The notes beneath the pieces are model-generated. The model did no database searches and was not told the origin of the DNA. It was given only the letters and a program-made list of their open reading frames with translations. 64,000 nt of DNA from Candidatus Colwellbacteria bacterium (GTDB lineage Bacteria > Patescibacteriota > Minisyncoccia > UBA6257 > Colwellbacteraceae). The position numbers and the translations under genes were made by a program. The DNA lies in the NCBI GenBank assembly GCA_016176525.1, contig JACOWZ010000003.1, positions 537,925-601,924 of the forward strand, given 5' to 3'. This document shows positions 1 to 64,000 of the stretch, piece after piece. The number at the start of each line of letters is the position of its first letter. Positions within the stretch are counted from its first letter, which is position 1.

Positions 1-1121
1 TCTTTGGCTTGTTTTTCCAAGATTTCAATGCGGTGTTCCCTTTGAGCAAGTGTTGTAACTTCCAGTCCTTTATAAATAAGGTCGGCGCGTTTTGATCTAT
101 CTTTATCATCTTCGTGTCTCATATGGTAGAAAGCGCTTTTAGATTTGTGATAATCGGTAATAAATACAAAATCGTGATTATGTTCTCGGCTAACATATTC
201 AGATATTTTTTTCTCTTCTTCAGGAGACAAATCGTGCTCCTCTCCCGATGGCATATTCTCCTTAGCAAGAATTTTCTTTGCATCAACCATTGCAATTCTT
301 GGAAACGGTTTGGCAGGTATTCCAAGATTTAATTCCGGGAATTCTTTTGCAACAGCCTTAAACCCTTCTATTATCATACCTTCTTCGGCATCCATAAGGT
401 CGTGGTGCGAATCTATGTAGGCCATCTCAAAATCCCAACCGGTAAATTCTGTCATATGCCTGGTGGTAAAAGACGGTTCTGCGCGGAATACAGGCCCAAT
501 CATAAAAACTCTTTCAAGGCCTGCTGCCATAGCCATTTGCTTATAGAACTGCGGCGATTGGGCAAGATATGCCTTGCGGTCAAAATACTTTACTTCAAAA
601 ACTTCGGCCCCGCTTTCGCTTGCGGTGTTCATTAAAGACGGCGTATATATTTGAATAAAATTGTTTTTTAAAAAATAATCTCTTATGCCCTTCTCAAATT
701 CTGTCCAAACCCTAAAGATTTTTGCCTTTTCCGGCTTACGAAGATCTAACCAGCGATAGTCAAGCCTTTTGGGCGCTTCTGCCTCTTCTTGCTTACCCTT
801 CTCTATTATCGGGATAGGCAATTCGGCGTTTGATAAAGAAAGTATCTTTATCTTCTCGGCTGATACCTCAAATCCGCCCGGCGCTTGCTTTTCTTCTTTC
901 GCCAGGCCCTCTATTTCAACAACTGACTCGTGTGTAAGCCCATCGGCAACCGCCATAGCCTCCTTATTCTTTTTGTGGACTACAATCTGGATAATTCCAG
1001 TTATATCGCGAAGAACAATAAATTTAATATTACCCTGGTCGCGGATAATCTGGGCAAAACCGTCTACTTTTACCTTTTTCCCAATATAGTCTTTTATATC
1101 TGAAACATAAACTCGCCGCAT
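1..1121 (-). CDS. aspS: Aspartate--tRNA ligase, archaeal/eukaryotic type 2 (AspRS or non-discriminating Asp/AsnRS). Partial: the 3' end lies beyond the left edge of the window.
   Basis: Minus-strand translation by eye from the ATG at 1119-1121 gives MRRVYVSDIKDYIGKKVKVDGF...QSPQFYKQMAMAAGLERVFMIGPVFRAEPSFTTRHMTEFTGWDFEMAY. This shows an OB-fold N-terminus and class II aaRS motif 2 (FRAE). The QSPQxYKQ and TTRH signatures fit archaeal-type AspRS. It is absent from the ORF track, probably because no stop codon falls inside the window. Confidence 0.6.
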   Translation of the reverse strand, partial: MRRVYVSDIKDYIGKKVKVDGFAQIIRDQGNIKFIVLRDITGIIQIVVHKKNKEAMAVADGLTHESVVEIEGLAKEEKQAPGGFEVSAEKIKILSLSNAELPIPIIEKGKQEEAEAPKRLDYRWLDLRKPEKAKIFRVWTEFEKGIRDYFLKNNFIQIYTPSLMNTASESGAEVFEVKYFDRKAYLAQSPQFYKQMAMAAGLERVFMIGPVFRAEPSFTTRHMTEFTGWDFEMAYIDSHHDLMDAEEGMIIEGFKAVAKEFPELNLGIPAKPFPRIAMVDAKKILAKENMPSGEEHDLSPEEEKKISEYVSREHNHDFVFITDYHKSKSAFYHMRHEDDKDRSKRADLIYKGLEVTTLAQREHRIEILEKQAK

Positions 1122-1174
1122 AATTGGTAATAATATACGAGTTTATGATAAACGTAAAATAAAAACCGCGGTCG

Positions 1175-1528
1175 TTATAACTGCGGCTCCTTAAGAATAC
1201 TGATTCGTACAATCTGGTGTGTTTCTGGATAATACCAGAAAAGCATACTCCCCTGCGGCATGATTTTTTTGTAAAGGTCCTGCAGATTCTCTTCTGGGTT
1301 AGCGAGAATCGTGTAGTTGCCGACACCGTTTTGTTTTGTGTCGAGTTTAAGGTAGATGCTATCGTCGGGAGTGCCTTCTGTGAAATCATTGCCCTTATCG
1401 TAAGTTCTGCTAACGATAATGGCGGCATCTTGTTCGTAATTCGTTCCTTCGTTGACGAAGGTTACAAACCCAACAAGTGTTACAGTAACTGCGACAAAAA
1501 TCGCTCCAAATAGTTCTCTGCCAAACAC
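1175..1528 (-). CDS. Small membrane-anchored hypothetical protein with one N-terminal TM helix
   Basis: 117-aa ORF. It has a hydrophobic N-terminal stretch AIFVAVTVTLVGFVTFV. I recognise no other motif. Confidence 0.3.
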   Translation of the reverse strand: MFGRELFGAIFVAVTVTLVGFVTFVNEGTNYEQDAAIIVSRTYDKGNDFTEGTPDDSIYLKLDTKQNGVGNYTILANPEENLQDLYKKIMPQGSMLFWYYPETHQIVRISILKEPQL

Positions 1529-1576
1529 TTAGCCACCTCTGCAGAAAATTATAGGCTATTTAAGCACTCTTATCAA

Positions 1577-2641
1577 CTAAATAATTATGCCACCGCCAAG
1601 AAGCTCACCGTTTTTACTGTAGAAAACTGCAGACTGGCCAGGAGCAATGAATTTGATAGGTTTATCAAATTCTAGTTTATAGTTTGTAGTTGGTAGTTTG
1701 TAGATTGTTGCTTTGACAACCGGCTGGCGATAGCGAACGCGTGCAAGAACAGATATTGGAGATTTGAGATTTGATACTGGAGATACGAGATTCACATTTG
1801 TTAATTCAACTTCTTTGCGATACAAAGCTTCGTTATTTTCACCTTCGGCAATGACTATAGTGTTTGCTTTAACATCGCGCTCTGCTACATATGTTGGGCT
1901 TTTAAATCCACCTATACCCAAACCATGTCTTTGGCCAATGGTGTAGAAATATGCGCCGTCGTGGCGGCCAATAGAAACGCCCTCGGTGTTCAACACCGTT
2001 CCTTCATGTTTTGGTAAATATTCACCCAAAAAGTCTTTTAAGGTCACTTGGCCTATAAAGCAGATGCCTTGTGAATCTTTCTTATCAAAATTAGGTAGAC
2101 CTACTTTCTTAGCGATTGCGCGAACCTGTTTCTTTGTATAGTCGCCTATCGGGAAGAGAGAATGTTTTAGCTGATCTTGCATAAGAGTCCATAAGAAATA
2201 AGATTGATCTTTCTGCGTGTCTCGCGCAGAAAGCAATTTTAAATTTGAAATTTTAAATTTTAAATTCCGCTGCAAGCGGACGTAATGTCCAGTTGCTACA
2301 TAATCTGCTCCTAACTCCAGTGCTTTTTTTAAAAATATCCCGAATTTTATTTCTTTATTGCACATAACATCCGGGTTTGGGGTAATACCCTTCTTGTATC
2401 CGTCTATCATATAGTCAACAACAGCTTTCTTATATTCTTTCTCCAAATTCAGTACATAAAAAGGAATATCTAAGTGCTCTGCCGCGCGGCGGGCCATTTC
2501 TGCCTCTTTTTCGTCACATCCGTTTACATTCCAGCAACGCAAATGCACGCCCACGACATCGTAGTTTTGTTTCTTCAATAAATATGCGGCCACGGAAGAA
2601 TCCACTCCTCCCGAGAGCCCTACAAACACTTTCTTCTTCAT
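1577..2641 (-). CDS. mnmA: tRNA-specific 2-thiouridylase MnmA
   Basis: PP-loop motif SGGVDSS near the N-terminus. It has the conserved Cys residues and a C-terminal domain typical of MnmA/TrmU. The length of 354 aa fits. Confidence 0.9.
   Translation of the reverse strand: MKKKVFVGLSGGVDSSVAAYLLKKQNYDVVGVHLRCWNVNGCDEKEAEMARRAAEHLDIPFYVLNLEKEYKKAVVDYMIDGYKKGITPNPDVMCNKEIKFGIFLKKALELGADYVATGHYVRLQRNLKFKISNLKLLSARDTQKDQSYFLWTLMQDQLKHSLFPIGDYTKKQVRAIAKKVGLPNFDKKDSQGICFIGQVTLKDFLGEYLPKHEGTVLNTEGVSIGRHDGAYFYTIGQRHGLGIGGFKSPTYVAERDVKANTIVIAEGENNEALYRKEVELTNVNLVSPVSNLKSPISVLARVRYRQPVVKATIYKLPTTNYKLEFDKPIKFIAPGQSAVFYSKNGELLGGGIII
1672..1707. repeat. TAGTTT(T/G)TAGTT repeat family, copy A (CTAGTTTATAGTTTGTAGTTGGTAGTTTGTAGATTG). 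It lies inside mnmA.
   Basis: 29 of 31 positions are identical to copy C at 62175-62205. On the minus strand it encodes IYKLPTTNYKLEF. Confidence 0.65.
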
Positions 2642-2657
2642 AGCGCTATCCTAATAT

Positions 2658-3176
2658 TTAGCGCACCCATTTGCAACCTGTTCTATTTTGTTTTGCTTGC
2701 TGTTCTGCTAGGGCAATTTCTTGCCTATATTTTGTGTTTGGTTGGTAGAATAGGGCTATAGCCATGCCTTCCTCGACAAGTTTTAGGTTAATATTCGCAT
2801 CCCCCACAAAAATGTAGCGCAAAAACCTGCCATATTGGTCGCTGTCTTCAATATCGCTTTCCAAGTGCACTTGCTTCATTAAAACCAATTCTTCTAGTCT
2901 AGTTTTTGCCGCATCGTAGCATATATGCCCGCGCTCGTCTGCATCAATGCCAAGCAGGCGCACCGAGTTGCCACTCTCTATAACAACAGTGTCGCCGTCT
3001 ATAACTTTGGTCACAACCGCTTCACTACTGATTTCGTTTATTGCTTCTTTATCAGTCTCACCGCCAAGGTAAATTTGTAAATTAGCATTGCCGGAGATAA
3101 CAATAGCCACACTGATTAAGAGCCCTACAATAACAATGCCGATTAATATTTGATACCTCTCAAAAAAGCTTTTCAC
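2658..3176 (-). CDS. Membrane-anchored thermonuclease (SNase-like) family protein
   Basis: N-terminal TM helix followed by an SNc-type motif LLGIDADERG (compare RLxGIDAPE). The length of 172 aa fits staphylococcal-nuclease-like proteins. Confidence 0.6.
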   Translation of the reverse strand: MKSFFERYQILIGIVIVGLLISVAIVISGNANLQIYLGGETDKEAINEISSEAVVTKVIDGDTVVIESGNSVRLLGIDADERGHICYDAAKTRLEELVLMKQVHLESDIEDSDQYGRFLRYIFVGDANINLKLVEEGMAIALFYQPNTKYRQEIALAEQQAKQNRTGCKWVR

Positions 3177-4204
3177 TCGTCGTCCTCGTCGTCGTCACTT
3201 TCTTCCTCATTTTCATCTTCGTCATCCTCATCCTCATCGTCCTTATCTTCATCATCCTTATCTTCGTCGTCTTCATCTTCTGCTTCGTCAATAATATTCT
3301 TAACCTTCTCGAACGAATCATCTGCTTCTTTTGCCAAACGTTCGGCTTCTTCAAAATCGCCGGCATTAAAGGCAGTTTTGGCCTGGGCTATTAAACTATC
3401 GAATTCCATAAATGAATCTGCTGCAAGCTCAACGCCTTCGGCTTTTGCTTCTTCAATCAACTCCTGCTTTTCATCTTGAGCCTCGCTAATCTCTTCTTCT
3501 GCGTCACTCCTTGCGTCTTCCTCGTCCATCTCCATGTCTTCTTCTAAATCATCATCATCAAGATCATCCTCCAGCTTATCTTTTTCGGCTTCAAGCGCAT
3601 CTATTGTTTTATCTTTTAACTCTTCGGCGGCATCTTTTTCTGCTTCAATTGCTTCTAATTCTGCTTTAAGTGTTTCTATAAGTTCGGCATCTCCTGCCTC
3701 TTTCGCGGCTTTAATTTGCTCTTTTAACTCGTCTTTTTGGATGTGGAACTCATCAAGTGCGGTTTCAAATACAGCCTTTGCTTCTTCTCTTTTTTGGTGA
3801 AACTCTTGGTTAATCTCATTTGCAAACTCGCTAACATCTTTGCCTTTTTGCTTCTCTTTTTCAACAATATCTGCAGCGCGCTTTAGGTGAACTTCGAAGC
3901 GCTCTTTTGCTTGGTCTAACCCTTTGGCATTTGCACCCTTGGTCTCTATCATCAGCTTTACCTCGGCCACGCGTTCGGCAGCAAACTTAATTTGCAGCTT
4001 TGCCTTGCCTTCGGCGCCGAATGTAAAAAACTCTCTAACTGATTCGGCCCACTTATCTAAGAAATAAAACAGGCTCTCCGGTGTTAGCCCAGCAGCCGGC
4101 AATTCTAAGTCGGCTTCTTGTGCGTAAACCGCAGATGCGCCCCCGACCAGGGCCAAACCGACCAAAACCGAAATAAGTATTTTTTTCATGTTTATATTAT
4201 ACAC
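3173..4204 (-). CDS. Secreted coiled-coil protein with a poly-acidic (D/E-rich) C-terminal tail
   Basis: Signal-peptide-like N-terminus MKKILISVLVGLALVGGASAVYAQ. The body is a long K/E-rich heptad-like region. The C-terminus is DEDDEDKDDEDKDDEDEDDEDENEEESDDDEDDE. The antisense poly-Ser ORF at 3150-3479 is an artefact of this repeat. Confidence 0.5.
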   Translation of the reverse strand: MYNINMKKILISVLVGLALVGGASAVYAQEADLELPAAGLTPESLFYFLDKWAESVREFFTFGAEGKAKLQIKFAAERVAEVKLMIETKGANAKGLDQAKERFEVHLKRAADIVEKEKQKGKDVSEFANEINQEFHQKREEAKAVFETALDEFHIQKDELKEQIKAAKEAGDAELIETLKAELEAIEAEKDAAEELKDKTIDALEAEKDKLEDDLDDDDLEEDMEMDEEDARSDAEEEISEAQDEKQELIEEAKAEGVELAADSFMEFDSLIAQAKTAFNAGDFEEAERLAKEADDSFEKVKNIIDEAEDEDDEDKDDEDKDDEDEDDEDENEEESDDDEDDE

Positions 4205-4269
4205 TATTTCGAAAGGCCGTATTGATTTTCTGCTATGTTTGGGCTAACTTGTAGCCAGGAGAGTTCCTA

Positions 4270-4866
4270 ATGAAAACAGCGCTAATCTCCGTATACCATA
4301 AAGACGGCATTGTGGAGTTTGCAAGACGCCTCTTGAAAATTGGCGACTGGGAAATCCTTGCCTCTGGAGGCACAGCAAAGCACCTTGAAAACGCAGGAAT
4401 ACCAGTAGAAGATGTAGCAACACTAGTTGGCAAGCCGATACTCGGCCACCGCGTTGTCACTCTATCGCGAGAGATTCATGCGGCGCTTCTTGCGCGAGAT
4501 ACCCCAGAAGATCAGGCAGAACTTGACCGAATAGGCGTGCCGCGCATTGACCTAGTTTGCGTTGATCTCTATCCGCTAGAGGCCGCGATCAAAGAAGGCA
4601 AATCTGCCGAAGAAGTGCAAGAATTGACTGACATCGGCGGACCAACCCTTCTGCGCTCTGCCGCAAAAGGCAGGCGGCTCGTAATAGCAGAACCGCATGT
4701 ACGAGAAACTGTTCTGCAATGGCTCAAAAACGGGCGTCCTCACAATCATAAGGAATTCTGCCGAGCCCTCGCGGCAAAAGCCGAAGCTACTGTAGCGCAT
4801 TACTGCCTAACTTCGGCAGCGTACTTGGAAAAGAAGGTAGTAACTCTGCAACGATACAATACCTGA
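4270..4866 (+). CDS. Standalone PurH N-terminal-like domain (MGS-like / IMP cyclohydrolase domain). It lacks the AICAR transformylase domain.
   Basis: ALISVYHKDGIVEFARRLLKIGDWEILASGGTAKHLENAGIPVEDV...VVTLSREIHAALLAR...IDLVCVDLYPLEA aligns well with the PurH N-terminus (LLSVSDKAGIVEFA...LLSTGGTA...VVVNLYPF). The protein is only 198 aa. Its GC content is higher than that of its neighbours. Confidence 0.6.
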   Translation: MKTALISVYHKDGIVEFARRLLKIGDWEILASGGTAKHLENAGIPVEDVATLVGKPILGHRVVTLSREIHAALLARDTPEDQAELDRIGVPRIDLVCVDLYPLEAAIKEGKSAEEVQELTDIGGPTLLRSAAKGRRLVIAEPHVRETVLQWLKNGRPHNHKEFCRALAAKAEATVAHYCLTSAAYLEKKVVTLQRYNT

Positions 4867-5411
4867 CCGCACCCTAGCGGTCTTTTTTTATTCTCTTTTT
4901 CTAACTTTTCTAAAATAGTTTTCAAATTGCCAGATATAAAAACAAGATTGTCAGGTTCTTTAAATCCCAGCTTCTTGTACCAATTTAGTGAATAAGAATC
5001 CTTAAAGGTTGTTGCTTCGAAATATTTTGCATCATATTTATCTATAGCCTCTTGATATAGCGTCTTGGATAACTGCACTCCTACTCCCTTACCCTGATAA
5101 TCAGGCGCTACAAATATTTCGCCATCGTACAGACAATTACCGTTCCACCACGGTTTTACTGCTGTAAAAAATGCTCCAACTATTTTGCCATCATCTTCAG
5201 CTAGAAAATCTAATTTATTCTTTCTATCAAACCAGTATTTTAATAATTTGTGTGCTGATTTTTCAGTCCACTTCTCGCCAACATCATGTCTTTTTGGGTC
5301 ATAGACCTCACAATATAACTTTGCTAACAAATTTAAGTCACCTTCTTTTACGCGTCTTATTGATACTTTATTATTCTTCATGCGGACTTTTTTGCTATTT
5401 CTTCTCGCCAC
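4800..5411 (-). CDS. GNAT-family N-acetyltransferase
   Basis: Motif A-like QGKGVGVQLSKTLYQEA and the general layout of a GNAT fold. 203 aa. Confidence 0.55.
   Translation of the reverse strand: MARRNSKKVRMKNNKVSIRRVKEGDLNLLAKLYCEVYDPKRHDVGEKWTEKSAHKLLKYWFDRKNKLDFLAEDDGKIVGAFFTAVKPWWNGNCLYDGEIFVAPDYQGKGVGVQLSKTLYQEAIDKYDAKYFEATTFKDSYSLNWYKKLGFKEPDNLVFISGNLKTILEKLEKENKKRPLGCGQVLYRCRVTTFFSKYAAEVRQ
4865..4890 (+). terminator. Rho-independent terminator. Hairpin GACCGCACCCTAGCGGTC followed by a T7 run.
   Basis: Perfect 6-bp GC-rich stem and a T-run immediately after the stop of the 4270-4866 ORF. Confidence 0.55.
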
Positions 5412-5935
5412 TTGATTAATTTGTATTGATCAACAAGTTCAATCGGCTTATCTTCTGAAAACCTTTCTGCCTCTAGAGTGAATTTGTTAGTAGTAATAAA
5501 GTATCCTTTTCCGTTTGTAATCTTACCAGCAATCGCGCCATAAAAATCTCTCATGGCTCCAACCCCAACCTCTTGAATAATAAATTTCTTGCACTGTATA
5601 TAGTGCTTAATCCCGTCTTTTTCTGCTATAACATCTATTCCTCCATCATAAGGGCCTCCGACTGATTCGGTTCTAAATCCCATTTCTCTAAACATCCAAG
5701 CAATATAATCTTCAAATTCCTTAGGTGAGTATCTACGGATCTTATTGATATAGTCCTTACCTGAAAGCCATTTCTCGTTTTTCGCAAATCTTCCTTGCTT
5801 TAATAAATTAGGCAAAACACTGTATATAAAGATGCGGGAGGCAATTACAATTAATAAAATTATCCAAATCGGCCAAAGTTTCCATAATAACACTAATACA
5901 TCTTTCAATATCTGTAACCAAAAATTATCTAGCAT
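5378..5935 (-). CDS. Membrane-anchored Mrr-cat restriction endonuclease-like protein
   Basis: N-terminal TM segment. Then DGGIDVIAEK...IQCKKF, which matches the Mrr_cat (PD-(D/E)xK) catalytic signature D-x-D...QCK. Confidence 0.55.
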   Translation of the reverse strand: MLDNFWLQILKDVLVLLWKLWPIWIILLIVIASRIFIYSVLPNLLKQGRFAKNEKWLSGKDYINKIRRYSPKEFEDYIAWMFREMGFRTESVGGPYDGGIDVIAEKDGIKHYIQCKKFIIQEVGVGAMRDFYGAIAGKITNGKGYFITTNKFTLEAERFSEDKPIELVDQYKLIKWREEIAKKSA

Positions 5936-6038
5936 AAATTTATTATATCACCCTATACAAAAACGCGCTTTTTCAAGCGCGTTTCGAGACTGTTTAGTAG
6001 ATTTAAAAAATCTTCCTGGTTGCATATATGTAATGATA

Positions 6039-6755
6039 TTAAATGTTTTTAATATAATGAATGATTACTGATATAAACCTAGATAATTTTGATGCTGAAT
6101 CAAAGAATAATGTTATCAAAGAAATAAAAACAATAATGACAATGTTTAATAATTGACTTGGTTGTAGACCAAAAACAGCAGTCACCATAAAATAGGACGC
6201 TAAAACAAAAAGAAACAGTGAAATTTCTCCTGAATAATCCATAGCTTTCTTAAACCTTGATTTTCTTTCTTCGGATAATTTCTTGTTTTCTTCCCTCAAC
6301 TTATCAGTGCTAGCTAAGTTACTTAGTCGTTGGAAGTATTCTTTTGTAGCCTCATAAGAGTTATCAAATTTCTCTCCTCTTCCTATTCTTCCAAAATATT
6401 CGTCCAAAAGATTCAGTCTTTCTTCTAGGGCTAAATTGTATTCATCTTGCATTTTTTGTAGGTTGTTAGATTCGTTATCTAACTTCTCTCTTACAATTAG
6501 CAAATTAAAAATTATTACTATAATATTCAAAACTAACCCTATGAAAAAATAATTATTGTTTGGAATATCAATAATCGACGATAACCCCAGCACTGCTCCA
6601 GAAAGTATCGTTACATGCTTGAAAAATCCCCATTTTTGCTCAGCTATTTTAATCTGAGTATCCTTAAAATCTTTATTCAAATCATTACGTAACCGAATAG
6701 CATCTTTTCTTTCTTTCGCTATTAGATCTATAAAGCGTTGCTGTTCTAAATTCAT
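6039..6755 (-). CDS. Hypothetical protein with a coiled-coil N-terminal half and a C-terminal multi-TM region
   Basis: 238 aa. Residues 1-150 are K/E/L-rich. The C-terminal 80 aa are hydrophobic. I recognise no catalytic motif. Confidence 0.35.
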   Translation of the reverse strand: MNLEQQRFIDLIAKERKDAIRLRNDLNKDFKDTQIKIAEQKWGFFKHVTILSGAVLGLSSIIDIPNNNYFFIGLVLNIIVIIFNLLIVREKLDNESNNLQKMQDEYNLALEERLNLLDEYFGRIGRGEKFDNSYEATKEYFQRLSNLASTDKLREENKKLSEERKSRFKKAMDYSGEISLFLFVLASYFMVTAVFGLQPSQLLNIVIIVFISLITLFFDSASKLSRFISVIIHYIKNI

Positions 6756-6818
6756 AAATTTATTCTCCTAATTTTTTTTTATTGGGTAGTTATTTTATTT
6801 TCTGTTTGCCTTACTATG

Positions 6819-9512
6819 TTATTTTTTATCAAAAACCCTCACGATTTCGTCAAAGTTTCTCAGTTTATCCCTTTCCCATTCCTCTTGCTTTATATAAAGG
6901 GCTTTATAGACAACTCGACTTTGCCGATCGTTTACATCCTCACACCACTTTTGTAATCTTTCAAACTTTAATTTATCGTCATCTTCTTCTCGTCCTTTTG
7001 TTTCAATAATGTAAACGGTTTTCTCATTTTTCTTCACAAAGAAATCAGGGTAGTAGGTGGCTATAAATCCCTCTGAATTTTTATACTCAATTCTAAGCGC
7101 GTTTGCTTCTTTGTTTTGGAAATTCTTTGCAAAAGAAATAACATCATCACAATTTTCAAGAAAATCAGAAAATACCAGCTCAAAATCACTGTCGCCGACA
7201 ATCTTATTGAAGACTGATTTTTTCGGTATTAAGTATGATTTGTCATTCACGACAAAGGGACGCGCCTCGCTGATTTTTATATAATTCTTTATCTCCGTAT
7301 CTCCCTTGTCTTCAACTGTAAGCTCGTTAATAGCTTTCTTGAAAGAATCTTTTATGAGCCTAATATACTCAACCTCTGACAAGTTTCTTAAAACATTGAG
7401 GTCTGACAAATTCACAGGGCTGTCAAACATATTATTCTGCACAAACTCTCTTACCTTGCCGAACAAAATGTCGTAGCAACCGAACAGACGCAGCTCCCGC
7501 ATTATTGCTTGCGCAAAAAATCCGACAACGCTTTGATAATCTGGCTCAATCTCACCGGAAAGTATTGTCGTGTGATGCGTTTTCTCATCCACCACATCTT
7601 TAAAAACAATTTCTCTCTTTTCTTCTTCAGAGAAAGTCTTTACTTTGACTTTTTTATTTCCAAATTTTGAAACATCTAACTCGGCAAGGTTTTTATACTC
7701 TCTCTGAATCCTCGGAGACATCACCGGAATCTCAATATCAAGTTTCTCAATATCTTTTTTCGGATTATCTTTATCAACCTCAATAACCATCGGGGCTATT
7801 GGCTTCGCACCTGTCCCCATCGCTTTCTTCTCAAGAATAACGCCCTCGCCTTTGATTGACTCAACAAAGTCCATAAAAGCGGGTGTTCCCACAACACTTA
7901 CATACTCCTCAACATCATCTCTGCCGAAAAACATTCTGCGTAGTCCTCGCCCAAGGGTTTGTTCTGGGAGAATTTTTGAATCGGCGGCATAAGGTCGTAA
8001 GCCAACGATAGTCGTTACATTTTTTACATCCCAACCCTCTTTCAACATCATCACGGAAATGATCACCTTGAACGGACTTTCCCAACTATCAATTTCATTT
8101 GCTTGCTTTCTAAGTAAATCTAATTCTTCTTTGCTTTTTCCAGAAACGCTTTCAGAAATTTCACCACTCTTATTTGTGTGAATGGTCAAAACCGCGCCTT
8201 TCAAACTTTTAAAACTCGTCTCAATGTATTCCGCCACTTCATCGCAGTTTTTTGTATCATCCGTCATTATGAAAAGAATGGACTTTTTACCCATCGGCTT
8301 TAATACATCGTATGTTTTCTGCCATTCCTCAATACCAAGATTTATATAATCTCTGTATTTTTCGCTGAATAGCGTACTCTGATTTTCTTTCAATTTTCCT
8401 CGGCTCGCCGCGTCCGGCGCAACAGGATTTTTTACAACTCTTTGATGTATCGCTTCAACAAGCGGATAATCAGAAATCGTCTGCACAAAAATAGAACCGT
8501 CATTCTTTTTTGGGGTAGCAGTAAGGTCAATCTGCAAAGATAATCCAGTCCCTTTCTGTTTCAGTCGATTGTCTATGTCGGTAATTGATTTAACCCAAGC
8601 AGACTTATCATCGTGCAAGTGATGGGCTTCGTCATTGAGCACGATAAGCTCGTCTATGTCTCTTACAATCACTCCGAGATCAACCTTAGAATCGCTCGTT
8701 TTAGTAACCGGCTTATCGCCTAAGAAATAGCGGGAAGTATCCTCATCATCCGCGCTTGCGTCTCTTATATCACTTTCAAAAACTCTATGGATATTGGTCA
8801 AAAATATATTTCCTGTGTCGGAAACATTGCGTAAATCATCCTGCAAATGCAAAGTCATTTGAAAATCGTCCTGCCAGTTTTGCCCATGATATCCGTTGTC
8901 AGGCAAAACAGGATCGCTAAAGAAGATTTTTAACCCCTCAAAATCATTCTTGATTCTTTCAAAAACAATGACATTCGGAGTTATCAAAAGAAAGTTCTTT
9001 GCCAAACTTGAATCTTCTTCATATTTTTTATGAAAATATGCCCATGCGATTACCAAACTCATCACTTTAGTCTTGCCCGCGCCTGTCGCCATCTTAATAA
9101 CAAAGCGAAGCCATTCCTCGGTAAACATCTGCGGACTTAACACGCCAGTCGTGTTGTAACGAATAAGATCGTATTTATCTTTTACTTTTGCCACCTCGTA
9201 AAGCCACACGACTGTTTCTAGCGCCTCCCTCTGTGCGAAATAGTATTTGAATTGAGTTGATGCTCCATGCTGGTCATATAAAATATGTTTTTCCCTAAAC
9301 CACCAATTCAAAAGCGACTTAGAAGTATCACTTGCTCCCTCATAATTTTTATCTCGCCATTCTTTTACTTTTTCACGGAGTCCTGCAACAAGAGGCGGTA
9401 GGAGTTTTTGAATAGCTCCTTTTTCCCGCAAATCCTCGTCAGCAGGAAACCATCTGATTTGAGGGTCAAGTATCGCATATGGGTCTTTGGGAAAATCCTT
9501 GTGTAGGGCCAT
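6819..9512 (-). CDS. res: Type III restriction enzyme, Res subunit (SF2 helicase plus C-terminal PD-(D/E)xK nuclease)
   Basis: Walker A MATGAGKTKVMSLVIAWAY. DEAH box LVLNDEAHHL. Helicase motif VI-like QTLGRGLRR. C-terminal nuclease motif YYPDFFV...VYIIETKG. 897 aa. Confidence 0.8.
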   Translation of the reverse strand: MALHKDFPKDPYAILDPQIRWFPADEDLREKGAIQKLLPPLVAGLREKVKEWRDKNYEGASDTSKSLLNWWFREKHILYDQHGASTQFKYYFAQREALETVVWLYEVAKVKDKYDLIRYNTTGVLSPQMFTEEWLRFVIKMATGAGKTKVMSLVIAWAYFHKKYEEDSSLAKNFLLITPNVIVFERIKNDFEGLKIFFSDPVLPDNGYHGQNWQDDFQMTLHLQDDLRNVSDTGNIFLTNIHRVFESDIRDASADDEDTSRYFLGDKPVTKTSDSKVDLGVIVRDIDELIVLNDEAHHLHDDKSAWVKSITDIDNRLKQKGTGLSLQIDLTATPKKNDGSIFVQTISDYPLVEAIHQRVVKNPVAPDAASRGKLKENQSTLFSEKYRDYINLGIEEWQKTYDVLKPMGKKSILFIMTDDTKNCDEVAEYIETSFKSLKGAVLTIHTNKSGEISESVSGKSKEELDLLRKQANEIDSWESPFKVIISVMMLKEGWDVKNVTTIVGLRPYAADSKILPEQTLGRGLRRMFFGRDDVEEYVSVVGTPAFMDFVESIKGEGVILEKKAMGTGAKPIAPMVIEVDKDNPKKDIEKLDIEIPVMSPRIQREYKNLAELDVSKFGNKKVKVKTFSEEEKREIVFKDVVDEKTHHTTILSGEIEPDYQSVVGFFAQAIMRELRLFGCYDILFGKVREFVQNNMFDSPVNLSDLNVLRNLSEVEYIRLIKDSFKKAINELTVEDKGDTEIKNYIKISEARPFVVNDKSYLIPKKSVFNKIVGDSDFELVFSDFLENCDDVISFAKNFQNKEANALRIEYKNSEGFIATYYPDFFVKKNEKTVYIIETKGREEDDDKLKFERLQKWCEDVNDRQSRVVYKALYIKQEEWERDKLRNFDEIVRVFDKK

Positions 9513-9517
9513 AAAAT

Positions 9518-10138
9518 TTATATTTCAGAACTCTTTTGCGGTTGAGAATTTGGTTGTTGCAATTTTGACTGCACTGGATTATTTATTAATAAAATATCTA
9601 AATCTTTTGTATCTTTTAAATAAGCTCCATCAATAATATCTGTGACCAATCCGAATTTCTCAGCTTCCTCAGAAGATAGTACAGCTCCACCATGCACTTC
9701 TTTATTTACGATACTTTTCTTCTTTCCCGTTACTTTTGAAATTACCTCGGAATAATCATCAGTAATCCTTTGAATCAATTTTGCCATTTCGCTTAGTTTA
9801 GTCGGGTTAAATTGTCCATTAAGTGTTGCAATTGCTTCATGAAGTACAAAACGACAACTTGGTGCCGCAATTCTTCTTTGACCGGCGCAGAACATCATTA
9901 CAGCGGCGCTATCAACGTTCCCCATTCCAATTGTCGTTTTTGAGATATTGATTTGCCTAAGAAAATTGTATGCTAAAAGACCGTGATCAGATGATCCACC
10001 CGAACTTGATATCTGGAGAATTATCTCATTTATAGGTTTTTCTGGATTTTGTTGAGCAAGCTTAATAGTAATAAATTTTATTAGATCATTTACTGAACCC
10101 TCGGAAACATTTGCATAAAAATTAATTAATAATTTCAT
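9518..10138 (-). CDS. ClpP-like (S14/S49 clan SK) serine protease family protein
   Basis: ISSSGGSSDHGLLAYNFL resembles the ClpP NSPGG region. NVDSAAVMMFCAG resembles the ClpP active-site Ser context AASMGAFLL. RFVLHEA resembles the ClpP His region. A C-terminal Asp region SSEEAEKFGLVTDII is present. 206 aa, with no TM helix. Confidence 0.55.
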   Translation of the reverse strand: MKLLINFYANVSEGSVNDLIKFITIKLAQQNPEKPINEIILQISSSGGSSDHGLLAYNFLRQINISKTTIGMGNVDSAAVMMFCAGQRRIAAPSCRFVLHEAIATLNGQFNPTKLSEMAKLIQRITDDYSEVISKVTGKKKSIVNKEVHGGAVLSSEEAEKFGLVTDIIDGAYLKDTKDLDILLINNPVQSKLQQPNSQPQKSSEI

Positions 10139-10487
10139 AATTTTCTTCTAAAAGTTTTTTTATTATTTCTAATTGTTCCTTGTTTTGTTCTGATAACTCT
10201 TGAACTTGCCTAAGAAATTCCTCATTTATTTTTTGTGTTGTTTCAACAGATTCTATTTTCCCAGAATATTCGCTGTATGCGGCATTGTTATATCTCATTT
10301 GATCAAGGAACAAGCCAATCACCGAAATAATAACTGCAACCAGAGAAACAAGAACCGATGCCACCACCGCAATAAGAATGTTGTCAATTTTATCAAATCG
10401 ACTCTTTACTTCCGGAGGCATCCCAGTTACAGGAGCATCTCTTTCTGGAATTGTAATTAAGGGTTTTTCCATATCAATATATTCCAA
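10122..10487 (-). CDS. Small single-pass membrane protein with a C-terminal coiled coil
   Basis: The central hydrophobic helix is ILIAVVASVLVSLVAVIISVIGLFL. The C-terminus is Q/E/L-rich. It overlaps the next gene by 17 bp and the previous gene by 14 bp, so it is tightly coupled to both. Confidence 0.35.
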   Translation of the reverse strand: MEYIDMEKPLITIPERDAPVTGMPPEVKSRFDKIDNILIAVVASVLVSLVAVIISVIGLFLDQMRYNNAAYSEYSGKIESVETTQKINEEFLRQVQELSEQNKEQLEIIKKLLEENYEIIN

Positions 10488-10686
10488 TTATTACGTGGAC
10501 ATTATTTTCCTCTCGTATCTCTAAATCTCTACCAATATATTTGGATAAATCTATACCGCCGAAAGAAACATTTTTGAATCTAGCTCCAGGTCCGAACTGA
10601 ACACCACCGATTCTTATAATCTTTTCCTTCGATTCGATACTACCATCAGCATTTACATTGAAAACCTCGTGAAAATTGATGCGCAT
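10474..10686 (-). CDS. Small hypothetical protein of 70 aa
   Basis: ORF packed with a 4-bp gap after the mod stop and a 14-bp overlap with the next gene. I recognise no motif. Confidence 0.3.
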   Translation of the reverse strand: MRINFHEVFNVNADGSIESKEKIIRIGGVQFGPGARFKNVSFGGIDLSKYIGRDLEIREENNVHVIIGIY

Positions 10687-10690
10687 ATTT

Positions 10691-12853
10691 TTATATTTTG
10701 ACCTCTATCACCCTAGTGGTGTCATTCCCGAAAATATCGACGACTTTTACGGCAATTTTGTGTTTGCCTTTTGTAGCAACTTTTGGAGAAGTAACGAGGT
10801 CAAGATTTCTGTTCTTTTTGGTACGGAAACTCTGCCACTCGTTGTCAAAAATATAATCGCCCGTCCATACTTCTTTTTCCTCGCCACCTTCCACAACCTT
10901 GATGATTTCTTTTCTGCTTGCAAAATCAAAATCAACTGCCCAATAGTCAATCCAGTCGCTCCATTTTTTAGTCAAAATTTCTTTTGAAATTTCTTCAGTT
11001 TTCTTATCTTTTGAGATTTTTACCACCTGACCATCTTCTACCACAACTTTAGATCTACCGGGGCGCAATGCCTCGGCAATTTCGCCTGAATTGTCCTGAT
11101 TGTAGAAAACAGAAAAATTTATCAGTTCAATAGAAATTTCTTTGTCATTCCCTCGTCCTTTCACAATCGGTTTCACTTCAATAAACGCGACATCATAGAA
11201 CTTCACTTGACCCTTTTCTACCACCTTTCTGTCAAAAACTTCTCGCGGAATTATCCTAAAGGCGATATCAATGCCTTGATCTTTGTACTCTGTAAAATCA
11301 AGTCCCATTTCATAATCAAACCCAAGAACATCAACTTTAGTGATTCCTTTTTCTTTACACTCTTTTACGATGTCCTGCACGAATTTAGAAGAAACGGGAG
11401 TATTGATGGGTCCCACCGCCACAAGGCGATCTCTTTTCTTGCCGATAACATTCACGAAAGACTCTACTGGCTCGGCTTTGTATGCAGAGAGAATAAGTTT
11501 TACAAATTCCTTTTCTTTCCTTTCGGCTTGTCTGGCTTTTTCTTCCGCTCGCAAATCATCATTTGTCGCGAGGAAATTTTCTCTTTCATATCTTCCAACA
11601 TTCAAAATCTCAAAAGCTCTAAAGTCCCCCCCCTCTTTTTTTAGTTCTCTTTGCACGTCAATCATTCTTTTTCGTGAAGTATGTATGCCGAATTTACCCA
11701 AATCTGACCCAATCCATCTTCTCTGTAGTTTCTCTGCTACCTCTAATGTAGTCCCGGAGCCACAGAAAAAATCTGCTACTAAGTCATTTGGTTCGGTTGA
11801 AGTCTCAATTATTCTCCTTAACAATCCGAATGGTTTTTGTGTTGGGTAACCAAGATACTCGGATGAACCACTAATGAGCGGTTTCGTATCGTCTGCGTCC
11901 CATACATCTCTTACATAGACTTCGGCGTAGTGCTGATTAAATAGTTTATCTTTCAATCTATCCGGAAGTGCTTTTCTACTTGCAATACACTCTTCTATTA
12001 TTTTAATGTCTTTTTCTGTAAGATCGTTAATTTTTGCTTCATTTAATTTTGTGTCAATGAATGGTTTCTCGTATTTAATTTTTTCTTTCGTAGCTTTGAA
12101 AATATAGCCGTCTTTATTTTTTGCATAGTAGAAGATCGTATCGTGTTTTCGTGCATAGAATTTTTTACCAACTCCTTGAATACGATAACCCCACGTGATT
12201 TCATTTAATAGATTATCTTTACCAAAAATTTCATCTAGTACCAATCTCATATACGCATTAACTCTATAATCACAATGCACATAGATACTTCCATTGTCAG
12301 CAAGGAGTCCGTGCATTAGTCTTAGTCGTTCATAAATCATCGTGACAAAACTATCAGCACCCTTACCCCAAGTGTCGCGGTAGGCGATTTCTTCTATAAC
12401 TGACGGCTTTTTTGTAAAACTTTCTTCGTCCTCGCCATCTCCGATTTTAATGTCCATTGAAAAATCCGCGCCGACATCGAAGGGCGGGTCAATATAAATC
12501 AATTTCAAACCGCCCTGCGCCTCTATTTCTTTGCGAAGCGGACCGTTCTTAAGAGAGGAAAGAATCAGCTTATTGTCTCCCCAAATCAATTTATTCGTCC
12601 AGCCGGTAATTTGCCTTCCCGTTGTATCCCAAAGAGTGCCGGAATCTCCAAATTCTCCTTGTCGTGGTTCATCTATTTGTTCAATAACTTGAAAAGGCAA
12701 GACAACATTCGTTACCTCATTTGTCTTTCCGTTCCAAAGAAGCTCAACCTCTCTGTCATCGTCAAACAACAAAAACCGATATTTCTCCGGAAGCGGTTTA
12801 CCCACTTCCAAGTATTTCACAATATCTCGTTTTTCGTTATCTGTTAATTTCAT
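10691..12853 (-). CDS. mod: Beta-class N6-adenine/N4-cytosine DNA methyltransferase (Type III Mod-like) with a roughly 300-aa C-terminal extension
   Basis: Motif IV DPPF (LIYIDPPFDVG) precedes motif I FFCGSGTT, which is the beta-class order. The N-terminal LIWGDNKLILSSLKNG is typical of Type III Mod. The ORF track extends to a GTG at 13045 inside a perfect palindrome. The ATG at 12851-12853 (MKLTDNEKRDI...) is the more plausible start. Confidence 0.75.
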   Translation of the reverse strand: MKLTDNEKRDIVKYLEVGKPLPEKYRFLLFDDDREVELLWNGKTNEVTNVVLPFQVIEQIDEPRQGEFGDSGTLWDTTGRQITGWTNKLIWGDNKLILSSLKNGPLRKEIEAQGGLKLIYIDPPFDVGADFSMDIKIGDGEDEESFTKKPSVIEEIAYRDTWGKGADSFVTMIYERLRLMHGLLADNGSIYVHCDYRVNAYMRLVLDEIFGKDNLLNEITWGYRIQGVGKKFYARKHDTIFYYAKNKDGYIFKATKEKIKYEKPFIDTKLNEAKINDLTEKDIKIIEECIASRKALPDRLKDKLFNQHYAEVYVRDVWDADDTKPLISGSSEYLGYPTQKPFGLLRRIIETSTEPNDLVADFFCGSGTTLEVAEKLQRRWIGSDLGKFGIHTSRKRMIDVQRELKKEGGDFRAFEILNVGRYERENFLATNDDLRAEEKARQAERKEKEFVKLILSAYKAEPVESFVNVIGKKRDRLVAVGPINTPVSSKFVQDIVKECKEKGITKVDVLGFDYEMGLDFTEYKDQGIDIAFRIIPREVFDRKVVEKGQVKFYDVAFIEVKPIVKGRGNDKEISIELINFSVFYNQDNSGEIAEALRPGRSKVVVEDGQVVKISKDKKTEEISKEILTKKWSDWIDYWAVDFDFASRKEIIKVVEGGEEKEVWTGDYIFDNEWQSFRTKKNRNLDLVTSPKVATKGKHKIAVKVVDIFGNDTTRVIEVKI

Positions 12854-13010
12854 CTGTTTTTTATAAGAATCAGACTTATTATACACTCTTTTCTGTGATA
12901 AAATATACTTAAGAAGTATGCGAATATTCCCTAATAAATCATTTATACTAATACTCTCTGTTGCGATATTACTTGTGCAAATTTCGATTCTGGGGTTGAC
13001 AATGAAAGAT

Positions 13011-13048
13011 GGAGTGGCTAAAATCTCTGTAGAGATTTTAGCCACTCC
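13011..13048. promoter_or_regulatory. Perfect 38-bp palindrome GGAGTGGCTAAAATCTCTGTAGAGATTTTAGCCACTCC upstream of mod
   Basis: 18-bp arms around a 2-bp centre, seen directly in the sequence. It lies about 160 bp upstream of the preferred mod ATG. No T-run follows on either strand, so it is more operator-like than terminator-like. Confidence 0.4.
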
Positions 13049-13257
13049 ATCTAACTAACGCGTATCTTATTTCTCCCAATCTTTGATTATTAGCGATTTG
13101 CCGCGTTTGGTGACCACCACTTTCTGCCGCTCTTGCCATTTTAGATTCTTAACATGCTCAATTGGGAGGGTAACGTAATATGTGTGCTGGTTTTTCTGGA
13201 TATTTCGCACATTTTTATTTTTTAGTTGCCTTCTTACCATATGCAAATTCTAACACA

Positions 13258-13297
13258 AGAAAACACGTTTTAAAACTAGTTTTAAAACGTGTTTTCT
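13258..13297 (-). terminator. 40-bp perfect palindrome (20-bp arms) immediately downstream of the trhO stop
   Basis: AGAAAACACGTTTTAAAACT/AGTTTTAAAACGTGTTTTCT. It sits 3 bp after the trhO stop on the transcribed strand. It is U-rich, so a terminator is likely, though it is unusually long. Confidence 0.4.
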
Positions 13298-13299
13298 GC

Positions 13300-14184
13300 T
13301 TAACTCGCCAATCTACTTACAAATCTGCATTTGAGATTGCAAAAACCGCCGGATTTTTTATAACACTCCTCGCATATAATATAGTGTCTGTGGCACACGT
13401 CATATGCACAATTTACATAATTTTCTGACTTTACTCCGCATCTCTCACAACTTGAAACAACCTCGTGTCTAGAATCTTCTGTGTTAAAACCTATTAAAAT
13501 CCTCTTATCAAAAACATACAGCTTGCCCTTAAAGTCTTCGTTTGGATATTTCTCCATATATGAGTGTATTCCGCCTTCAAGCTGATAAACATTTTCAAAT
13601 CCGTTTTGCATTAAATACCCCGAGGCCTTTTCGCACCTAACTCCACCCGTGCAAACTGTTAAAATCTCTTTGTCTTTTAGGTGTTTTATTTTGGGCAGAA
13701 ATTTTGGAATATCTCTAAAATTCGGTACATTGGACAAGATTGATCCTTCAAAATATCCACTTTTTTGTTCGTAGTCGTTCCGCATATCAACAATATAAAA
13801 TTCTTTTCCGCTCTCTATCCATTTTTTCAATTCTTCGGGCTTTAGATACTTTCCTGTTATGCGGTTTTCTGCATTTTCTTCGGTTCCCAGTCCGCTTGTT
13901 ACAATCTCTTCTCTTGCTTTGATGCTCAACTTAAGGAAAGAAGCGCCAGTTCCATCGCTATATTTAAAGTGAATTCCAGAAAACAACTCGTCGGAATTCA
14001 TTGCTTCAACATATTTTGCGATATTGTCTTTAGTGCCTTCAAGCGTGCCATTAATCCCCTCTTTGGAAATCAAAATTCTGCCCTTTAAGCCGAGACGCAG
14101 GCAAAGTTCGCGCTGATCTTGAACCGCTTTTATTGGATCAGCAACAAGCACATATTTATAATAGAGTATTACCTTAAAACTCAT
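13300..14184 (-). CDS. trhO: Rhodanese-domain tRNA uridine(34) hydroxylase TrhO (YceA/UPF0176 family)
   Basis: ILYYKYV...ADP...GRILISKEGINGTLEG matches the YceA N-terminus (ISFYKYF..ADP...GRVYLAHEGINAQI). A rhodanese Cys loop and a C-terminal CxxC...C cluster are present. The start was chosen at MSFKVILYYKYV. Confidence 0.7.
   Translation of the reverse strand: MSFKVILYYKYVLVADPIKAVQDQRELCLRLGLKGRILISKEGINGTLEGTKDNIAKYVEAMNSDELFSGIHFKYSDGTGASFLKLSIKAREEIVTSGLGTEENAENRITGKYLKPEELKKWIESGKEFYIVDMRNDYEQKSGYFEGSILSNVPNFRDIPKFLPKIKHLKDKEILTVCTGGVRCEKASGYLMQNGFENVYQLEGGIHSYMEKYPNEDFKGKLYVFDKRILIGFNTEDSRHEVVSSCERCGVKSENYVNCAYDVCHRHYIICEECYKKSGGFCNLKCRFVSRLAS
14045..14113. repeat. 69-bp direct repeat, copy A. 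It lies inside trhO, where it codes for ...GRILISKEGINGTLE...
   Basis: It matches 16342-16410 with 4 mismatches in 69 bp. Confidence 0.7.
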
Positions 14185-14223
14185 TACACGAATTCTAACA
14201 ATTATTGACACCTAGGTCTAGGT

Positions 14224-14637
14224 ATGTTACCTTGCATTAACCCAGTAAGAACTGGGATGTACCCTAAAAACAAGGAGTGGAAACAAATGCAAGTGAGTAT
14301 TTTGGTAGAAAAGGCTCTAGCCTACGAGAACCAAAACATGGTTAGCCGCTATACCGAACGGTATGGCGTAAGTATGGAAACTGCTAAGGTTCTCTTTGAG
14401 GAATGCAAGAAATTCCTCGTGGCATGCGCAAAGACGAAGGATCCCATCTCGCCACCCAACAAGGATGTTGACGAGATGTGGCACTTCTTCATACTACACA
14501 CGAAGGACTACGCAGCCTTTTGCGAGACCTACTTCGGCAAGTTCATCCACCACGTCCCGACGGACAAGGTGGAGGGCGTAAACTGCAACGACTGCTCGCA
14601 GAGCCCGCCGGATTGCACCTCGCCGGCACAGCCCTAG
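14224..14637 (+). CDS. Hypothetical protein in a GC-rich patch. The likely start is the internal Met at 14287, MQVSILVEK...
   Basis: ORF with a higher GC content than its neighbours. Overlapping alternate-frame ORFs at 14396-14581 and 14478-14672 are typical of a GC-rich insert. I recognise no motif. Confidence 0.35.
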   Translation: MLPCINPVRTGMYPKNKEWKQMQVSILVEKALAYENQNMVSRYTERYGVSMETAKVLFEECKKFLVACAKTKDPISPPNKDVDEMWHFFILHTKDYAAFCETYFGKFIHHVPTDKVEGVNCNDCSQSPPDCTSPAQP

Positions 14638-14658
14638 ATCAACTCCAAGACAACAACC

Positions 14659-14691
14659 GAGTCCAGTTATAAAAACTGGACTCTTTTATTT
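14659..14691 (+). terminator. Rho-independent terminator. Hairpin GAGTCCAGTT/AACTGGACTC followed by a TTTTATTTT run.
   Basis: 10-bp stem and a T-run 20 bp after the stop of the 14224-14637 ORF. Confidence 0.5.
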
Positions 14692-14713
14692 TCGTATTTT
14701 TCTCCTATTCTCT

Positions 14714-14741
14714 CCGGCTTATCACAACTGTGATAAGCCGG
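14714..14741. repeat. Palindrome CCGGCTTATCACAACTGTGATAAGCCGG. It is copy 1 of a pair flanking the HNH-like gene.
   Basis: Seen directly in the sequence. Arms of 13 bp. Confidence 0.6.
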
Positions 14742-14795
14742 ACAGGTTGTAAACCGGGAGTGGTATAATGTTTTGAGAATAACCGTAAGAAAACC

Positions 14796-15134
14796 GTGAT
14801 TAATCTTTGTAAACGGCATGGCCGAACCAAACACTATAAGCGCGCCGACGGTCCCCCTCGTTGCGGCAAATGCGCATATGCATATGTAGCGACAAATAGA
14901 GTCAGAAAAATAGATCGCCTCGCAGAGAAATTTAATACATGCAAAAGGTGCGGATACAAAGGGAGTATTGGAACCCTTAATTTTTATTATCCAAAAAGAC
15001 CCTACAAAAAGGCAAATTTGTTAGACCCAAGAAATTTGAGCCGTGCTTGGAACAAGATAGAGAATGAAGCCAAGAATTGTATTTTGTTATGCAGAAACTG
15101 TTATATAAAGTCTAGTGGCAAAGCCATCTATTAA
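14796..15134 (+). CDS. HNH-like zinc-finger nuclease-family small protein. The active-site His may be degenerate.
   Basis: CxxC pairs are present (CGKCAYAYV, CKRCGYKG, LLCRNCY). The C-terminal NLSRAWNKIENEAKNCILLCRNCY resembles the HNH xxLxxLCxxCN tail. It is flanked on both sides by related palindromes. Confidence 0.4.
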   Translation: MINLCKRHGRTKHYKRADGPPRCGKCAYAYVATNRVRKIDRLAEKFNTCKRCGYKGSIGTLNFYYPKRPYKKANLLDPRNLSRAWNKIENEAKNCILLCRNCYIKSSGKAIY

Positions 15135-15155
15135 CTTCGACTTATCACAGCTGTG
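15130..15155. repeat. Palindrome CGACTTATCACAGCTGTGATAAGCCG. It is copy 2 and starts right after the HNH-like stop.
   Basis: Seen directly in the sequence. It shares the core CTTATCACA(A/G)CTGTGATAAG with the copy at 14714. Confidence 0.6.
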
Positions 15156-15194
15156 ATAAGCCGAGGTTGGGTCGGAGTTAAGTTTTGTAGATTT

Positions 15195-15233
15195 GAAAAA
15201 TAAAAAAGCCGACGAGCAGAATGCTTCGTCGGC
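15195..15233 (-). terminator. Rho-independent terminator for the SPFH gene. Hairpin GCCGACGA(loop)TCGTCGGC with a U-run on the minus strand.
   Basis: 8-bp GC-rich stem followed, in minus-strand sense, by a T-run (A-run 15195-15207 on plus). It lies about 20 bp after the SPFH stop. Confidence 0.5.
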
Positions 15234-15252
15234 TAGAGGTGCCCTAGATCTA

Positions 15253-16176
15253 CTAGGTTGTGTTCCCCGAGTTTGACCACGGCACCGGAATGGCGAAGGG
15301 GGTCTCGTCTCCCACAAGGGTTGTGGGGACTTGGGATCCGCCAGCGATCCATGCCTCCAGCCACTTCAAGAAGAGATAGGCTTGTCCTTTCTCTCCGCTA
15401 GTAGCGGCAGCAAGCCTCTCGATGGCATAGCCTTGACCGTCGGCCTCAACCCTGGTTTGGTTCGCGATAATCTCCTTCTGCTTTAAGACAGCCAGCTCCT
15501 TCTGAACATCTCGTTCAGCGATAGCCGCCTTTTCAACAGCAAGATTGTATTCGCCTGTGAAGTCAAAATCCGTGAGACTTACCTTGTCCACCACGAGATT
15601 TTGCCTTTCCACATCCGCCGTAATACGCCTGATGATATCTTGCTTCACCAGCTCGCGGTTTTCGCCGCGCAGATCTTCAACTGCGAAGAAGTTCACTGCG
15701 CTTTTCACGCTGTCTTGTACCGCCGGAACCACCACCTTTCCCTCGTAGTTTATCCCGAGGGTTTGGTGGATAGTTTGGATCTTGGTCTCGTTCGGATGGT
15801 AGAGAACTGTTACCTCCGTGAAGACAGCTTGTTGGTCTAGCGCGATGCCTTCAGCCGTTACGGTGTAGGCTACCGAGCGAACGTCGTATTTTGTCACCGT
15901 ATTGAAGATGGGGGTGACCCACTGGAACCGGCCAGGTTCCTTAATCTCTAGATCGCCGTTGGCGTGGAAGACCACTGCTCGTTCTGTAGCATCCACGTGA
16001 AGTAGGCCAGAGGTGACGAAAATGAGGACGAAGAGCCCCACTAGCGCCATTCCGCCCCAGAGTAAGATCCCGGGCAAGTTGGGTACTCGTCCGTAACTTC
16101 CCGGCTTCGTCAGCGCGAAACGGCTAGGTCGTGGTTCATGCTCATCGTTTTCGTTTTCACGCGTGTTGCGTTGCAT
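15253..16176 (-). CDS. SPFH/band-7 (stomatin/prohibitin/HflC-like) membrane protein
   Basis: N-terminal TM helix, then an SPFH-like core (VVFHANGDLEIKEPGRFQWVTPIFNTVTKYDVRS...) and a C-terminal coiled-coil-like region. GC-rich. Confidence 0.65.
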   Translation of the reverse strand: MQRNTRENENDEHEPRPSRFALTKPGSYGRVPNLPGILLWGGMALVGLFVLIFVTSGLLHVDATERAVVFHANGDLEIKEPGRFQWVTPIFNTVTKYDVRSVAYTVTAEGIALDQQAVFTEVTVLYHPNETKIQTIHQTLGINYEGKVVVPAVQDSVKSAVNFFAVEDLRGENRELVKQDIIRRITADVERQNLVVDKVSLTDFDFTGEYNLAVEKAAIAERDVQKELAVLKQKEIIANQTRVEADGQGYAIERLAAATSGEKGQAYLFLKWLEAWIAGGSQVPTTLVGDETPFAIPVPWSNSGNTT

Positions 16177-16210
16177 TCTTGGTTTCTCCTTCTGTGTTCT
16201 TCGCCTATAT

Positions 16211-16258
16211 AAGGCGAGTATTCAAGAGATTTATAATAATCTCCTCAATACTCGCCTT
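16211..16258 (-). promoter_or_regulatory. Hairpin in the 5' leader of the SPFH gene (AAGGCGAGTATT ... AATACTCGCCTT)
   Basis: 12-bp inverted repeat located 25-75 bp upstream of the SPFH start codon on the minus strand. A Shine-Dalgarno-like aaggagaaacc follows it. Confidence 0.3.
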
Positions 16259-16341
16259 ATTATTTTTTATACTAAAAATAATTGTTAATGAACGAAGCTC
16301 AATATAAACTATATTGACTCAAATGTCAATAGAATGTTATT

Positions 16342-16410
16342 GTGCCATTAATCTCCTCTTTGGAAATCAAAATTCTGCCCTTTAAGCCGAGGGGCAGGCA
16401 AAGCTCGCGC
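16342..16410. repeat. 69-bp direct repeat, copy B. It lies in the intergenic region upstream of the response regulator gene.
   Basis: It matches 14045-14113. The ORF-track start at 16342 (MPLISSLEIKILPFKPRG...) is an artefact of reading through this duplicated fragment. Confidence 0.7.
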
Positions 16411-16430
16411 GGGTTTGATATAATTTATCT

Positions 16431-17103
16431 AATGCGGCTTCTTGTTATTGAAGATGAGGAAGAGACTAGAGAGTTTCTTAAAGTTGCCTTAGAAGAGCAA
16501 TCTTTCGCGGTAGACACCGCATGTGACGGCGACAAAGGCGCTTATTTAGCGCGCTTAAACGACTACGATTTAATTATTCTTGACCACATTCTGCCCCTAA
16601 AAGACGGATTTGAAGTTTGCAACGATATAAGAAGCAGCGGGAAACACACGCCGATACTAATGCTTTCTGTAAAATCAGAGATAGACCACAAAATTAATCT
16701 TTTTGAACAGGGAATTGACGATTATGTAACAAAGCCGTTTTCTATGAGCGAGCTTCTTGCAAGGGTTAGAGCAATTTTAAGAAGGCCGAAAATTCTTCAA
16801 GAAGATGAAATAACAATTGACGACCTTGTGTTGAACGTTCAAAAACAATCCGTATCTCGCGGAGACAAGAAAATATATTTAACCAGAAAGGAATTCAGCT
16901 TGCTGGAGTATCTTATGCGCAATGCCGGGACCGTTGTTTCAAGGGGTATGATAATGGAACACGTGTGGGATTCAGAAAGCGATCCGTTTTCAAACACTAT
17001 AGAAACACATATTTTAAACTTAAGAAAGAAAATAGAGCTCCCTAAAAAGAGAAAGATAATCCACTCCGTACCGGGTAGGGGTTATAAAATAGACTTGTTA
17101 TAA
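16431..17103 (+). CDS. OmpR-family two-component response regulator (receiver plus winged-helix)
   Basis: MRLLVIEDEEETREFL...DLIILDHILP (receiver Asp). C-terminal winged-helix motifs YLTRKEFSLLEYLMRN and GYKIDL. The start was moved to MRLLVIED. Confidence 0.8.
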
Positions 17104-18998
17104 ACACTCATAAACTTAATAGTCTCTTTTCGCTCTTTAAGGGCTTTGTCTGCAGAGGCCTCTATCGCGCGCAAAAGTTTTTCGAATATTGCCGGATACT
17201 TAAGGATTTTATTTTTTTTAAGATTGTATCTCGCGGCATAGGTGTGCCTTTTTATTTCTTCGCACACCCCCGGCACTGTCTTTTCCCAGAATAACTTTCG
17301 CAAGTTTTTAGGCTCCGTGGATTTACTTAACCTAAGCAGTCTTGCGCCAACGGCATTTATATATCCCCTCTTTAAATCATCTTCCCAATCATGGGCATCG
17401 TCATTTAACTGGCGGGCAATTATATAGTTTTTAAAAAATCTTATTGTGTTTTGGACCTCGGGCGACTTTTCGCGGTAACCCAAGGCAAATAAAATGCCTA
17501 TCGGCCCCAATGCATGCCCAAACGATTTTTCTGCAAGCTGTAGATAATTGCCGAATTTCGGCAAAGTTATCCGGCTTCTGCAGTTTTTAACCTCCCAGGT
17601 ATTGGCGCTATCTATTGCATCAAATGTAGCGCGAGAAAACTCCATAAACCCGCTCGCTTCCGGCAAGATTGAGTCCAATATTGAAGAAGATTCCCGCAAA
17701 GAAATATTTGCGACACTTAGCGTCTCGGGGTCGCCTTCGCCGTCTAAAAAGTCGTCGTAAATTGTGTAAGCTATCCACCCAAACAGATTGGCCGCGCCGA
17801 ACCGAACTAACATATCGTCTGAAATGCCTTCGGCTGTTTTTCCCAGCGCTACCTTAAATAAATATGGCAAGAGTACGATTTGCCTGTCTTTATCGTTTTT
17901 CAGGGTTTTACGTATAATTTTTTCTGCCTGATTTTGCAAATCCGGGCCAGAGAACGCAAACCTGCGCCTTACTCTACGCACAATTTTGGCATATATTTTA
18001 CTTTCGTTCATTCTACTATTTATCACTGCGCTCTTAACTTTGGTTTCTTTTGGCTCGTTTAAAAATTTATTTATTGCCTCCAAACACAAAGCAGTTGTTG
18101 TAGAAGCCGAGCCTGCATAAAGCGTTTTCTTTTTTGTCTTCATCTGAAAATAAAAAGAAAATGGCCTCCAACCGCCGTTTTTACCCTGGGTTTTAAGAAG
18201 ATAACCAATGCCTTTGGTAAGATTTTCTCTATGTTTAAGCCCCGTTAGATTTATTAACGTTGAGATTGCAAGCGCAGTGCGCAGCGGGTTTTCCCAACCG
18301 CCGCTTGGCTCTTGTTTAGACAAAATAAGCTTTACAATTTGATCGGTCTTTTCCCCTTTATAGAACCTAGAAATAAAATATGCAGCTGGGTAAATTTTGT
18401 TATATGGAAATTCGTAATCCTCTTCGTCAATAGATTTTTTAATAAAAGCGATGACCTTGGGCAAAAATATATCTTGAAGGGAAAGAAAATAGGCAATATT
18501 CGCGTTTACAACCAAATCTGTGTCATTCCAAACGTTTCTTCCCTCTTCGGGGACAAGCCACATATCGTACGGGCCGCCCTCGCTTTTTTCGGCCGAGGTG
18601 AGCATTGTTACAATTTTTGCCATAACATCGCCGCTGAACAAACGCGGGTGATATTCATAAAGCGCGGCAAGCGCGCAAAACGTGTCGTCTAGGTCGTCTG
18701 GATACGGCTCTTTTTTGTACCAATGTGACTTTCTAAACCAATAATTAAATGACCAATATTCACTCTTTTCTTTCAACAGAAAATCAGCAGACTTCTTTTT
18801 AATTTTTTTTGATCTATCTCCACCGATATTGATAAGTGAAGAAAGTACTATGTTTGTCGGCACTATTGCCGGAACAGTTTTAGCGCGCGAATAGTCGTCT
18901 AATTTCTTGGATACCAAACACAAAAAACTGCCGTTCTTTTCTTGGTCTTTGGCTAAAAAGCCTAACCCTTTGCCAATTGCTGATTGAAGATTATTCAT
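17082..18998 (-). CDS. Two-domain isoprenoid-synthase-like protein. The N-terminal domain is an alpha/alpha-toroid (squalene-hopene cyclase or prenyltransferase type) with a DxDDT motif. The C-terminal domain carries two DDxxD motifs.
   Basis: N-domain: QW-type repeats KGLGFLAKDQEKNGSF, LILSKQEPSGGW and KGIGYLLKTQGKNGGW, plus PDDLDDTFCALAAL (compare the class II DxDDTA motif). C-domain: IYDDFLDGEGD, and about 118 aa further on, QLNDDAHDWEDD. This spacing resembles FARM/SARM or DDxxD/NSE spacing. 638 aa. Confidence 0.45.
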   Translation of the reverse strand: MNNLQSAIGKGLGFLAKDQEKNGSFLCLVSKKLDDYSRAKTVPAIVPTNIVLSSLINIGGDRSKKIKKKSADFLLKEKSEYWSFNYWFRKSHWYKKEPYPDDLDDTFCALAALYEYHPRLFSGDVMAKIVTMLTSAEKSEGGPYDMWLVPEEGRNVWNDTDLVVNANIAYFLSLQDIFLPKVIAFIKKSIDEEDYEFPYNKIYPAAYFISRFYKGEKTDQIVKLILSKQEPSGGWENPLRTALAISTLINLTGLKHRENLTKGIGYLLKTQGKNGGWRPFSFYFQMKTKKKTLYAGSASTTTALCLEAINKFLNEPKETKVKSAVINSRMNESKIYAKIVRRVRRRFAFSGPDLQNQAEKIIRKTLKNDKDRQIVLLPYLFKVALGKTAEGISDDMLVRFGAANLFGWIAYTIYDDFLDGEGDPETLSVANISLRESSSILDSILPEASGFMEFSRATFDAIDSANTWEVKNCRSRITLPKFGNYLQLAEKSFGHALGPIGILFALGYREKSPEVQNTIRFFKNYIIARQLNDDAHDWEDDLKRGYINAVGARLLRLSKSTEPKNLRKLFWEKTVPGVCEEIKRHTYAARYNLKKNKILKYPAIFEKLLRAIEASADKALKERKETIKFMSVYNKSIL

Positions 18999-20361
18999 TT
19001 GAAACCGGGAATTCCACTATAAATGTTGCTCCAGCGTTAACTTTGCTAGAAACACTAATGCTGCCGCCGAAATCTTTCTCAATAATACTTTTAGTCATTG
19101 AAAGGCCTATGCCTATTCCCTCTTCATTTGTTTTGGTGGTAAAAAATGGCTCAAAAATCTTAGTTAAGTTCTCTGCGGGTATTCCCGCGCCATAATCTAC
19201 AACTTTAAGAACGAGTTTTCCGTCTTCTTTGTATAAATACACGGCGATTTCTCTTCTTGCATTACTACCGGAATGTGAATATGAATCAATGGCGTTGGCA
19301 ATTAAATTTAGAACAACTTGGTTTAACCGCACCGCATCCCCAAAAATACTAATTTCGTCTTGTGCCGAAAAATGCACCTTAATCTTTGCTTTTGACGCTT
19401 TATATGAAAGGATGCTGATAATATCTTTAATTTCTTTGTTTACAGAAAAGACTTTCTTATTTGCTTGCCTTGCCAGTTGTTTACGCACCGCAATCACCAA
19501 ATCCTGCAGTTTGCGAGCTGCTCCTGTTGCTCTCTCTACATATTTGTTGTTTGTCGTGTTTTTTAGTTTTTCGGTATTTAACGAAACAGAATTTAGGGGA
19601 TTCATAAGGTCGTGAAATATGCCTGCGCTTAGGCGGCCGAACTCTGCAAATCTGTAAAGTTGGCTTATCTTTTCCACTTGTGCTTCTTTTAACTCTTTGG
19701 TTCTTTCTTCCACCGTTATCTCCAGCGAATCGCGTTCTTGCTTAAGCTCCGCTTCGGATTTTCTTGCCCTTTTTAAAGATTTCTCTATCTCGCGGTTAGA
19801 GAGCCAAGAAACAACGGCGATAATTAATAAAACAACTGCTATAAAAATTGCATTTGCCATATTTAACAATTCCAATCTCCAGTAAGAGTCTGGTGGCAAA
19901 ATTGAGTTAATCTGTAAATAAGCAACAATTACTATAAAAAACGCAGTAAACCCAGCCGTAAAAAAAGCGAACCTAGTATTAACCAAAATTCCAGACATAA
20001 CTATTATTAGAGCGTACACGAGCAAGCCATCGGAAATGTCTACACCGTACTTAATAGCCGTATACGAATTTAAAAGAAAGAAAACTCCAAGGAAAACTGT
20101 AGATGTTAGCGTTGAAAACCCCTTTCGCGACAACGTATACAGGACAACAAAAAAAGAAAAGACAATAAAAACAACTCCGGCTGACATTGCGTTGTACAAA
20201 CCCATAATCCACTTAATCAGATTCATTAAAAAAGCGACAAGTGATAAGCTGATTATGGACAGCAATAAAACATTGAGTATAAACTCACGCCTAGCTTTAT
20301 CCTCGTTTTTTGAAACGGGCAAAACAAGTCTCCTAAAAAGAGTTATAAAACGTTTTACCAT
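18991..20361 (-). CDS. Sensor histidine kinase with a multi-TM N-terminus (about 6 TM helices), HisKA and HATPase_c domains
   Basis: H-box FHDLMNPLNS. HATPase motifs VLNLIANAIDS (N-box) and DYGAGIP / GIGIGLS (G-boxes). Its stop overlaps the start of the 17082-18998 gene by 8 bp. Confidence 0.75.
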   Translation of the reverse strand: MVKRFITLFRRLVLPVSKNEDKARREFILNVLLLSIISLSLVAFLMNLIKWIMGLYNAMSAGVVFIVFSFFVVLYTLSRKGFSTLTSTVFLGVFFLLNSYTAIKYGVDISDGLLVYALIIVMSGILVNTRFAFFTAGFTAFFIVIVAYLQINSILPPDSYWRLELLNMANAIFIAVVLLIIAVVSWLSNREIEKSLKRARKSEAELKQERDSLEITVEERTKELKEAQVEKISQLYRFAEFGRLSAGIFHDLMNPLNSVSLNTEKLKNTTNNKYVERATGAARKLQDLVIAVRKQLARQANKKVFSVNKEIKDIISILSYKASKAKIKVHFSAQDEISIFGDAVRLNQVVLNLIANAIDSYSHSGSNARREIAVYLYKEDGKLVLKVVDYGAGIPAENLTKIFEPFFTTKTNEEGIGIGLSMTKSIIEKDFGGSISVSSKVNAGATFIVEFPVSNE

Positions 20362-20582
20362 ACATAGACATTATACAATGTCCACAGTAACTGCTCTATT
20401 TTAAGACCAAGGAGATCCGACACTCACTGTTGTTAGGGCAAACGCGCTTAATGCTGCTGCGTTTCTAACTTTTTTGCTCTCAAGTATCTTCTTAATGAGT
20501 TTTTTCATTTGTTTATTTATATTTTTTTTCGACCTTTGTAAAAAGCATAATTCGGTTGAAATAAATATTATTTAAAGATTCT

Positions 20583-22604
20583 CTAAAGATTAACAACAGG
20601 TAACGCTATGAAAAACGTTGTCTCGCTCGGCTTAGAGGTAAACCAAACTTTACCGCCCATTAATTTTAAGTACCCCATTGCAATATAAAGCCCCAAGCCC
20701 GCACCGGGAATTTTAGTTGTGTCAAAATTATGTCCTCGGAAAAACTTTGTAAACACAAGTGCTTGCTCCTCTTCTAAAATACCGATGCCGCTGTCTCTAA
20801 TTTGGACAATACATTCCTCATTGTTTTTGTCTGCAGTCACCTCTACACTGCTGCCTTCGCGCCCATATTTTACGGCGTTGTCTAAAATCTCAAATAAAGC
20901 CTGTGATAAAAGCTTTTCGTCGGCTTGTATTTTAATATCTTCTCCTATACTAGTTGTAATATCCGGAAGCTCTCCACTGAATTCCTTGTTAATTTTGGCA
21001 ATTACGCCCTTAGTAAGCTCTCCTAAATTTATGGTTTTTTTCTCAACAATTATGCGGCTTTGGTCAATTCTAGTAATAGAGAGCAGCTGATCGGACATTT
21101 TTTGAACACTGCGCGCCGAAAAAATCGCTGTTTTAATTAAATCATTGCGCTTTTTATCATCTTTTGTTTCAAGTGCCAGCTCTAAACTCCACATTCCTTT
21201 ACTAACAGGAGTTCTAAACTGATGCGCGGCATAAGTAAAATCTGACCGCAGCTGCATAGTCTCGCGCTCTTTTGAAACATCGCGAAACACCACAATTACA
21301 CCCTGAACTTTTCCATTTACATCAAAAATAGGCGAGGCGCTGTCGCCTACGGGAATTTCGCTTTTATCTTTTTTAATAAGGATTGTTTTATTAGACATCT
21401 GGGCCGGTTTTCCGCTGAAGAATACATCATTAATAAAACCCACAGCTTCAGAGCGATCTTTCTCGCGCACAAATCTAATATATTCGCGAAACGACTTGCC
21501 TATAAGCTCTTCTTCTTTCCAACCAGTTAAAGTTTCTGCCGCTTTATTTAAAAATATTATGTCCCAATTGCGGTTCATTGCCACTACTCCGTCACCAATG
21601 CTACGCAGTAATTGTCTTTCTCTTTCTCTGGAGATATAAGTTCTTGAAAAAGCTTCTATTACGAGATAAGTAAATCCGGCTATAAAAAACCAAAGCGCCG
21701 CAAGCACAAACACCTCGCCGCGCAACTGCCTGTTGGATTCATTAAAAAATATCTGTGAATTTTCTTCAACCGCTGCCACCCAACCATAGTTTTTTACCGG
21801 CGCCGTTGCAATAACATTTTCTATACCAGATTTATCGCGATACAAACCAACTGCACCTTTTCCGCTAAGGGTCTGGCTTATATAATCTAGCTCTGACAAA
21901 TTAACAATGTCACCCTGACTGGGAATCTTTGGGTGCGCGGCCACTTGGCCCTCACGGTCTGTAAAAATTAAGTATCCGGAGCCAGTAATCTGTACTGTTT
22001 TTGCCCATTCAAAAATAGTATCTAAATTTATTTGCAAAACCAAAACTCCAATATTCTCTCCGCCGCTGGATTTAATTAAAGAGGACACTGCAACGACATT
22101 ATGCCTGGGTTCGGCTGTTCTTTTGTATATGCGCGAAATATATGGTCCGTCGGTTTTTGTTGTTCCCACAAACCAGTCGCGAAACGAAAAATCCATTCCC
22201 CGAACTCCCGGAAGAGCTGGAGTGTCGGCAGTAAGCATACCTGCCATATCCGTTAAGAAAACCCGTTCAATAAATGGGAAATCCCGCGGAACATTTTGCA
22301 TAATTTCAACCGCCTCTTGCCACTTTTTTTCACTCACTAGTTTGCTAAACTGCACACGCGTTGAAAGCGATTTTGTAATATCAACTAGCCGGTTAAACCG
22401 TTCTTCTAGATTTGAGGCTGCAAGTTGCGCAACTGTTTCGCGTCTCTCAAGAGTAATTTCTGTGTATTTGCTTCGGTTTTCAAAGTGATAAAACGCCATC
22501 ACCGCTGCAGCAGTTATTAGAATAACTGCAAAAATACCAAGTTTTGCAAGCCATATTTTCTTCCGATGAAATAAAAATTTAACAAAACGCTCAAAGTAAT
22601 CCAC
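20583..22604 (-). CDS. Sensor histidine kinase with an extracytoplasmic (Cache-like) domain, a PAS domain, HisKA and HATPase_c
   Basis: An N-terminal TM helix and a roughly 250-aa periplasmic region, then a second TM helix. PAS region SIGDGVVAMNRNWDIIFLNKAAETLTGW. H-box AHQFRTPVS. HATPase N/G boxes ILDNAVKY and GAGLGLYIA. Confidence 0.75.
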   Translation of the reverse strand: MDYFERFVKFLFHRKKIWLAKLGIFAVILITAAAVMAFYHFENRSKYTEITLERRETVAQLAASNLEERFNRLVDITKSLSTRVQFSKLVSEKKWQEAVEIMQNVPRDFPFIERVFLTDMAGMLTADTPALPGVRGMDFSFRDWFVGTTKTDGPYISRIYKRTAEPRHNVVAVSSLIKSSGGENIGVLVLQINLDTIFEWAKTVQITGSGYLIFTDREGQVAAHPKIPSQGDIVNLSELDYISQTLSGKGAVGLYRDKSGIENVIATAPVKNYGWVAAVEENSQIFFNESNRQLRGEVFVLAALWFFIAGFTYLVIEAFSRTYISRERERQLLRSIGDGVVAMNRNWDIIFLNKAAETLTGWKEEELIGKSFREYIRFVREKDRSEAVGFINDVFFSGKPAQMSNKTILIKKDKSEIPVGDSASPIFDVNGKVQGVIVVFRDVSKERETMQLRSDFTYAAHQFRTPVSKGMWSLELALETKDDKKRNDLIKTAIFSARSVQKMSDQLLSITRIDQSRIIVEKKTINLGELTKGVIAKINKEFSGELPDITTSIGEDIKIQADEKLLSQALFEILDNAVKYGREGSSVEVTADKNNEECIVQIRDSGIGILEEEQALVFTKFFRGHNFDTTKIPGAGLGLYIAMGYLKLMGGKVWFTSKPSETTFFIALPVVNL

Positions 22605-22658
22605 AGTATAGATTTATAAAAATCTATATAAAGTAATTATAAAGAAACTGGGGATAGG

Positions 22659-24506
22659 CTATTCTACAGTCACAGACTTAGCCAAGTTTCTCGGACGGTC
22701 AACATCACGCCCACGGAGGACGCCAGAATGGTAGGCAAAAAGCTGCAAAGGCACAATTGTAAGGAGTGGTGTTAGCATCTCTAAAGTCTTTGGAATATAA
22801 ATAACATCTTCTGTAATGTACTTAATATCCTCATCGCCTTCTGTGGCAATTGCAATTATCGGGCCGCTGCGGGCTTTTATTTCTTGCAAGTTTGAAAAAT
22901 TCTTTTCGTACACGCTGTCTTTTGGGATTATTGCAACCGTGGGGAAGTTTTCGTCTATCATTGCAATGGGGCCGTGCTTCATCTCTGCAGAGCTATACCC
23001 TTCTGCGTGCGCGTAAGAGACTTCTTTCATTTTAAGCGCGCCTTCGTATGCTATTGGGTAGTTGTATTTGCGCCCGATGTACAAAAAGTTGTTAAAATCT
23101 TTATATTTTTGCGCAATTTCCTTTACTTTATCGGATTGTTTTAAAACTTGGCGCATTAGTTGCGGAATATTTTTTAACTCTTCTGCAATGCGTTTGCCCA
23201 TTGTCATAGACATTTGTCTTTGCCTGCCCAAAAGCATTGCGTATAGCACAAGGGCTGTAAGCTGGGCGGTAAAAGCTTTGTAAGATGCAACAGAAATCTC
23301 CGGGCCAGCGTGCGTGTAAACCCCAGCGTGGGTTTCGCGCGCTATTGAAGACCCTACAACATTTACAATGCCAAGTGTAAGAGCGCCTTTTTCTTTAGAC
23401 TCTCGTAGAGCCGCTATTGTGTCTGCTGTTTCTCCGGATTGCGAAATAAATATAACTGCTGTTTCGGGGTCAAGAATCGGCTTTCTATACCTAAACTCAG
23501 ATGCAAGCTCAACCTCAACAGGCACGCCGCCGTATTCCTCAAACATATATTCCCCCACCTCTGCGGCAAAGCCAGCCGTACCACAGGCGGTTATAACAAA
23601 TCTTTTTATTCCGCGGAGTTTCTCTCGCACAGTCTCCAAGCCACCGAGTTTTGCCATGCCTTCTTCGGGTATTAGCCTGCCGCGGAGCACGTTTTCTATA
23701 ACATCCGGCTGTTCAAATATCTCTTTCGCCGAAAAGTGCGCGTGCCCGCCTCTTTGTGCCTCTTCTATATCCCAGTCAATTTGTGCAATATCTTTTTTAA
23801 GCGAATTGTGCTTAAAATCAACAAACTCGTAGCCTTTTGGAGAAATAATCGCCATATCGCCATCGTTCATATAAATAATCTGCCGCGTGTGCCTGGCAAT
23901 CGGCGTGGGGTCGGAGGCTACAATATATTCATCGTCGTTGCCGTTTATTCCCAAAACCAACGGACTAAAGTTGCGTACGGCAAATAATTTTTCTGGCTCG
24001 CTTTTTACCATAATTAAAAGCGCAAATGCGCCCTGTAATTTATTGATAGAATTTAATATGGAGCGCTTTGCGGAATAGAGAGGATTATTTTTTATTTCTT
24101 CTTCTATAAGGTGAGAGATAACCTCTGTATCTGTTTCGGAATAAAACTTGTGGCCCGCTTTTTGCAGCTCTTCTTTTAAGGTTTTGTAATTTTCTACAAT
24201 GCCGTTGTGCACCAGAAAAATATTGCCTGTGCAGTCGGAGTGCGGATGTGCATTTAAGTCGTTTGGCGCGCCGTGAGTTGCCCACCGCGTGTGGCCTATT
24301 GCTGCATATCCGGGTTTGTCTTCTATACCTTGCAGAGCAGAAACTAAATTATTTAATCTGCCTGCGCGTTTTACGGTTTTTATAGATGGATTGCTCCAAA
24401 ATGCAACACCTGCCGAGTCGTAGCCGCGGTATTCCAACGCCCTTAACCCATCAACAAGTATATTTATTGGTTTCTTTTTGCCTGTGTATCCTACAATTCC
24501 ACACAT
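22659..24506 (-). CDS. glmS: Glutamine--fructose-6-phosphate aminotransferase (isomerising)
   Basis: N-terminal MCGIVGY (Ntn amidotransferase Cys1). Two SIS domains. C-terminal ...LAKSVTVE. 615 aa. Confidence 0.9.
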   Translation of the reverse strand: MCGIVGYTGKKKPINILVDGLRALEYRGYDSAGVAFWSNPSIKTVKRAGRLNNLVSALQGIEDKPGYAAIGHTRWATHGAPNDLNAHPHSDCTGNIFLVHNGIVENYKTLKEELQKAGHKFYSETDTEVISHLIEEEIKNNPLYSAKRSILNSINKLQGAFALLIMVKSEPEKLFAVRNFSPLVLGINGNDDEYIVASDPTPIARHTRQIIYMNDGDMAIISPKGYEFVDFKHNSLKKDIAQIDWDIEEAQRGGHAHFSAKEIFEQPDVIENVLRGRLIPEEGMAKLGGLETVREKLRGIKRFVITACGTAGFAAEVGEYMFEEYGGVPVEVELASEFRYRKPILDPETAVIFISQSGETADTIAALRESKEKGALTLGIVNVVGSSIARETHAGVYTHAGPEISVASYKAFTAQLTALVLYAMLLGRQRQMSMTMGKRIAEELKNIPQLMRQVLKQSDKVKEIAQKYKDFNNFLYIGRKYNYPIAYEGALKMKEVSYAHAEGYSSAEMKHGPIAMIDENFPTVAIIPKDSVYEKNFSNLQEIKARSGPIIAIATEGDEDIKYITEDVIYIPKTLEMLTPLLTIVPLQLFAYHSGVLRGRDVDRPRNLAKSVTVE

Positions 24507-24507
24507 G

Positions 24508-25068
24508 TTAGACTCTTTCTACATACTCACCCGTTTCGATGTTTACCCGCAAAATATCGCCCTCGTTAATAAATAGCGGAGTTTGAATTTTGGCGCCGCC
24601 TTCTATTGTTACTAATTTTGTGCCGCCCTGCGCAGTGTTGCCCTTTACCGCCGGCGGAGCTTCTATAACTTTGTATTCTGCTTTAATTGGCAATTGTATA
24701 CCTAGAATTTTATCTTCAAACTTAAGGGCCGTAACTTCCATATTTGGTCTAAGAAATATTTTCTTTTCGCCAATAAACTCGTCTTTAAAAGAAAATCTTT
24801 TAGATGGATTATTAATTTCTGTAAACCAGTTTTCTTCCCTGTGGCTGTAAATATACTTAATAGGGTCTTTTACAAGCTCGGCTTCTTCTAGCTTGTCGCT
24901 TTGGTGGAATGTCTGTTCTTTAATCTTGCCTGTAGAGAGATTCTTTAATTTGGTGCGCGAAACGGGCTTTCTCTGCTGCATTCGCAAAAACTCAAAATCA
25001 AGAATTTCCCACGGCTCGCCGTCTAAGACTATAAACTTGCCGGGTTTTAGTTCGTTGTATGCCAACAT
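24508..25068 (-). CDS. efp: Elongation factor P
   Basis: 186 aa. KOW-like N-terminus GKFIVLDGEPWEILDFEF and OB domains. Typical EF-P length. It sits 1 bp from the glmS start. Confidence 0.8.
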   Translation of the reverse strand: MLAYNELKPGKFIVLDGEPWEILDFEFLRMQQRKPVSRTKLKNLSTGKIKEQTFHQSDKLEEAELVKDPIKYIYSHREENWFTEINNPSKRFSFKDEFIGEKKIFLRPNMEVTALKFEDKILGIQLPIKAEYKVIEAPPAVKGNTAQGGTKLVTIEGGAKIQTPLFINEGDILRVNIETGEYVERV

Positions 25069-25134
25069 ATATACTTAAAGCATATAGCACATATGCTATA
25101 TTGCAATATGTGGAAAAAGCCCACAATAAAGAAG

Positions 25135-25437
25135 TTATTGTGTCAAAGTGCTTTTAATTCGCGCCGCTTCGGCCTCTACAACCTCGCCCTCATATTCTCC
25201 ACCGTGGGCGCTTGTGCCTGCATAAATTGGCCGCTTTTGGTCTAAGTGCAGGTTAAATAAAAGAGCTTTCTCTAATTCTTTTACATATAGGTGAAATCTT
25301 GGATACCCTCCCCTCTCTAGGGGGCGTATTAAGCTAACTTCGTTTGGGCCTGCCGCCCGCTGGGGCGTATAGCCGATTTTCCGTGCAATACTTACCACAC
25401 CCTCACGCGGCTTATTAATTTCAAATCTCATATCCAT
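25135..25437 (-). CDS. Hypothetical protein of 100 aa
   Basis: ORF only. I recognise no motif. Confidence 0.3.
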   Translation of the reverse strand: MDMRFEINKPREGVVSIARKIGYTPQRAAGPNEVSLIRPLERGGYPRFHLYVKELEKALLFNLHLDQKRPIYAGTSAHGGEYEGEVVEAEAARIKSTLTQ

Positions 25438-25456
25438 AGTATATAATAAATTTGCT

Positions 25457-26977
25457 ATGGCTGATATTAAATTAGGTAAAGAGAAAGACGTAGTCTACTT
25501 TGGCAAAACCAGTTTTCGCAACGAACAGCGCGTTTTTGGCATAAAGCGCAAAGACCGCCGCCAGCATATGTATGTAATAGGCAAAACCGGCACGGGTAAG
25601 TCTGTGCTTTTGCAAAACTTAGCGTTGCAAGATATTGCAAACGGCGACGGGGTTTGTATTGTTGATCCCCACGGAGAATTTGTAGAAACCATTTTAGAAA
25701 AAGTGCCAAACGAGCGCATAAAAGACGTTATATATGTAAACCCCGCAGACTCGGATTTTCACGTTGGGTTTAACCCGCTGGAGCTGCCAGACCCAAAATA
25801 TAAGCATCTGATTGCATCCGGCTTGATGGGAATATTCACTAAAATATGGGCAAACGTCTGGTCTGCCAGAATGGAATATATTTTAAATAACATTATTCTT
25901 GCGCTATTAGACACACCGGGCTCAACCTTGCTTGGCATACCAAGAATTTTAGTTGATAAAACCTATAGGCAAAAAATTGTAGATAATATTAAAGACCCGG
26001 TTGTAAAAGCCTTTTGGGTGCATGAATACGAAAGCTGGCAAGAAAAATTCCGCAGCGAGGCAATAGCGCCGATTCAGAACAAAGTGGGCCAATTTTTATC
26101 CACATCTATAATTCGCAACATTGTAGGCCAGCAAAAAAGCACTTTTGACATATACAACCTTATGAACGCGAGAAAAATACTTTTAGTTAACGTTTCTAAA
26201 GGCAGAATCGGCGAAGACAACTCAAAGTTATTGGGAGCAATGTTTATTACAAAAATACAGCTTTCTGCCATGGAGCGCGTGCGTATACCCGAAGAAGAGC
26301 GCAAAGACTTCTTTTTGTATGTAGACGAGTTCCAAAACTTTGCAACAGACTCTTTTGCAGACATTCTATCAGAGGCCCGCAAATATAGGCTAGATCTTGT
26401 GCTTGCACACCAATACATAGGCCAGCTTGTAACAGATGTTTCCACAAAAGTACGCGATGCCGTATTCGGCAACGTTGGCACAATGGTAATATTCCACGCC
26501 GGGGCAGAAGACGCGGAGTTTTTAGAGAAGGAACTTACACCTGAATTTAGCGCAGATGACCTTGTAAAACTGCCAAACTATACCGTATATGTTAAGTTAA
26601 TGCTAAATGGCGTAACTACCCGGCCTTTCTCAGCACACACACTGCCGCCGATAGAGGTTGAAGAGAAAGAGAAAACCAAAGAAGAAATAATAAAAACCTC
26701 AAGAAAACTTTATTGCAGACCAAATAAACAAATTGAAGCAGAAATTAATGAGTGGAGCGGCATGATTATGGGGCCAGAAGCCGTACGCCGCCAGCTTAAA
26801 CAAACTCCAACACGGTATAGTAGGCCACAAGCAGGTAGAACTAAAAACCCGCATACAATTTCTCTTAGAGAGTTAGTAAAACCAGAAGAAACTCCAAAAC
26901 AACCTAAGCCCGAGAAGGTTGATAAATCTGCACTACGCGAGGTATTAAGCGAGGCCCTTAAGGATAAAGACAAGTAG
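25457..26977 (+). CDS. VirD4/TraG/TraD-like (type IV secretion coupling protein family) P-loop ATPase
   Basis: Walker A GKTGTGKS followed by CIVDPHGEF. Walker B-like FLYVDEFQNF. The all-alpha insertion and C-terminal LAHQYIGQL region are typical of TrwB/VirD4-like ATPases. It has no N-terminal TM helix. Confidence 0.5.
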   Translation: MADIKLGKEKDVVYFGKTSFRNEQRVFGIKRKDRRQHMYVIGKTGTGKSVLLQNLALQDIANGDGVCIVDPHGEFVETILEKVPNERIKDVIYVNPADSDFHVGFNPLELPDPKYKHLIASGLMGIFTKIWANVWSARMEYILNNIILALLDTPGSTLLGIPRILVDKTYRQKIVDNIKDPVVKAFWVHEYESWQEKFRSEAIAPIQNKVGQFLSTSIIRNIVGQQKSTFDIYNLMNARKILLVNVSKGRIGEDNSKLLGAMFITKIQLSAMERVRIPEEERKDFFLYVDEFQNFATDSFADILSEARKYRLDLVLAHQYIGQLVTDVSTKVRDAVFGNVGTMVIFHAGAEDAEFLEKELTPEFSADDLVKLPNYTVYVKLMLNGVTTRPFSAHTLPPIEVEEKEKTKEEIIKTSRKLYCRPNKQIEAEINEWSGMIMGPEAVRRQLKQTPTRYSRPQAGRTKNPHTISLRELVKPEETPKQPKPEKVDKSALREVLSEALKDKDK

Positions 26978-26978
26978 G

Positions 26979-28436
26979 TTATTCTTCCAATATAGGCAAA
27001 TCTACCGGTGCTTTTCCCTTGCGCGCCTCTTGGTATTCTATCTTTGTCGCGCCAACGCCAATAACAGGCGGGTGAAAGAGCGTTGCAAGCTCGTCAATAC
27101 CTAAAATAAAAGTTTCTACTTGCAGAGCCCCAAAAGGAACATTTCTGCCAAGTAATGAACCAAGACGCCTATATTTGCCTGTCACTTTAGGATTGGACTT
27201 TTGATTGAACATAGGGCTTAGGGTGTAGAGATATTGAGGAATATATCTTTCTTTTGCGGCGCGAAACATTAGCCTGCGCCTGCGCTCCAGCCTTTCTTTA
27301 CGGAAGAAATAATCACCCAGAATAAATTTTACAAAAACATTTTTAGAATCCGAGCCAACCTTATTTTTCTTTATAAAAGTTTTCATATTCGGCTTGAACG
27401 AGTTTAAGTCTCTGGTTGCATACTGCGCAATTCCAGCAAACCCAGCAGTAATATTAGAACCTGTAAAAGCGTTGCGCGAATCAATGTATGTAAACCTTAA
27501 TGCGCACTCAAAGGCAACTTTACTCATTTTTCTGTCAATTCGCTCCGCCGCCTCTTGTTCGCCTGGAGTTGCAAATTTAAACATAAGTTTTTCTTCTTTC
27601 TTGGCTGTTTCTGCGCCACCCTTTCCTCCCGCTACTGTGCTTATTAAATCAACTATAAAGTCTAAAAACGCTATAATTGGGTTTTTCTCGGGCTTCTTAG
27701 ATGGCCTACCGTAGAGCTTATCTACAATCTCTTTGCCTTTGTCTTTCCACTCTTTGCCATACTCATCAAAATGCGGGCGGATAATAAGCTGCAAGATAAG
27801 CATTTCGTCTTCTTTAAGGTTAGACATTACCTCGCCGAAGGTAGAAATTGGGTCAAGCCGTTTTTCTTCTGCCGCCTCCTCAAAAAAGTCGTAGGTCTTG
27901 AGCGGGTAAGCGTTATCTCTTGCAAGCATAAAGTCTGTAGAGAATGTACTGAATGTTTCGTTTGGCAGGTTTTCCGGCAATGAATCAAAATAATCCGGCA
28001 CTTCTGTAATTTCTACATTCGGATATTGCGCGAAGAAAGAGTCCATAACAGTTTTTTTGAAACCAGCCGGAACTCGGATATAAAAACCCATTTTGCCGGC
28101 ATGGCCCACAATTTCTAAAGACATCCACCGCTCAACCTCTCCTTCGACCCAAACCTGATACCAATTGTAGCCATATGAATACCAAGCATGAAAACCGGCA
28201 AAAACCTGCTCCATTGCTTTTGGAGATTTTTCGTTGTCTTTAGGAAAAATAACCTGCAAGACAACCCACTTTATCTTTTTAATCGTTGCGTCTTGCTTCC
28301 TTATAAGATAATTTTTAATTGCAATCTTAAAAACCCATCTTATAAACAAAAAGGTCAGTCCAAGAACAAGTAAAACCGCCCAATTCTCTAATAGGAATTG
28401 CCATATAAGCGAAGCGTAACTGATTATCAGATCCAT
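26979..28436 (-). CDS. Membrane-anchored hypothetical protein (2 N-terminal TM helices, large soluble domain). Convergent with the VirD4-like ATPase.
   Basis: 485 aa, with an N-terminal hydrophobic pair. I recognise no catalytic motif. Confidence 0.35.
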   Translation of the reverse strand: MDLIISYASLIWQFLLENWAVLLVLGLTFLFIRWVFKIAIKNYLIRKQDATIKKIKWVVLQVIFPKDNEKSPKAMEQVFAGFHAWYSYGYNWYQVWVEGEVERWMSLEIVGHAGKMGFYIRVPAGFKKTVMDSFFAQYPNVEITEVPDYFDSLPENLPNETFSTFSTDFMLARDNAYPLKTYDFFEEAAEEKRLDPISTFGEVMSNLKEDEMLILQLIIRPHFDEYGKEWKDKGKEIVDKLYGRPSKKPEKNPIIAFLDFIVDLISTVAGGKGGAETAKKEEKLMFKFATPGEQEAAERIDRKMSKVAFECALRFTYIDSRNAFTGSNITAGFAGIAQYATRDLNSFKPNMKTFIKKNKVGSDSKNVFVKFILGDYFFRKERLERRRRLMFRAAKERYIPQYLYTLSPMFNQKSNPKVTGKYRRLGSLLGRNVPFGALQVETFILGIDELATLFHPPVIGVGATKIEYQEARKGKAPVDLPILEE

Positions 28437-28441
28437 ACCGT

Positions 28442-29266
28442 CTATTTTAGCGCGTATAACCCTCTGCCTACAAGCCTAAAGCGATTATCTTTTATAAGCT
28501 CGTTATGCACAGTGTCTGGGTGCGAAGGCTTAACGCCGTTTAGTTTGTTTACTCTTTCTGCTATTTCGCGGAAGTGTAAGGGTTTGCCGGCATACTTAAG
28601 CACAATATAATTTTTGTCTTTGGTTGTTTTCGGGTTTATGTGCACCCAGTGTTTTGCGCCAAGGTCTCCATACGGGCCTATGCCGAAATTCTTTGAAATA
28701 TGCAAATAGTTTATTATTTTCTCTTTAGGCAGACTAAACTTTTTGCCAGCTGATTCAATAAATCTATCAAAATTATCATCATCAAAAGAATTAAGGTGTT
28801 TTGCAACTGCTCGGGCTTTTTCGTAGGCGCGCTCGTTGTTGTGCCAAGTGCTGTGCCAATCATCATCTTCGTAGACGATATTAGGTTCGCCGACTAGTTC
28901 GGCTATAAAGTGCAAGCGGTTATTTAATATTTTTTCGTTGTCTTTAAGCTTATTGGCTTCTATAAAGTCTTTAACCAAGAGATGCGACGGCCTTACTCCG
29001 CCCTGAGAGTCAAGGTAATCGTGCACAAACTTAAGGAAACGCACAATTTCTTTGTGGCGGCCAATTTCCGACCTTATAGCAGCCATTGTGGAATTCTGTA
29101 TTTGCCTAACACGCTCTCTTGTCAGGTCGTATACCTCACCTAATTCAGCCAAAGTCTTGTAGTCTTCGGACTCTAGGCCATACCTATCCATAACAATAGT
29201 TGCCGCCCTGCGGTCGTGGTTGCTGAGTTCGTTTTGTATTAAGTTGTATAACCTTGCCAATTCCAT
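28442..29266 (-). CDS. Sigma-70 region-4-like HTH domain protein
   Basis: The N-terminal DRRAATIVMDRYGLESEDYKTLAELGEVYDLTRERVRQIQNSTMAAIR resembles sigma-70 region 4 (RIRQIEAKAL type). The remaining 180 aa are unassigned. Confidence 0.4.
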   Translation of the reverse strand: MELARLYNLIQNELSNHDRRAATIVMDRYGLESEDYKTLAELGEVYDLTRERVRQIQNSTMAAIRSEIGRHKEIVRFLKFVHDYLDSQGGVRPSHLLVKDFIEANKLKDNEKILNNRLHFIAELVGEPNIVYEDDDWHSTWHNNERAYEKARAVAKHLNSFDDDNFDRFIESAGKKFSLPKEKIINYLHISKNFGIGPYGDLGAKHWVHINPKTTKDKNYIVLKYAGKPLHFREIAERVNKLNGVKPSHPDTVHNELIKDNRFRLVGRGLYALK

Positions 29267-29300
29267 AGTTTATATATATTACAACCGACTGGCCTATGTG

Positions 29301-30188
29301 TCAACTCCGTCTAAATAGGGTTAGTATCGGGCTTGCGACGAATATAGATGAATATGTACCTACAACGGTGCCAATAAGCATTATTAGCATAAAATACCTT
29401 AAGCTAGCCGGCCCCAGAAAAAGCAGCGCCAAAAGCACCAAAACGAGCGTAAAAGAAGTGTTTATAGACCGTTTTAGAGTCTCGTTAATGCTTTTATTTA
29501 CGATTGTCCCCATCTCTATGTGCCTGGTTTTTATTATGCTTTCTCGGATTCTGTCAAAAACCACTATTGTGTCGTGTACCGAGAAACCCATTATTAAAAG
29601 GAGCGCGACAACAAAGGTTGTATCTATTGTCAGGTCCATATAATAACCGATAATAGCAAAAGCTCCGATGGGGATAACCACGTCGTGCGCAAGTGTAATA
29701 AGAGTTACAACTCCATACTTCCAAGATTTAATCGCTTTTGATGCGTGCCTAAATGCATAAGCAACAAACAGCGATATTCCTACAATTACGAAAACTATAG
29801 CTTGCATTGCCTTATCTTTTATCTCACGCGAAACAGACGGACTAATACTCCAAAAATCTTGCTCTTCCGCTTCTGGGTCTAACTTCTCTTTTATTGCAGA
29901 GAATGCTGATTGTCTTTCTGCATCCGGAATCTCGCGCAGAACCAGCGAGTAAACTCCGCTTGTTTGATCGTAAGAAAGGCTTGTTGGCGGAAGATTTATT
30001 TGAGTTTCAAAAAAATCCCTAATATCTGTTTTACTTACGATCTCGCTAAATTTAATTTGCCAGAGCGAACCGCCGGTAAAGTCCACTCCAGGTCTTAAAC
30101 CAAAAGCTAGAATGCCTACAATTGCAGCAAGCACTAAAATCGCCGATAAACTCAAAAATATTTTTTTGTATCTGACTACATCAATCAT
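29301..30188 (-). CDS. secF: Protein translocase subunit SecF
   Basis: 6-TM SecD/SecF-type topology. It lies directly downstream of secD. 295 aa. Confidence 0.8.
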   Translation of the reverse strand: MIDVVRYKKIFLSLSAILVLAAIVGILAFGLRPGVDFTGGSLWQIKFSEIVSKTDIRDFFETQINLPPTSLSYDQTSGVYSLVLREIPDAERQSAFSAIKEKLDPEAEEQDFWSISPSVSREIKDKAMQAIVFVIVGISLFVAYAFRHASKAIKSWKYGVVTLITLAHDVVIPIGAFAIIGYYMDLTIDTTFVVALLLIMGFSVHDTIVVFDRIRESIIKTRHIEMGTIVNKSINETLKRSINTSFTLVLVLLALLFLGPASLRYFMLIMLIGTVVGTYSSIFVASPILTLFRRS

Positions 30189-30190
30189 TG

Positions 30191-31468
30191 TTATTTAATA
30201 AATACTCTTAGCATAAGCCGACTTATGATTATCGCCGAAAACATGCTTACGAGCACGCCAACACCAAGGGTTAAAGCAAAACCCTTTACAAAGCTTGTTG
30301 TAAATACGTATAAAATTGCAGCGCTTAGAATGGTTGTGATATTAGAGTCTCTAATAGATGGCCACGCGCGCTTAAAGCCCTCGGTTATTGCGCTTGCCTT
30401 AGATAAACCCTTTTTAATTTCTTCTTTTGTGCGCTCAAATATAAGGATATTTGCATCAACCGCCATACCGATAGAGAGTATAAACCCTGCAATACCGGCC
30501 AAAGTCATTGTAAAGCCAGGTATAACCTTTAGCACTGTTAACGTGAAGACAGTGTAAGCAATAAGAGCAATAGAGGCTATAACACCAAACGAGCCATAGA
30601 AAATAGGCATAAAAAGCAGTACCGCAATTGCACCAATCGCTCCTGCAAAAAGCATTTTACTTAAGGCGCCTGTTGCAAGAGAAGGGCTAATTGTTCTTTG
30701 GTTAACAAGCTCAATAGGTGCCGCAAGCGCGCCGGCTTGGAACCGTTCAATTAGTGCCCGGGCGGATTGAACCGTAATACTGCCTCCAGAAATCTGCGCC
30801 CTACCGCCTGTTATCTTTTCGTTTACATTCGGGCAGCTGGCGAATGGGTCTTCCGGGAATATAAAGTTTCCGTCAACCAAAATACATAAAGGTTTTCCGG
30901 CATTACGCTCGGTAATATTTTCAAAAAGTTCTCCCCCTTCTTTATTTAGAGAAAAGTTAACTAAAGGCCTGTTTAGCTGGTCAAACCCCATTGAAGCGCC
31001 GGATATATGCCTGCCAGTAAGCTCTGTTGGCCTAAGGTCTGTTACATCTTCAGCTGCACCCGTAAACTCGGCAAATTGCAGAACAGGCGTCTCGCCTATT
31101 AAGGCAACGGCATCTTTAAGCTCGCTTATGCCAGCAAGCTCAACAAGTAGTTCGTAGGTATCTGCTTTTTTTAATATAGCAACTTTTGGTTCTGCAACTC
31201 CAAAAAGGTTAACTCTTTTTTCTATAACATCCCTTAGGCCTGCAACCGCATTCTCTTGGTCTTCTGGGCGAACTTCAGACAAATCAATTTCGTAAACAAG
31301 GGCAGTTCCGCCTGCCAAGTCTAGACCTAAACGCCAAGGCAAAAAACTTTTACCAAAATCAGTGGGCACTACAAAAAGAGCCGCAAGAACGGCGACAGAA
31401 AATATAAATATCAGAAGTAGTATGTTTTGTCTGTGGTTTTTCATAAAACGATAAATAAAATGATACAT
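30191..31468 (-). CDS. secD: Protein translocase subunit SecD
   Basis: SecD periplasmic domain and C-terminal 6-TM bundle (LTLAGIAGFILSIGMAVDANILIFER). The ORF-track start at 31528 would overlap tRNA-Lys. The start was moved to an internal Met (31468 or 31444) and is uncertain. Confidence 0.8.
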   Translation of the reverse strand: MYHFIYRFMKNHRQNILLLIFIFSVAVLAALFVVPTDFGKSFLPWRLGLDLAGGTALVYEIDLSEVRPEDQENAVAGLRDVIEKRVNLFGVAEPKVAILKKADTYELLVELAGISELKDAVALIGETPVLQFAEFTGAAEDVTDLRPTELTGRHISGASMGFDQLNRPLVNFSLNKEGGELFENITERNAGKPLCILVDGNFIFPEDPFASCPNVNEKITGGRAQISGGSITVQSARALIERFQAGALAAPIELVNQRTISPSLATGALSKMLFAGAIGAIAVLLFMPIFYGSFGVIASIALIAYTVFTLTVLKVIPGFTMTLAGIAGFILSIGMAVDANILIFERTKEEIKKGLSKASAITEGFKRAWPSIRDSNITTILSAAILYVFTTSFVKGFALTLGVGVLVSMFSAIIISRLMLRVFIK

Positions 31469-31513
31469 TTGCCTTGCAAAAAACTCAAATACGCGCAATA
31501 ATTGTGCAATAAC

Positions 31514-31584
31514 GCCCCCATAGCTCAATGGTAGAGCAGTTGCCTTTTAAGCAATTGACCAAGGTTCGATTCCTTGTGGGGGCA
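31514..31584 (+). tRNA. tRNA-Lys (anticodon UUU)
   Basis: The cloverleaf was folded by hand. Acceptor GCCCCCA/TGGGGGC. D-arm GCTC-AATGGTA-GAGC. Anticodon stem GTTGC/GCAAT with loop CTTTTAA. T-arm CAAGG-TTCGATT-CCTTG. Discriminator A. Confidence 0.85.
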
Positions 31585-31725
31585 CAAACGAAGTTTGCTC
31601 TAAATTAAGTTTTCCACAGGCGCATAACTTGACAAAGATAGGGTTTGTGCCTAAGCTAAAATCAGCACTCGGAAAAACCAGCCTGGTAGGTTGGGACCGG
31701 TGAAAATAAGGAGGGAAAAAATACC

Positions 31726-32064
31726 TTGATAGAAGTAGGTCAGGGAATGTATGTGCTGAACGGACCGGAATGCGAAGCTCTTGTTCGAGAAATCGACACA
31801 AAGGGCACGTCCGGTGAACTAGGCGCAAAAGGAGGAGCACTCGCAGCGATCGTTCGCACAATGCGGCCTAGCACACCCGATGAGCTAGCCACAGCGATTG
31901 AGAGTGTCGGACTCTTCGATGAAGATCAAATTGATCTAAAAGGAGTCTCCAAAACCATGCGCGAGCTTGCACAAACAACAGCCGTGCCGCGTAAGTTCAT
32001 CCAAGCCGTCCTTGAATCCGTTGATCACTATCAACTTTCAAGGATTCTGGGAAATCTTACATAG
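31726..32064 (+). CDS. Hypothetical GC-rich small protein of 112 aa, adjacent to tRNA-Lys
   Basis: ORF with about 52% GC against the local background. It is followed by a clean terminator. I recognise no motif. Confidence 0.4.
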   Translation: MIEVGQGMYVLNGPECEALVREIDTKGTSGELGAKGGALAAIVRTMRPSTPDELATAIESVGLFDEDQIDLKGVSKTMRELAQTTAVPRKFIQAVLESVDHYQLSRILGNLT

Positions 32065-32079
32065 ATTTCTCCACAACAA

Positions 32080-32107
32080 GCTCCACCGATGTGGAGCTAC
32101 TTTTTTA
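32080..32107 (+). terminator. Rho-independent terminator. GCTCCAC-CGAT-GTGGAGC followed by TACTTTTTT.
   Basis: 7-bp perfect stem and a T-run 13 bp after the stop of the 31726-32064 ORF. Confidence 0.55.
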
Positions 32108-32114
32108 CCTTTAA

Positions 32115-33173
32115 TTACAGTTCCTGATCTAAATCTTCCAAAAGCTTTTTGGCTTTAACGCTTAAATGCTTTGGTGCGCTTGCGTCAAGCTTTATAACTA
32201 AATCTCCGCGCTCTGTAAGCCCTTCGCCTTTAATGCGCAATTCTTCTCCAACTGTAAAGCCAGAAGGTATCTTAAATTTAACCTGTTTACCGTCAATATT
32301 ATTAATGCTTAAGTCTCTTTTTAGGAGAATATCAACTAAACTAACCTGCATTTTTGTGTAAAGGTCGATGCCGTGGCGAGTGAATGTTGAGTGGGGTTTT
32401 ACGTGAACTCTTATATACAAATCTCCAGATTCTGTTTTGTGCTCTCCGGCCTCACCGAGCTTAGAAATTTTTATTATCTGGCCATCTTCAACGCCAGGGC
32501 GCACTTCAAATTCAACATTTCTAACTCCTTTTGTTCTTCCGGAACCGCCGCAACGCAAACATTCTTCGTTCGGAATTTCTCCCGAGCCCCGGCATGCAGC
32601 GCAGACCGCAACTTGCGCAAACTTGCCAAAAAATGTCGAACGCTCTTCTTTTACCTCACCCTTACCTGCACACCGAGCACATTTAGCAAATCCTTTATCT
32701 GGGTTATGCCCTATTCCACTGCACTTTTCACATGCAGTAAAAGTATTAAAAGTGGTTTTTACCTTCTTTCCGCTTTTAACTTCTTCTAACGTTAGCGTAA
32801 TGTTTAACTCTAAATCCCCGCCGCGCCTGTATGTGCGCCTGCGAGCGCCGGCGCCGCCAAAACCCTCAAAAAACATATCAAATATATCCTTAAGGTCGCC
32901 TATATCTTCAGCTCTACCGAAATTCATATCGCCCCAATTAAAAGGACCGCCTCCGCCTGCAAATTGGTCTGCACCTACGCGGCCAAACGCATCGTATTGC
33001 TTCCTTTTTTCAGTATTTGAGAGCACCTGATATGCCTCGTTAACCTCTTTAAATTTCTTTTCGTCTCCCCCACTTTTGTCTGGGTGGTATTTATGCGCAA
33101 GCTTGTGATATGCTTTTTTTATTTCTTCTTGAGTAGCGCTTTTTTCTACTCCTAATATTTTGTAGTAATCCAT
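32115..33173 (-). CDS. dnaJ: Chaperone DnaJ
   Basis: J-domain MDYYKILGV...HPD. G/F-rich region. Four CxxCxGxG zinc-finger repeats ([32 protein letters not shown]). Confidence 0.9.
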
Positions 33174-34084
33174 TATTTTAATACTATTCTTTCTACACTC
33201 CTTGACTCAAACTTTATAACTAAAAAGTTAGAAACAATTAAAACTTCATATATTAGAAATACTATAAGCGAAAGCGGTATGTAGAACAAATATCCTATTC
33301 CTCGAAATACCAACCATAAAACCAAAAGTATTAGAATAAAACCCAATGTTTTGCCCGCAAGTTCAAACGCTTCAAACCACGAAGACATCCGCTCTACAAT
33401 CACTTCCCATATCGGCATATCCAAATTGAACTCTCCAAAATAACCTTCTAGGTTTTCTTTCACCTGTGAAACCGCAGAGTTTATATCAAAACCTGCACGC
33501 TCTTCCTCCGGTATATTTTTTATAATTGCGCCTTCTATTATATTGCGCGGAGTAACATCTGTGCCAAGACCTGTTAAAAGCGGTGCAGCTTCGCCAATCT
33601 TTCCTGCAGCAAAATATGTAACGGAGAGAAATATTAGGGTGCCGGCAACTGCGTTTATAACAATCCCCTTAATAACACGCCTGAAAGGAATCTTGACCGA
33701 ACCTTCCAATACTTTCCAAGACCGGAATATTGTATAAGTTAAGAATGCCAGAAACACTGCCCAGGCAGCGAATAAGTACAAAGACAAAAATTCTCTAAAA
33801 ACAAGTGCAATCGGCAATGCCATAAAAAATGCATCGGCAAATACAGCGATTAAAGCAACTCGGAGATCTCTTAATGCTAAAACTTGAATCGTAAAGAGAG
33901 ACCAAAAAATAAAAAGAGCAATTAAAGTTTGAAAAAACGTGCCTTGAATAACGAAAACGCCTGCTATAGAGGCGGAAGCAGCGACTAGGATTACAATTAA
34001 ACCAGGCTTAATCCACTCATTACGGCGTTCTTTAGGTTCAGAAACCCTAAACGTTTGGTTTTCCATTTTTATACATCGCCTCAC
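33173..34084 (-). CDS. Polytopic membrane protein of unknown function, inserted between dnaK and dnaJ
   Basis: 303 aa with at least 6 hydrophobic helices. Its start overlaps the dnaK 3' end. A shorter start at MENQTFRV would still overlap. Confidence 0.4.
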
Positions 34085-35906
34085 CTATCTTCTGCACGGT
34101 TTTAGTAAGGTCTTCTGCAGCAGATTCTATCGCCCCTGCGTTATTATGAGACAAAGCATCCCTTAAAGCTTTGATTTTGCCGCTTATTTCTTCTCTAATA
34201 TTTGCCGGCGCTTTGTCCCCAGCATCTTTTAGCGCCTTCTCTGAAGAGTATATAAGGTTTTCCGCTTTATTCCTAACTTCAATAAGTTCTCTTTTCTTTT
34301 TGTCCTCTGCTGCGTGCTCTGCAGCCTCGCGCTTAAGTTTCTCCACTTCTTCTTTGCTTATTGAAGTAGATGCCTCTATGCGCACAGATTGCTCTTTATT
34401 TGTAGCCTTATCAATAGCTTTTACGTTTAATATGCCGTTTGCGTCTATATCAAACTCTACCTCTACTTGCGGCAGGCCGCGCGGAGCAGGCGGAATTCCG
34501 TCTAATATAAACTTTGCAAGAGTTTTATTGTCTACCGCCATTTCGCGCTCGCCCTGCAAAACATGAATTTCTACAGAGGTCTGGCTGTCCGCCGCAGTTG
34601 AAAACACTTGTTTCTTGGAGGTTGGGATTGTCGTATTTTTGTCTATCAGCCGTGTAAACACTCCACCTAAGGTTTCTATGCCAAACGAGAGCGGTGTGAC
34701 GTCCAGCAACAGCATATCTTTAACCTCACCCTCCGGACGCCTACCTTCCTCTTTTGCAGCTAGTATTTCTGCTTGTATTGCCGCCCCAACTGCCACAACC
34801 TCGTCCGGGTTTATGCCTTTGTGCGGCTCTTTGCCAAAAAGCTTTTTAACGGCTTCTTGAATAGCAGGCATCCTTGTTTGACCTCCAACAAGCACTATTT
34901 CATCAATATCCGATAATTTTAGGCCTGCGCCTTTTGGCTGTTTGGCCGTAACAGTCTCCAGCACAAGTTCAATAGATTTTTGTATGTAATCTTCAACTAA
35001 ACTTTCCAGCTTTGCGCGGGTGAGCTTTATAAGCAAGTGTTTGGGACCTTCTGCTGTTGAAGTTATGTAGGGCAAATTAACCTCTGCTTCAACGGAAGCC
35101 GAAAGTTCATGCTTTACTCTTTCTGCAGCTTCTTTTAAGCGCTGTACGGCAAGCGGGTCTTTAGATATATCTATTCCTTCGCTCTTTTTATACTCTTGAA
35201 TTAAGTATTCAATAATTCTTTTATCAAAATCGTCTCCGCCCAAGTGCGTGTCCCCTCCTGTGGCTTTCACTTCTATTGTATCCCCGCTCTTTTCTAAAAC
35301 CGAAATATCAAAAGTGCCCCCGCCGAAGTCGTAAACAACTATTTGTTCGTCTTTTTGTTTCTCCAAACCATAGGCCAACGCCGCAGCAGTAGGCTCGTTA
35401 ATAATTCTGCGTACATTAAAGCCGGCAATTTCGCCAGCGTTTTTTGTTGCCTGCCTTTGCGAGTCGTCAAAATATGCCGGCACTGTTATAACCGCATCCT
35501 GAATTTTCTCTCCGAGCCTGGACTCTGTATCGCTCTTTAGTTTTGCAAGTACCATCGCGGATATTTGCTCCGGCTTATAAGATTTGTCACCCATTTTAAT
35601 CTCCACGCCGCCGTCTTTAGACTCTAATATTTCGTAAGATAGAAGAGATTTATCTTTTTGAGTTGCTGGGTCGGAAAACTTGCGGCCTATAAGGCGCTTA
35701 ACAGAGAAAATAGTGTTTTTAGGGTTTGTAACGGCTTGCCGCTTTGCAAGCACGCCAACGAGGCGTTCGCCGCCTTTAGATAAAGAAACTACAGAAGGCG
35801 TTGTTCTTTGCCCCTCCGAATTTTCTAATATTTTGGGCGTGCCTTTGTCTACCACGGCAACGGCAGAATAAGTTGTACCCAAATCTATTCCTATAATTTT
35901 TGGCAT
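34047..35906 (-). CDS. dnaK: Chaperone DnaK (Hsp70)
   Basis: [40 protein letters not shown]. 619 aa. Confidence 0.95.
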
Positions 35907-35907
35907 A

Positions 35908-36384
35908 TTATTTAACTACTTTTACTTTAGACGCTTTAACTACCCTGCTGTGCATGGTATACCCCGGTTCAAGCACTTCTGCTATTGTGCCTGATTTTAA
36001 TTTTTCTGTGGCCTCTACTACTGCAACAGCTTCATGTATTTCCGGGTTAAACTCTTCTCCCAATACAACGCTTATTTTAGCAATTCCACGTTTGGCGATC
36101 AAGTCTTCCATGCGCTTTTTAAGCATTAAAAGCCCTTCGCTCGGTTCCTTGCCGGCTTCTTTCGCAGTTTTAATACCGAGCTCAATGCCATGCAAGATTC
36201 CTAGCACTTCCAACACAATATCAAGTGCGCCAAACTTAGCCACTTGCTCAAGCCGCGCGGCTTCTTCTTTTTGGTAATTTATAAGGTCGGCTTTTGCGCG
36301 TTTCCAGCCGTTTAAATACTCGTCACGCTCGGCCTTAATTTTTTCTAAAGTGTCGTCTTTCTTATTTTCAACGTTTTCTGACAT
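35908..36384 (-). CDS. grpE: Nucleotide exchange factor GrpE
   Basis: It sits immediately upstream of dnaK. It has a coiled-coil N-terminus and GrpE-like C-terminal beta domain motifs ([18 protein letters not shown]). The start was moved to [11 protein letters not shown]. Confidence 0.8.
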
Positions 36385-36585
36385 CAATACGAATAGAATA
36401 ATGAAGCAGCTCCAGCATGTCAAATTATGTAACTTCACAATGGGTTTGGTTAGTGAAAAGTTAATGAGCCACCCAGCCATGCTCGTAAAGTCATCTTCGG
36501 AGCGCGACGGCGCGAGAAAAAGGCGAATCCGCCAGCCGGCGGATTACGCCGGTGACTTGTAGAGTATGGGTGGGTGGCGAAGTAA

Positions 36586-37191
36586 CTATGTTCTTCGCTC
36601 TAGTGCTTGGCCGAGAGTTTCTTGGTCTGCAAATTCTATCTCGCCGCCGGATGGTATGCCAATGCCAATGCGCGAGATTTTCTCTGTATAGGGCTTTAAC
36701 ATATCGGCCGCTTGGGCGGCGTTTAAGCTAGCAACCGAGTTTGGGTTAACTGCTATTATTATTTCGCTCAATTTGCCACCCTCCTTTTTTATCCGGCTTA
36801 TAAAATTCTCTAATCTTGCTTTTTGGAATGCTTCTAGCCCAGATTTCTTGCGCAAATCCCCTAATATAAAATATTTGCCTTTAAATTTTTGGGATTCCTC
36901 CAATGTTATAAGGTCTGTTTCTTTTTCTATTAAGGCCACGGTTTTGGCATCTCTTTTTTTGTCGGAGCATATTTCGCAAATGCCGGAATCGCTCTCCGTT
37001 ACAAAAAAACAATTTTTGCAGGTTTTCGCACGCGAGAGCCCCTCAACCGCAGTTGCAGCTTCTTTGATAACTCCTTCTCCACGCGAGGCAAGGTAAAATG
37101 CAAGCCTTATCGCTTGGCGCGGGCCTATGCCGGGCAGAGTTGCAAAAACTTCTGCAAATTTTTTAAGAGACTCCGGCGTATTGTTCTTCAT
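36586..37191 (-). CDS. recR: Recombination protein RecR
   Basis: HhH motif LPGIGPRQAIRLAFYL. C4 zinc finger CKNCFFVTESDSGICEIC. Toprim domain. 201 aa. Confidence 0.9.
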   Translation of the reverse strand: MKNNTPESLKKFAEVFATLPGIGPRQAIRLAFYLASRGEGVIKEAATAVEGLSRAKTCKNCFFVTESDSGICEICSDKKRDAKTVALIEKETDLITLEESQKFKGKYFILGDLRKKSGLEAFQKARLENFISRIKKEGGKLSEIIIAVNPNSVASLNAAQAADMLKPYTEKISRIGIGIPSGGEIEFADQETLGQALERRT

Positions 37192-38533
37192 GGACTGTAT
37201 CTACTTCTTGGAAACTTACTTTCTCTTTGTTGAAACGCAGTTTTACAACCCCGAGCGGGCCGTTTCTGTGCTTTGCAACTATAATATCGACAATATCCTG
37301 CTCTTCGGCCGATACATCAGATCTGTCGCGATTCTTAGGGTGAATAAATATAACAACATCTGCATCCTGCTCTATAGAGCCAGACTCGCGAAGGTCGGAG
37401 AGCCGAGGCAGTTTATTGTCTCTTTGCTCAACACCACGCGATAACTGCGAAATTGCAATAAGTGGCACATCTAGTTCGCGTGCCAAACCCTTTAACCCGC
37501 GCGAAATTTCTGTAATCTGCTGAACCGTGCTGTCAAAATTGCCGCGTGGCTGGATAAGCTGCAAGTAATCCACTACAAGCAAGTCCAACCTACCTTGCTC
37601 TGCCTGCAGGCGCCTTGCCATAGAGCGCATTTGCACAATATTTGGAGACGGCGTGTCGTCTATAAAAATCTTAGCCTCGCTTAGCTTGTTTAAGGCCTCT
37701 TGTATCATGCCAAACTCATTTTCGTTTCTTAACCTGCCTGTGCGGAGTTTCCAAAGGTCAACTTTCGCCTCGGCGGCAATAAACCTGTCTATAACCTGTT
37801 CGCCAGACATCTCCAAAGAAAAAATTCCAACAACAGCCCCATTTTTTATTGCAACATTGCGCGCAATGTCGAGCGCAAAAGTTGTTTTGCCGTAAGATGG
37901 CCGAGCGCCAATAATTATAAGATCTGACCTTTGGAAACCGGACAAGATATTGTCTAACTGCGTAAAATTGGTTGAAAGGCCGCGCAACCTTTCGCCCTCG
38001 CCTTGATGCAGTTTTTCTATGCGAGCGTAGGCATCTTTTAACTCTTCGCGAAGTGGAATAAAATTTTTGGCTATTGACCTTTGCGAAATTGCAAAAATTC
38101 TTTTTTCAACAGAGTCCAATATGTTTTCTAAGTCTTCTTCGGAAAAAGCGTGGTCTGTAACTTCCGCTGAGGCTCTAATAAGCTCGCGCAAAATTCTTTT
38201 TTCTTTTACAACTTTTGCATAGTGCGAAACATGGGATGCGGTTGGCACAGAGTTAATAGTTTCTGTTAGATAACTAGAACCGCCTGCTTCGGTTAGTTTG
38301 TTCATCTTCTTTAGCTCCGATGTAACGCTTAAAACATCAATCGGCTCGTGCCTATTCCAAAGGCGCTGAATGCTTTCGTATATTATTTCGTTTGATCTTT
38401 TATAAAAGTCATCCGACTGCAACAGGTCGCCCACCGCGTAGATAGCGTCTTTATCTATCATCAATGCACCAAGCACCGACTGCTCGGCTTCTAGATCGTG
38501 CGGGGGTGTTTTTACGTCTTTTTGTTTAGCCAT
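37163..38533 (-). CDS. dnaB: Replicative DNA helicase DnaB
   Basis: N-terminal DnaB domain (PPHDLEAEQSVLGALM). Walker A GARPSYGKTTFAL. RecA-like C-terminal domain. 456 aa. Confidence 0.9.
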   Translation of the reverse strand: MAKQKDVKTPPHDLEAEQSVLGALMIDKDAIYAVGDLLQSDDFYKRSNEIIYESIQRLWNRHEPIDVLSVTSELKKMNKLTEAGGSSYLTETINSVPTASHVSHYAKVVKEKRILRELIRASAEVTDHAFSEEDLENILDSVEKRIFAISQRSIAKNFIPLREELKDAYARIEKLHQGEGERLRGLSTNFTQLDNILSGFQRSDLIIIGARPSYGKTTFALDIARNVAIKNGAVVGIFSLEMSGEQVIDRFIAAEAKVDLWKLRTGRLRNENEFGMIQEALNKLSEAKIFIDDTPSPNIVQMRSMARRLQAEQGRLDLLVVDYLQLIQPRGNFDSTVQQITEISRGLKGLARELDVPLIAISQLSRGVEQRDNKLPRLSDLRESGSIEQDADVVIFIHPKNRDRSDVSAEEQDIVDIIVAKHRNGPLGVVKLRFNKEKVSFQEVDTVHEEQYAGVS

Positions 38534-39900
38534 GTGCCTAGTGGAGTATCTTCTACCATATATCCTAACCCTTCTATTTGCTTCCGCAAAGCGTCGGCCT
38601 GAATAAACTGTTTATTATCCCTTAGCTTATCTCTCTGCAGTGCCATTTTTGCAGCTTTTGAACTAATTTTTCTAAATCCCAGACCCTCTATGCCATAGAG
38701 TTCTAGCTTGTTTTCTATAAATTTAGCCGCGCGTTTTGCATCTTTTTTGGAAATCTGCCAAATTACGTTTTGTAAGCCGGCTACAAATGAGAAAAGCGCA
38801 CTAACAGCGCCAGGAGTGTTAAAATCATCTTCCATTGCGCTTATAAAATCGCTTTCTGCTTTCTCCAATAACACCCTAAACTCGGCGCTAGAAGCACTCG
38901 CCTTGTTTTTTTCTGCCACAAACCGCGCCTTGCGTACAAACTCGCGGAGAGTTTCTAGGCCCGCACTAGATTGGGCAATAAGCGCATCCGTAAAATCAAT
39001 CGGTTGGCGATAGTGCGCGCCCAAAAAGAGCCACCTCAAAACTTCTGGCGGATATTTAGATAAAAACTCTGTAATAGAAATAAAATTACCCAAACTTTTA
39101 GACATCTTCTTGCTATTGATATTTAGCAGGCCAGAATGCATCCAAACTTTTACAAATGGCTTTTTGTCGCTTGCGGCTTCCGCTTGGGCGATTTCTGCCT
39201 CGTGGTGCGGGAATTTTAAGTCTAGTCCCCCGCCGTGCAAATCGTATTGAGGGCCAAAAACCTTATTTGTTATCGCAGTGTCTTCTATGTGCCACCCGGG
39301 GCGGCCTTCGCCTAGCTCTGTTTTCCAAGACGGTTCGCCTTCTTTAGAAAATTTCCATAATGCGAAGTCGCCCTTGTTGTGTTTGTTTACACTCTCATCA
39401 ATGCGCGAAACAGAATCTTCTGCCTGTTCCGCGGTTCTACCAGAAAGCTTGCCGTAGTCTTTAAACTTGGCGATATCAAAATAATAGCCATCTTTAGCTT
39501 TGTACGCATAGCCTTTTTTAATAAGGGTTTTAACTTGTTTTACAATAGCCGAAATATATTTTGTAGCCGGAGCGTATTTATCAACCTCTATTACACCTAG
39601 TTTTTGCATAGCAGACAAATACTCTCTGGTATATTTTTGCGCTAACTTTTGCGGCTGCACACCAAGCTCCGAGGCACGCTTTATTATTTTGTCGTCAATG
39701 TCTGTTATGTTCTGTAAATAATAAAGCTTGTACCCCTTAGAGCGAAGATATCGGGCTATAACATCAAACGTAATATACACACGCGCATGGCCTATGTGCG
39801 GGCTGTCGTAGACCGTGGGTCCGCAAACAAATAGCTTTAAGGTTTTTCTAGTCTTTTTTAGCTCTTCTTTTTTCCGAGAGAGAGTGTTGTAGATATACAT
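38512..39900 (-). CDS. cysS: Cysteine--tRNA ligase
   Basis: HIGH motif (CGPTVYDSPHIGHAR) and KMSKS motif (KMSKSLGN). 462 aa. Confidence 0.9.
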   Translation of the reverse strand: MYIYNTLSRKKEELKKTRKTLKLFVCGPTVYDSPHIGHARVYITFDVIARYLRSKGYKLYYLQNITDIDDKIIKRASELGVQPQKLAQKYTREYLSAMQKLGVIEVDKYAPATKYISAIVKQVKTLIKKGYAYKAKDGYYFDIAKFKDYGKLSGRTAEQAEDSVSRIDESVNKHNKGDFALWKFSKEGEPSWKTELGEGRPGWHIEDTAITNKVFGPQYDLHGGGLDLKFPHHEAEIAQAEAASDKKPFVKVWMHSGLLNINSKKMSKSLGNFISITEFLSKYPPEVLRWLFLGAHYRQPIDFTDALIAQSSAGLETLREFVRKARFVAEKNKASASSAEFRVLLEKAESDFISAMEDDFNTPGAVSALFSFVAGLQNVIWQISKKDAKRAAKFIENKLELYGIEGLGFRKISSKAAKMALQRDKLRDNKQFIQADALRKQIEGLGYMVEDTPLGTWLNKKT

Positions 39901-39983
39901 GGTAATTGTAAGTATACCCTAGCACTAAATTCTACTCCAAATTCTACCCCACTAATTTCCTTGCTATAGAATTAAGAATTAGT

Positions 39984-40011
39984 CAGGTGTTATGATCAAT
40001 CATAACACCTG
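39984..40011. repeat. Palindromic repeat family P24, copy 1 (CAGGTGTTATGATCAATCATAACACCTG). Intergenic between cysS and rplU.
   Basis: Seen directly in the sequence. One central mismatch relative to the other three copies. Confidence 0.75.
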
Positions 40012-40080
40012 TGGTTAATAATAACTTGTAGAAAATAAAAAGCCTCGCGCCGATTCTGGTCGGAGGGCAAAATCTCCGCG

Positions 40081-40389
40081 TTAGGCGGAGATTTTTGTGA
40101 TTTCTACTTCTGTAAATGCTTGGCGGTGGCCTTTCTTTTTGCGATAGCGGGTTTTGGAGTGGTATTTAAAAACTATAACCTTTCTGGATCTCCCCTGCCG
40201 CAAAATTTTACCCTCCACTTTAACGCCATCCAAATACGGCATACCTAATTTAGGTTTGCCTTCGTCTGGCGCAACAAGTAAAACTTTATCAAACTTAATA
40301 GCGCCCTCACCGGCTAGTTTTTCAACTTTTATTTTATCCCCGGGAGAAACCAAATATTGCTTGCTCCCAGATTCAATTACTGCAAACAT
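40081..40389 (-). CDS. rplU: 50S ribosomal protein L21
   Basis: MFAVIESGSKQYLVSPGDKIKVEKL is the canonical bL21 N-terminus. 102 aa. Confidence 0.9.
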   Translation of the reverse strand: MFAVIESGSKQYLVSPGDKIKVEKLAGEGAIKFDKVLLVAPDEGKPKLGMPYLDGVKVEGKILRQGRSRKVIVFKYHSKTRYRKKKGHRQAFTEVEITKISA

Positions 40390-40399
40390 GGGCTAAATA

Positions 40400-41821
40400 C
40401 TACTCTATCACCTTTGCCTCGTCAAGAATGTCGGCCGAATCTGGCTTGTAAAACTTAAGTGGCACCGCGTTTGCCTCCCAAGCGGCTATTATTGGGTCAA
40501 TAAACCTCCACATAGCCCGCACTTCTTCTGTTGAAGTAAAAAGAGTTTGGTCTCCATAAATGCAATCTAAAAGCAGTTTTTCGTATTCACTGACGGTGCC
40601 GTTGCCGTTTTCGCGCAAAGCAAGCTTAATACTCTTATCTTCTAGCTCAAATTTATAGCCAATTTTCTTTATACCCATATGTATATTTATTTCTTCTTTG
40701 GGGGCAAGAGAAAATACAATGCTATTTCTATGCGGGGCTCTGCCTGCACACAAACATTCGCTAGGATGCTTAAAATTAACCGTTATGTCTTTAGTGTCTT
40801 TGCCGAGCCGCTTGCCCGACTCTAAATAAAACGGCACACCTTTAAACTTAGGAGATTTAATATAGGTTTTTATCTTAAAATATGTTTCTCTTGTAGAGTC
40901 CGGCCGCACGCCGAGGATTTGCTTATACCCTTCGTACTGCGCCCTAAAAGTATTTTTGCGAATATATTCGGCATCCGGCGCTACTATAGAGCTTAATATC
41001 TTGCGTCTATTGTTGCGTATTGCGCGCGCATCCATTTTTTGCGGATGTTCCATAGCAACAAGAGCAAGCATTTGCAGCAAATGATTTTGGCCAAAATCTC
41101 TTAAGGCGCCTGTGTCGTCATAAAACCCGCCTCGCTTTTCTACACCAACATCCTCCAATGCCCTTATGTAGACAGACTCGATATGGTTTCTGTTCCAATT
41201 TGACTCAAATATGCTGTTTGAGAACCTAAAGCTCAACACACTTTGAACCATTTCTTTCGCCAGATAGTGGTCTATTCTGTATATTTGCTCATCTGAAAAA
41301 AGCCGCGCAAGAAGCCGGTCTAATTTCCTGGATGTTTTAAGGTTTCTGCCAAATGGCTTTTCTACCAATATCTTTGTCTTTGCCGAGCCTTTGTGTGTTC
41401 TTAAATGCGTGTAAGAAGACGACAAATTTAAAAGAATATCTTCGTAGTGCAATGGGGGCACAGCCAAATAAAAAAGCTTGTTTGAATCTTCCTGAAATCC
41501 TTTATCTATTTCTTTGAGTACAGAAATTAAGGCTTTATAATCTTTTTTATTTTCAAAATTGCCTTTTTGGTAAGAAAAAAGCCTTATAAACGAAGGCCAT
41601 TTATCGCTTATCATAAGCGAGGAGCTGTGCTCTTCGTGCATCTTAGCTACGTGGTTTCTAAACTGTTCCAAATCCATATCGGTTCTTGAAAAACCGACTA
41701 CCCTAAACTTATCTGGCAAAAGCTCCCTGTCGTAAAGCTCAAAAAGGGCCGGGAGTATTTTTCTCGCTACCAAATTGCCGGTTGCGCCGAAAAGCACTAA
41801 AGTTGTTGGGATGTTTTTCAT
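40400..41821 (-). CDS. zwf: Glucose-6-phosphate 1-dehydrogenase
   Basis: LVLFGATGNLVARKILPAL (NADP-binding). RIDHYLAKE (G6PD signature RIDHYLGKE). 473 aa. Confidence 0.85.
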   Translation of the reverse strand: MKNIPTTLVLFGATGNLVARKILPALFELYDRELLPDKFRVVGFSRTDMDLEQFRNHVAKMHEEHSSSLMISDKWPSFIRLFSYQKGNFENKKDYKALISVLKEIDKGFQEDSNKLFYLAVPPLHYEDILLNLSSSYTHLRTHKGSAKTKILVEKPFGRNLKTSRKLDRLLARLFSDEQIYRIDHYLAKEMVQSVLSFRFSNSIFESNWNRNHIESVYIRALEDVGVEKRGGFYDDTGALRDFGQNHLLQMLALVAMEHPQKMDARAIRNNRRKILSSIVAPDAEYIRKNTFRAQYEGYKQILGVRPDSTRETYFKIKTYIKSPKFKGVPFYLESGKRLGKDTKDITVNFKHPSECLCAGRAPHRNSIVFSLAPKEEINIHMGIKKIGYKFELEDKSIKLALRENGNGTVSEYEKLLLDCIYGDQTLFTSTEEVRAMWRFIDPIIAAWEANAVPLKFYKPDSADILDEAKVIE

Positions 41822-41825
41822 CGCT

Positions 41826-42530
41826 TCATTGCGGAATATCAGTAAACACCTTTACATTTTTCATCTCGCGCATAATCCTAGCGGGCGCTTCGTTTAAGGA
41901 ACCTTCTGAAATTAGTTTATTAAGCGCATCTTTCTTGGTGGCCCCGCGCACATAGACTACCCCTCCATCTATTTTATCGCGCATAAAAGTAGCACTAACC
42001 GTCGCCCTTTGTGGATAAACATTTTTTTCGCCCGCATCGTAACCAACCACCCAACTTTTGGAGAGAAGGGCCTCCGAGTACGGCATTATACCCGCCGTAT
42101 GAGCATCTGGGCCAACACCTATAACTGCAATAATTTTGCCAGCCGGATGCAGTTTTACCCAAGACTTAAGCTCGGAATCAAGGCGCGTAGAAAAACCCTG
42201 CAGGGTTTCGCTCTCTTTCGGCACTGTACTTATAAACTTTGTGCCGCGCGCAATAGCTACCTTGCAAAACATAGTTTCTGAAAATTGTGCGAAGTTGTTG
42301 ACGTCCAGTTCCCTAGAAAATCTGTCGTCAAGCATTGTTATTGTAGTATTTTTACCAATATACTCTAGGCTAATGTCGTCTAAGAGTTCCATAGCTGAGC
42401 CGCCGGAAAGCATAAGCAAAACCGGGATATCTTTACTTTCTTTTAAAAATTGAGAAAGAGCGGCAGTCGCTCTTTCCCGTAATTTTTCTAGGTTATCAAT
42501 TCTTACAATCTCCGGTACGTGGCCAGGCAT
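41826..42530 (-). CDS. pgl: 6-phosphogluconolactonase / glucosamine-6-phosphate isomerase family protein
   Basis: NagB/DevB-fold signatures (LMLSGGSAMELL, IAVIGVGPDAHTAGI). It sits immediately downstream of zwf. Confidence 0.6.
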   Translation of the reverse strand: MPGHVPEIVRIDNLEKLRERATAALSQFLKESKDIPVLLMLSGGSAMELLDDISLEYIGKNTTITMLDDRFSRELDVNNFAQFSETMFCKVAIARGTKFISTVPKESETLQGFSTRLDSELKSWVKLHPAGKIIAVIGVGPDAHTAGIMPYSEALLSKSWVVGYDAGEKNVYPQRATVSATFMRDKIDGGVVYVRGATKKDALNKLISEGSLNEAPARIMREMKNVKVFTDIPQ

Positions 42531-42865
42531 TAGTTTAAATATAAAACCATAGACATTGAAATTGCAACAATTAATGCTAATAGAACCGTAAAGAATGCAA
42601 TTGCATAAGACAAAAATTTCTTCCTATAAAAAAACTCGTAAGTTAAAACAAGATTAATAAAAATAATCGCCGATGTTATCCACAGAACAGACTTTATTGC
42701 ATAGATGCTATGAGTTACAGGCAAGCCCTCGGAAGTGTAATTTATTATAAAGTCTCCGCCACGAGCTGTTAGGCCTCCAAGGCCTATAAAAAGAGCTATA
42801 AGCCAAAAGGCAATGCTTACAAGCGCCGCAGAAACAATAACCGGATCCTTTATGATAGGCATCAC
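42530..42865 (-). CDS. Small polytopic membrane protein (about 3 TM helices), hypothetical
   Basis: 111 aa and hydrophobic throughout. It overlaps the pgl start by 1 bp. Confidence 0.3.
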   Translation of the reverse strand: MMPIIKDPVIVSAALVSIAFWLIALFIGLGGLTARGGDFIINYTSEGLPVTHSIYAIKSVLWITSAIIFINLVLTYEFFYRKKFLSYAIAFFTVLLALIVAISMSMVLYLN

Positions 42866-42906
42866 AACTTGAATAATATCAAAGCTGGCAATAAAATAAA
42901 ACTTCT

Positions 42907-42979
42907 AGCTCCTATCGTCTAGAGGCCTAGGACGCTGCCCTCTCACGGCAGAAACTCGGGTTCAAATCCCGATGGGAGC
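42907..42979 (+). tRNA. tRNA-Glu (anticodon CUC)
   Basis: Folded by hand. Acceptor GCTCCTA/TGGGAGC with one G-U pair. D-arm TCGTCTAGAGGCCTAGGAC is typical of tRNA-Glu. Anticodon stem CTGCC/GGCAG with loop CTCTCAC. T-arm TCGGG-TTCAAAT-CCCGA. Confidence 0.8.
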
Positions 42980-42980
42980 G

Positions 42981-44549
42981 CTAATTATCTATTCTATCTG
43001 GCGGCACGTTGTAGTAGTTTAGTATAAATTGCGCGAGGTCGCGGAATGCGGGCACAACGCTTAATCCTGCAAGCGGCGCTCCAGCTGGCTTATCTAGTTT
43101 TATAAGGATAGTAAAACGCGGGTCGTAAGCCGGCGCAAAACCAACAAAGCTGTTTATAACATCATCTGAATATCCGCCTTTGCCTGGAATTTGCGCGGTG
43201 CCAGTTTTGCCTGCAACAGTGTAGCCAGAAATTTTGGCAACCTGCGCGCCGTCAACGGCTTTAACCATCATATCTGCGACTTTAAGGCTTGTTTGTAAAG
43301 ATATGACTCTCTCCACGCGCTCTGGTTTTAAGTCTGTATTAACATATGGCTTCATCATTACTCCTTTATTTGCTATTGCAGATACGGCAGTGATTAAAGA
43401 TATGGGCGTAACCGATATGCCCTGCCCGAAAGATGCGGTTGCAAAGTTTATGTCTCTAGTATTTGATTCTAAATTTCTTATACTGCCTGCAACCTCGCCC
43501 GGCAAGTCTATACCAGTTTCTTTGTTAAAACGGAATTTAGTGAGATATTCATAAAAAATTTCATGCCCCATAGTGCGCTCCGCAAACGCGGTGCCTGTGT
43601 TTAGAGATTTGCCTAGAACTTCTATCATAGTAACCCTGTCGTGGGCTTTATTGTCCCAGTTTTTTATCGTCCGTCCGTTTAATGTTAATTCACCCGTATC
43701 AACAAAGGCAGTCTCTGGTGTAATTTTTCCGGAATCAATGCCAGCAGCCATAGTTATAACCTTAAAAGCGGAGCCTGGCTCGTAAACCGACTGAACGGCA
43801 GGGTTTAAAAAGTTTTTTAATGGATACTCGCCATATTTGTTCGGGTTAAAGCCGGGTGCGCTTGCAAGCGCAAGAATCGCACCGGTCTTAGGGTCTTGCA
43901 CTATTACCGTGCCTCCCTCTGCGCTAAATTTTTGAATTAAACCGCCCAAAACAGCTTCTGCTTGGGCTTGTATGTCTTTATCTACAGTAAGCCTAATATT
44001 ATCGCCCGTTAGCGTTTCGTTATAGCGCGCTTCTACTCCATACGCTCCGCCGGGGTTCTCATTATCAATAGAAACAAAGCCAAGCAGGTGCGAAGCAGAG
44101 GTTCCAAATGGATAAAATCTATATGTTTCGTAAGCTACGCTTATTCCTTTTAATTCTTGTAAAGAAAGAGCTGATAATTGGTCCTCATTAACTCTTTTTA
44201 ATATAGGTTCAAATGGGTCGCTTGAATCCTTAAGTTTTTCTCCTAAGTCTTCTGCAGAAATCCCGGTAATTAAAGACAAAGCTGTAGCGGTTTCTTTTAC
44301 ATCATCAATTTTTCGATTATCAGAATAAATAAGCGGATAATCTCTGTTCATTGCCGCTGGCAGGTAATTGCCGTTTTTATCCGCAAGGTAAATTATGCCA
44401 CGGGGCGGCAAAATATTTTCAGGCGAGAGAGATGCGGCGCGCGCGCCGTAATAGTCCCCCTCTTTAATTTGAAGTTTATAAACATTAATACCCAAAGCCG
44501 CGAAGGCAACGCTAAAAACAGCAATCAGCGCTCCGATGCGAAAACCCAT
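42981..44549 (-). CDS. Penicillin-binding protein 2 / FtsI-type transpeptidase
   Basis: N-terminal TM helix and PBP dimerisation domain. Transpeptidase SxxK (SAFK), SxN (SLN) and KTG (KTGTA) motifs. 522 aa. Confidence 0.8.
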   Translation of the reverse strand: MGFRIGALIAVFSVAFAALGINVYKLQIKEGDYYGARAASLSPENILPPRGIIYLADKNGNYLPAAMNRDYPLIYSDNRKIDDVKETATALSLITGISAEDLGEKLKDSSDPFEPILKRVNEDQLSALSLQELKGISVAYETYRFYPFGTSASHLLGFVSIDNENPGGAYGVEARYNETLTGDNIRLTVDKDIQAQAEAVLGGLIQKFSAEGGTVIVQDPKTGAILALASAPGFNPNKYGEYPLKNFLNPAVQSVYEPGSAFKVITMAAGIDSGKITPETAFVDTGELTLNGRTIKNWDNKAHDRVTMIEVLGKSLNTGTAFAERTMGHEIFYEYLTKFRFNKETGIDLPGEVAGSIRNLESNTRDINFATASFGQGISVTPISLITAVSAIANKGVMMKPYVNTDLKPERVERVISLQTSLKVADMMVKAVDGAQVAKISGYTVAGKTGTAQIPGKGGYSDDVINSFVGFAPAYDPRFTILIKLDKPAGAPLAGLSVVPAFRDLAQFILNYYNVPPDRIDN

Positions 44550-44821
44550 GTTGGATTCTTATCTTTTATAAAACCGTTATCTATTGCAAGGCGTTCCATA
44601 TTTTCTTGGCTTAATATATATGATAGCGCATTTTGCGCTTCGGCAATATCTAATTTCGCTTCTTCTATCTCTTCGCCTTGCATAGCTATCTCATGCGCCA
44701 AACTTGTGGTTTCTGAATAAACCCAAATTTCGGCGACTAAAAATCCTACAAATATCAAAGCAAACAGGTATAGTATCCCTTTTAGGCTATTTTTATTTTT
44801 ATTTGGTTGTATAACTGTCAT
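44525..44821 (-). CDS. FtsL/DivIC-like small bitopic cell-division protein
   Basis: 98 aa, with one TM helix and a short coiled coil. Its position between rsmH and the PBP gene matches the mraZ-rsmH-ftsL-ftsI order. Confidence 0.45.
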   Translation of the reverse strand: MTVIQPNKNKNSLKGILYLFALIFVGFLVAEIWVYSETTSLAHEIAMQGEEIEEAKLDIAEAQNALSYILSQENMERLAIDNGFIKDKNPTWVFASER

Positions 44822-44829
44822 GTTTTAGT

Positions 44830-45711
44830 TTAGATAATTTTGATGGCGCGTAGCTTCGCAGAACGACTGCGTAGGTTTGCCGTAATTTCTTTTTCTTCTG
44901 GAATAACTGGTTTTTTGGTAAGTAGCTTAGCTTTGGCGTTCTCTTCCATCTCTATAAATGCATCCTTTACCAACCTGTCTTCTAGAGAATGGAACGTTAT
45001 AATCACAACTCTTCCGCCAACGGCCATAATTTTCTCCAAGTTCGTGAGAATCCGCTCTAAATTATCCAGTTCGCTGTTTACATATATGCGAAGCGCCTGG
45101 AAAACTCTTGCCACAACACCTGCCTCCCCTTTTTTAAAAAATTTAGGTATTGCCCCTTTAATCACTTCTTTCAGTTGGCCAGCAGTAAGTATTCTTTCTT
45201 TCTTACGCTCCCTTACAATTTCGGCTGCAATTTGTCGCGAGAATCTCTCTTCGCCTAAATTCCATAAGATATCGGCAAGCTCATCCTCGCGCAGGCTGTT
45301 TATAATTTCTGCAGCGGTTTTAATTCCTTCGGTTTTGGAATATCTCATATCAAGCGGTTCCGCGTCGTTTTTATAGCTAAAACCTCTGCCCGCCTCAAGC
45401 TGCCCCGAAGAAAACCCTAGATCTAGCAGTAACCCGTCTGCCTTACCTAACTTTTCTCTTTCCAAGATTTCTGGTAAATCTGCGTAATTTCCGTGGGCGA
45501 AAATAGTTTGTAGTTTATAGTTTTTAGTTTTTAGTTTTGTGATCATGCTTTCATCCCAATCAATTCCTAGAAACTTTCCACTACTCCCTATTTTTTCAAG
45601 AATCGCCTCTGCGTGGCCACCACCGTTAACAGTGGCGTCTATCATAAATTCTCCCGGCTTCGGCACAAGACATTTCAAAACCTCATTTAAAAGAACAGGA
45701 ATATGCATCAA
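44830..45711 (-). CDS. rsmH: 16S rRNA (cytosine1402-N4)-methyltransferase RsmH
   Basis: MMHIPVLLNEVL. SAM motif IDATVNGGGHA. DLGFSSGQL. 293 aa. Confidence 0.9.
   Translation of the reverse strand: MMHIPVLLNEVLKCLVPKPGEFMIDATVNGGGHAEAILEKIGSSGKFLGIDWDESMITKLKTKNYKLQTIFAHGNYADLPEILEREKLGKADGLLLDLGFSSGQLEAGRGFSYKNDAEPLDMRYSKTEGIKTAAEIINSLREDELADILWNLGEERFSRQIAAEIVRERKKERILTAGQLKEVIKGAIPKFFKKGEAGVVARVFQALRIYVNSELDNLERILTNLEKIMAVGGRVVIITFHSLEDRLVKDAFIEMEENAKAKLLTKKPVIPEEKEITANLRSRSAKLRAIKII
45504..45538. repeat. TAGTTT(T/G)TAGTT repeat family, copy B (TAGTTTGTAGTTTATAGTTTTTAGTTTTTAGTTTTG). It lies inside rsmH.
   Basis: Seen directly in the sequence. It encodes ITKLKTKNYKLQT. Confidence 0.6.
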
Positions 45712-46142
45712 ATTCCGAGTTCTCCAAGCTTCTCTGCTATTTCTTCCGAACTGCCTTCAGATTTTGACTTGTAGCGCTCCCATTCTTCTGCATCCCAAAT
45801 TTCCATTCTGTTGTAAACGCCGGTAATTTTTGTGTTTTTCTTTAGCCCTGAATATTTGCGCAAATAATCCGGAATTAAAATTCTCCCCTGCGAGTCCAGC
45901 TCCACATCTGCCGCGCCAGAGAGCATAAGCCGCACAAATGCGCGTGAATTTGCTTGCGACAAAGGCAAGGCAACAAGCTTTTGCGCAAGTGCCTCCCAAT
46001 CTTTGCTTGTAAAAACAAAGAGGCAATGGTCTATGCCTCTTGTAATAATTGCTCCGCCCACGAGCTTACCCCTAAATTTGGCGGGTATCGCTACTCGTCC
46101 TTTCTGGTCTATATTGTGTTGGTATTCGCCTAGAAAGCTCAT
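45708..46142 (-). CDS. mraZ: Transcriptional regulator MraZ
   Basis: MSFLGEYQHNIDQKGRVAIPAKFR is the canonical MraZ N-terminus. The start was moved from 46214 to the ATG at 46140-46142. Confidence 0.85.
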   Translation of the reverse strand: MSFLGEYQHNIDQKGRVAIPAKFRGKLVGGAIITRGIDHCLFVFTSKDWEALAQKLVALPLSQANSRAFVRLMLSGAADVELDSQGRILIPDYLRKYSGLKKNTKITGVYNRMEIWDAEEWERYKSKSEGSSEEIAEKLGELGI

Positions 46143-46347
46143 AGTTATTATAGTTATCCACAGAAAAGAGGGGTTTTCCACATACTTATCCACAATTCCC
46201 CACTTTTCATACATTATAACGTTAAATCACCCACAAAAGCAACATATAGACTATGTGTACAAGTAGAGCTCTCCAAACCCAGAGAGTTGACAATAGTGTT
46301 GCTTTATTATATAAAGCTGGTACCTCGCGAAGCGAGGCGGTGCAGAA

Positions 46348-47778
46348 ATGCAACACGGACAGAACCTTGAAAACCAGAACGCAGAAACAAAACAGCTCTA
46401 CGGAGCTGCAGTGCTATTTGGCCTAGGCCAGCAAGGCAAGCGAGTAGTACAAAAGCTCGTGAACCTTCGAGAAGACGGCCACAAAGTGGATCTAACCGCA
46501 GTGTTTGATCCCAACCCCGCTAAGTTTGAGGAAGAAATCGTGCCGGGCAAAAGGCTCGCAGACATCTTCCCAGACACAAAGCGCATCGTCGGCACAATTA
46601 GAGATGCTCCTTTTGATATGAAAGGCATCACGGTTGTGTTTGACTGTTCAAACACCGTAAGTGACGGCGTGGAAAACCACACAGCAAACATGGAGGCGGT
46701 AGTGCAAAACGGCTTCCGCGGCACTTCGTGGAGCGGCAGAGACTGGTTCCGGACATATGCGGTTGAAAAACCGACATCTCTGGATGGCGAACGGCTAAAA
46801 AGACTTGTTATGGTTATGCGCAAGCGAAAGATCGCGCTAACCACTGACTACGTTGAGTCGTTTACTCCAGCAAAGAGCGCAACGATTAAGGACATTGCGC
46901 AGCACTCGCGAAAAGTTACGAGCATCAAGACATTCCGCCTGTCTTCCACACAAGAAAAGAGCGTAAAGACAAAACGCTTGGTTATCCGCCACAACAGCGG
47001 AGCTTGGGCAGACAAGGCGCATGACCCGATGCACGCAGCAATGGTTATTGCCGCGTCGCACGGAGACATAAGATACGCGCGCGTAGTTAAAGCAGATTTC
47101 CAAATGTTGGAGATCATCTCGCCGAACGGCATAAAATCGTACATCGCCAAAGACGGGCGGTTTGTGCCAGGCGAAGGTGAAGCAAAAAATCTGCAAGGTT
47201 TTAACGACGCGCATGCTAACGTAGCATGGAGTGCAAGCGGAGTAACCGTGCGCCATGTTTCTTCGCATCTTGGCGCAAAGCCCGAAGACCTGCGCGAAAT
47301 TGAGGGTTGGTTTACGCCAAACCTTAAGCACGCAGTTGCAGAGGCATCCACAAAGCGCGGAGAACCGCGCACACCGGCATCTGTTACTGCCGCATACGGC
47401 GCGAATTTCCAAAACTTGGAGGCTCGCGTCGCGAAGATTGAGTGCTCCGATGGTACTGCGTATGTTGAACAAACTTACGGCGCACCCGGAGGGCACTTCT
47501 CCGCTCGCATCAACCCTGACGGCACGGTAGACATTCTTTTTGAAGGTCCTCCGCCTGACGGAATGATGAAATGGGTATGGAATGCGTTCGCCGCGTCCGT
47601 GGGAGTTGAAAAACCGGCGTTCACAATGGCCGAAATCCTTAAGGACAACGAAATTATCCAACTCGCATCGTGGGCAGCAAACCGCGATACGACCTGGACT
47701 CTGGATTTAGGCGATCCCCAACAAGAGGCATTTGCCAAGTTCTTGGAAAAGCCCCTGCGAGAAGCAAACTGCTGGTAA
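46348..47778 (+). CDS. Gfo/Idh/MocA-like NAD(P)-binding oxidoreductase-family protein. GC-rich and probably horizontally acquired.
   Basis: N-terminal Rossmann-like VLFGLGQQGKRVVQKL...LTAVFDPNP and an EKP motif (YAVEKPTSL). GC content is clearly above the window background. Five overlapping alternate-frame ORFs are a GC-rich artefact. Confidence 0.45.
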   Translation: MQHGQNLENQNAETKQLYGAAVLFGLGQQGKRVVQKLVNLREDGHKVDLTAVFDPNPAKFEEEIVPGKRLADIFPDTKRIVGTIRDAPFDMKGITVVFDCSNTVSDGVENHTANMEAVVQNGFRGTSWSGRDWFRTYAVEKPTSLDGERLKRLVMVMRKRKIALTTDYVESFTPAKSATIKDIAQHSRKVTSIKTFRLSSTQEKSVKTKRLVIRHNSGAWADKAHDPMHAAMVIAASHGDIRYARVVKADFQMLEIISPNGIKSYIAKDGRFVPGEGEAKNLQGFNDAHANVAWSASGVTVRHVSSHLGAKPEDLREIEGWFTPNLKHAVAEASTKRGEPRTPASVTAAYGANFQNLEARVAKIECSDGTAYVEQTYGAPGGHFSARINPDGTVDILFEGPPPDGMMKWVWNAFAASVGVEKPAFTMAEILKDNEIIQLASWAANRDTTWTLDLGDPQQEAFAKFLEKPLREANCW

Positions 47779-47839
47779 AAAACCGGCAACCCCGCTAGAA
47801 TAAAGTCTAAGCGGGGTTTTTATTGTTATAAATGAAGAT

Positions 47840-48607
47840 ATGAAAGTTGATTATCATTTTCACCCGAATCTTCCGAAGAGCGACAAACGCGCGCGGCGTA
47901 AAGTTGCTAAAATATATTCTAAACTCCAAGATGCGGGTATTCGTTGCGTTATTATAACCGAACACGTTTACAAAAACTACCGGCGCGCGTGGCAGATGAT
48001 GTTGGAGCAAAAACCTGCAAACATTTCTATATTCCCCGGGCTAGAATATGTAACAAAAGAAAATATTGATATATGCATATTTGCAGAAACCGAAAAGATA
48101 TATCAACACGAATTTGTGCCATTTAAGTGGACTTATGAAGAAGTGCTCGCATACCTTAAGCAAAATACAGATATATTCGGTTATGTAACACACCCCCTTA
48201 CCTTAGGACAAACAAGTATTGTAGATAAAAAAGGAGCGGACTTTGCAAAACTTGCTATAAGCCAACTTGGAGCAGTTGAGGCGTCTTACACAGCTCTATC
48301 CAAGCTAAAAAATATTATAATTAGTAAGAAAACCTTAAATAGAATAAAAGACAACGAAAACCTACCGCAGGAATTCTATCCCAAGAATATAAAATTCCTA
48401 ACCACCGGAAGTGATGCGCATCATCCGTGGGATATAGGAATGTGCACAGAGGTTGAAGAAAAAAGCAGCGTGTTTGATTCAATAATAAGCAATAAAAGCA
48501 TGAAAGTAGTAGGCAAAAGAGATGCAACCGTAATACAAACTATAAGAAGTATATTAACGGTTATACACGAATGGTGGTTAAAAATCTGGTATAGGTTATG
48601 GAAATAG
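47840..48607 (+). CDS. PHP-domain (polymerase/histidinol-phosphatase-like) metal-dependent phosphoesterase
   Basis: MKVDYHFHPN (HxH). ...ITEHVY... ...TGSDAHHPWDIG, a PHP motif order with the terminal DAH. Confidence 0.55.
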   Translation: MKVDYHFHPNLPKSDKRARRKVAKIYSKLQDAGIRCVIITEHVYKNYRRAWQMMLEQKPANISIFPGLEYVTKENIDICIFAETEKIYQHEFVPFKWTYEEVLAYLKQNTDIFGYVTHPLTLGQTSIVDKKGADFAKLAISQLGAVEASYTALSKLKNIIISKKTLNRIKDNENLPQEFYPKNIKFLTTGSDAHHPWDIGMCTEVEEKSSVFDSIISNKSMKVVGKRDATVIQTIRSILTVIHEWWLKIWYRLWK

Positions 48608-49131
48608 TAATACAAGTAATTTGGCTTTTATTGCCGGCGGCTGTCGCAAATATTTGCCCCGTAATTTTCCGCTTTTTGCCTATATTAAATTACCCGGTTG
48701 ATTTTGGTAAAACCTTTAACGGTAAGCCAATCTTAGGGCGCCACAAAACTTACAGGGGTTTCCTAGTAGGGATCTTGGGCGGAATATTAACAGCACAAGC
48801 GCAAAAAGCTCTTTACCCAATAATGGAAGCTTATTCAATAGTAGATTACTCGCAGATAAATATATTTATATTCGGTTTTGCGCTTTCTGCCTCTGCTCTT
48901 CTGGGAGATACCGCAAAGAGTTTTTTAAAAAGAAGGTTGAACATCGCACCGGGCAAACCATGGATTCCATTTGACCAAATTGACTGGATTGTAGGGTCAC
49001 TTATCGCGGCGAGTTTTTGGGTTACATTAAACCTCTCCATAATAGTGGTAGGCATTTTTGTGCTAGGCACGTTGCACTTTATACTCAACTTGATTGGGTA
49101 TGCAACCGGCCTAAGAGAAGAAAATCTATAA
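48598..49131 (+). CDS. CarS-like (DUF46, CDP-archaeol synthase family) integral membrane cytidylyltransferase
   Basis: 177 aa with 5 TM helices. LLPAAVANICPVI and FGKTFNGKPILGRHKTYRGF resemble the CarS PAYxANxxPV and GxxKTxxG cytoplasmic-loop motifs. This is from memory of the family, not from a database search. Confidence 0.5.
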   Translation: MEIVIQVIWLLLPAAVANICPVIFRFLPILNYPVDFGKTFNGKPILGRHKTYRGFLVGILGGILTAQAQKALYPIMEAYSIVDYSQINIFIFGFALSASALLGDTAKSFLKRRLNIAPGKPWIPFDQIDWIVGSLIAASFWVTLNLSIIVVGIFVLGTLHFILNLIGYATGLREENL

Positions 49132-49699
49132 GAGCTTTAGTTGCTAAAAAAGCGGCAAAAAGCATAGATGTTATGTTTAGGTAATCCGCACCTGTAAAAA
49201 CATAAACCGTAAAAATCGCATAAGAAAGGTATGCCAAAACATTGGGGAATGCGCCTGCCATAGGGCGGATAAGCCAATCACTGACACGCCCCAGATTCTT
49301 GCGCACTACCATAAGAACCCTTGCAAGCAGCATAAAATAAACATAGGCTGCCCCGGCGGCTCCAGAGACTAAAGAGACGGCCGTAAGACCGATAATAAAC
49401 AAAGTAAAATTCAAGTTATCTACTAAAACGTCTGTAAACTTACCTTTATCTGAATCTACTTTTAAATATCTCGCCAACCCACCATCAAACGCATCCATTG
49501 CAAGGGCAGCAAGTAAAAAATAAAAAGACATAAGCGGATTTGTGCCAACAAAATATATAAACCCAAGCATCAAAAAAACGCCCGCAAAACTCAATGCTGA
49601 TGGGTGAACCCTAAAAAATGCCAAGACTTTAACTATAGGCCTAATTAGGGGCTCACGGATATCGCGTAGCCAATAATACATTTTCTCTTCGCCGTTCAT
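49085..49699 (-). CDS. CDP-alcohol phosphatidyltransferase family protein
   Basis: DAFDGGLARYLKVDSDKGKFTDVLVD fits the D-G-x2-A-R-x8-G-x3-D-x3-D signature. 204 aa, polytopic. Confidence 0.7.
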   Translation of the reverse strand: MNGEEKMYYWLRDIREPLIRPIVKVLAFFRVHPSALSFAGVFLMLGFIYFVGTNPLMSFYFLLAALAMDAFDGGLARYLKVDSDKGKFTDVLVDNLNFTLFIIGLTAVSLVSGAAGAAYVYFMLLARVLMVVRKNLGRVSDWLIRPMAGAFPNVLAYLSYAIFTVYVFTGADYLNITSMLFAAFLATKALIDFLLLGRLHTQSS

Positions 49700-49711
49700 A
49701 TAGAAATTATA

Positions 49712-49740
49712 ACAAAACCCCGCATTGCGGGGCTTTTTGT
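49712..49740 (-). terminator. Rho-independent terminator after rplL. Hairpin CCCCGC-ATT-GCGGGG with flanking T/A runs, so it looks bidirectional.
   Basis: GC-rich 6-bp stem directly after the rplL stop. U-runs are present in both orientations. Confidence 0.55.
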
Positions 49741-50102
49741 TATTGTAGTTCTACTGTCGCACCGACAGTTTCTAGTTTTTTCTTTAGCTCTTCTGCCTCT
49801 TCTTTCTTTAAGCCTTCTTTAACCATCTTAGGCGCGCCGTCTACAATGCCCTTAGATTCTGCTAAACCCAAACCAGTGGCTTCTTTGACCGCTTTGATGA
49901 CGTTAATCTTTTGGTCGCCTACTGCTTTAAGAAGCACATTAAACGACGTTTTCTCTTCGGCTTCTGCAGCGCCTGCGGCCCCTCCACCTGCGGCGGGCAT
50001 TGCGGCGGAGATTCCCCACTTCTCTTCCATCGCTTTAACTAATTCGGAAATCTCTACAACTGTTAATTTTTCTACTTCTTCTATTAATTTTGTTTTGTCC
50101 AT
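49740..50102 (-). CDS. rplL: 50S ribosomal protein L7/L12
   Basis: 120 aa. The Ala/Gly-rich hinge and C-terminal [26 protein letters not shown] are typical of bL12. Confidence 0.9.
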
Positions 50103-50108
50103 ATGGTT

Positions 50109-50615
50109 CTAAGTCGTTGCGACCTTTTTACTCCTCTCTTGAAGTACATACATAAGTTTTCTAACAGGTCCGGTAATCGCTCCCAAAAGCTGCCCGAGTA
50201 GAATTGGTCTCGGTGGCAATTTGCCTATCGCTATCACTTCTTCGCCAGAGATAACTTTTTTGCCTGCAACATCCAACCCACCCAAAAGCTTAAAAGTATC
50301 TTTACCTTTGCCAAATCTGTATGCAATGCCAGCGGCGTTTGATATATCGCTTTTAGAAAATATAGTGCCAACTTGGGCGCCATATTCTTTTTTAACGTCG
50401 TGCGGAACACCAAGACTTTTTAACATAAGAGTCAGAAGTCTCTTTTTTACAACCGTATATTTGCCTTCTGCTTCGTTTCTTACTGTGCGCCTAAATGCAT
50501 TTAAGTCTTTTGTTGGAACACCTGTAAAATCAGTAAAAATAAGGAATTTAGACTCTTTTGCAAGAGTCTCTGCCTCTTTTAACGCTTCTGCTTTTTGTGC
50601 TCTAGTTTTTGCCAT
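50109..50615 (-). CDS. rplJ: 50S ribosomal protein L10
   Basis: 168 aa, directly upstream of rplL. It has uL10-like N-terminal motifs. Confidence 0.85.
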   Translation of the reverse strand: MAKTRAQKAEALKEAETLAKESKFLIFTDFTGVPTKDLNAFRRTVRNEAEGKYTVVKKRLLTLMLKSLGVPHDVKKEYGAQVGTIFSKSDISNAAGIAYRFGKGKDTFKLLGGLDVAGKKVISGEEVIAIGKLPPRPILLGQLLGAITGPVRKLMYVLQERSKKVATT

Positions 50616-50745
50616 AAAAAATACTGCGTTTTCGCAGCGATAATGGTTCGACTAAACTCACCATCCTCGTTGGGGCTTATTGGTTGCCCAATTTCTGCGG
50701 AATTAAGGTAAGTATACTAAACCAGGAATTATTGTCAATACAAGA
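50616..50745 (-). promoter_or_regulatory. Putative rplJ (L10) leader / 5' UTR
   Basis: A non-coding gap of about 130 nt between the RRM-gene terminator and the rplJ start. L10 leaders are a known autoregulatory site in many bacteria. Its structure was not evaluated here. Confidence 0.3.
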
Positions 50746-50779
50746 AAACACCCCCGCTGAAGCGGGGGTGTTTTTGTGT
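50740..50779 (-). terminator. Rho-independent terminator (looks bidirectional). Hairpin CACCCCCGC-TGAA-GCGGGGGTG with T-runs on both sides.
   Basis: 9-bp GC-rich stem about 10 bp after the RRM-protein stop. Confidence 0.6.
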
Positions 50780-50786
50780 ACAAACC

Positions 50787-51092
50787 TTACTGCATGGGTC
50801 TGCGTGGGCGGCCAAAGCCACCGTTGCCTCTCGGCGCACGCTCTTCCATTGGTTTGGCAATGTTGACGGTTAAATTTCTGCCTTCAAAATCCTTTCCGTT
50901 CCACATATCAATCGCCTTTTGAGCTTCTTCGTCTGTAGACATTTCTACAAAACCGAAACCCTTGCTCCTACCAGACATCCTGTCAATAATTATGTTTACT
51001 GTCTCAACAGTGCCGGCTTGGGCAAAAGCGCTCTTTAAAGCATCATCTGTGGTGGAATATGGCAAACCGCCAATATACAATCTCTTAGCCAA
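50787..51092 (-). CDS. RRM-domain RNA-binding protein
   Basis: RNP2 LYIGGL and RNP1 KGFGFVEM motifs. A C-terminal RG-rich tail. 101 aa. Confidence 0.75.
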   Translation of the reverse strand: MAKRLYIGGLPYSTTDDALKSAFAQAGTVETVNIIIDRMSGRSKGFGFVEMSTDEEAQKAIDMWNGKDFEGRNLTVNIAKPMEERAPRGNGGFGRPRRPMQ

Positions 51093-51206
51093 GTTAATGT
51101 TTAATTTACTCTGTAGGACGACTTTACTTCTGCGAGTGTAACGAACTTATGTCGTCCTAACCTCGAGAACTACCTACTTACAGTGTATATACTACACCAA
51201 ACTACC

Positions 51207-54200
51207 TTAGAAGTCAATTGTGATATTTGATACCCTAAGCTGATAATCGCCATTCTGGAAATCAAACCGTATTGTATTGCTCACAGTTGAAAATACGTTA
51301 AATGTGCGGGTGGCATAAGTTCCGGTGTTACTCTCGGTGCACGTGCCGGCGCCTGTGTATGGAGTTGTAAAAGAGAACGTGTCCACCAAAGAGCCGTCAA
51401 AATAAGTTCTGATGTATGCTGTAGACCCATTACTATTGGCGTAATAACAATATTTGTAAGAAATTGCTACCGGGGAAGAGGTATCGCTAACACCATGGAA
51501 GGTTGCTAGTGTACCTGTGGTGCCATTAGCGCCTGTGGAATTAAGTTTACGGGCGTGGCGGCTAATTCCAGATTCATTTTCAAACTCCAAAGATGACGCC
51601 CAGTCATTGATGCCAAAGCTTGGAAAATCAGGATAAGTTCCATCTTCAAAAACATGCACAGAACCGCCATAATCTATATCTTGATACAAAGCCACTCTAT
51701 ATGTTGTACCTACCTTTGCCGATGAAGCGAAATCACCCCAGCCATAACTGTGCAAATTTGAGATAGCTGAACAGCAACTAAATCCTGTGGTGCTGCCTCC
51801 ATACCACGAATCTTGATACAGCGCTATAGGATAGTTATATACTACTGTTGCTGTGCGGCTGGAGTTTACGGTAAGTTTACACCTAACCCAATCAAGAGTT
51901 GTGCTCGTAGGAGTTCCGCTGTAACTCCACACCTGGTCATCACAGCCTGTAAAATCTTCTATAATCTTACCACTCAGTTCTCCTGTAGATGTAAGTTCAA
52001 TGTAGGTGCCGCCACTTATGCTTGGTTTTGAATAGTTTGTAGTGCCTCCATATGTCGATGGGCTGCCGGTAATAGAGACGCCAGATAATCCACTTGAGTT
52101 AACATTAAGTGTATATGACGCATAGGATCCCTGCGCATAGTAGTAGCCTTGATAGTAGCCTTGGTAATAGCCTTGATAGTAGCCTTGGCCGTAGTAATAT
52201 CCTTGATAATAGCCTTGATAGTATCCTTGACCGTAGTAATATCCTTGGCCGTAGTAATAACTTTGGTAATATCCTTGATAATATCCTTGGCCGTAGTAGT
52301 AGCCTTCTGAGTAGTAAGCTCCTTGGCTGTAGTAGTATCCTTCTGCGTAAGGTGTGACGCTAAAAGCAAACTCCGCTGGTGTTGTATCTTCATTTAACAC
52401 CGCGTCTCTGGCTTTAACCTCAAATGTATGGCTTCCGACTGACTGAGTCGGTAAAGTAACCGAAGTTGGAGTTGACCACGATGACCAACTACTACTGCCG
52501 CCCGTGAATGAATATTGCTTCCCTGATCCGCCGTTATATAGCTCTGAGATCTCTGCAGCAGATAAAGTACGGTTCCAAATTGCAAGTTCGTCAATTTTAC
52601 CGTCGGAGTCTCCGTAAAACGGAGCGTTCGTGCAGGTAGATTGATACATAAACCTATAAAGACCAATGTTAATCGGACAGCCGGATGTAAAAATTGGAGT
52701 TGTAGTAGGTGGGCTAAATGTAGCGCTTAACGCACCATTAATATAAGTCTTAAATGTGGTTCCAGACTTAGTGGTAGCGATATGATACCACTGGCCTGCA
52801 GAAAGCGCGCCGGTATCCCCCAGACTTGTCCACGATTCTTGTACTAGTGTTCTTACATTGCCGCTAGAGCTCAATACATAACTTCTGAAAGCCGTTGATT
52901 CACTTGATGTGGGTATATCAATAATTGTGAAGGACTCTCCTCCAACCCAACCATCTATAAATATCCAAGCGGCATAACTAAAGTCGCCTGATGGGAAGGT
53001 AGGGCTGCTCACTCGCGCATAATCATCGGCGCCATCAAAGCTTAACGCAGAGCCTATTTTGCCCGTTGCCCATGTAGTGTTATTAAATAAAGATCCATTG
53101 CTCGTGCCATGGCTATCAGAAAATGATGTGCCAGAGCCCTCATCAAATTTCCAGTAAGATATAAGACTATCTGTTAAAGTGGAAGATCCTCCCCCACCTC
53201 CTCCACCGCCCGGTACAAATTCAACATCCGCCTGGCCGTACATATAGTTTGTAACAGTATTCGTAGGCATACTATTACTTTGATACAAATACCCAGAATT
53301 TTTTATATTCACGCTACCGGAAGTTACAGGGGTGGTAAATGTTGTATAGCAGTAACCCCCGTCCCTTACAGCCACAAAATAATCAGTGTTTGCTGTAATA
53401 GAAACCGGAGTTATGTTTGTATAGACCCAATTAGTTGTACCTGTTGTGTTTACTGTTGCGCTCGCAAGTAATGCGCTGTCGCTTACTCTATAAAGTCTAA
53501 CGGTTCTTGTGGCTGAAGCACATCTAGACCCTAATTTAGTTATCTGGCCGTCAATAGACGCAGAAAATTTATAGCCCATATTATAGTCGCCAGTAGTTGA
53601 ACTTGGTGTTGCTATGCCGGTTGCCTGAAGCGGTGTTTCTGGTGTTCCGGAGTCTTGGCTAACCTGCCAGCTAAATGTGCATGGCGAGTTTGCGCCACCG
53701 CAATCAGACCCAGACCCACCATAACCGAATGTGGGAGTGGAATCTGATGTGCTGGCTCCGGGATTGCTTGTAATTACTGTGTTAGGCGCTGTGGTATCAA
53801 TAGTAAAGCTATATGAGGCTGGTGTAAGGTCTTCGTTTGGTACGTTCGTTACTGCATCCCTCGCTTTTACATAAAATGTATGCCCGCCATCAAGTAGGGC
53901 ACCTGTAGTCACCGATGCGGTAGTTGACCATGCGGAGTATGTGCCACTGTCAATTTTCCAGCTATATTGGCATGGGGTATGCGCATCTGTACAGCTATAT
54001 GCAAAGCTGGGTGTAGTGTCGGTTGAAACTGTGAGCGGGTTTGAAGTAATAGATGTTGCCGGACCCGTTGCATCAACCGTAAAGCTAAAGCTAGCCGGCG
54101 TTGTATCTTCTGTGCCAGCGCTATCTCGCGCTTTTACATAAAATGTGTGTGCACCATCAGATAAGGCTCCAGTAGTTGCTGAAAGCAAGGCTGACCATGC

Positions 54201-54740
54201 GGAATATACTCCGCCGTCAACTTGCCAAGCGAATTCACAGGTAGTTGTGTCGCAACCATATCCAAAAGTTGGGGTTGAATCATTAATTAATGTGCCAGGA
54301 GTAGAAAGAATCGCCGTAATCGGTATGCTATTTATCGTATTTAAAGTGTACCTCCTAAACCAACCGACACCCGGGCTTGTGTCTGATGCAACCTGCACAT
54401 CATTGTCCGGCCTGCCGTTGCCATCTGCATCTTGCATCCAAAGGTATGTTTTACGCAGTTGCGCATCTCCAATAAGCACTATTGAACCCTGAATATTAAT
54501 TGAATAGCCCGAGTTCCAAACGATTGTTTGCCCTGTGTTAACAGTAAGAGTAGTTCCCGAACTGACAGTTAAGTTGCCTTGCTCAATACCATCGGTGCCG
54601 CTGGGGAACTGACACGATGAAGACACAGTGGTGTTGCCCGAGGCATCCCTGGAACAATCAGCAGCAAAGGCGGGCTCGCCGTTTAAAAGCACAAAGAAAA
54701 ATGCGATAAAAGCTAATATGCTGATAGTTTTTTTAATCAT
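51207..54740 (-). CDS. Giant secreted surface protein (1177 aa) with Ig-like repeats, a poly-Gly linker, a LamG/concanavalin-like domain and a Y/G/Q-rich tandem repeat
   Basis: Signal peptide MIKKTISILAFIAFFFVLLNGEPAFA. Three repeats of about 85 aa (TPTFGYGCDTT...GAHTFYVKARDSAGTEDTTPASFSFTVD). GGGGGGGG. LamG-like ...DELAIWNRTLSAAEISELYNGG. (GYYQ/GYYYGQ)n block. Confidence 0.6.
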   Translation of the reverse strand: MIKKTISILAFIAFFFVLLNGEPAFAADCSRDASGNTTVSSSCQFPSGTDGIEQGNLTVSSGTTLTVNTGQTIVWNSGYSINIQGSIVLIGDAQLRKTYLWMQDADGNGRPDNDVQVASDTSPGVGWFRRYTLNTINSIPITAILSTPGTLINDSTPTFGYGCDTTTCEFAWQVDGGVYSAWSALLSATTGALSDGAHTFYVKARDSAGTEDTTPASFSFTVDATGPATSITSNPLTVSTDTTPSFAYSCTDAHTPCQYSWKIDSGTYSAWSTTASVTTGALLDGGHTFYVKARDAVTNVPNEDLTPASYSFTIDTTAPNTVITSNPGASTSDSTPTFGYGGSGSDCGGANSPCTFSWQVSQDSGTPETPLQATGIATPSSTTGDYNMGYKFSASIDGQITKLGSRCASATRTVRLYRVSDSALLASATVNTTGTTNWVYTNITPVSITANTDYFVAVRDGGYCYTTFTTPVTSGSVNIKNSGYLYQSNSMPTNTVTNYMYGQADVEFVPGGGGGGGGSSTLTDSLISYWKFDEGSGTSFSDSHGTSNGSLFNNTTWATGKIGSALSFDGADDYARVSSPTFPSGDFSYAAWIFIDGWVGGESFTIIDIPTSSESTAFRSYVLSSSGNVRTLVQESWTSLGDTGALSAGQWYHIATTKSGTTFKTYINGALSATFSPPTTTPIFTSGCPINIGLYRFMYQSTCTNAPFYGDSDGKIDELAIWNRTLSAAEISELYNGGSGKQYSFTGGSSSWSSWSTPTSVTLPTQSVGSHTFEVKARDAVLNEDTTPAEFAFSVTPYAEGYYYSQGAYYSEGYYYGQGYYQGYYQSYYYGQGYYYGQGYYQGYYQGYYYGQGYYQGYYQGYYQGYYYAQGSYASYTLNVNSSGLSGVSITGSPSTYGGTTNYSKPSISGGTYIELTSTGELSGKIIEDFTGCDDQVWSYSGTPTSTTLDWVRCKLTVNSSRTATVVYNYPIALYQDSWYGGSTTGFSCCSAISNLHSYGWGDFASSAKVGTTYRVALYQDIDYGGSVHVFEDGTYPDFPSFGINDWASSLEFENESGISRHARKLNSTGANGTTGTLATFHGVSDTSSPVAISYKYCYYANSNGSTAYIRTYFDGSLVDTFSFTTPYTGAGTCTESNTGTYATRTFNVFSTVSNTIRFDFQNGDYQLRVSNITIDF
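52110..52340 (-). repeat. In-frame tandem short repeat encoding (G-Y-Y-Q / G-Y-Y-Y-G-Q)n inside the giant surface protein
   Basis: 12-15-nt units (tagtagccttga / taatatccttga...) repeated about 15 times. Protein: EGYYYGQGYYQGYYQSYYYGQGYYYGQGYYQGYYQGYYYGQGYYQGYYQGYYQGYYYAQG. Confidence 0.7.
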
Positions 54741-55201
54741 AATGTTAGCTCTATTATTGAATCGCTCGTGGCATCATATGCCGAGATAACCGCGTTGTAG
54801 CCTGTAACACTATCATAATTTGCAGCCCACTTGCCCTGCCAAAAGCCATCTCTGCTTCTGCCGTTTAAGAGCTCTAGTTGATACGGATATTCCTGTGTTT
54901 CGGTTTTTATAGTCACTGTGACCGATTTTACGGGCCTAAAATTTGTAACATGCACGCTAAACATCTGCTCCTCGCCGCGCTTAATATCAAACGGGTCAAT
55001 AAAGCCGCTTACTATTCTTGGACCCCTCTCGCCGCTAGAAACAGTAAACACCTCGCCCCTTTCCGACGGGCTCGGCACAAATTTATCACTATTCACTACC
55101 TGCTCTTCGCTAAAAGGAAATAAAGTTATAAATACAAAAAATATGGCAATTGCAAGCGCAAAGAGAGCTAGATAATCTTGTTGACTGCCTTTTTTAGCCA
55201 T
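54737..55201 (-). CDS. Small secreted/membrane-anchored hypothetical protein of 154 aa
   Basis: N-terminal hydrophobic helix. It overlaps the giant protein start by 4 bp. Confidence 0.35.
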   Translation of the reverse strand: MAKKGSQQDYLALFALAIAIFFVFITLFPFSEEQVVNSDKFVPSPSERGEVFTVSSGERGPRIVSGFIDPFDIKRGEEQMFSVHVTNFRPVKSVTVTIKTETQEYPYQLELLNGRSRDGFWQGKWAANYDSVTGYNAVISAYDATSDSIIELTL

Positions 55202-55719
55202 TAATTAATTATAACATTATAAAGCACAGCGATGCTGTGGAGAATTGGCAAGGCAGATGCATCCCCAGACGGCTCTACAATTATGCGCCAGAGCATTGCC
55301 CTGCCTTTAGTATTTGGAAAAACAACTCTTTCTCCAACTTTCACACTATGCCAAGTTGCGCCGTCGTTAGAAAGTTCCAGAGTAATATCGCTATCGCCAC
55401 CGGTAAAATCCAGATTATCTATTGAGGCAGATCGCACCTCGCCACCGTAGGTGTTGAGGTTTGCAGAGACAAGCTGGCCGGGCGAGATAAAGGCCATTGC
55501 CTCGGGGTCATGCCGCATAGTTGTTTCTGCCATATTAATCCATGTCGCGCTAGAAAATATATCTGTAAAGCTTGCGTCGCGTGCGTCCTCCGGCGCCTCG
55601 CTCGTTTTACCATCCGTATAAATCCACGCTAGAAGTATGGCGCTTGCTAAAAGCAAAACAACAAGCGCGCCAAACGCTATTCGTTTACTATTAGTTTGCC
55701 CGTTACTTCGTTCCTGCAT
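55201..55719 (-). CDS. Small membrane-anchored hypothetical protein of 172 aa
   Basis: N-terminal TM helix ALVVLLLASAILLAWIY. It is contiguous with its neighbours. Confidence 0.35.
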   Translation of the reverse strand: MQERSNGQTNSKRIAFGALVVLLLASAILLAWIYTDGKTSEAPEDARDASFTDIFSSATWINMAETTMRHDPEAMAFISPGQLVSANLNTYGGEVRSASIDNLDFTGGDSDITLELSNDGATWHSVKVGERVVFPNTKGRAMLWRIIVEPSGDASALPILHSIAVLYNVIIN

Positions 55720-56243
55720 GAATTTTGGCAGTAAAATTCGTATTCGCCATGGCCAGAAACCTGGAATTGTATAGTTTCTGTTGTGCCCTCAATTATTTCT
55801 TTATAAACTCCCAGGTCCGAGAAAAAGATATCGTAGTTGCCGTCAACCGCTGTAAAATTAATCTTTACAATATCACCGGTGTTTACAACGATTGTACTCG
55901 GCACATATTTTTGATTCTCCCCGCTTATATCAAACTCGCGGCGCTCAACTGTGCCGACTTGTGTAACTTTTGTTGGTACAGCAACATCTTGATTGGCTGA
56001 ACTCCCCACTTCGGGGGTAGCTACTGTCTCTGTTATTTCTTTTCTTGTACCGCCCTCTACGGTTTCTAATGCATCTGGGTCGTTTGGTCTGAATCTGTCT
56101 TCACCCAAAACTACCACGCCTTCATCGGTTAACAATTGCGGTTCTTGTGTAGGCGCAGGTTTAAGTTGTAAAAATAAAATAATAATAACAGCAACTGCGG
56201 CAACCAGTGCCATACCCCATATTAACTGTGCCTTAACACTCAT
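55677..56243 (-). CDS. Small secreted hypothetical protein of 188 aa, possibly with an Ig-like beta domain
   Basis: N-terminal TM/signal segment, a Pro/Thr/Glu-rich linker, then a beta-rich C-terminal domain. I recognise no catalytic motif. Confidence 0.35.
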   Translation of the reverse strand: MSVKAQLIWGMALVAAVAVIIILFLQLKPAPTQEPQLLTDEGVVVLGEDRFRPNDPDALETVEGGTRKEITETVATPEVGSSANQDVAVPTKVTQVGTVERREFDISGENQKYVPSTIVVNTGDIVKINFTAVDGNYDIFFSDLGVYKEIIEGTTETIQFQVSGHGEYEFYCQNSCRNEVTGKLIVNE

Positions 56244-56259
56244 AGTTTTATTATATCAC

Positions 56260-59200
56260 TTATAATTTTTCGTTTATGTTAATCGCGCCTTCTTTTATGT
56301 GCTCTCCAACTTCATCATCTGTTATTGCTCTATCCGCTACCAACCTGTAGCTTACCTCTCCTTCGCCGCTGCCGTGGATTGTAAGGGTATTTGCGATTGT
56401 GTCTTTGGTGTACCAAACGCGGCCATCAAACCCCGGGGTTAAAAACACCTGCAGACCCTCCATATCCGCACCAAAGTTTGTTATTTGGTAGAAAACCCAA
56501 AGATTACTGCCTCGCTTAAGGTTATCAAAATCAATAATATATTCATTCCCGGCTAGGTGCGCAGTGTCTACCACTTCTTCTTTTGTGGAACCCGCCATAA
56601 ATGGCGCATAGGTTGCGTAGTCTTCGCCGCCAATGTTGTACACCGGGTCGATCGTGGCAACTGTAATTTTGTTTACGCCAAGAATGTTGTTGTTATTCAT
56701 GTTTAAGTTGCCGTCAAAACGCCCTTCGCCTGCAACATGAAGTTTTACGGCAGGACTCGCCGTTCCGATGCCAACATTCCCGCTGCCTGGCATTAGCCGA
56801 ATATGATCACCCACTCCCCCGGCAGAATATAAAGAAAGATGGTTACCATTTTCCGCTTTTATACAAAATTCGTCTGTAACGTTTGTACAACTAGTCCATG
56901 CCCCGTCATACAACATAATACCCTGGCGTGTTGCTCCAGAATAAAACCCTAGCCACTCGTAAGTGGTGTCGTCTGCTCGCGCGCTATGGAATCCGATTTT
57001 ATCGTTTGTGCTGTTGATATCGGTGCCGATAGTCAGATTACCGGAGAATGTTCCCGATCCTCCATTCACTATATTTCTTGATGAATCTATAAATTGTGTG
57101 GTGCCGACTTTAAGGTCTCTCACCCTAAGGGTCTCGTATCCGGTTCCTGGGTTGTCTATAACCGCGAGATCCCCGCTGTTGTCGCCATCCACATAACCGA
57201 ACTGGGACGCAACCGCGCCGGAGTAGTGGAAAGATATTCTTGGGGCGTCGCCCGCGCCGGCGTTCCAATCCTGTATAACCTCTAGGGGCGCTTGGTTGTA
57301 AGCTAGTCCTGCGGAGCCCTGCAACAGACGCATCCTTCCGCTAACATCTAATTTGGACCCTGGACTCGTAGTCCCTATGCCGACGTTACCACTGGTGTTG
57401 GCAAAAAGTACGTTAGTGCGGTAGGCAAAGTTGCCTCCGCTTGCAACACTCAAGGTAGCTCCACCCGATCCCACCTCTAATGTGCCGTCAGTGCGCATTA
57501 TTCCAGCATTGTGGTAGATATTCTTAGAGCCATAACTTCGAATCCATGTAGTGTCTGACATATACCATCCACCACCATATGTTTCAAACAATAGCGGGTT
57601 ACTGCCTATAAGGCGTAGATTACCGCTTCCACGAATGTCTCCTATAACATCAAGGGGGTAACTTGGGCTCACCGTGCCTACACCTACACGCTGATTAGTT
57701 GCGTCAACGTATAAAACCGGTGAAGTACTCGCCGCCGCGTCAAAACGATAGCTGCCTTTTGTAGTGGTAGAACCAAACGTGCCCGGCGTAATTTGCCCAG
57801 CCGCAATTGCACTTGTGGTTTCTACATTGCCCGTAATGGTGCCGGATACATCCAAATCGCCGGTGATGTTTGTGTTACCGTTTACGTTTAGTTTGTATAC
57901 ACCGGGCGTTGTGGTGGCAATACCGACACTGCCGAATGTCGGAACAAGAAGAACGTTATTAGCTACACTAATCATATCTACATTAGCACCAGTAGCGCTA
58001 GCCGAAGTTCTAAGAACTATAGCATCATTTGTGTTATCTCTTACTTGTATGACTAATCTAGAGTCCTCTGTATTCAGATTATGCTCTCCATAGATTAATC
58101 CGTCGTCTGTAGACCCAATACCCGCTGTGCCGCTGTTTGTTCCCGCGTTGAATTGAATGGCATTTATTGGAATATTAACGTTTCCAATAACCTCAAGTTT
58201 TGTTGTTGGCGAGGCCGTCCCTATTCCAACGTTGCCAGATCTTTGAATCAGAAATCTAGGTGTCGTTAAATTATTATCATCAAATACTTGAAAGGCATTT
58301 GTACTATCATTGACTATAATATTCACAGTTGCATTTCCAGCTGCTCCGTTACCAACTTTAAGTTTGGGTTGAGCATCATCACTTATTCCTCTATCTGCAA
58401 CTTCTAAATTAGCACCTGGGCTAGCCGTACCTATGCCGATATTGCCGCTTCCATCTATTCTCATTCTTTCCGATGGAGCGTCGTTTGTTGAACCTGCGTT
58501 GAATATAATATCTCCCCCTGATTGATTAGCGTTGATATTCAATTCTCCACTCTGAACACCGAAACCGTAAACGGTGGTACCAGATTCATAAAGTCGAATA
58601 TGTGCAGTGGGATTTGTACCCCCAGTATCATAGAACGTTCCAAAGGACAATTTAGATCCCGGCGCCGTCGTCCCAATACCAACGTTGCCGTTCACGGAAA
58701 GCTTGGCCGTGTGGGACGTTACTCCTGCGTCATAACCAATTCCCACCTCGTTTTCGCCTTTCGCCTTAAAAGACACTATCTGGTTGCCGTCGCCATTGCC
58801 TACCCCGAAATTCTCGCCGCCAGTACTCGACTCGCCGACTAAGTAAAGTGTGTCATAGTCAGCAGTCGGCCCGGTGACGGTCCACCGGTAATCGATGGGG
58901 TTGGTTGTTCCGGTGGGCTCAATCCTTGACATACCCTTGACCGTCAACGGGTTACCCGGAGATGTCGTCCCGATGCCGACGTTGCCGCCTGCGGCTATTG
59001 TCAGCCTGTCCAATGAGTTTGTCCTAAATCTAAAATCCCTTGAACCAGAATTGTGCCCTATTGAAAGACCTGTATTGTCCATTACGAAGTCTGTTGTGTA
59101 TCCTGATGTTGACGTTGAACCATTGAATCTGAAAGCTGTATTTACACCATCTTGTATATGCAATTTCGTTCCAGGGCTCGTCGTCCCTATACCTACCCGC

Positions 59201-60639
59201 TCATTAGCTCCGTCAATAATAGCCCAGCCAGTTGTGAGCCCAGTCTTTCTAAATGTATAGTTTACAGAAGAGCTAGGATATGCAGAGCCAAAAGTGCCTC
59301 CACTAACTTGCGCTGCGACAAGTTCACTTGTGGTTTCTACATTGCCAGTAATTGTGCCAGATACGTCTAAATTACCAGTTATGTTTGTGTTGCCTGCGAC
59401 GTTCAGCTTATAAGTTCCCGGAGTAGTAATACCGATACCAACATTACCTGTTGAATCTATAGTAACTCTGTCAACTCCATTATCCTGGATATGCAAAGCA
59501 CTTATATCTGCATCAACCGATCCGATATATACATCATTAACACCATTTATCCCAAGGATTCTTGTTGATGCTCCTGCGGAATTCTTGGCTCTGTAATACT
59601 GTGCGTTTGCGTTCAGAGTTATGTCGCCGTTAACATCGAGCTTTGAACCCGGCGTGACTGTACCTATGCCGACGTTGCCGGAGTTGAGAATTGTCATGGC
59701 CGTTGTCGCATTGGTTCCCAAATAGATGTGATGGTTCTCGCGTTGCCACAGGTAGACATCCTGGTTTGAATCCACTTGGACATCAAATCCGTCACCGGAC
59801 GCAGACCCCGTGTTAGCGTTGCTTATCTTGATCTGAGAATCGGTTCCTGCACCATTCACATGCAATTGTCTTTGAGGACTTGTCGTCCCGATGCCGACGT
59901 TGCCGCTAACAACCAAACTATTTGCTGGCGCAGCAGTGCTTGCGGAATACCCTATTGCCGCGTTGCCATTGACTTGAAGTTTTGAACCTGCTGTTGCCGT
60001 GCCAATGCCAACCCCTCCGGTTCCGGATGGTTCAAGGATGATATCTCCTCCCCCCGGCTGTTCATTTTTAATATGGAAATCAAAAGTGTTAGCATTCGGA
60101 AAACCCAATTTTGCAAGGCTAGTCCAGCCCCCAACGGTTGGTGAAAAACCATACTCTATGTATGGTATGGCGGTGGCTGCGTCGGTTGCGGCACTTCGCA
60201 AGCGGAGGTGCGGGTTTATACCTTTAATCTCTAGTTTGGCTGCCGGTTCGCGAACGTTATCAACGAAATCATCGCCAATACCGACATTTGTGTTGTTATG
60301 AAAAAGGTTTGTCGTTGACACCCAAGCGGGCGCGCCCAGTGCATTCGTGCCTCCATAAATAGTTGCGCCTTGTATTACCGATGGTAACAGACCTTCAATC
60401 TCTCTCCATTCTGCTAAACCATCAGTGTTTGTGGCAGTAAGAACTGTGCCATCCGTCGGGTTGCCGCCGCTTATCTGAATACGCCTGCCGCCGGTAATTC
60501 CCACCGTAGTGTCTGAAACCGTTATAGCCGAACCTCCACCGCCAGGCGGTTGTTGAGTTGGTTGTGCAAAAACAACAGTAGCGCCAATTATGCTCACAAA
60601 GAGAAGCACAAGCGCCCGATTTAACACTCTTATAACCAT
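56260..60639 (-). CDS. Giant secreted repeat protein (1459 aa) with at least 12 repeats of a GNVGIGTTSPGxKL module. Probably a beta-helical fibre or adhesin.
   Basis: Signal-peptide-like N-terminus. Recurrent units such as SGNVGIGTTSPQRQLHVNG, GNVGIGTVTPGSKLDVNG, GNVGIGITTPGTYKLNVAGNTNITGNLDVSGTITGNVETTS (seen twice), GNIGIGTASPGANLEV and GNVGIGTASPAVKLHVAG. Confidence 0.6.
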   Translation of the reverse strand: MVIRVLNRALVLLFVSIIGATVVFAQPTQQPPGGGGSAITVSDTTVGITGGRRIQISGGNPTDGTVLTATNTDGLAEWREIEGLLPSVIQGATIYGGTNALGAPAWVSTTNLFHNNTNVGIGDDFVDNVREPAAKLEIKGINPHLRLRSAATDAATAIPYIEYGFSPTVGGWTSLAKLGFPNANTFDFHIKNEQPGGGDIILEPSGTGGVGIGTATAGSKLQVNGNAAIGYSASTAAPANSLVVSGNVGIGTTSPQRQLHVNGAGTDSQIKISNANTGSASGDGFDVQVDSNQDVYLWQRENHHIYLGTNATTAMTILNSGNVGIGTVTPGSKLDVNGDITLNANAQYYRAKNSAGASTRILGINGVNDVYIGSVDADISALHIQDNGVDRVTIDSTGNVGIGITTPGTYKLNVAGNTNITGNLDVSGTITGNVETTSELVAAQVSGGTFGSAYPSSSVNYTFRKTGLTTGWAIIDGANERVGIGTTSPGTKLHIQDGVNTAFRFNGSTSTSGYTTDFVMDNTGLSIGHNSGSRDFRFRTNSLDRLTIAAGGNVGIGTTSPGNPLTVKGMSRIEPTGTTNPIDYRWTVTGPTADYDTLYLVGESSTGGENFGVGNGDGNQIVSFKAKGENEVGIGYDAGVTSHTAKLSVNGNVGIGTTAPGSKLSFGTFYDTGGTNPTAHIRLYESGTTVYGFGVQSGELNINANQSGGDIIFNAGSTNDAPSERMRIDGSGNIGIGTASPGANLEVADRGISDDAQPKLKVGNGAAGNATVNIIVNDSTNAFQVFDDNNLTTPRFLIQRSGNVGIGTASPTTKLEVIGNVNIPINAIQFNAGTNSGTAGIGSTDDGLIYGEHNLNTEDSRLVIQVRDNTNDAIVLRTSASATGANVDMISVANNVLLVPTFGSVGIATTTPGVYKLNVNGNTNITGDLDVSGTITGNVETTSAIAAGQITPGTFGSTTTKGSYRFDAAASTSPVLYVDATNQRVGVGTVSPSYPLDVIGDIRGSGNLRLIGSNPLLFETYGGGWYMSDTTWIRSYGSKNIYHNAGIMRTDGTLEVGSGGATLSVASGGNFAYRTNVLFANTSGNVGIGTTSPGSKLDVSGRMRLLQGSAGLAYNQAPLEVIQDWNAGAGDAPRISFHYSGAVASQFGYVDGDNSGDLAVIDNPGTGYETLRVRDLKVGTTQFIDSSRNIVNGGSGTFSGNLTIGTDINSTNDKIGFHSARADDTTYEWLGFYSGATRQGIMLYDGAWTSCTNVTDEFCIKAENGNHLSLYSAGGVGDHIRLMPGSGNVGIGTASPAVKLHVAGEGRFDGNLNMNNNNILGVNKITVATIDPVYNIGGEDYATYAPFMAGSTKEEVVDTAHLAGNEYIIDFDNLKRGSNLWVFYQITNFGADMEGLQVFLTPGFDGRVWYTKDTIANTLTIHGSGEGEVSYRLVADRAITDDEVGEHIKEGAININEKL

Positions 60640-60657
60640 TCTCGTAATTATAACATC

Positions 60658-61539
60658 TTATATAGCGGCGCAGGTGTTGAAATCTTTAACACTTTGGTTA
60701 TATGTTGCAATGTCTTCTTTAACCTCTTCAAGTAGGGCATTATATTGCTCGGCAAGCGCGTTGTATTCATCTATCTTTTGGTTATACTCCGGCCCGCTCT
60801 TGGGCCTGGTTTGTTCCAAATCAACTTTCCGCTCTTCTAGCTCCGCCGCCCAAATTTCTAGTTGCGCCTCATTTGATTCAATCTCCGCGGCCAAATACTC
60901 TGCTACAGGCGGGCAATAAGAGAGAGGCAAGCCAAATTCTTGCGCGGCAAGCCAAACACTTTGGCCATTAAACTCACCTTTTTCTGCATACACGCCAATT
61001 TCCGTAAACCTCTGGTTAAGAATATTTGCTCTGTGGCCTGGGCTATTCATCCAACCATCTACAACCATTTCGTCCCCCGCCCAGTTGCCCAGCGCCAAGT
61101 TTTCGCCTATCAAAATAAATTGATAGTTTGCGCCCGCTGCCAGATCCGCAGGACCCGTGCCATTGGGCGAAACGTGTTCAAAATATTCAAGCGCGAACAT
61201 ATCTTTAACCTTAGCGATGGCGGCATTTTTAAGTTTTAAGTTTTCAGAGAGGGGCGGTAAACCCTGTTCCGCACGATGTTTGTTTGTCCAACTTATTATG
61301 CCCGCGCTTGTAAGCTCTTTGCCGGGCAGAGATGTGCGTGATTTTAAGGGGCCGGGTGTGAGCACACGGTCTGCGCTGGGCAAAACCTCAACGCGAGAAA
61401 CAATGTCACTCAAAATTTCGTCTACTGCAGGCAGCCTTGACCATAAGCTCGCGATATCAGAACGGAACACCGTTAACACACCTACTGTAACTACCAATGC
61501 AAGAAATACTAAAATTATTTTTATTATGTGATTAAACAT
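60658..61539 (-). CDS. CAP (SCP/PR-1-like) domain protein with an N-terminal TM helix and a C-terminal coiled coil
   Basis: GWMNSPGHRANILNQRFTEIGV is a canonical CAP motif (HYTQVVW / GHxxN-type region). The N-terminal helix is IILVFLALVVTVGVLTVF. The C-terminus is E/L/A-rich. Confidence 0.65.
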   Translation of the reverse strand: MFNHIIKIILVFLALVVTVGVLTVFRSDIASLWSRLPAVDEILSDIVSRVEVLPSADRVLTPGPLKSRTSLPGKELTSAGIISWTNKHRAEQGLPPLSENLKLKNAAIAKVKDMFALEYFEHVSPNGTGPADLAAGANYQFILIGENLALGNWAGDEMVVDGWMNSPGHRANILNQRFTEIGVYAEKGEFNGQSVWLAAQEFGLPLSYCPPVAEYLAAEIESNEAQLEIWAAELEERKVDLEQTRPKSGPEYNQKIDEYNALAEQYNALLEEVKEDIATYNQSVKDFNTCAAI

Positions 61540-61550
61540 GGCTTATCCAC

Positions 61551-61574
61551 GGTGTTATGATTAATCATAACACC
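61551..61574. repeat. Palindromic repeat family P24, copy 2 (GGTGTTATGATTAATCATAACACC). Intergenic between the CAP-domain gene and the PduO-like gene.
   Basis: Seen directly in the sequence. Confidence 0.75.
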
Positions 61575-61581
61575 GCATTCT

Positions 61582-62169
61582 CTATTTATATTTGGGGTGT
61601 TTTTCTCTTTTATGTGACTTTTTGGCTTCCATGCGCCCGAGGGCAAAAAATAGACTGGAAAGGCGGTTTAAATATGCCATTATCGCTGAGTCTGGCAACA
61701 AGGTGTTATGATTAATCATAACGCCTTGTTTTTTACTTTTATAATTCTTATAAAAAACAAGTGCACTGCGTTCCGCGCGGCGCGAAACTGCCCTTACATA
61801 ATCCAAAAGTGCAGACGTTTCGTTTACGCCGGATATGATAAATCCGCGTTCGGGTTTTAACTTGCGCTCACATTCGTCAATAATACGCTCAATTTCCGTT
61901 ATTTTAGTTTTTGGGAACGCCGGCGACTTGTATTTGCCGCCTAGCATAATATTTGCAACATTTGCTTGGATTATAAACAAATTTTCTTGCACGGTGTGTA
62001 AAATCTTTTTTGTCACCGCAGACAGCTTGCGCGCTTTTGCAACGCCTATAAGCGAGTTTAGCTCGTCTAGGTCGCCGAGCGCCGCAATTTCCACACAAGT
62101 TTTGTCTATCTTCTTCTTACCAATAACGCTTTTTCCACTATCACCCTTGCCGGTATAAAAAAGTCCCAT
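61582..62169 (-). CDS. PduO-type ATP:cob(I)alamin adenosyltransferase family protein. It carries an in-frame copy of the palindromic repeat.
   Basis: N-terminal YTGKGDSGKS...GDLDELNSLIG (compare YTRTGDKGETSL...LDELNS). C-terminal YLNRLSSLFFALGR (compare YLNRLSDLLFVLAR). The repeat encodes GVMINHNT at 61702-61725. Confidence 0.7.
   Translation of the reverse strand: MGLFYTGKGDSGKSVIGKKKIDKTCVEIAALGDLDELNSLIGVAKARKLSAVTKKILHTVQENLFIIQANVANIMLGGKYKSPAFPKTKITEIERIIDECERKLKPERGFIISGVNETSALLDYVRAVSRRAERSALVFYKNYKSKKQGVMINHNTLLPDSAIMAYLNRLSSLFFALGRMEAKKSHKREKHPKYK
61697..61730. repeat. Palindromic repeat family P24, copy 3, with extended arms AACAAGG...CCTTGTT. It lies in frame inside the PduO-like CDS.
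   Basis: Seen directly in the sequence. It encodes KQGVMINHNTL. Confidence 0.75.
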
Positions 62170-62174
62170 AGTAA

Positions 62175-62205
62175 TAGTTTATAGTTTTTAGTTGGTAGTT
62201 AGTAG
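62175..62205. repeat. TAGTTT(T/G)TAGTT repeat family, copy C (TAGTTTATAGTTTTTAGTTGGTAGTTAGTAG). Intergenic between the PduO-like gene and rsmE.
   Basis: Seen directly in the sequence. Confidence 0.65.
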
Positions 62206-62238
62206 TGAACACAAAATCTACACACTACCTACTATACA

Positions 62239-62952
62239 CTAATCACTAATTGCAACGTATGTTGCAATTATTGCTGCTGTTTCGGCGCGCAAAGTTAGTT
62301 TGCCTAAACTCACAATCTTAAACCCTGCTTCTTTCGCGGCTGTGAGCTCCGATTCGTCCCAACCGCCTTCTGGGCCAACCCAGAGATTAAGTTTTAAGTT
62401 TTTAGTTTTTAGTTTTAAGTCATTTATGGGCTCGCCAGATATATCAAAAAGGGTGTTATGATTAATCATAACACCACCTGCGTTTTTTACAGCCTCATTA
62501 AAAGAGATCACTTCGTGAATCTTAGGGACAACCGCGCGGCCAGACTGCTCGGCCGCCTCTTTAGCAATGATTCGCAAGCGCTCCAGATTAAGGTTTAGTT
62601 TAACCGTGCGCTTTGCAACAATCGGAACAATTTCTTTTATGCCGACTTCTGTTGTTTTTTGCACAACTAACTCGAAATTATCTCTTTTTAAAACCGAGCA
62701 ATAAAGAGTGATATCCGCCTCCGACTCTGATTTATTTTGGGAAATTTCGAGAACTTTAAACATAATAAAACCGTTGCCAAAATCCTGAATTTCAGCTACG
62801 GCCTCGCAAGATGCGCCGTCTCCCAAAACCAGCTTATCACCTATGCGAAGGCGCAATACGTTTCGAATCTGTTTTACAACATCCTCGTCGGATACTCTTA
62901 ATAATTTTCCAGACTCGAGAGTTTCGTTAATAATAAATCTATGGAGTTTCAT
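62239..62952 (-). CDS. rsmE: 16S rRNA (uracil1498-N3)-methyltransferase RsmE. It carries both repeat families in frame just before the conserved GPEGG motif.
   Basis: MKLHRFIINE...(PUA-like N-terminus)...WVGPEGGWDESE (RsmE GPEGGF/W motif). The segment GVMINHNTLFDISGEPINDLKLKTKNLKLNL is encoded by the repeats at 62388-62475. Confidence 0.75.
   Translation of the reverse strand: MKLHRFIINETLESGKLLRVSDEDVVKQIRNVLRLRIGDKLVLGDGASCEAVAEIQDFGNGFIMFKVLEISQNKSESEADITLYCSVLKRDNFELVVQKTTEVGIKEIVPIVAKRTVKLNLNLERLRIIAKEAAEQSGRAVVPKIHEVISFNEAVKNAGGVMINHNTLFDISGEPINDLKLKTKNLKLNLWVGPEGGWDESELTAAKEAGFKIVSLGKLTLRAETAAIIATYVAISD
62388..62421. repeat. TAGTTT(T/G)TAGTT repeat family, copy D (TAAGTTTTAAGTTTTTAGTTTTTAGTTTTAAGTC). 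It lies inside rsmE, 30 bp from P24 copy 4.
   Basis: Seen directly in the sequence. It encodes DLKLKTKNLKLN. Confidence 0.6.
62452..62475. repeat. Palindromic repeat family P24, copy 4. It lies in frame inside rsmE.
   Basis: Seen directly in the sequence. It encodes GVMINHNT. Confidence 0.75.
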
Positions 62953-63704
62953 TGTGACAATTTAATGGCCTTAATCATCATAAATATTGGGAACTCCTTG
63001 CGGGCTCTGTCCTCTGCTTTGGAACGCGGGCCTGGCTCGCTTACTTTGTGCGAAATCCATTCTTCAAGCTCGGCGACCATAAAACCGGCATTCCTAATCG
63101 CCTTAAAATAAACCTGAAGCGAGCGGTGGAATGAAATCGTTGTTTCCTTCGGGCGCTCTCCCGGATGCATTTGCATTTTCACCTTACTATCCGTCATATA
63201 CTCATCAATGCGGCGATACTGAATATTATTCTCATTATCCCACCCCCACGAGCTCTTCTTTGGGATTCTGAATGCAGGATGGTTCATCACTATAAAAATG
63301 GACCCCTCCGGCCCCAAAACCCTCGCACACTCTTTCAACATACCGGCAATGTTCTCAATGTTTTGAATCGCAAGGATAATGGCAACCTTGTCTATACTTT
63401 GGTTTTTTAAGAATTTAAGATTGTCTGCCGGCGCAACATGGAATTCTATATCTTTAGATGATTTTTCCCTTGCTAGGCTAATAAGCTCGCTTGAAATATC
63501 CGCCCCAACAACCGTTGCCCCGGCCTTATTAAACTCCTGTGCAAAAAAACCTTGGCCGCAGGCCAAGTCTAGCACAACGTCGCGCTGCGCAATGCCCATA
63601 GCCCTCATCAAATTCGGCAGAATCACGGCCTTTTGATAAGTATCCTCACCGCCTAAAAGATCATCATACCAAGACGCAAATTTTCCCCAAGAAGTCTGTT
63701 TCAT
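62949..63704 (-). CDS. Class I SAM-dependent methyltransferase
   Basis: Motif I VLDLACGQGFF. Post-I acidic residue VVGADIS. Motif II region KVAIILAIQNIENI. 251 aa. Confidence 0.7.
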   Translation of the reverse strand: MKQTSWGKFASWYDDLLGGEDTYQKAVILPNLMRAMGIAQRDVVLDLACGQGFFAQEFNKAGATVVGADISSELISLAREKSSKDIEFHVAPADNLKFLKNQSIDKVAIILAIQNIENIAGMLKECARVLGPEGSIFIVMNHPAFRIPKKSSWGWDNENNIQYRRIDEYMTDSKVKMQMHPGERPKETTISFHRSLQVYFKAIRNAGFMVAELEEWISHKVSEPGPRSKAEDRARKEFPIFMMIKAIKLSQ

Positions 63705-63706
63705 TA

Positions 63707-64000
63707 TTAATTCTTGCGAATTATATGGTTTTTTACATACTCCATATCGCCGTTAACTTTCTTGCGGGGATTAAAAATATTCTGCGGGTCAAAAATCTCC
63801 TTGACTCTTTTGAAAAGTTTATAAACCTCTTCTCCATACATCTTAGGCAAGTATGATGTGCGTATTAGCCCATCGTTATGCTCCCCGGTTATTGATCCCT
63901 TGTATTGAATAATCAGCTCTGTAACTTCGTCTAAAAGCCTAAAAATAATCTCCTTTGATTTTATATCATCCATATTCATAAGCGGAATTATATGGAAATT
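63707..64000 (-). CDS. FAD-linked oxidase (GlcD/D-lactate dehydrogenase-like) C-terminal domain. Partial: the 5' end is probably beyond the right edge of the window.
   Basis: YKGSITGEHNDGLIRTSYL...LFKRVKEIFDPQNIFNPRK matches FAD-oxidase_C signatures (GGxISGEHGxG...K..FDPxxILNPGK). The Met at 63979 is probably internal. Confidence 0.55.
   Translation of the reverse strand, partial: NFHIIPLMNMDDIKSKEIIFRLLDEVTELIIQYKGSITGEHNDGLIRTSYLPKMYGEEVYKLFKRVKEIFDPQNIFNPRKKVNGDMEYVKNHIIRKN

Follow-up and report, generated by a model that had tools for sequence, protein, structure and literature searches.

What event places a second copy of part of a tRNA-modification gene beside genes of unrelated kinds? 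In the chromosome of a Candidatus Colwellbacteria bacterium, a 69-bp segment from inside trhO recurs just upstream of a response-regulator gene, and the preliminary description of this locus regarded the DNA in between as an acquired element which had integrated into the 5' part of trhO. The window referred to below is the whole stretch of DNA analysed (64 kb), and the features needed for the argument are as follows.

13300-14184, minus strand: trhO (tRNA uridine-34 hydroxylase, UPF0176/rhodanese), intact, 294 aa, ATG at 14184
14045-14113, unstranded: R1, repeat copy 1; encodes TrhO residues 24-46, where N-terminal conservation is highest (GRILISKEGINGT)
14114-14184, minus strand: trhO codons 1-23, within the repeat bracket, 31% GC
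14192-14220, minus strand: promoter-like site of trhO (TAGACC-17-TAGAAT plus TG motif), 7 nt from the ATG; a pattern match only, from a consensus scan
14287-14637, plus strand: UCP032817-like gene (PF27765), likely start ATG at 14287 after an AAGGAG ribosome-binding site
14659-14693, plus strand: intrinsic terminator of the UCP032817-like gene (10-bp stem, then TTTTATTTTC)
14705-14740, unstranded: left copy of the HNH unit's 36-nt direct repeat, containing the palindrome CCGGCTTATCACAACTGTGATAAGCCGG; hairpin of -24.6 kcal/mol, z = -7.2
14761-14769, plus strand: extended -10 element of the HNH unit (TGGTATAAT), read from the sequence
14796-15134, plus strand: HNH-like gene, 112 aa, GC3 0.389, matching PHROG HNH endonuclease families
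15128-15163, unstranded: right copy of the HNH unit's 36-nt direct repeat, with palindrome, overlapping the HNH stop codon; hairpin of -19.7 kcal/mol
15196-15233, minus strand: intrinsic terminator of the SPFH gene (minus-strand hairpin plus U-run)
15253-16176, minus strand: SPFH/Band 7 (prohibitin-family) gene, 307 aa, GC3 0.620; Pfam Band_7 at 78.1 bits (cutoff 23.6)
16209-16260, unstranded: hairpin (inverted repeat) in the SPFH 5' UTR, 23-bp arms; -28.2 kcal/mol, z = -8.7
16301-16329, minus strand: strong sigma-70-like promoter of the SPFH gene (TTGACA-17-TATATT, 11/12 matches; consensus scan)
16342-16410, unstranded: R2, repeat copy 2, a decaying non-coding copy of the trhO segment (repeat finder, 50-nt probe)
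16416-16424, plus strand: extended -10 element of the response regulator (TGATATAAT), 5 nt past R2 and 7 nt before the ATG; read from the sequence
16432-17103, plus strand: OmpR-type response regulator, the native right flank; Pfam Response_reg and Trans_reg_C; GC3 0.402

The duplicated trhO segment

The duplication proved to be real, with the 4 mismatches originally reported: R1 and R2 form a direct repeat with 65 of 69 identical positions (94%; repeat finder) at a spacing of 2297 nt; the two copies share an identical core of 37 nt and differ at 14057/16354 (C/T), 14095-14096/16392-16393 (AC/GG), and 14107/16404 (T/C). The similarity ends abruptly on both sides, with neither graded similarity outside the 69 bp nor any continuation of trhO sequence past either junction of R2. 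A search for further copies yielded no third one in the 64-kb window, where a 50-nt probe matched only R1 and R2 at up to three mismatches (0 matches expected from 100 shuffles).

The resident gene itself scores 240 bits against the NCBIfam TrhO equivalog (cutoff 170), contains the Pfam domains UPF0176_N, Rhodanese, and Rhodanese_C, and is alignable over its full length with 159 homologues; the residues R36, E42, G43, and N45 are invariant across all 160 sequences. Read in the trhO frame, R2 carries one synonymous change (GAA>GAG) and two replacements, CGT>CCC (Arg>Pro) and GGG>GAG (Gly43>Glu). Because the latter is a radical change at an invariant residue, R2 is, as judged from its sequence, a non-coding and decaying relic rather than a working part.

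Two Logan contigs from different runs, which cover positions 13268-16251 (L001, from trhO through to the SPFH gene) and 14065-16384 (L002, run SRR12113430, continuing to the spacer left of R2 and reaching exactly from one 37-nt core to the other), are colinear with the window and reproduce it without mismatch. Neither the trhO-side junction nor any internal join is therefore an artefact of a single assembly. The path from R2 to the response-regulator gene is found in the window assembly alone, both Logan contigs breaking within the repeat core; through variants specific to each copy, the R2 type is linked on one side to the spacer next to the SPFH gene and on the other to the response-regulator gene (L002, L167).

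Composition and relatives of the bracketed genes

The gene content of the bracket is as originally given, with a GC-rich ORF, an HNH-like gene between palindromes, and an SPFH gene, while the claim that the bracketed DNA as a whole exceeds a background of 38-40% GC holds only in part. Set against 49 other genes of the window (mean GC3 0.392, sd 0.054), the gene at 14287-14637 (GC3 0.709, z = 5.9) and the SPFH gene (z = 4.2) are clear outliers, whereas a host-like or AT-rich composition is seen in the HNH-like gene, the 5' end of trhO, and the non-coding spacers, among them the AT-rich one between the SPFH gene and R2 (16177-16341), and the window averages 42% GC. A foreign origin of the UCP032817-like and SPFH genes is thus supported by composition, and the bracketed DNA is a mosaic.

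The first of these genes had been called an orphan, a label that has to be dropped: it has a precomputed Pfam match to PF27765 and homologues of 57-60% identity. Alignment places the N-termini of these homologues at the 14287 start, the longest ORF beginning at 14224. In another, low-GC genome (L168), a GC-rich homologue is present as a neat single-gene insertion with no flanking repeats, showing that islet genes can arrive without an attachment site.

The HNH unit, consisting of palindrome, promoter, and ORF of host-like composition, is nested between the convergent terminators of the two GC-rich genes, its right 36-nt repeat matching the left one at 31 of 36 positions. Its gene product matches phrog_2255 (E = 2.7e-9) and four further PHROG HNH families, and reaches 8.5 bits with Pfam HNH, below the cutoff of 21.4. 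A homologue of 72% identity in an unrelated genomic context (L169) is preceded by the same palindrome arms and an equivalent -10 element (TGATATAAT); where it has CNNCH, the islet protein has CRNCY, so that the last conserved His is replaced by Tyr.

The SPFH protein matches phrog_200 (E = 2e-25), and its nearest relatives, at about 53% identity, are encoded on high-GC phage-like contigs together with Ead/Ea22, DUF3310, ThyX, HNH_3, LAGLIDADG, QueC, FolE, ribonucleotide reductase, and DNA ligase genes. The hairpin at 16209-16260 with a U-run on the plus strand resembles a terminator directed towards the response-regulator gene.

A survey of 159 other Patescibacteria trhO loci, with up to 10 kb on either side of trhO, recovered neither a duplicated trhO fragment nor nearby islet cargo genes in a single case, and the three cargo genes were never found together elsewhere, which marks the supposed element as a mosaic. 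The proposal of an acquired element in the 5' part of trhO retains its foreign genes and its real repeat, but is confronted with the lack of similar loci and of co-occurring cargo. The closest TrhO sequences are 62% identical in genome contigs and 70% in metagenome contigs (the latter with a different neighbour gene), and no genome close enough for an empty-site comparison was found. Both the 5' end of trhO and its promoter-like site lie inside the R1-R2 bracket. This 5' end is unusually divergent from the family, a trait shared with the nearest relative (L085), on whose contig the islet genes are absent upstream of trhO. The divergence looks lineage-typical and is thus no evidence that the 5' end came with an element.

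Alternative routes of entry

While horizontal acquisition of the islet genes is well supported, the reading as an integrated element is only partly so. With a probability of roughly 0.4, we tentatively regard the stretch between about 14.23 and 16.41 kb as a 2.2-kb islet of acquired, self-contained genes between the divergent trhO and response-regulator promoters, and as an eroded recombination scar. The islet would be the leftover of DNA that entered by recombination via trhO homology, either through site-specific integration of the dusA/prfC type, the incoming DNA bringing a replacement 5' end, or through a RecA-dependent single crossover with a circle bearing a trhO fragment. Either route would duplicate the trhO segment on both flanks, and subsequent deletions would have removed the displaced 5' end past R2 together with any recombinase or backbone.

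This scar is suggested by a real and unique direct repeat around compositionally foreign genes, with its trhO-side junction and every internal join verified by independent contigs, and by the radical change at the invariant Gly, which marks R2 as a relic. Each cargo gene has its own promoter or ribosome-binding site and terminator, all belong to families that are also phage-borne, and the closest SPFH relatives occur in high-GC contigs with phage-type genes. The duplicated stretch is the most conserved N-terminal block of TrhO, a site type used by gene-targeting integrases, and the location of the trhO 5' end and promoter within the bracket recalls 5'-end-restoring islands (PMC4482086). However, dusA islands keep the displaced original 5' end just past the distal repeat (PMC4482086), whereas the 21 nt between R2 and the response-regulator ATG include that gene's own TGATATAAT element and no trhO remnant. 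The attachment segment once thought to have restored trhO thus fails to find support, and a scar requires at least two extra deletions. As previously noted, an integrase is lacking; no integrase, recombinase, or transposase family was found in the bracket or among the approximately 58 ORFs scanned over the 64-kb window. We know of no self-sufficient integrative element as small as 2.3 kb. The zero recurrence in 159 loci, the cargo genes that do not travel together, one of them being found alone and repeat-free, and the lineage-typical trhO 5' end count against a scar as well.

A close rival, although in itself rather unlikely, is illegitimate capture of foreign genes in the trhO/response-regulator intergenic region, e.g., after DNA uptake, with R2 as a short patch templated by trhO, some 150-250 bp distant, and placed ectopically; the trhO 5' end would then be native, and no attachment site would ever have existed. 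In the process known as SPDIR, intragenomic single strands anneal at microhomologies and become patches of 3 to about 100 bp, a range which includes 69 bp (bioRxiv 10.1101/2023.11.22.568220). One such event would account for the novel junctions on both sides of R2 without added deletions, from a template very near the presumed insertion point, and the patchwork of unrelated pieces, the repeat-free insertion of the UCP032817-like homologue, the lineage-typical trhO 5' end, and the lack of a recombinase in the window are all compatible with it. On the other hand, SPDIR is extremely rare (below about 1e-12) in the sole organism measured (bioRxiv 10.1101/2023.11.22.568220), no supporting microhomology is visible at the junctions, and the patch would by coincidence have to be flush with the islet boundary and match the conserved TrhO block exactly. 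Random fragment capture also does not predict intact regulatory signals on each foreign gene.

It is improbable that R2 is what remains of a second or older trhO, a full copy beside the response-regulator gene cut to 69 bp by two deletions or insertions: its trhO orientation and inactivating changes are those expected of a pseudogene remnant, but two independent sharp-ended deletions would be required, no similarity fades out beyond the 69 bp, 94% identity with the resident gene implies recent duplication and not an old paralogue, and none of the 159 loci contains a second trhO fragment. Similarly hard to credit is a still-active 2.3-kb mini-element, mobilised in trans at the 69-bp sites by a recombinase supplied from another part of the 645-kb genome or by a phage. 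In its favour are the direct repeats with their common 37-nt core, and the core-to-core graph shape of L002, which a circle plus an empty site would also give. However, any repeat exceeding the assembler's word size is expected to produce such a shape, L001 runs straight through the integrated left junction, and the window yielded no recombinase. The four substitutions in R2, one of them at an invariant residue, argue for age and decay, and excision would leave trhO without start codon and promoter. A chimera of GC-rich DNA from another organism, joined via the shared 37-mer, could appeal to the R2-to-response-regulator path seen in one assembly, but is very improbable given the two mismatch-free contigs, the linking variants, and the host-like nested HNH unit and AT-rich promoters. 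Hardly any credence is due to a regulatory co-option of R2, by which a response-regulator leader antisense to trhO codons 24-46 would couple both genes, since the plus-strand promoter-like match just upstream (16314-16343, TTGACT-18-TATTGT, TG motif) is weak (9/12) and in the chance range (14 found versus 7.2 expected), a better extended -10 element lies downstream, and R2, though 94% complementary to the trhO mRNA, accumulates substitutions with no evidence of conservation.

Comparison with known systems and consequences for trhO

Integrative conjugative elements of the SXT/R391 group reportedly insert into the 5' end of prfC. SXT, of about 100 kb, encodes Int and Xis, recombines at a 17-bp core, and keeps prfC functional by providing a replacement promoter and 5' coding sequence. 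A target gene kept functional by an element-supplied 5' end would be the common feature, whereas the trhO islet has nothing comparable to the size, Int, Xis, or core of SXT. Phage morons and cryptic prophage remnants include lone accessory genes of atypical GC content, each equipped with a promoter and a terminator. The islet genes likewise belong to families seen in phages and reside in a chromosome without structural genes; unlike prophage remnants, the islet has kept none of the structural, replication, or lysis genes of a phage, nor an integrase, and its link to phages consists of the contexts of homologues of about 53% identity.

The islands and prophages in dusA also affect the 5' part of a tRNA-modification gene at a conserved target segment and are bounded by imperfect direct repeats, with the functional promoter and 5' end of the gene placed inward of the proximal repeat (PMC4482086). 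However, they have an adjacent tyrosine integrase and 21-bp semiconserved att repeats, are found in more than 200 genomes, and show detectable excision (PMC4482086). The trhO islet, with just 2.3 kb of cargo, has neither integrase nor remnant 5' end, its repeat measures 69 bp, and it recurs at none of the 159 other loci. R2 resembles SPDIR products as a short (3 to about 100 bp), sharp-ended intragenomic copy in an ectopic place, but these are known only from experiments with A. baylyi, at very low frequency and normally as small insertion-deletions, with no tie to kilobase-scale gene capture. The HNH unit resembles free-standing phage HNH homing endonuclease genes in its five PHROG matches, intergenic position, own promoter, and 72% identical homologue elsewhere. 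It departs from them in its sub-threshold Pfam score and the His-to-Tyr replacement, leaving a putative endonuclease, and such genes are not described as having flanking 36-nt direct repeats with a palindrome.

The islet is a feature of an ordinary kind and is now immobile, with no sign of present mobility. Recombination between R1 and R2 would remove the start and promoter of trhO together with the acquired genes, so if trhO matters to the organism, selection would act against simple loss of the islet.

The repeated trhO segment

A direct repeat of 69 nt, with one copy at 14045-14113 inside trhO (R1) and the other at 16342-16410 in the non-coding DNA before a response-regulator gene (R2), was returned by the repeat finder at a spacing of 2297 nt and with 65 of 69 positions identical, exactly where the preliminary description had placed a duplicated trhO fragment. 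Pairwise alignment including the flanks shows that the similarity ends sharply at both edges, and a 37-nt identical core remains between the four differences. A 50-nt probe allowing up to three mismatches finds these two sites and no others across the 64 kb, against an expectation of zero from shuffled sequence, and the search for further copies that had been suggested thus yields no third one within the window. The features of the locus are listed below; the DNA between R1 and R2 is called the bracket, and the acquired genes inside it (approximately 14.23-16.41 kb) are called the islet.

Features of the islet and its flanks (window coordinates, strand where assigned, description)
13300-14184, minus: intact trhO; NCBIfam TrhO equivalog, 240 bits against a cutoff of 170; domains UPF0176_N, Rhodanese and Rhodanese_C
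14192-14220: promoter-like site of trhO, right of R1
14287-14637: UCP032817-like gene from its likely start (AAGGAG ribosome-binding site), longest ORF from 14224; precomputed PF27765 match
14659-14693: intrinsic terminator of the UCP032817-like gene
14796-15134: HNH-like gene with its own TGGTATAAT element, between two 36-nt direct repeats
15196-15233: terminator of the SPFH gene
15253-16176, minus: SPFH/Band 7 gene; Pfam Band_7, 78.1 bits against 23.6, residues 61-233
16209-16260: leader hairpin of the SPFH gene, 23-bp arms
16329-16301, minus: near-consensus SPFH promoter, TTGACA-17-TATATT
16416-16424, plus: extended element TGATATAAT of the response-regulator gene (ATG at 16432)
16432-17103, plus: OmpR-type response-regulator gene

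The equivalog score and the three-domain architecture place the predicted product of trhO in the TrhO family of oxygen-dependent tRNA U34 hydroxylases. R1 codes for residues 24-46 of this protein, and codons 1-23 and the promoter-like site lie within the bracket because both stand to the right of R1. Read in the trhO frame, R2 differs from R1 in three codons, one of them synonymously (GAA to GAG) and two with an exchange of the amino acid (CGT to CCC, Arg to Pro; GGG to GAG, Gly43 to Glu). All 160 TrhO sequences compared have the same residue at Gly43, which is part of the EGING motif, and at Arg36, Glu42 and Asn45. Since the Gly43 exchange hits an invariant residue while R1 retains the residue states of the family, R2 is, as judged from its codons, a non-functional copy of the trhO segment of its own lineage.

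The first 23 codons of trhO show a host-like GC content and are unusually divergent; only one of 160 sequences ranks lower, that of the nearest relative (contig L085), which carries no islet gene upstream of its trhO. As this relative shares the trait, a foreign origin of the codons is no more than possible. The closest TrhO proteins found in 185,579 species genomes and in the JGI metagenomes are 62% identical in genome contigs and 70% in metagenome contigs, and none of these closest relatives has any gene order in common with the window, so that neither collection yielded a relative near enough to reveal an empty site. Both trhO (TAGAAT, 14184-14197) and the response-regulator gene (TGATATAAT, 16416-16434) have a -10-like element 7 nt before the start codon and no visible ribosome-binding site, an arrangement which suggests that their transcripts may be leaderless.

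If repeats within large surface-protein genes and a few families of short palindromes are set aside, no repeat of the window other than the 69-nt one is long, dispersed and of high identity. Two very large ORFs on the minus strand (51207-54740 and 56260-60639; 1177 and 1459 aa), which probably encode surface proteins, contain internal repeat families, among them a tract of 12-nt period (52123-52308) and nine 53-nt units (56729-59904); one of them harbors Laminin_G_3 and Big_13 domains and the other is without a Pfam match. A 24-nt perfect palindrome, GGTGTTATGATTAATCATAACACC, occurs in three copies (61548-61591, 61699-61742 and 62449-62492) within 44-nt repeats of 77-80% identity near gene starts and ends, and sequence with a 14-nt period (TAGTTTnTAGTT...) appears in short runs at four widely separated sites (1665-1715, 45503-45553, 62162-62210 and 62390-62420).

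Gene content and composition of the islet

Horizontal acquisition of the islet is well supported. Measured against the 49 other genes of the window (mean GC3 0.392, sd 0.054), the UCP032817-like gene reaches a GC3 of 0.709 (z = 5.9) and the SPFH gene 0.620 (z = 4.2), which gives good support to the proposed foreign origin of these two genes; the next highest value in the window is 0.547 (z = 2.9), and the HNH-like gene lies at 0.389 (z about 0). The bracketed DNA had been described as a GC-rich insert, and this applies to the two genes only: because the high GC is confined to their coding regions, they are better regarded as two GC-rich genes in low-GC DNA, the trhO 5' end, the spacers and the 165-nt SPFH promoter region being host-like or AT-rich at a window mean of 42% GC. 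The second composition outlier of the window is an ORF of 476 aa at 46348-47778 (plus; GC 0.52, GC3 0.547, z = 2.9), which has no Pfam family and adjoins mraZ/mraW on the opposite strand.

The UCP032817-like protein contains the conserved motif DEMWHxFxLHTxDYxxFC...FGxFIHHxP, and a precomputed PF27765 match on it and on three homologues assigns it to this predicted family; local Pfam scans do not return PF27765 for the window protein. The gene has few relatives, with distant copies in three phage records. A 57% identical homologue on contig L168 (10001-10450) is a single GC-rich gene (GC 0.51, GC3 0.60) between rnhB and a methyltransferase gene on a host chromosome with a GC3 of ~0.30, and no flanking repeats surround it. 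Members of this small family seem to have entered low-GC genomes more than once, each time as an insertion of one gene. Sequence searches against solved structures gave chance-level matches only, and a Foldseek search of the PDB with an all-helical AlphaFold2 model (pLDDT 75) had no match at E < 2.

The SPFH gene is predicted to encode a member of the SPFH/Band 7 (prohibitin) family. Its closest relatives are only ~53% identical, and the three contexts retrieved for them (L083, L165 and L166) are high-GC contigs (54-67% GC) with phage-type content: a 272-kb contig encodes ribonucleotide reductase, a FEN-like nuclease, an ATP-dependent ligase and a Cdc6-like ATPase; a second context contains QueC, GTP cyclohydrolase I (FolE) and a pyrimidine-dimer excision enzyme (Pyr_excise); and the third comprises Ead/Ea22, HNH_3-NUMOD4, LAGLIDADG, ThyX and DUF3310 proteins. 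These contexts suggest a clade of prohibitin-like proteins carried by phages, and distant homologues (24-27% identity) are present in cultured Staphylococcus and Acinetobacter phages. The leader hairpin of the gene (16209-16275) is very stable (-28 kcal/mol, z = -8.7) and, with a U-run on the plus strand, resembles a terminator oriented towards the response-regulator gene.

The HNH-like protein matches five PHROG HNH families (E = 2.7e-9 to 2e-3) and scores 8.5 bits with Pfam HNH, below the cutoff of 21.4; its AlphaFold2 model (pLDDT 54) is unusable, and a PDB sequence search returned noise only. Its gene has a single close homologue, on contig L169 (183-579; 72% amino acid identity), in which the final CxxCH motif reads CNNCH versus CRNCY in the window protein. 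The DNA similarity between the two loci starts exactly at an upstream palindrome, CCGGCTTATCA-N6-TGATAAGCCGG, and stops at the stop codon, so that palindrome, promoter and ORF behave as one unit. A second palindrome copy after the stop codon in the window creates the 36-nt direct repeats, which are identical at 31 of 36 positions and each contain a palindrome of 26-28 nt. The palindrome centre is CAACTG in the first window copy versus TGGCCA in L169; the latter and the centre of the second window copy, CAGCTG, are perfectly palindromic. The unit (window 14705-15163), which is inserted between the convergent terminators of the UCP032817-like and SPFH genes, looks like a discrete mobile module. 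Integron attC sites were considered for the palindromes and rejected, as they are too short, a GTTRRRY-like core occurs in only one of the two, and no integron integrase is present.

Because the three cargo genes never occur jointly in the other loci retrieved, the islet is a mosaic of independently mobile, self-contained genes. PADLOC defence-system models gave no meaningful match for the three proteins, and scans of viral contigs with the 37-nt core, the SPFH protein alone, a 16-sequence SPFH profile and the HNH protein gave none at all. The PHROG matches of the cargo are limited to the HNH endonuclease families and an SPFH 'lipoprotein' family, with no phage structural, replication, lysis or integration genes, so the islet does not qualify as a prophage.

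Directly downstream of trhO lies an AT-rich defence-like cluster (5378-13246) with the following ORFs.

Features of the defence-like cluster (window coordinates, description)
5378-5935: Mrr-type nuclease
6819-9512: type III restriction subunit
9518-10138: ClpP-like protein, GC3 only 0.232
10691-13045: N6/N4 DNA methylase
13067-13246: 59-aa ORF, family not assigned

Further along the window, housekeeping genes surround an ORF at 25457-26977 (plus) for a VirD4/TraG-type coupling-protein homologue (TrwB_AAD_bind, T4SS-DNA_transf); the scanned ORFs include no further conjugation gene.

Possible routes of entry

The closest known model is provided by the dusA-specific islands, in which an element encoding an integrase inserts into the 5' part of a tRNA-modification gene and brings along a replacement for the 5' end that it cuts off, the original being left as a remnant past the island, with 21-bp semiconserved repeats (PMC4482086). 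The trhO locus shares with these islands the direct repeats with one copy in the gene, the duplicated conserved block and the working 5' end inside the bracket. It differs from them in lacking an integrase, as had been stated before, since no recombinase or transposase family was found in the bracket or among ~58 ORFs scanned across the window, and in lacking a remnant past the distal repeat: only 21 nt separate R2 from the ATG of the response-regulator gene, and they show no similarity to codons 1-23. Unlike integrative elements of the dusA-island or SXT-prfC type, it also shows no repeated use of the target gene, as neither a duplicated trhO fragment of at least 28 nt (up to 10 kb on each side) nor the cargo genes were found at 159 other Patescibacteria trhO loci, and a literature search retrieved no relevant report of trhO as an integration site. 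The earlier proposal of an integration into trhO with restoration of the gene is possible and unproven, two of its defining features having failed. Marks of an insertion sequence or transposon are likewise missing, as neither a transposase family nor inverted repeats terminating the bracket were found, and the 69-nt repeat includes coding sequence, as opposed to the short target duplications of insertion sequences.

We tentatively regard the locus as an eroded scar of a recombination through trhO homology (probability about 40%), and rank this reading first because the repeat brackets the foreign DNA exactly, matches a conserved block and puts the 5' end inside. Entry at an att site or by a homologous crossover would be expected to leave a second copy of the segment together with the rest of the trhO 5' end beside it, and either model would therefore need two later steps, namely a deletion lying flush against the right edge of R2 and, separately, the disappearance of any recombinase. 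A route in a single step would be the illegitimate capture of foreign DNA in the intergenic region, together with a short patch copied from trhO ~150-250 bp away. Such patches, which range from 3 to about 100 bp and derive from intragenomic single strands, are documented for short-patch double illegitimate recombination, but arise at very low frequency (bioRxiv 10.1101/2023.11.22.568220), and we rank this route a near second, less likely than not. The search for short target duplications or microhomology at alternative islet ends matched promoter hexamers only.

The remaining readings are all improbable to varying degrees. That R2 is the relic of a second trhO copy has little probability; its similarity to trhO is limited to the 69 nt with their sharp edges. 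Similarly small chances are given to a minimal integrative unit confined to bacteria of the candidate phyla radiation (CPR), which would target the EGING-coding block of trhO, carry a replacement 5' end and promoter, and depend for its movement on a recombinase supplied in trans, from another part of the genome or from a phage. If this were true, the islet would be a miniature counterpart of the dusA/prfC islands in an ultra-small episymbiont genome, with the phage-type SPFH and UCP032817-like genes as selectable cargo. An active element mobilised in trans appears slightly more improbable still. The assembly graph is broken in the 37-nt core, which by itself would also be compatible with mixed excised and circular forms; R2 has drifted by ~6% since copying, which argues against very recent or ongoing exchange, and no variant arrangement of the locus was found, exact-protein look-ups returning same-strain contigs only. 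Under all models, recombination between R1 and R2 would delete the start and promoter of trhO, and the islet should thus not be lost in this way without inactivating the gene.

An assembly artefact is very improbable. Identical proteins at NCBI carry the name Candidatus Colwellbacteria bacterium and are encoded on a contig of 644,793 bp. The window is also matched by three Logan contigs, which stem from two further sequencing runs: L001 is identical to it over 13268-16251 and then folds back in the SPFH leader hairpin, L002 corresponds exactly to 14065-16384, from repeat core to repeat core, and L167 to 16362-28998. They give independent support for the trhO-side junction and every internal join, while the join between R2 and the response-regulator gene rests on copy-specific variants and the window assembly. 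A regulatory co-option of R2, in its position before the response-regulator gene, is equally hard to credit.

Gene gain in a reduced episymbiont

The locus is of a familiar kind, a small and decayed islet, in a lineage that has received little study; it does not depart from known kinds of genomic islets and gives no sign of an active mechanism. As an instance of gene acquisition by a Candidatus Colwellbacteria (Patescibacteria) genome it is small and clean, consisting of two self-contained GC-rich genes with their nearest relatives in high-GC phage-like contigs and a separately mobile HNH unit nested between them. As mobile DNA and the routes of gene gain are poorly charted in reduced episymbionts, such scars are useful markers, and the 69-bp trhO relic offers a concrete handle for testing DNA entry at the population or read level. 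The interest of the islet is modest, and its main value lies in being a testable marker of gene gain in Patescibacteria.

Follow-up and report, generated by a model that had tools for sequence, protein, structure and literature searches.

A predicted beta-alpha isoprenoid cyclase linked to a two-component system in Candidatus Colwellbacteria and other CPR bacteria

Background

Class II terpene cyclisation by a beta domain that lacks a gamma partner is known from AsDMS, the HAD-TCbeta drimenol synthase of Aquimarina spongiae (PDB 9mhs, 9mlo and 9m7d-f), and from monodomain cyclases such as MstE (6sbb), the Archangium/Cystobacter proteins 8paj and 8pak, and an Actinoplanes 'prenylcyclase' (6ij1). 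Class II and diphosphate-ionising sites occur on one chain in the gamma-beta-alpha diterpene cyclase/synthases of plants and fungi (CPS/KS, abietadiene synthase) and of bacteria (CseDCS, ChjDCS and StrDCS). To our knowledge, no bacterial fusion of a trans-IPPS with a class II beta barrel has been reported, and in CPR bacteria (Patescibacteria) squalene-hopene cyclases are reported absent and most lipids cannot be built. Bacterial gamma-beta-alpha fusions number 5 among 15,498 bacterial species, none of them in CPR (PMC11469919). Enzymes of the IPPS fold that have become terpene synthases have precedent (PMC6140472, PMC7484799).

A gene in a 64-kb stretch of DNA from a Candidatus Colwellbacteria genome (the whole analysed stretch, hereafter the window) encodes a beta-alpha fusion in which domains of known kinds are combined in a new architecture. 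The original prediction had held that this was not a described bacterial terpene synthase class, and no published description of the fusion family was found. The protein is tentatively read, at a probability of roughly 0.45, as a cytoplasmic bifunctional isoprenoid cyclase and diphosphate-ionising enzyme wired to a two-component system.

The fusion gene and its product

The gene and the domains of its product are as follows:

17082..18998, minus strand: fusion protein gene, from the list of open reading frames; the product is NCBI MBI2013824.1, a 'hypothetical protein' of Candidatus Colwellbacteria
18054..18998, minus strand: N-terminal domain, residues 1-315, a single (alpha/alpha)6 barrel of the class II terpene cyclase beta-domain type
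18015..18053, minus strand: flexible interdomain linker, residues 316-328, with pLDDT below 50 and a length that varies across the family alignment
17085..18014, minus strand: C-terminal domain, residues 329-638, an isoprenoid-synthase alpha fold, helical throughout, with the structural type of trans-prenyl diphosphate synthases

Re-translation returns a 638-aa ORF with an ATG start, and confirms the position, length and DLDDT, DDFLD and DDAHD motifs first noted. Among 20,000 composition-preserving shuffles of the protein, DxDD[TA] arose in 1.2% and two DDxxD motifs spaced 100-160 residues apart in 0.055%, while the DxDD[TA] motif and the DDxxD pair arose jointly in 0 of 20,000. The AF2 model (pLDDT 90.6) has two domains and a disordered linker. 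It contains one barrel, of about 315 residues, and the gamma domain is absent; of the beta(gamma)-alpha architecture proposed at the outset, beta-alpha holds and gamma does not, since there is a single alpha/alpha barrel. Residue conservation was counted in 115 orthologues with 34-66% identity to the reference.

The N-terminal beta domain

The features of the barrel are:

18681..18701, minus strand: P100-D-D102-L-D104-D105-T106, the DxDDT general-acid motif, with D104 the predicted proton donor (translation PDDLDDT; AsDMS alignment)
18402..18404, minus strand: Y199, predicted to hydrogen-bond with the general acid (115/115 orthologues; aligned with AsDMS Y427)
18168-18215, minus strand: best QW-type repeat, KGIGYLLKTQGKNGGW (translation; sub-threshold matches at residues 234-280)
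18924-18971, minus strand: weaker QW-like repeat, KGLGFLAKDQEKNGSF (translation)
18294-18329, minus strand: weaker QW-like repeat, LILSKQEPSGGW (translation)

Known class II cyclases are the nearest fold to the (alpha/alpha)6 barrel, ahead of every other toroid by about 8-9 Z units. Single-sequence scans of Pfam, NCBIfam and the PDB gave only sub-threshold matches to one QW-like hairpin (SQHop_cyclase_C/N and PDB SHC sequences at residues 234-280), and the three QW-type repeats expected of the protein were all recovered as peptides. The fusion protein falls under every Pfam and NCBIfam cut-off, with SQHop_cyclase_N/C bit scores of 18.8 and 14.2 where about 26 is required, and 17 where TIGR01787 requires 323; a few homologues narrowly exceed the PF13243 cut-off. 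A family profile was required: that of the N-terminal domain matches the AsDMS cyclase domain at E 2.3e-9, and terpene cyclases are its sole PDB matches.

The PDDLDDT segment aligns with PDDLD(333)TT of AsDMS, such that D102 corresponds to D331 and D104 to D333. Variants of AsDMS at D331 and D333 (including D333N) are inactive, as is Y427F (PMC12365925). D102 and D104 are present in 115/115 orthologues, T106 in 114/115 and D105 in 112/115. Y86, W87 and Y99 align with AsDMS F318, Y319 and F328, and each of these three, like Y199, is at least 96% conserved among the 115 orthologues; from the alignment, the aromatic cavity lining and the tyrosine partner of the general acid appear to be kept.

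That the barrel shares only an ancient fold with the cyclases, being a generic alpha/alpha toroid (glycosidase-, LanC-, prenyl-protein-transferase- or thioester-domain-like) with a function unrelated to isoprenoids, is very improbable. The failure of the window protein to pass any curated cut-off would suit such a toroid, as would matches to the A-macroglobulin TED domain in 15/40 family members and to pectate lyase in 7/40, some of them above cut-off, but these matches span about 80 residues, equal to one or two helical hairpins, and the CGEQ thioester motif is absent from the fusion protein. Short matches, the missing CGEQ and the lead of the class II cyclases dispose of the thioester-domain and pectate-lyase readings. 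The exclusively terpene-cyclase PDB matches, the invariant catalytic residues in register with AsDMS, the isoprenoid-synthase fold of the partner domain and the recurrence of canonical IPPS genes as neighbours also argue against a generic toroid. An unrelated toroid joined to a non-isoprenoid C-terminal domain, the outcome that the original prediction had set against itself, was not what was found.

At the AsDMS diphosphate clamp, the barrel has invariant W157 in place of R378, D159 in place of R380 and P198 in place of R425, and the position of R513 is variable. With the Arg/Tyr clamp lost, the beta domain may not accept a diphosphate-headed substrate, which weakens a class-II-first order. 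In the opposite order, the alpha domain would strip the diphosphate from a (possibly long-chain) prenyl diphosphate, and the beta domain would then cyclise the resulting hydrocarbon or alcohol from its omega end. This would mirror the Bacillus sesquarterpene route, in which the class IB synthase YtpB acts before the class II cyclase SqhC. It would also be in keeping with the best fold neighbours of the C-terminal domain, which include long-chain (solanesyl, decaprenyl, nonaprenyl and heptaprenyl) synthases, and with the deposition of 8paj as a 'squalene-hopene/tetraprenyl-beta-curcumene cyclase'. The opposite order is nevertheless judged unlikely: all characterised class II/class I fusions run the class II reaction first and have the same beta-to-alpha order (PMC11469919), and three conserved basic residues of the barrel, K78, R89 and R211, could form an alternative head-group site.

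The C-terminal alpha domain

The candidate active-site features of this domain are:

17742..17756, minus strand: first Asp-rich motif, D415-D-F-L-D419 (DDFLD), where a long helix (394-418) of the model ends on its C-terminal side
17523..17696, minus strand: conserved basic residues R435, R474 and K/R491, the last followed by invariant S492; candidate diphosphate ligands, alongside K/R529 and K/R590
17376..17402, minus strand: second Asp-rich motif, D533-D-A-H536-D537-W-E-D-D541, preceded by A528-R-Q530 (translation)

The fold is of the IPPS alpha-helical type, and class I cyclases are not its closest structures. The predicted FARM/SARM-like spacing is borne out, D415 and D533 being 118 residues apart, and the motifs are conserved: D415 and D419 in 115/115 orthologues and D416 in 102/115; Q530, D533, D537 and D541 in 115/115, H536 in 114/115 and D534 in 113/115. 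Among the basic positions, R435, K/R491 and K/R529 are found in 115/115 orthologues, as is S492, R474 in 107/115 and K/R590 in 100/115.

The C-domain profile has no significant match to any solved structure in the PDB sequences (chance matches to Mdm4 only), and hhalign gave a probability of 1% against IspA plus IspB. Against a 15-sequence IPPS profile the probability was 22% (E 1e-3), a weak match confined to the second half of the domain, in which the second motif falls on the IPPS SARM 'AFQxxDDxxD' and D541 on the Asp of the IPPS 'DxxxGKxT', 11 residues being deleted between the two; taken by itself, the N-terminal half gave no significant match. When hhalign was run in global mode it placed the first motif onto the SARM, owing to the internal pseudo-symmetry of the fold. 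The spacing D533-x3-D537-x3-D541 also has the register of the (N,D)Dxx(S,T)xxxE triad, with Asp at all three positions; hhalign instead puts it on the IPPS SARM. Class I terpene-synthase models match 5/40 family members at E <=0.01, two of them over gathering cut-offs (P0003, 26.6 against 26.3 for PF03936 and 24.2 against 23.7 for PF19086; P0037, 25.5 against 23.7), and do not match the window protein. The IPP-binding signature is missing from the domain: loop 367-373, equivalent to GGKRxR, is not conserved, no RRG follows the first motif, and the GK loop expected after the second is removed by the 11-residue deletion. The domain had been likened to trans-prenyl synthases and class I terpene synthases; the prenyl diphosphate synthase structural type stands, the classical class I type does not, and the residues for IPP binding are lacking.

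These losses bear on whether the domain elongates chains as a genuine prenyl diphosphate synthase, condensing DMAPP and IPP and feeding the N-terminal cyclase, as in the fungal PvCPS. The pair of DDxxD motifs at their 118-residue spacing, the alignment of the second with the SARM including the preceding A-x-Q, and the likeness of K/R491-S492 to the IPPS 'KT' motif would fit elongation. It is nonetheless quite improbable, with the IPP signature missing, matches to Pfam polyprenyl_synt (PF00348) in 0/40 family members even at E 0.01, and profile-profile similarity to IspA/IspB and CPR IPPS weak or absent. Moreover, a separate canonical IPPS abuts the fusion gene in 10 loci, which would make an elongating C-terminal domain redundant. 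Read from its motifs and fold, the domain may instead be a prenyl-synthase fold that has retained the allylic-diphosphate site and lost the IPP site.

Conserved linkage to a two-component system

The fusion gene is flanked by genes of a two-component system:

18991..20361, minus strand: sensor histidine kinase of 456 aa with about six TM helices, short loops, HisKA and HATPase_c (Pfam, hydropathy, junction sequence)
16342..17103, plus strand: OmpR/PhoB-type response regulator (Pfam Response_reg and Trans_reg_C), convergent

Residues 27-184 of the kinase hold five strong hydrophobic segments and one weaker one, its first 190 residues match no family, no sensor domain is recognisable, and conservation in its membrane domain shows no clear ligand-site signature. 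Its stop codon TAA (18991-18993) and the ATG of the fusion gene (18996-18998) make the 8-bp gene overlap that had been noted with the 6-TM kinase, and the regulator likewise converges on the 3' end of the fusion gene, which it overlaps by 22 bp. NCBIfam alignments of the regulator start at residue 31, and translation of its gene probably begins at ATG 16432. Scans for promoters and terminators gave no more than chance would.

The link to the kinase is stronger than a single locus could show: a kinase orthologue abuts the fusion gene upstream on the same strand in 67/79 loci, and this overlap or abutment implies co-translation of kinase and fusion protein in matched amounts. In 54 of 79 loci the kinase is immediately preceded, on its own strand, by the regulator orthologue, which is convergent downstream in the window and five further loci. 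Regulator, kinase and enzyme are kept as a unit across CPR superphyla. A linkage to Band_7/flotillin genes, considered by analogy with Bacillus membrane microdomains, was dropped as a conserved feature, having 0 matches across the 79 loci.

Such coupling raises the possibility that the fusion protein is chiefly a signalling accessory. It would bind an isoprenoid diphosphate (for example a polyprenyl carrier lipid or precursor pool, possibly with slow turnover) and signal its occupancy to the 6-TM kinase, which has no sensor of its own, by analogy with the cytoplasmic accessory proteins of other histidine kinases. Translational coupling to a low-abundance kinase suits this role better than that of a bulk lipid-synthesis enzyme. 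The short-looped kinase without a recognisable sensor, the overlapping or abutting genes, a module conserved across superphyla with isoprenoid genes adjacent in a minority of loci, and a C-terminal domain with a retained diphosphate/Mg2+ site and no IPPS condensation machinery all agree with it. This reading too is improbable, however, as the absolute conservation of D102, D104 and Y199 together with the aromatic lining is what catalysis requires and more than a binding module needs, and the kinase membrane domain lacks a striking ligand-site signature.

Isoprenoid supply and distribution of the family

Neighbour clustering places a canonical polyprenyl synthase (trans-IPPS) within 7 kb of the fusion gene in 16/79 loci. 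In the 10 loci of abutment, which come from several CPR lineages, it lies directly downstream on the same strand. The residue at -5 from the FARM is small in these neighbouring enzymes, which predicts a product of C20 or longer. The window itself has no IPPS anywhere in its 64 kb, and no isoprenoid genes were found among its ORFs scanned from 6.8 to 38.5 kb. The mevalonate pathway is reported for most Microgenomates, and its genes are reported as rare in Parcubacteria, the group of the window (PMC6107057). The earlier assumption that CPR bacteria lack elaborate isoprenoid metabolism is contradicted by Microgenomates and by the loci with a canonical synthase. For the preferred enzymatic reading, the reported pathway and the neighbouring synthases count in favour, and the rarity in Parcubacteria and the lack of such genes in the window count against.

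The family is large and apparently restricted to CPR. A word-index search with the fusion protein gave 733 matches, the best 120 of them full-length; the family comprises about 1,680 clusters at 50% identity, and its carriers include at least 230 species genomes. The fusion of the two domains appears obligate, because the short 'C-domain-only' matches among the best 150 listed in a representative search are fragments that begin within the N-terminal domain. Some homologues carry PF28380 as a precomputed annotation.

Proposed function

On the preferred reading, that of a bifunctional beta-alpha enzyme, a separate canonical polyprenyl diphosphate synthase would supply an all-trans prenyl diphosphate. 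D104, held by Y199, would protonate its terminal C=C in the N-terminal barrel and set off class II cationic cyclisation in a cavity lined by the aromatics Y86, W87, Y99, F282 and Y294. Both Asp-rich motifs of the C-terminal domain would then hold a Mg2+ cluster and, with it, the diphosphate of the substrate, which R435, R474, K/R491, K/R529 and K/R590 may help to clamp, and the domain would ionise or hydrolyse the diphosphate, giving a cyclic terpene or terpenol. The hydrophobic product would pass to the membrane. The predicted translational coupling to an intramembrane-type histidine kinase, inside a conserved regulator-kinase-enzyme module, would connect this product, or the pool of its precursor, with signalling at the envelope or membrane, and suggests that CPR carriers make a signal-linked cyclic terpenoid, so far undescribed.

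A bolder form of this proposal, and a doubtful one, is that CPR bacteria use the beta-alpha synthase to produce a cyclic terpenoid membrane lipid for themselves, as a compact surrogate of hopanoids or sterols, with the intramembrane-sensing two-component system of the same operon setting or sensing its level. If true, this would be a lineage-wide circuit of membrane homeostasis or host interaction, and a third independent way of achieving class II cyclisation without gamma, with an alpha domain between prenyl synthase and terpene synthase.

If the bifunctional reading is true, joining an active-looking gamma-less class II beta barrel to an alpha domain would represent a domain architecture not seen before, and a C-terminal domain with the IPPS fold and no IPP-binding motifs would match the intermediates that have been postulated in the descent of terpene synthases from prenyl synthases. 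The family, missed by the Pfam screens used, would far outnumber the 5 class II/class I fusions known in 15,498 bacterial species. The module would be among the few conserved, lineage-specific ones that pair a predicted enzyme with a two-component system, and hints that these bacteria, whose membranes and envelopes are poorly understood, have an isoprenoid product or signal not yet recognised.

Comparison with known systems

The C-terminal domain shares with trans-IPPS (OsSPS3, 9jqs; GGPPS, 5jfq; IspA/IspB) two Asp-rich motifs on equivalent helices, the second motif A-x-Q-x-x-D-D-x-x-D and a KT-like K/R-S pair, but is 11-16% identical to them and lacks GGKRxR, RRG and the GK loop. In fungal PvCPS the alpha domain is a full GGPP synthase that has the IPP-binding residues and is joined to a class II beta-gamma unit, whereas the CPR fusion has neither an IPP site nor a gamma domain. 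The IDS-like terpene synthases of insects and fungi have the IPPS fold, have given up IPP condensation and ionise a prenyl diphosphate to a terpene, but are eukaryotic, stand-alone, related to IPPS by clear sequence likeness and without a class II partner domain (PMC6140472, PMC7484799).

Like the gamma-beta-alpha enzymes, the CPR fusion is predicted to carry class II and diphosphate-ionising sites on one chain, and it has the same beta-to-alpha order with DxDD in beta and DDxxD in alpha. Those enzymes are of about 750-850 aa with the class II site at the beta-gamma interface, whereas the fusion lacks gamma, and their alpha domain is a classical class I cyclase with an NSE/DTE motif, in contrast to the IPPS-type fold found here. 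The monodomain class II cyclases are stand-alone, none with an alpha domain; MstE has a DxD motif and acts on a meroterpenoid substrate.

AsDMS resembles the fusion in its beta-only class II domain, in which, at about 20% identity, each residue of the D-x-D general-acid motif, its Tyr partner and the aromatic lining has an aligned counterpart, although its motif is DxDTT rather than DxDDT and its diphosphate clamp (Y373, R378, R380, R425 and R513) is not conserved in the fusion. We know of no two-component-system context for AsDMS. Its partner is an N-terminal HAD phosphatase, whereas the CPR protein has no HAD domain and a C-terminal isoprenoid-synthase alpha domain; in both, a flexible linker joins the cyclase to a second domain that processes diphosphates, in the CPR fusion by prediction.

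The fusion gene and its two-component neighbours

The gene under study encodes a 638-aa protein, here called the fusion protein, deposited at NCBI as MBI2013824.1 ('hypothetical protein', on a 645-kb Candidatus Colwellbacteria contig). Its main features, with motifs re-translated from their own coordinates, are:

17082-18998, minus strand: fusion gene, 638 aa, from the ORF list
18681-18701, minus strand: PDDLDDT motif
17742-17756, minus strand: DDFLD motif
17376-17402, minus strand: DDAHDWEDD motif, 118 residues past DDFLD
upstream of the fusion ORF: partner histidine kinase (HisKA and HATPase_c)
from 16342 (listed GTG start), plus strand: OmpR-type response regulator, convergent, overlapping the 3' end of the fusion gene by 22 bp

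The position and length of the ORF are exactly those of the original prediction, and re-translation recovered every motif that it had quoted (DLDDT, DDFLD and DDAHD, with their spacing) together with three QW-like repeats. Of 20,000 composition-preserving shuffles, 1.2% contained DxDD[TA], 0.055% contained a pair of DDxxD motifs spaced 100-160 residues apart, and none contained both features. The observation is confirmed as real and the gene as strongly conserved.

The predicted kinase and convergent regulator were likewise found. Besides its HisKA and HATPase_c domains, the kinase has five strong hydrophobic segments and one weaker (residues 27-184), and an 8-bp overlap joins its stop codon (TAA) to the ATG start of the fusion gene. 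Family models align with the regulator from residue 31 (MRLLVIEDEEE) of the ORF as listed, and ATG 16432 is its probable start. At 67 of 79 related loci the gene immediately before the fusion gene, in the same orientation and either overlapping it or no more than 100 bp away, encodes an orthologous kinase of 450-500 aa (E mostly between 1e-80 and 1e-150), and most of the loci without an adjacent kinase end at a contig edge. In 54 loci the kinase gene is itself immediately preceded by a gene for an OmpR-type regulator; the window and five loci have the regulator on the downstream side, in convergent orientation. The conserved tie of the fusion gene to a two-component system is striking, and the close coupling of its translation to that of a sensor-less kinase keeps alive the alternative that the fusion protein is a signalling accessory of the kinase. 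A second, orphan sensor kinase (20583-22604, minus strand; dCache, PAS, HisKA and HATPase domains) is the next gene upstream of the kinase-cyclase pair in the window; its position is not conserved in the 79 related loci.

The N-terminal domain resembles class II cyclases

Scans with the single protein sequence gave matches to one squalene-hopene-cyclase (SHC) repeat, all sub-threshold, whereas a profile built from 40 family members matched the cyclase domain of AsDMS, the HAD-TCbeta drimenol synthase of Aquimarina spongiae, over residues 26-310 (E 2.3e-9). Of the beta(gamma)-alpha architecture originally proposed, the beta barrel stands and gamma does not: the N-domain (residues 1-315) is a single alpha/alpha barrel rather than a beta-gamma pair. 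Residues D331, D333 (the general acid) and Y427 of AsDMS, mutation of which abolishes activity (PMC12365925), correspond in the profile alignment to D102, D104 and Y199, and the AsDMS aromatics F318, Y319 and F328 to Y86, W87 and Y99. D102, D104, Y199 and Y86 are each present in 115/115 orthologues (34-66% identity to the reference). The diphosphate clamp of AsDMS is not kept, R378 being replaced by an invariant W157, with R380, R425 and R513 unconserved; the only well-conserved basic residues in the N-domain are K78, R89 and R211. Because this clamp is missing from the beta domain, an order of reaction in which the alpha domain acts before the beta domain stays a serious alternative to the beta-first order; it has a parallel in the Bacillus route, in which YtpB is followed by SqhC.

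The C-terminal domain resembles prenyl synthases

To judge by sequence, the C-domain (residues 329-638) is an orphan. No similarity to the sequences of solved structures was detectable, and none of 40 family members matches Pfam polyprenyl_synt; five of the 40 match class I terpene-synthase models, with homologue P0003 barely above the gathering cut-offs of PF03936 and PF19086, and P0037 likewise on PF19086. Three homologues (P0069, P0073 and P0085) have a precomputed Pfam match to PF28380. In structural comparison, trans-prenyltransferases rank first.

Structural matches of the C-domain (score; rank)
Trans-prenyltransferases: 23.4 to 15.7; 1-39 (best: 274 residues aligned, 2.8 A)
First class I cyclase: 14.5; 40
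Class IB synthase 5yo8: 14.0; 45
Squalene synthase HpnC: 13.2; 53

Profile-profile comparison with a 15-sequence alignment of trans-isoprenyl diphosphate synthases (IPPS) detected weak similarity (E 1e-3, probability 22%), with A528-x-Q530-x-x-D533-D534-x-x-D537 falling on the second Asp-rich motif (SARM) and D541-x3-G545 on 'DxxxGKxT', the GK loop between the motifs being deleted. Conservation is complete or nearly so at D415, D419, R435, N466, E469, R474, K/R491-S492, H495, K/R529, Q530, D533, D537, D541 and K/R590; the counterpart of the IPP-binding GGKRxR loop is unconserved, and the C-domain has no RRG motif. We read it as a prenyl-synthase-type domain that retains a predicted Mg2+/allylic-diphosphate site and has lost the IPP site. 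Terpene synthases of insects and fungi that descend from IPPS are a precedent for such a change (PMC6140472, PMC7484799). Two things speak against a true prenyltransferase role: the IPP site is missing, and a canonical IPPS is already adjacent at related loci.

Prenyl synthases, other neighbours and a proposed pathway

The ORFs scanned in the window (6.8-38.5 kb) include no isoprenoid genes, only housekeeping or defence genes. Neighbour clustering placed a canonical trans-polyprenyl diphosphate synthase within 7 kb of the fusion gene at 16/79 loci, with the full motif set (GGKxIRG, HDDIIDxxxxRRG and FQIxDD); at 10 loci, representing several CPR lineages, the synthase gene immediately follows the fusion gene in the same orientation, the gap being -73 to +4 bp. 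Its best model scores are for GGPP/short-chain synthases, and position -5, where the first Asp-rich motif (FARM) was matched, is S, A or G (Tyr in IspA). At two Saccharibacteria loci the next gene downstream, in opposite orientation, is a divergent IPPS-like one (L054, 6272-7309, minus; L062, 8944-9981, minus), the product of which has YQxxDDxxD, with FARM and RRG unmatched by the pattern used, and may be another non-canonical enzyme of prenyl-synthase fold.

The best-supported reading is that the fusion protein is a bifunctional enzyme, for which we infer catalysis, substrate, order of steps and product beside the observed fold, homology, conservation and synteny. The stand-alone IPPS would supply an all-trans prenyl diphosphate, D104 and Y199 of the beta barrel would initiate protonation-driven cyclisation, and the Asp-rich motifs of the alpha domain, with Mg2+ and conserved Arg/Lys residues, would ionise the diphosphate or hydrolyse it. 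The product, being hydrophobic, would pass to the membrane, and the kinase/regulator pair would link this chemistry to envelope signalling.

An MsbA-like ABC exporter (~580 aa) lies downstream of the module, ~+4.7 kb from the cyclase gene and mostly on the same strand, in 14/79 loci (for example L009, 6780-8573); it is possibly a product exporter or flippase, or a coincidence. An SPFH/Band_7 gene (15253-16176, minus strand) adjoins the regulator in the window, and Band_7/flotillin and NfeD genes occur nearby at one related locus (L003, 2006-4374). The arrangement recalls the flotillin/isoprenoid/kinase microdomains of Bacillus; Band_7 was rejected as a conserved partner, phmmer finding no conserved Band_7 in the 79 loci. 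Elsewhere in the window, three consecutive genes (6819-13045, minus strand), for an 897-aa ResIII helicase, a 206-aa ClpP-like protease and a 784-aa N6/N4 DNA methylase, have the look of a defence or type III-like restriction-modification island, though the central ClpP-like gene is odd. GC content is 0.47 at 14001-16000, up from 0.37 over the 12-14 kb block before it, and the ORFs at 14224-14637 and 14796-15134 (Cys-rich) have no Pfam match. A VirD4/TrwB-like type IV coupling ATPase (25457-26977, plus strand) lies amid housekeeping genes (GlmS, EF-P, SecDF, DnaK/DnaJ/GrpE, RecR and DnaB).

Distribution of the family

A word-index search with the fusion protein gave 733 matches, of which the best 120 are all full-length (43-66% identity) and, where named, all from Patescibacteria. 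With each GTDB species represented by a single genome, relatives turned up in at least 230 species, spanning Parcubacteria, Microgenomates, Saccharibacteria (including the complete chromosome CP025011.1), Doudnabacteria, Moranbacteria and CPR2. When the C-domain alone served as query, an exhaustive HMM search recovered ~1,680 clusters at the 50% identity level (E <= 1e-30 for 1,160), and in almost all of the best 150 this domain spans residues ~320-650 of a protein ~650 aa long. The few short matches start within the N-domain tail and are fragments, so the beta-alpha fusion appears obligate. The module is also present in GTDB/NCBI records titled Methylomirabilota, Sulfotelmatobacter, Vitreimonas and 'uncultured Gammaproteobacteria' (L039, L055, L057, L007, L011, L023 and L053), with contigs of 1.3-1.4 Mb among them; their GC content of 36-52% and synteny as in CPR loci indicate that they are probably mislabelled Patescibacteria bins.

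Comparison with known terpene synthases

Some homologues are automatically named 'terpene cyclase/mutase family protein', so annotation pipelines have caught the likeness of the N-domain while missing both architecture and context. CPR go unmentioned in two evolutionary surveys of class II cyclases, apart from the statement in one of them that SHC was not found there (PMC12414744; PMC7306690), and a full-text literature search for CPR, Patescibacteria, Parcubacteria or Saccharibacteria with terpene synthase or cyclase returned nothing relevant. Only five fused gamma-beta-alpha enzymes, none of them from CPR, came out of a survey that applied Pfam screens to 15,498 bacterial species (PMC11469919); the present family fails those screens. 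Its combination of domains is absent from the architectures described so far. It is of high interest for terpene enzymology and CPR biology as a new architectural variant built from known kinds of domain, none such having been described in this lineage: unlike the fused gamma-beta-alpha enzymes, the CPR fusion has no gamma domain and joins an active-looking class II beta domain to an alpha domain.

What the first reader, a model, noticed from the sequence alone, without database searches (positions are those of the whole stretch)
39984..62475. 24-bp palindromic repeat (GGTGTTATGATTAATCATAACACC) present four times, twice as in-frame inserts in conserved enzymes
Copies lie at 39984-40011 (intergenic), 61551-61574 (intergenic), 61697-61730 (inside the PduO-type adenosyltransferase gene) and 62452-62475 (inside rsmE, just before the invariant GPEGG motif). 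Because it is a palindrome, the element reads the same on both strands. Only one of its three frames is open (GVMINHNT; the other two contain TGA and TAA). Both intragenic copies sit in that frame. This is the signature of a small mobile palindromic element (MITE, REP or BIME-like, or a homing site) that tolerates or exploits insertion into coding DNA. A self-complementary sequence in mRNA could also form a hairpin that affects translation.
Basis: seen in the sequence. Interest (0 to 1): 0.72.

Follow-up and report, generated by a model that had tools for sequence, protein, structure and literature searches.

The report
Regulator-binding palindrome copied into enzyme genes
The four 24-bp palindromes are real, and they match the likely DNA-binding site of a small Trp-repressor-like protein found across the ultra-small "CPR" bacteria; in this genome the site has multiplied, and two copies sit in frame inside housekeeping enzyme genes.

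Summary
Four copies of GGTGTTATGATTAATCATAACACC (at most 1 mismatch) lie at the stated coordinates, against 0 expected by chance. Copy 4 recurs in two independent assemblies.

- The PduO copy is a clean 33-nt in-frame insertion relative to a 79%-identical orthologous gene.
- The copy after the PduO stop lies in a spacer that this relative lacks.
- The RsmE copy is not an 8-aa insert. It overwrites a variable loop (net +2 aa), and its seventh codon supplies a near-invariant Asn.

The sequence is not a genome-specific MITE. The core GTGTTATGAT-NN-ATCATAACAC occurs, almost always between genes, in 5 CPR genomes and 48 metagenome contigs with GC 0.24-0.58.

In 11 of 11 loci examined, 6 of them chosen without reference to the motif, a ~140-aa TrpR-family HTH gene is flanked by this palindrome or a close variant. 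Sites lie 15-160 bp upstream, and usually another within about 30 bp after the stop codon. The site variant tracks a Leu/Pro difference at the HTH.

Best reading: the palindromes are cognate operator-type sites of a CPR TrpR-like protein. They also form stable hairpins and have spread locally here by an unknown, transposase-independent route. No such gene lies in the window, and binding is untested.

The parts
39984..40011 (.). Copy 1: 28-bp palindrome CAGGTGTTATGATCAATCATAACACCTG. It is intergenic, 85 bp upstream of the cysS(-) start codon and downstream of rplU(-) and its terminator-like hairpin.
   Evidence: RNA fold -17.4/-17.7 kcal/mol, z about -5.5
61550..61575 (.). Copy 2: 26-bp perfect palindrome. 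It lies 7 bp after the PduO stop and 11 bp before the ATG of the CAP-domain gene. It sits in a 42-nt spacer that is absent in the closest relative, where the PduO stop and the next start overlap (ATGA).
   Evidence: fold -15.6/-17.3 kcal/mol
61697..61730 (.). Copy 3: 34-bp near-perfect palindrome inside PduO, in the loop before the YLNRLS helix. It corresponds to a clean 33-nt (11-codon) in-frame insertion relative to orthologue L056.
   Evidence: fold -21.1 (+) / -18.3 (-) kcal/mol; terminator-like on the + strand, antisense to the gene
62452..62475 (.). Copy 4: exact 24-bp palindrome inside rsmE, encoding residues 160-167 (GVMINHNT). It overwrites a variable loop with a net gain of 2 aa. Its 7th codon (AAC) is the near-invariant Asn166. 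On the sense strand it is followed by CTTTTTGAT, which is terminator-like.
   Evidence: reproduced in L063/L064
62239..62952 (-). rsmE (16S rRNA m3U1498 methyltransferase), host of copy 4
61582..62169 (-). PduO-type ATP:cob(I)alamin adenosyltransferase, host of copy 3
60658..61539 (-). CAP/SCP-domain secreted-protein gene directly downstream of copy 2. Its first codons, ATG TTT AAT CAC, resemble the palindrome's ATG ATT AAT CAT.
   Evidence: the resemblance was seen by eye and not tested
38512..39900 (-). cysS, the gene downstream of copy 1

Best explanation
The 24-bp palindrome is most likely the cognate double-stranded DNA site of a small TrpR-family helix-turn-helix protein that is widespread in CPR/Patescibacteria. 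The protein is about 135-150 aa. It has a basic C-terminal tail with a GRP (AT-hook-like) motif and a predicted terminal beta-hairpin.

Shown: the 20-bp core TGTTATGAT-NN-ATCATAACA has the architecture of TrpR/HisR operators. In other CPR genomes the palindrome or close variants bracket the regulator's own gene. A few further copies sit upstream of other genes, for example clpB.

Inferred: a dimer binds the two half-sites. It autoregulates its own gene and represses or road-blocks neighbouring transcription.

Because the site is a perfect palindrome, it also folds into a -13 to -21 kcal/mol hairpin in RNA or single-stranded DNA. A subset of copies at gene 3' ends have grown longer, copy-specific stems with A/T runs and look like bidirectional terminators.

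In this Colwellbacteria genome the site has multiplied: four copies in 72 kb, three of them within 925 bp of one operon (rsmE-PduO-CAP). At least two copies arose as new DNA: 33 nt in frame in a PduO surface loop, and a spacer at the PduO/CAP junction. One copy overwrote a variable RsmE loop.

Inferred and untested: hairpin-driven template switching, or templated break repair using a nearby copy, rather than transposition. Only copies in the single open frame (GVMINHNT), in tolerant loops, survive inside genes.
For: (1) The motif is real and non-random.

(2) The core is conserved far beyond this genome. It is found in 7 GTDB genomes, 5 of them CPR, and in 48 metagenome contigs with GC 0.24-0.58. 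About 50 unique instances are nearly all intergenic. Conservation of sequence, not just of pairing, across such varied base composition argues for protein recognition.

(3) Five motif-selected loci carry a PF01371 Trp_repressor-family gene beside the motif. In L011 the motif lies on both sides of the gene.

(4) Prospective test: six homologues were picked only for contig length (L057, L059, L060, L062, L067, L068). All six have family palindromes 15-160 bp upstream of the gene. Five of the six also have one within about 30 bp after the stop. Within the +/-10 kb around these six genes, only one family palindrome lay away from the gene: the L067 site 162 bp upstream of clpB.

(5) Protein-site covariation. 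Six proteins with '..SLQTI..' pair with TGTTATG..CATAACA. Five proteins with '..SPQTIS..' pair with (A/G)CTATG..CATAG(T/C).

(6) Published TrpR/HisR operators are 20-bp palindromes, TGTAcTnGTnnACnAgTACA, and are often autoregulatory (PMC9413887). The window core shares 12 of 20 positions with trpO, including the TGT..ACA ends and the TTAA centre.

(7) The AF2 model of the protein has mean pLDDT 74.6. Its best PDB neighbours are TrpR and 'putative TrpR' structures, although these matches are not significant (E 0.2 or worse).

(8) Insertion evidence. A clean 33-nt gap appears against L056, which also lacks the copy-2 spacer. RsmE is net +2 aa against 31 orthologues and against L056.

(9) The four copies remain at least 23/24 identical to one another, while the host genes are only 75-79% identical to the nearest relative. 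This argues for recent spread or purifying selection on the site.
Against: - No TrpR-like gene lies in the window (tblastn) or in the 8.5 kb beyond its end. I could not scan the rest of the 644,793-bp contig.
- Binding has not been demonstrated for any member of this CPR subfamily.
- About a third of classifiable sites in other genomes lie between convergent genes or right at stop codons. A promoter operator has no obvious role there.
- No coherent regulon emerged. The only recurrence is clpB upstream in two lineages and clpP, about 460 bp away, in one lineage.
- The Leu/Pro-to-site covariation may reflect only two clades, that is, a single evolutionary event.
- Operator sites are not otherwise known to arrive by insertion of new DNA, so the spreading mechanism is conjecture.
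Confidence: 0.55

Rival explanations
1. A REP/BIME- or MITE-like mobile palindromic element. An enzyme encoded elsewhere moves it, it inserts anywhere, and it survives in genes only in its one open frame. The TrpR-like gene flanked by copies would then be the analogue of a RAYT gene flanked by REPs.
For: - Insertion relative to the closest orthologue.
- Three copies within 925 bp and four in 72 kb, against about one exact copy per genome elsewhere.
- Presence between convergent genes and at gene 3' ends.
- Copy-specific extended stems.
- A cognate-looking gene bracketed by copies.
- Different palindrome types lying side by side in L002, L010 and L005, in a BIME-like mosaic.
Against: - No target-site duplication at the cleanly defined PduO insertion.
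- The bracketed gene is a 135-150-aa HTH protein with no recognisable catalytic domain. It is not a Y1/HUH or DDE transposase.
- The element is only 24-34 bp long.
- Copy number is low.
- The core is conserved across lineages of GC 0.24-0.58 rather than being species-specific.
- The RsmE copy is a replacement, not an insertion.
- No hits in viral contigs.
Confidence: 0.2
2. A purely structural RNA hairpin, acting as an intrinsic terminator or mRNA stabiliser within the rsmE-PduO-CAP operon and at other gene ends, with no dedicated binding protein.
For: - All copies fold at -13.5 to -21 kcal/mol with z of -3.5 to -5.9 on both strands.
- Four sites score as terminator-like.
- 9 of 50 instances have at least 4 extra complementary flanking bp, against about 4% in the null. 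These sit mostly at gene 3' ends and have A/T runs.
Against: - A hairpin needs pairing, not sequence. Yet 22 core positions are invariant across very different genomes, while only the flanks vary.
- The core variant tracks the neighbouring HTH protein variant.
- Many copies lie upstream of genes or between divergent genes.
- No Rfam family matches.
Confidence: 0.1
3. A centromere-like or chromosome-organising site, analogous to parS/ParB, matS/MatP or NBS/Noc. The TrpR-like protein would nucleate on clusters of palindromes irrespective of promoters, which is why intragenic positions are tolerated.
For: - Arrays of 3-5 sites within about 600-900 bp around the protein's own gene: five in L034, four in L060.
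- A three-site cluster in the window with no promoter logic.
- Sites in convergent intergenic regions and in coding DNA.
- An AT-hook-like basic tail.
Against: - No partner ATPase or other conserved neighbour.
- About one exact site per genome in the GTDB genomes.
- The TrpR family is known for ligand-controlled repressors (PMC9413887).
Confidence: 0.08
4. Chance or convergent native coding sequence, or an assembly artefact.
For: None beyond one point: the RsmE copy occupies the place of native residues, and its NT codons match the conserved N-x position.
Against: - 0 of 100 shuffles give any match.
- None of 62 orthologues has the peptide.
- Independent assemblies reproduce copy 4.
Confidence: 0.01

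Closest known systems
TrpR-family operators (E. coli trp operator; HisR/YerC boxes of Firmicutes)
   Same: - A 20-bp two-fold symmetric site with a TGT...ACA frame and a free central dinucleotide.
- 12 of 20 positions are identical to trpO.
- The site sits just upstream of a PF01371 gene, which implies autoregulation.
- Lineage-specific variants of one palindromic scheme (PMC9413887).
   Different: - The CPR proteins are longer, with a conserved N-terminal NYxSRKEWExACW segment and a basic GRP-containing tail.
- A second site almost always sits within about 30 bp after the stop codon.
- Sites occur between convergent genes and, here, inside coding DNA.
- There is no link to trp or his genes.
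- New sites arise by insertion of DNA.
REP/BIME elements and their RAYT (TnpA-REP) genes in proteobacteria
   Same: - Short hairpin-forming palindromes, mostly extragenic and often at 3' ends.
- The gene for the presumed cognate protein is bracketed by copies.
- Different palindrome types are found side by side.
   Different: - The bracketed gene is an HTH protein, not a Y1/HUH transposase.
- The palindromes are perfect rather than imperfect and lack a GTAG head.
- There are units of copies per genome rather than hundreds.
- The core is conserved across distant lineages rather than being species-specific.
Rickettsia palindromic elements (RPE; Ogata et al. 2000, recalled from memory and not checked here)
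   Same: A palindromic repeat inserted in frame into conserved protein-coding genes at surface positions, adding a peptide without destroying the protein.
   Different: RPEs are about 100-150 bp (30-50 aa), specific to Rickettsia, numerous, and have no known binding protein. Here the unit is 24-34 bp (8-11 aa) and doubles as a conserved protein-binding-type site.
Neisseria DUS / Haemophilus USS inverted pairs
   Same: A conserved short sequence that, as an inverted pair, forms terminator-like hairpins after genes and is also tolerated in coding DNA in particular frames.
   Different: Uptake sequences occur roughly once per kb. No evidence links this motif to competence, and its density elsewhere is about one exact copy per genome.

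Membership tests
TrpR-family operator site | About 20-bp inverted repeat with two-fold symmetry and a free central dinucleotide | tested here: met
   The core is TGTTATGAT-NN-ATCATAACA. The centre varies (GC, AT, AC, TA and others) across 50 instances. 12 of 20 positions match trpO. Family description from PMC9413887.
TrpR-family operator site | Located next to or upstream of a PF01371 regulator gene (autoregulation) | tested here: met
   Met in related genomes: 11 of 11 loci, 6 of them chosen blind. Not met within this window: no such gene is present, and the rest of the genome could not be searched.
TrpR-family operator site | Site sequence covaries with the protein's recognition region | tested here: met
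   SLQTI pairs with GTTATG (6 proteins). SPQTIS pairs with (A/G)CTATG (5 proteins). This may be a single phylogenetic split.
TrpR-family operator site | Direct, specific binding by the protein, with an effect on transcription | not testable with these tools
   Needs EMSA, DAP-seq or ChIP-seq, plus expression data.
MITE | Terminal inverted repeats plus target-site duplication, 50-500 bp, derived from an autonomous transposon | tested here: not met
   No direct repeat flanks the cleanly delimited 33-nt PduO insert. The unit is 24-34 bp. No transposase lies in the window or next to the motif in 55 loci.
REP/RAYT system | Y1 (HUH) transposase gene flanked by the repeats | tested here: not met
   The flanked gene is a TrpR-like HTH (PF01371) with no HUH or Y1 domain.
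REP/RAYT system | High copy number of extragenic palindromes in one genome | tested here: inconclusive
   Four copies in 72.5 kb here. One exact copy per GTDB genome elsewhere. The whole MAG was not available.
Rickettsia palindromic element-like in-frame insert | Palindromic repeat inserted in frame in a conserved gene, absent from orthologues | tested here: met
   PduO has a 33-nt in-frame insertion, absent in 31 orthologues and in L056 DNA. RsmE meets this only partly: it is a replacement with net +2 aa.
Rickettsia palindromic element-like in-frame insert | Sequence or size similarity to RPE families | tested here: not met
   The unit is 24-34 bp against about 100-150 bp for RPEs. No Rfam or other family match. 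RPE properties are recalled from memory.
Homing-endonuclease target or intron/intein site | Associated endonuclease, intron or intein | tested here: not met
   No such ORF lies at or near any copy. The insert is translated as part of the host protein.

The most novel reading that the evidence does not exclude
A CPR-wide pair, consisting of a catalytically 'naked' TrpR-like/AT-hook protein and its perfect palindromic site, may constitute a self-propagating system. The sites would be copied to new places by hairpin-driven template switching or by protein-assisted repair, without a transposase, and would even be written in frame into essential genes. This would be a new way for binding sites to move. 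It might also explain the many other small hairpin-encoded peptide inserts seen in CPR proteins.
Probability: 0.15. Interest if true: 0.8.

Novelty: new variant of a known kind. Interest (0 to 1): 0.55.

Why it matters
CPR/Patescibacteria have very few recognisable transcription factors, and almost nothing is known about their cis-regulatory code.

This finding links a conserved 20-24-bp palindrome to a specific, widespread TrpR-family protein. The gene is bracketed by its own sites, and further copies lie upstream of clpB. That gives a directly testable protein-site pair for these uncultivated bacteria.

It also shows that a binding-site-sized palindrome can be gained as new DNA. It can be kept inside conserved enzymes, in the PduO and RsmE loops. 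This is a small-scale analogue of the Rickettsia RPE phenomenon, and a caution for annotating 'lineage-specific loop insertions'.

In the one operon here, three such hairpins could act as road-blocks, attenuators or mRNA-processing points. Metatranscriptomes can check this.

Tried and rejected
- **Rfam:** nothing matches the motif at gathering threshold on the window, or at E up to 1 on 8 motif loci.
- **Universal neighbour gene:** all-vs-all BLAST of ORFs within 1.5 kb of the motif in 55 loci gave no universal neighbour. The TrpR-like cluster (5 loci) was the only informative one. A 70-77-aa 'ORF' cluster is translated repeat DNA.
- **Regulon search:** scanning 51 genes downstream of the motif against Pfam gave no coherent set. 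Later checks found clpB in two lineages.
- **TrpR-like gene in the window:** tblastn found none.
- **Extending the window:** the right side yielded 8.5 kb with no copy and no TrpR-like gene. The left side failed because the chosen ORF's product is not on record.
- **Viral contigs:** no match.
- **Intragenic copies in other genomes:** long ORFs spanning the motif in L005, L036, L009 and others were checked. The motif lies upstream of the real domain or start, or the ORF has no Pfam family, so none is convincingly intragenic.
- **Other known sites, compared by eye from memory:** Fur/Zur boxes, NrdR boxes, LexA boxes, parS, dif, attC, DnaA boxes and IS circle junctions. None matches in spacing or sequence, and none was formally tested.
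- **Fold search of the AF2 model:** it gave only weak TrpR matches (E 0.2) and no catalytic fold.
- **Literature:** full-text searches found no paper linking CPR, TrpR-like proteins and palindromic repeats.


Full report
**1. The observation**

GGTGTTATGATTAATCATAACACC occurs four times with at most 1 mismatch, at 39986-40009, 61551-61574, 61702-61725 and 62452-62475. None of 100 dinucleotide-preserving shuffles produced a match. There are no isolated half-sites and no further copies even at 6 mismatches.

The window comes from a Candidatus Colwellbacteria MAG, on a contig of 644,793 bp. Its GC content is 0.42.

Gene context of the four copies:
- Copy 1 lies 85 bp upstream of cysS(-).
- Copy 2 lies 7 bp after the PduO stop and 11 bp before the start of a CAP-domain gene.
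- Copy 3 is inside the PduO-type adenosyltransferase gene (PF01923).
- Copy 4 is inside rsmE (PF04452).

Both intragenic copies read GVMINHNT. The other two frames carry TGA and TAA, so the shared frame is a necessity, not a coincidence.

Two Logan assemblies from different runs reproduce copy 4 exactly. The insert-bearing PduO protein is on record from both NCBI and Logan. An assembly artefact is therefore excluded.

**2. Are the intragenic copies insertions?**

*PduO: yes.* Solved homologues and 31 CPR orthologues lack the segment. The closest orthologue is P0122 (77% aa). Its DNA, L056, is 79% identical at the nucleotide level and aligns with one clean 33-nt gap covering CAAGGCGTTATGATTAATCATAACACCTTGTTG. 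Removing those 11 codons restores exactly the orthologue's length. The inserted unit therefore includes the copy-specific outer arms (ACAAG/CTTGT). No direct repeat flanks it.

*Copy 2: also extra DNA.* In L056 the PduO stop overlaps the next gene's start (ATGA). The window instead has a 42-nt spacer holding copy 2, and a different N-terminus for the downstream protein.

*RsmE: not an 8-aa insertion.* Against 31 orthologues, and against the RsmE C-terminal fragment that happens to be on L056, the window protein is only 2 aa longer: AVKNAGGVMINHNTLFD versus AVRNTKENALN--LFFD. The palindrome replaces about six variable loop residues. Its AAC codon supplies Asn166, which is at least 90% conserved. 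This event is a replacement or overwrite.

**3. The same palindrome exists far beyond this genome**

Exact scans for GTGTTATGAT-NN-ATCATAACAC gave these hits:
- 7 GTDB species genomes: four Saccharibacteria, one Liptonbacteria, two non-CPR.
- 48 metagenome contigs with GC 0.24-0.58.
- No viral contigs.

The consensus is aGGTGTTATGAT-NN-ATCATAACACCt, with a free central dinucleotide. Each GTDB genome had a single exact copy.

The roughly 50 unique instances are essentially all intergenic. Long ORFs that span the motif turned out to begin downstream of it or to have no family. Sites occur between divergent, co-directional and convergent genes.

In 9 of 50 instances the complementarity extends at least 4 bp into flanks of unrelated sequence, up to 11 bp. 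The null expectation is about 4%. These instances sit mostly just after genes and often have an A-run on one side and a T-run on the other. A subset has therefore become terminator-like hairpins.

No Rfam family matches.

**4. A cognate protein**

Clustering ORFs near the motif found one informative neighbour: a 135-155-aa PF01371 (Trp_repressor) protein in five loci. In L011 it has the motif on both sides.

I then took six homologues chosen only for long contigs: P0249, P0277, P0289, P0351, P0313 and P0353.
- All six genes have family palindromes 15-160 bp upstream.
- Five of the six also have one within about 30 bp after the stop codon.
- Within the +/-10 kb around these six genes, only one family palindrome lay away from the gene: the L067 site 162 bp upstream of clpB.
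- Re-inspection of the motif-selected loci showed the same bracket arrangement.

The site variant tracks the protein:
- Six proteins with ...SLQTI... at the helix-turn-helix pair with TGTTATG(A/C)T..A(T/G)CATAACA.
- Five proteins with ...SPQTIS... pair with (A/G)CTATG......CATAG(T/C).

TrpR and HisR (YerC) are known to bind 20-bp palindromes of the form TGTAcTnGTnnACnAgTACA and often to autoregulate (PMC9413887). The window's 20-bp core shares 12 of 20 positions with trpO, including the TGT/ACA ends and the TTAA centre.

An AF2 model of the protein (mean pLDDT 74.6) is helical, with a C-terminal beta-hairpin. Its nearest solved structures are TrpR and putative TrpR proteins, but the matches are not significant, with E-values of 0.2 or worse. 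The conserved tail carries an RGRP-type, AT-hook-like motif.

clpB has a site upstream in two lineages that use different site variants, L050 and L067. clpP lies about 460 bp from the motif in the low-GC lineage. Otherwise no regulon emerged.

**5. Synthesis**

*Shown:*
- The palindromes are real.
- At least two are gained DNA.
- The core is a conserved CPR motif.
- The motif brackets TrpR-family genes, and the site variant covaries with the protein variant.

*Inferred:*
- The motif is this protein's binding site.
- A cognate gene exists elsewhere in this genome. The four copies remain at least 23/24 identical while the host genes have diverged to 75-79% from the nearest relative. That implies recent spread or selection on the site.

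*Unusual in this window:*
- Density: four copies in 72.5 kb, three within 925 bp of the rsmE-PduO-CAP operon, against about one exact copy per genome elsewhere.
- Two coding copies.

All copies fold stably on both strands, at -13.5 to -21.1 kcal/mol with z of -3.5 to -5.9. On the rsmE sense strand, copy 4 is followed by CUUUUUGAU. RNA-level effects such as attenuation, processing or stabilisation are therefore possible in addition to DNA binding.

The lack of target-site duplications and of any transposase, the copy-specific self-complementary arms, the replacement-type event in rsmE and the tight local clustering together point to one kind of route. That route is hairpin-promoted template switching, or templated repair from a nearby copy, rather than transposition. 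This step is conjecture.

**6. Comparison and novelty**

The site works like a TrpR-family operator. It meets the testable membership criteria in related genomes. In its distribution and in the way it brackets its presumed cognate gene, it resembles REP/RAYT, but it fails the defining transposase criterion. In its coding insertions it resembles Rickettsia RPEs at one fifth of the size.

I found no paper describing this protein-site pair or its coding insertions in CPR. The library is incomplete, so this is not proof of absence.

Verdict: a new variant of known kinds. It is of moderate interest in itself, and of higher interest if sites really propagate without a transposase.

Noticed in passing
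window 14710-14745 and 15133-15168, flanking ORF 14796..15134(+): Two palindromes share the core CTTATCACA|TGTGATAAG. They bracket a 112-aa Cys-rich ORF (several CxxC pairs, no Pfam hit): one lies 51 bp upstream and the other overlaps the ORF's last codons. This is the same site-gene-site layout seen around the TrpR-like genes.
   Followed up: partly
window 13007-13052 and 13258-13297: A 46-bp palindrome with perfect 22-nt arms lies at the 5' end of a 784-aa N6/N4 DNA methyltransferase ORF (10691..13045, -). A 40-bp perfect palindrome lies about 200 bp further on, next to a rhodanese/UPF0176 gene. These may be operators or terminators of a restriction-modification module.
   Followed up: partly
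L065:301-873 and L066:301-885 (PduO orthologues P0207, P0230); also P0125, P0146, P0148 in alignment A3: Other CPR PduO orthologues carry different short inserts in the same two loops, for example ARRSLGVGGKP and SAGRRIRTGKK. Their DNA folds into GC-rich hairpins, for example TCCGCC-GGAC-GGCGGA. In-frame hairpin-repeat inserts may therefore be common in CPR proteins.
   Followed up: partly
L026:3550-4850: A 1.5-kb non-coding stretch upstream of mraZ in a low-GC CPR contig is packed with several families of small conserved hairpin repeats. Examples are GGATTGCTTCGTC...CTCGCAATGAC, CCTCCGAAGGAGGATCC and CTGCCTACCGGCAGGCAGG, plus two copies of the motif 433 bp apart. Translated, they give the recurrent spurious peptides seen in metagenomic 'hypothetical proteins'.
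   Followed up: no
L002:305-351, L010:173-225, L005:846-892, L053: The window-type palindrome lies directly beside a second palindrome type, CTATGAC-AT-GTCATAG. This second type is the variant found upstream of another TrpR-like paralogue (L068). Some genomes may therefore have two paralogous protein-site pairs with adjacent sites.
   Followed up: partly
window 61528-61539 (minus strand; first four codons of the CAP-domain gene): The gene starts with ATG TTT AAT CAC (MFNH), which resembles the palindrome's ATG ATT AAT CAT (MINH). In the relative L056 the protein starts MRIIKII. The start codon may derive from an older, decayed copy of the palindrome.
   Followed up: no
window 62380-62420 and alignment A2 (P0004): RsmE has a low-complexity AAAACT-type stretch (KLKTKNLKLN) between the palindrome and GPEGG. 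The closest RsmE orthologue, P0004, carries a further 15-aa insert there. Both Logan contigs break at this stretch (window 62391), not at the palindrome.
   Followed up: no
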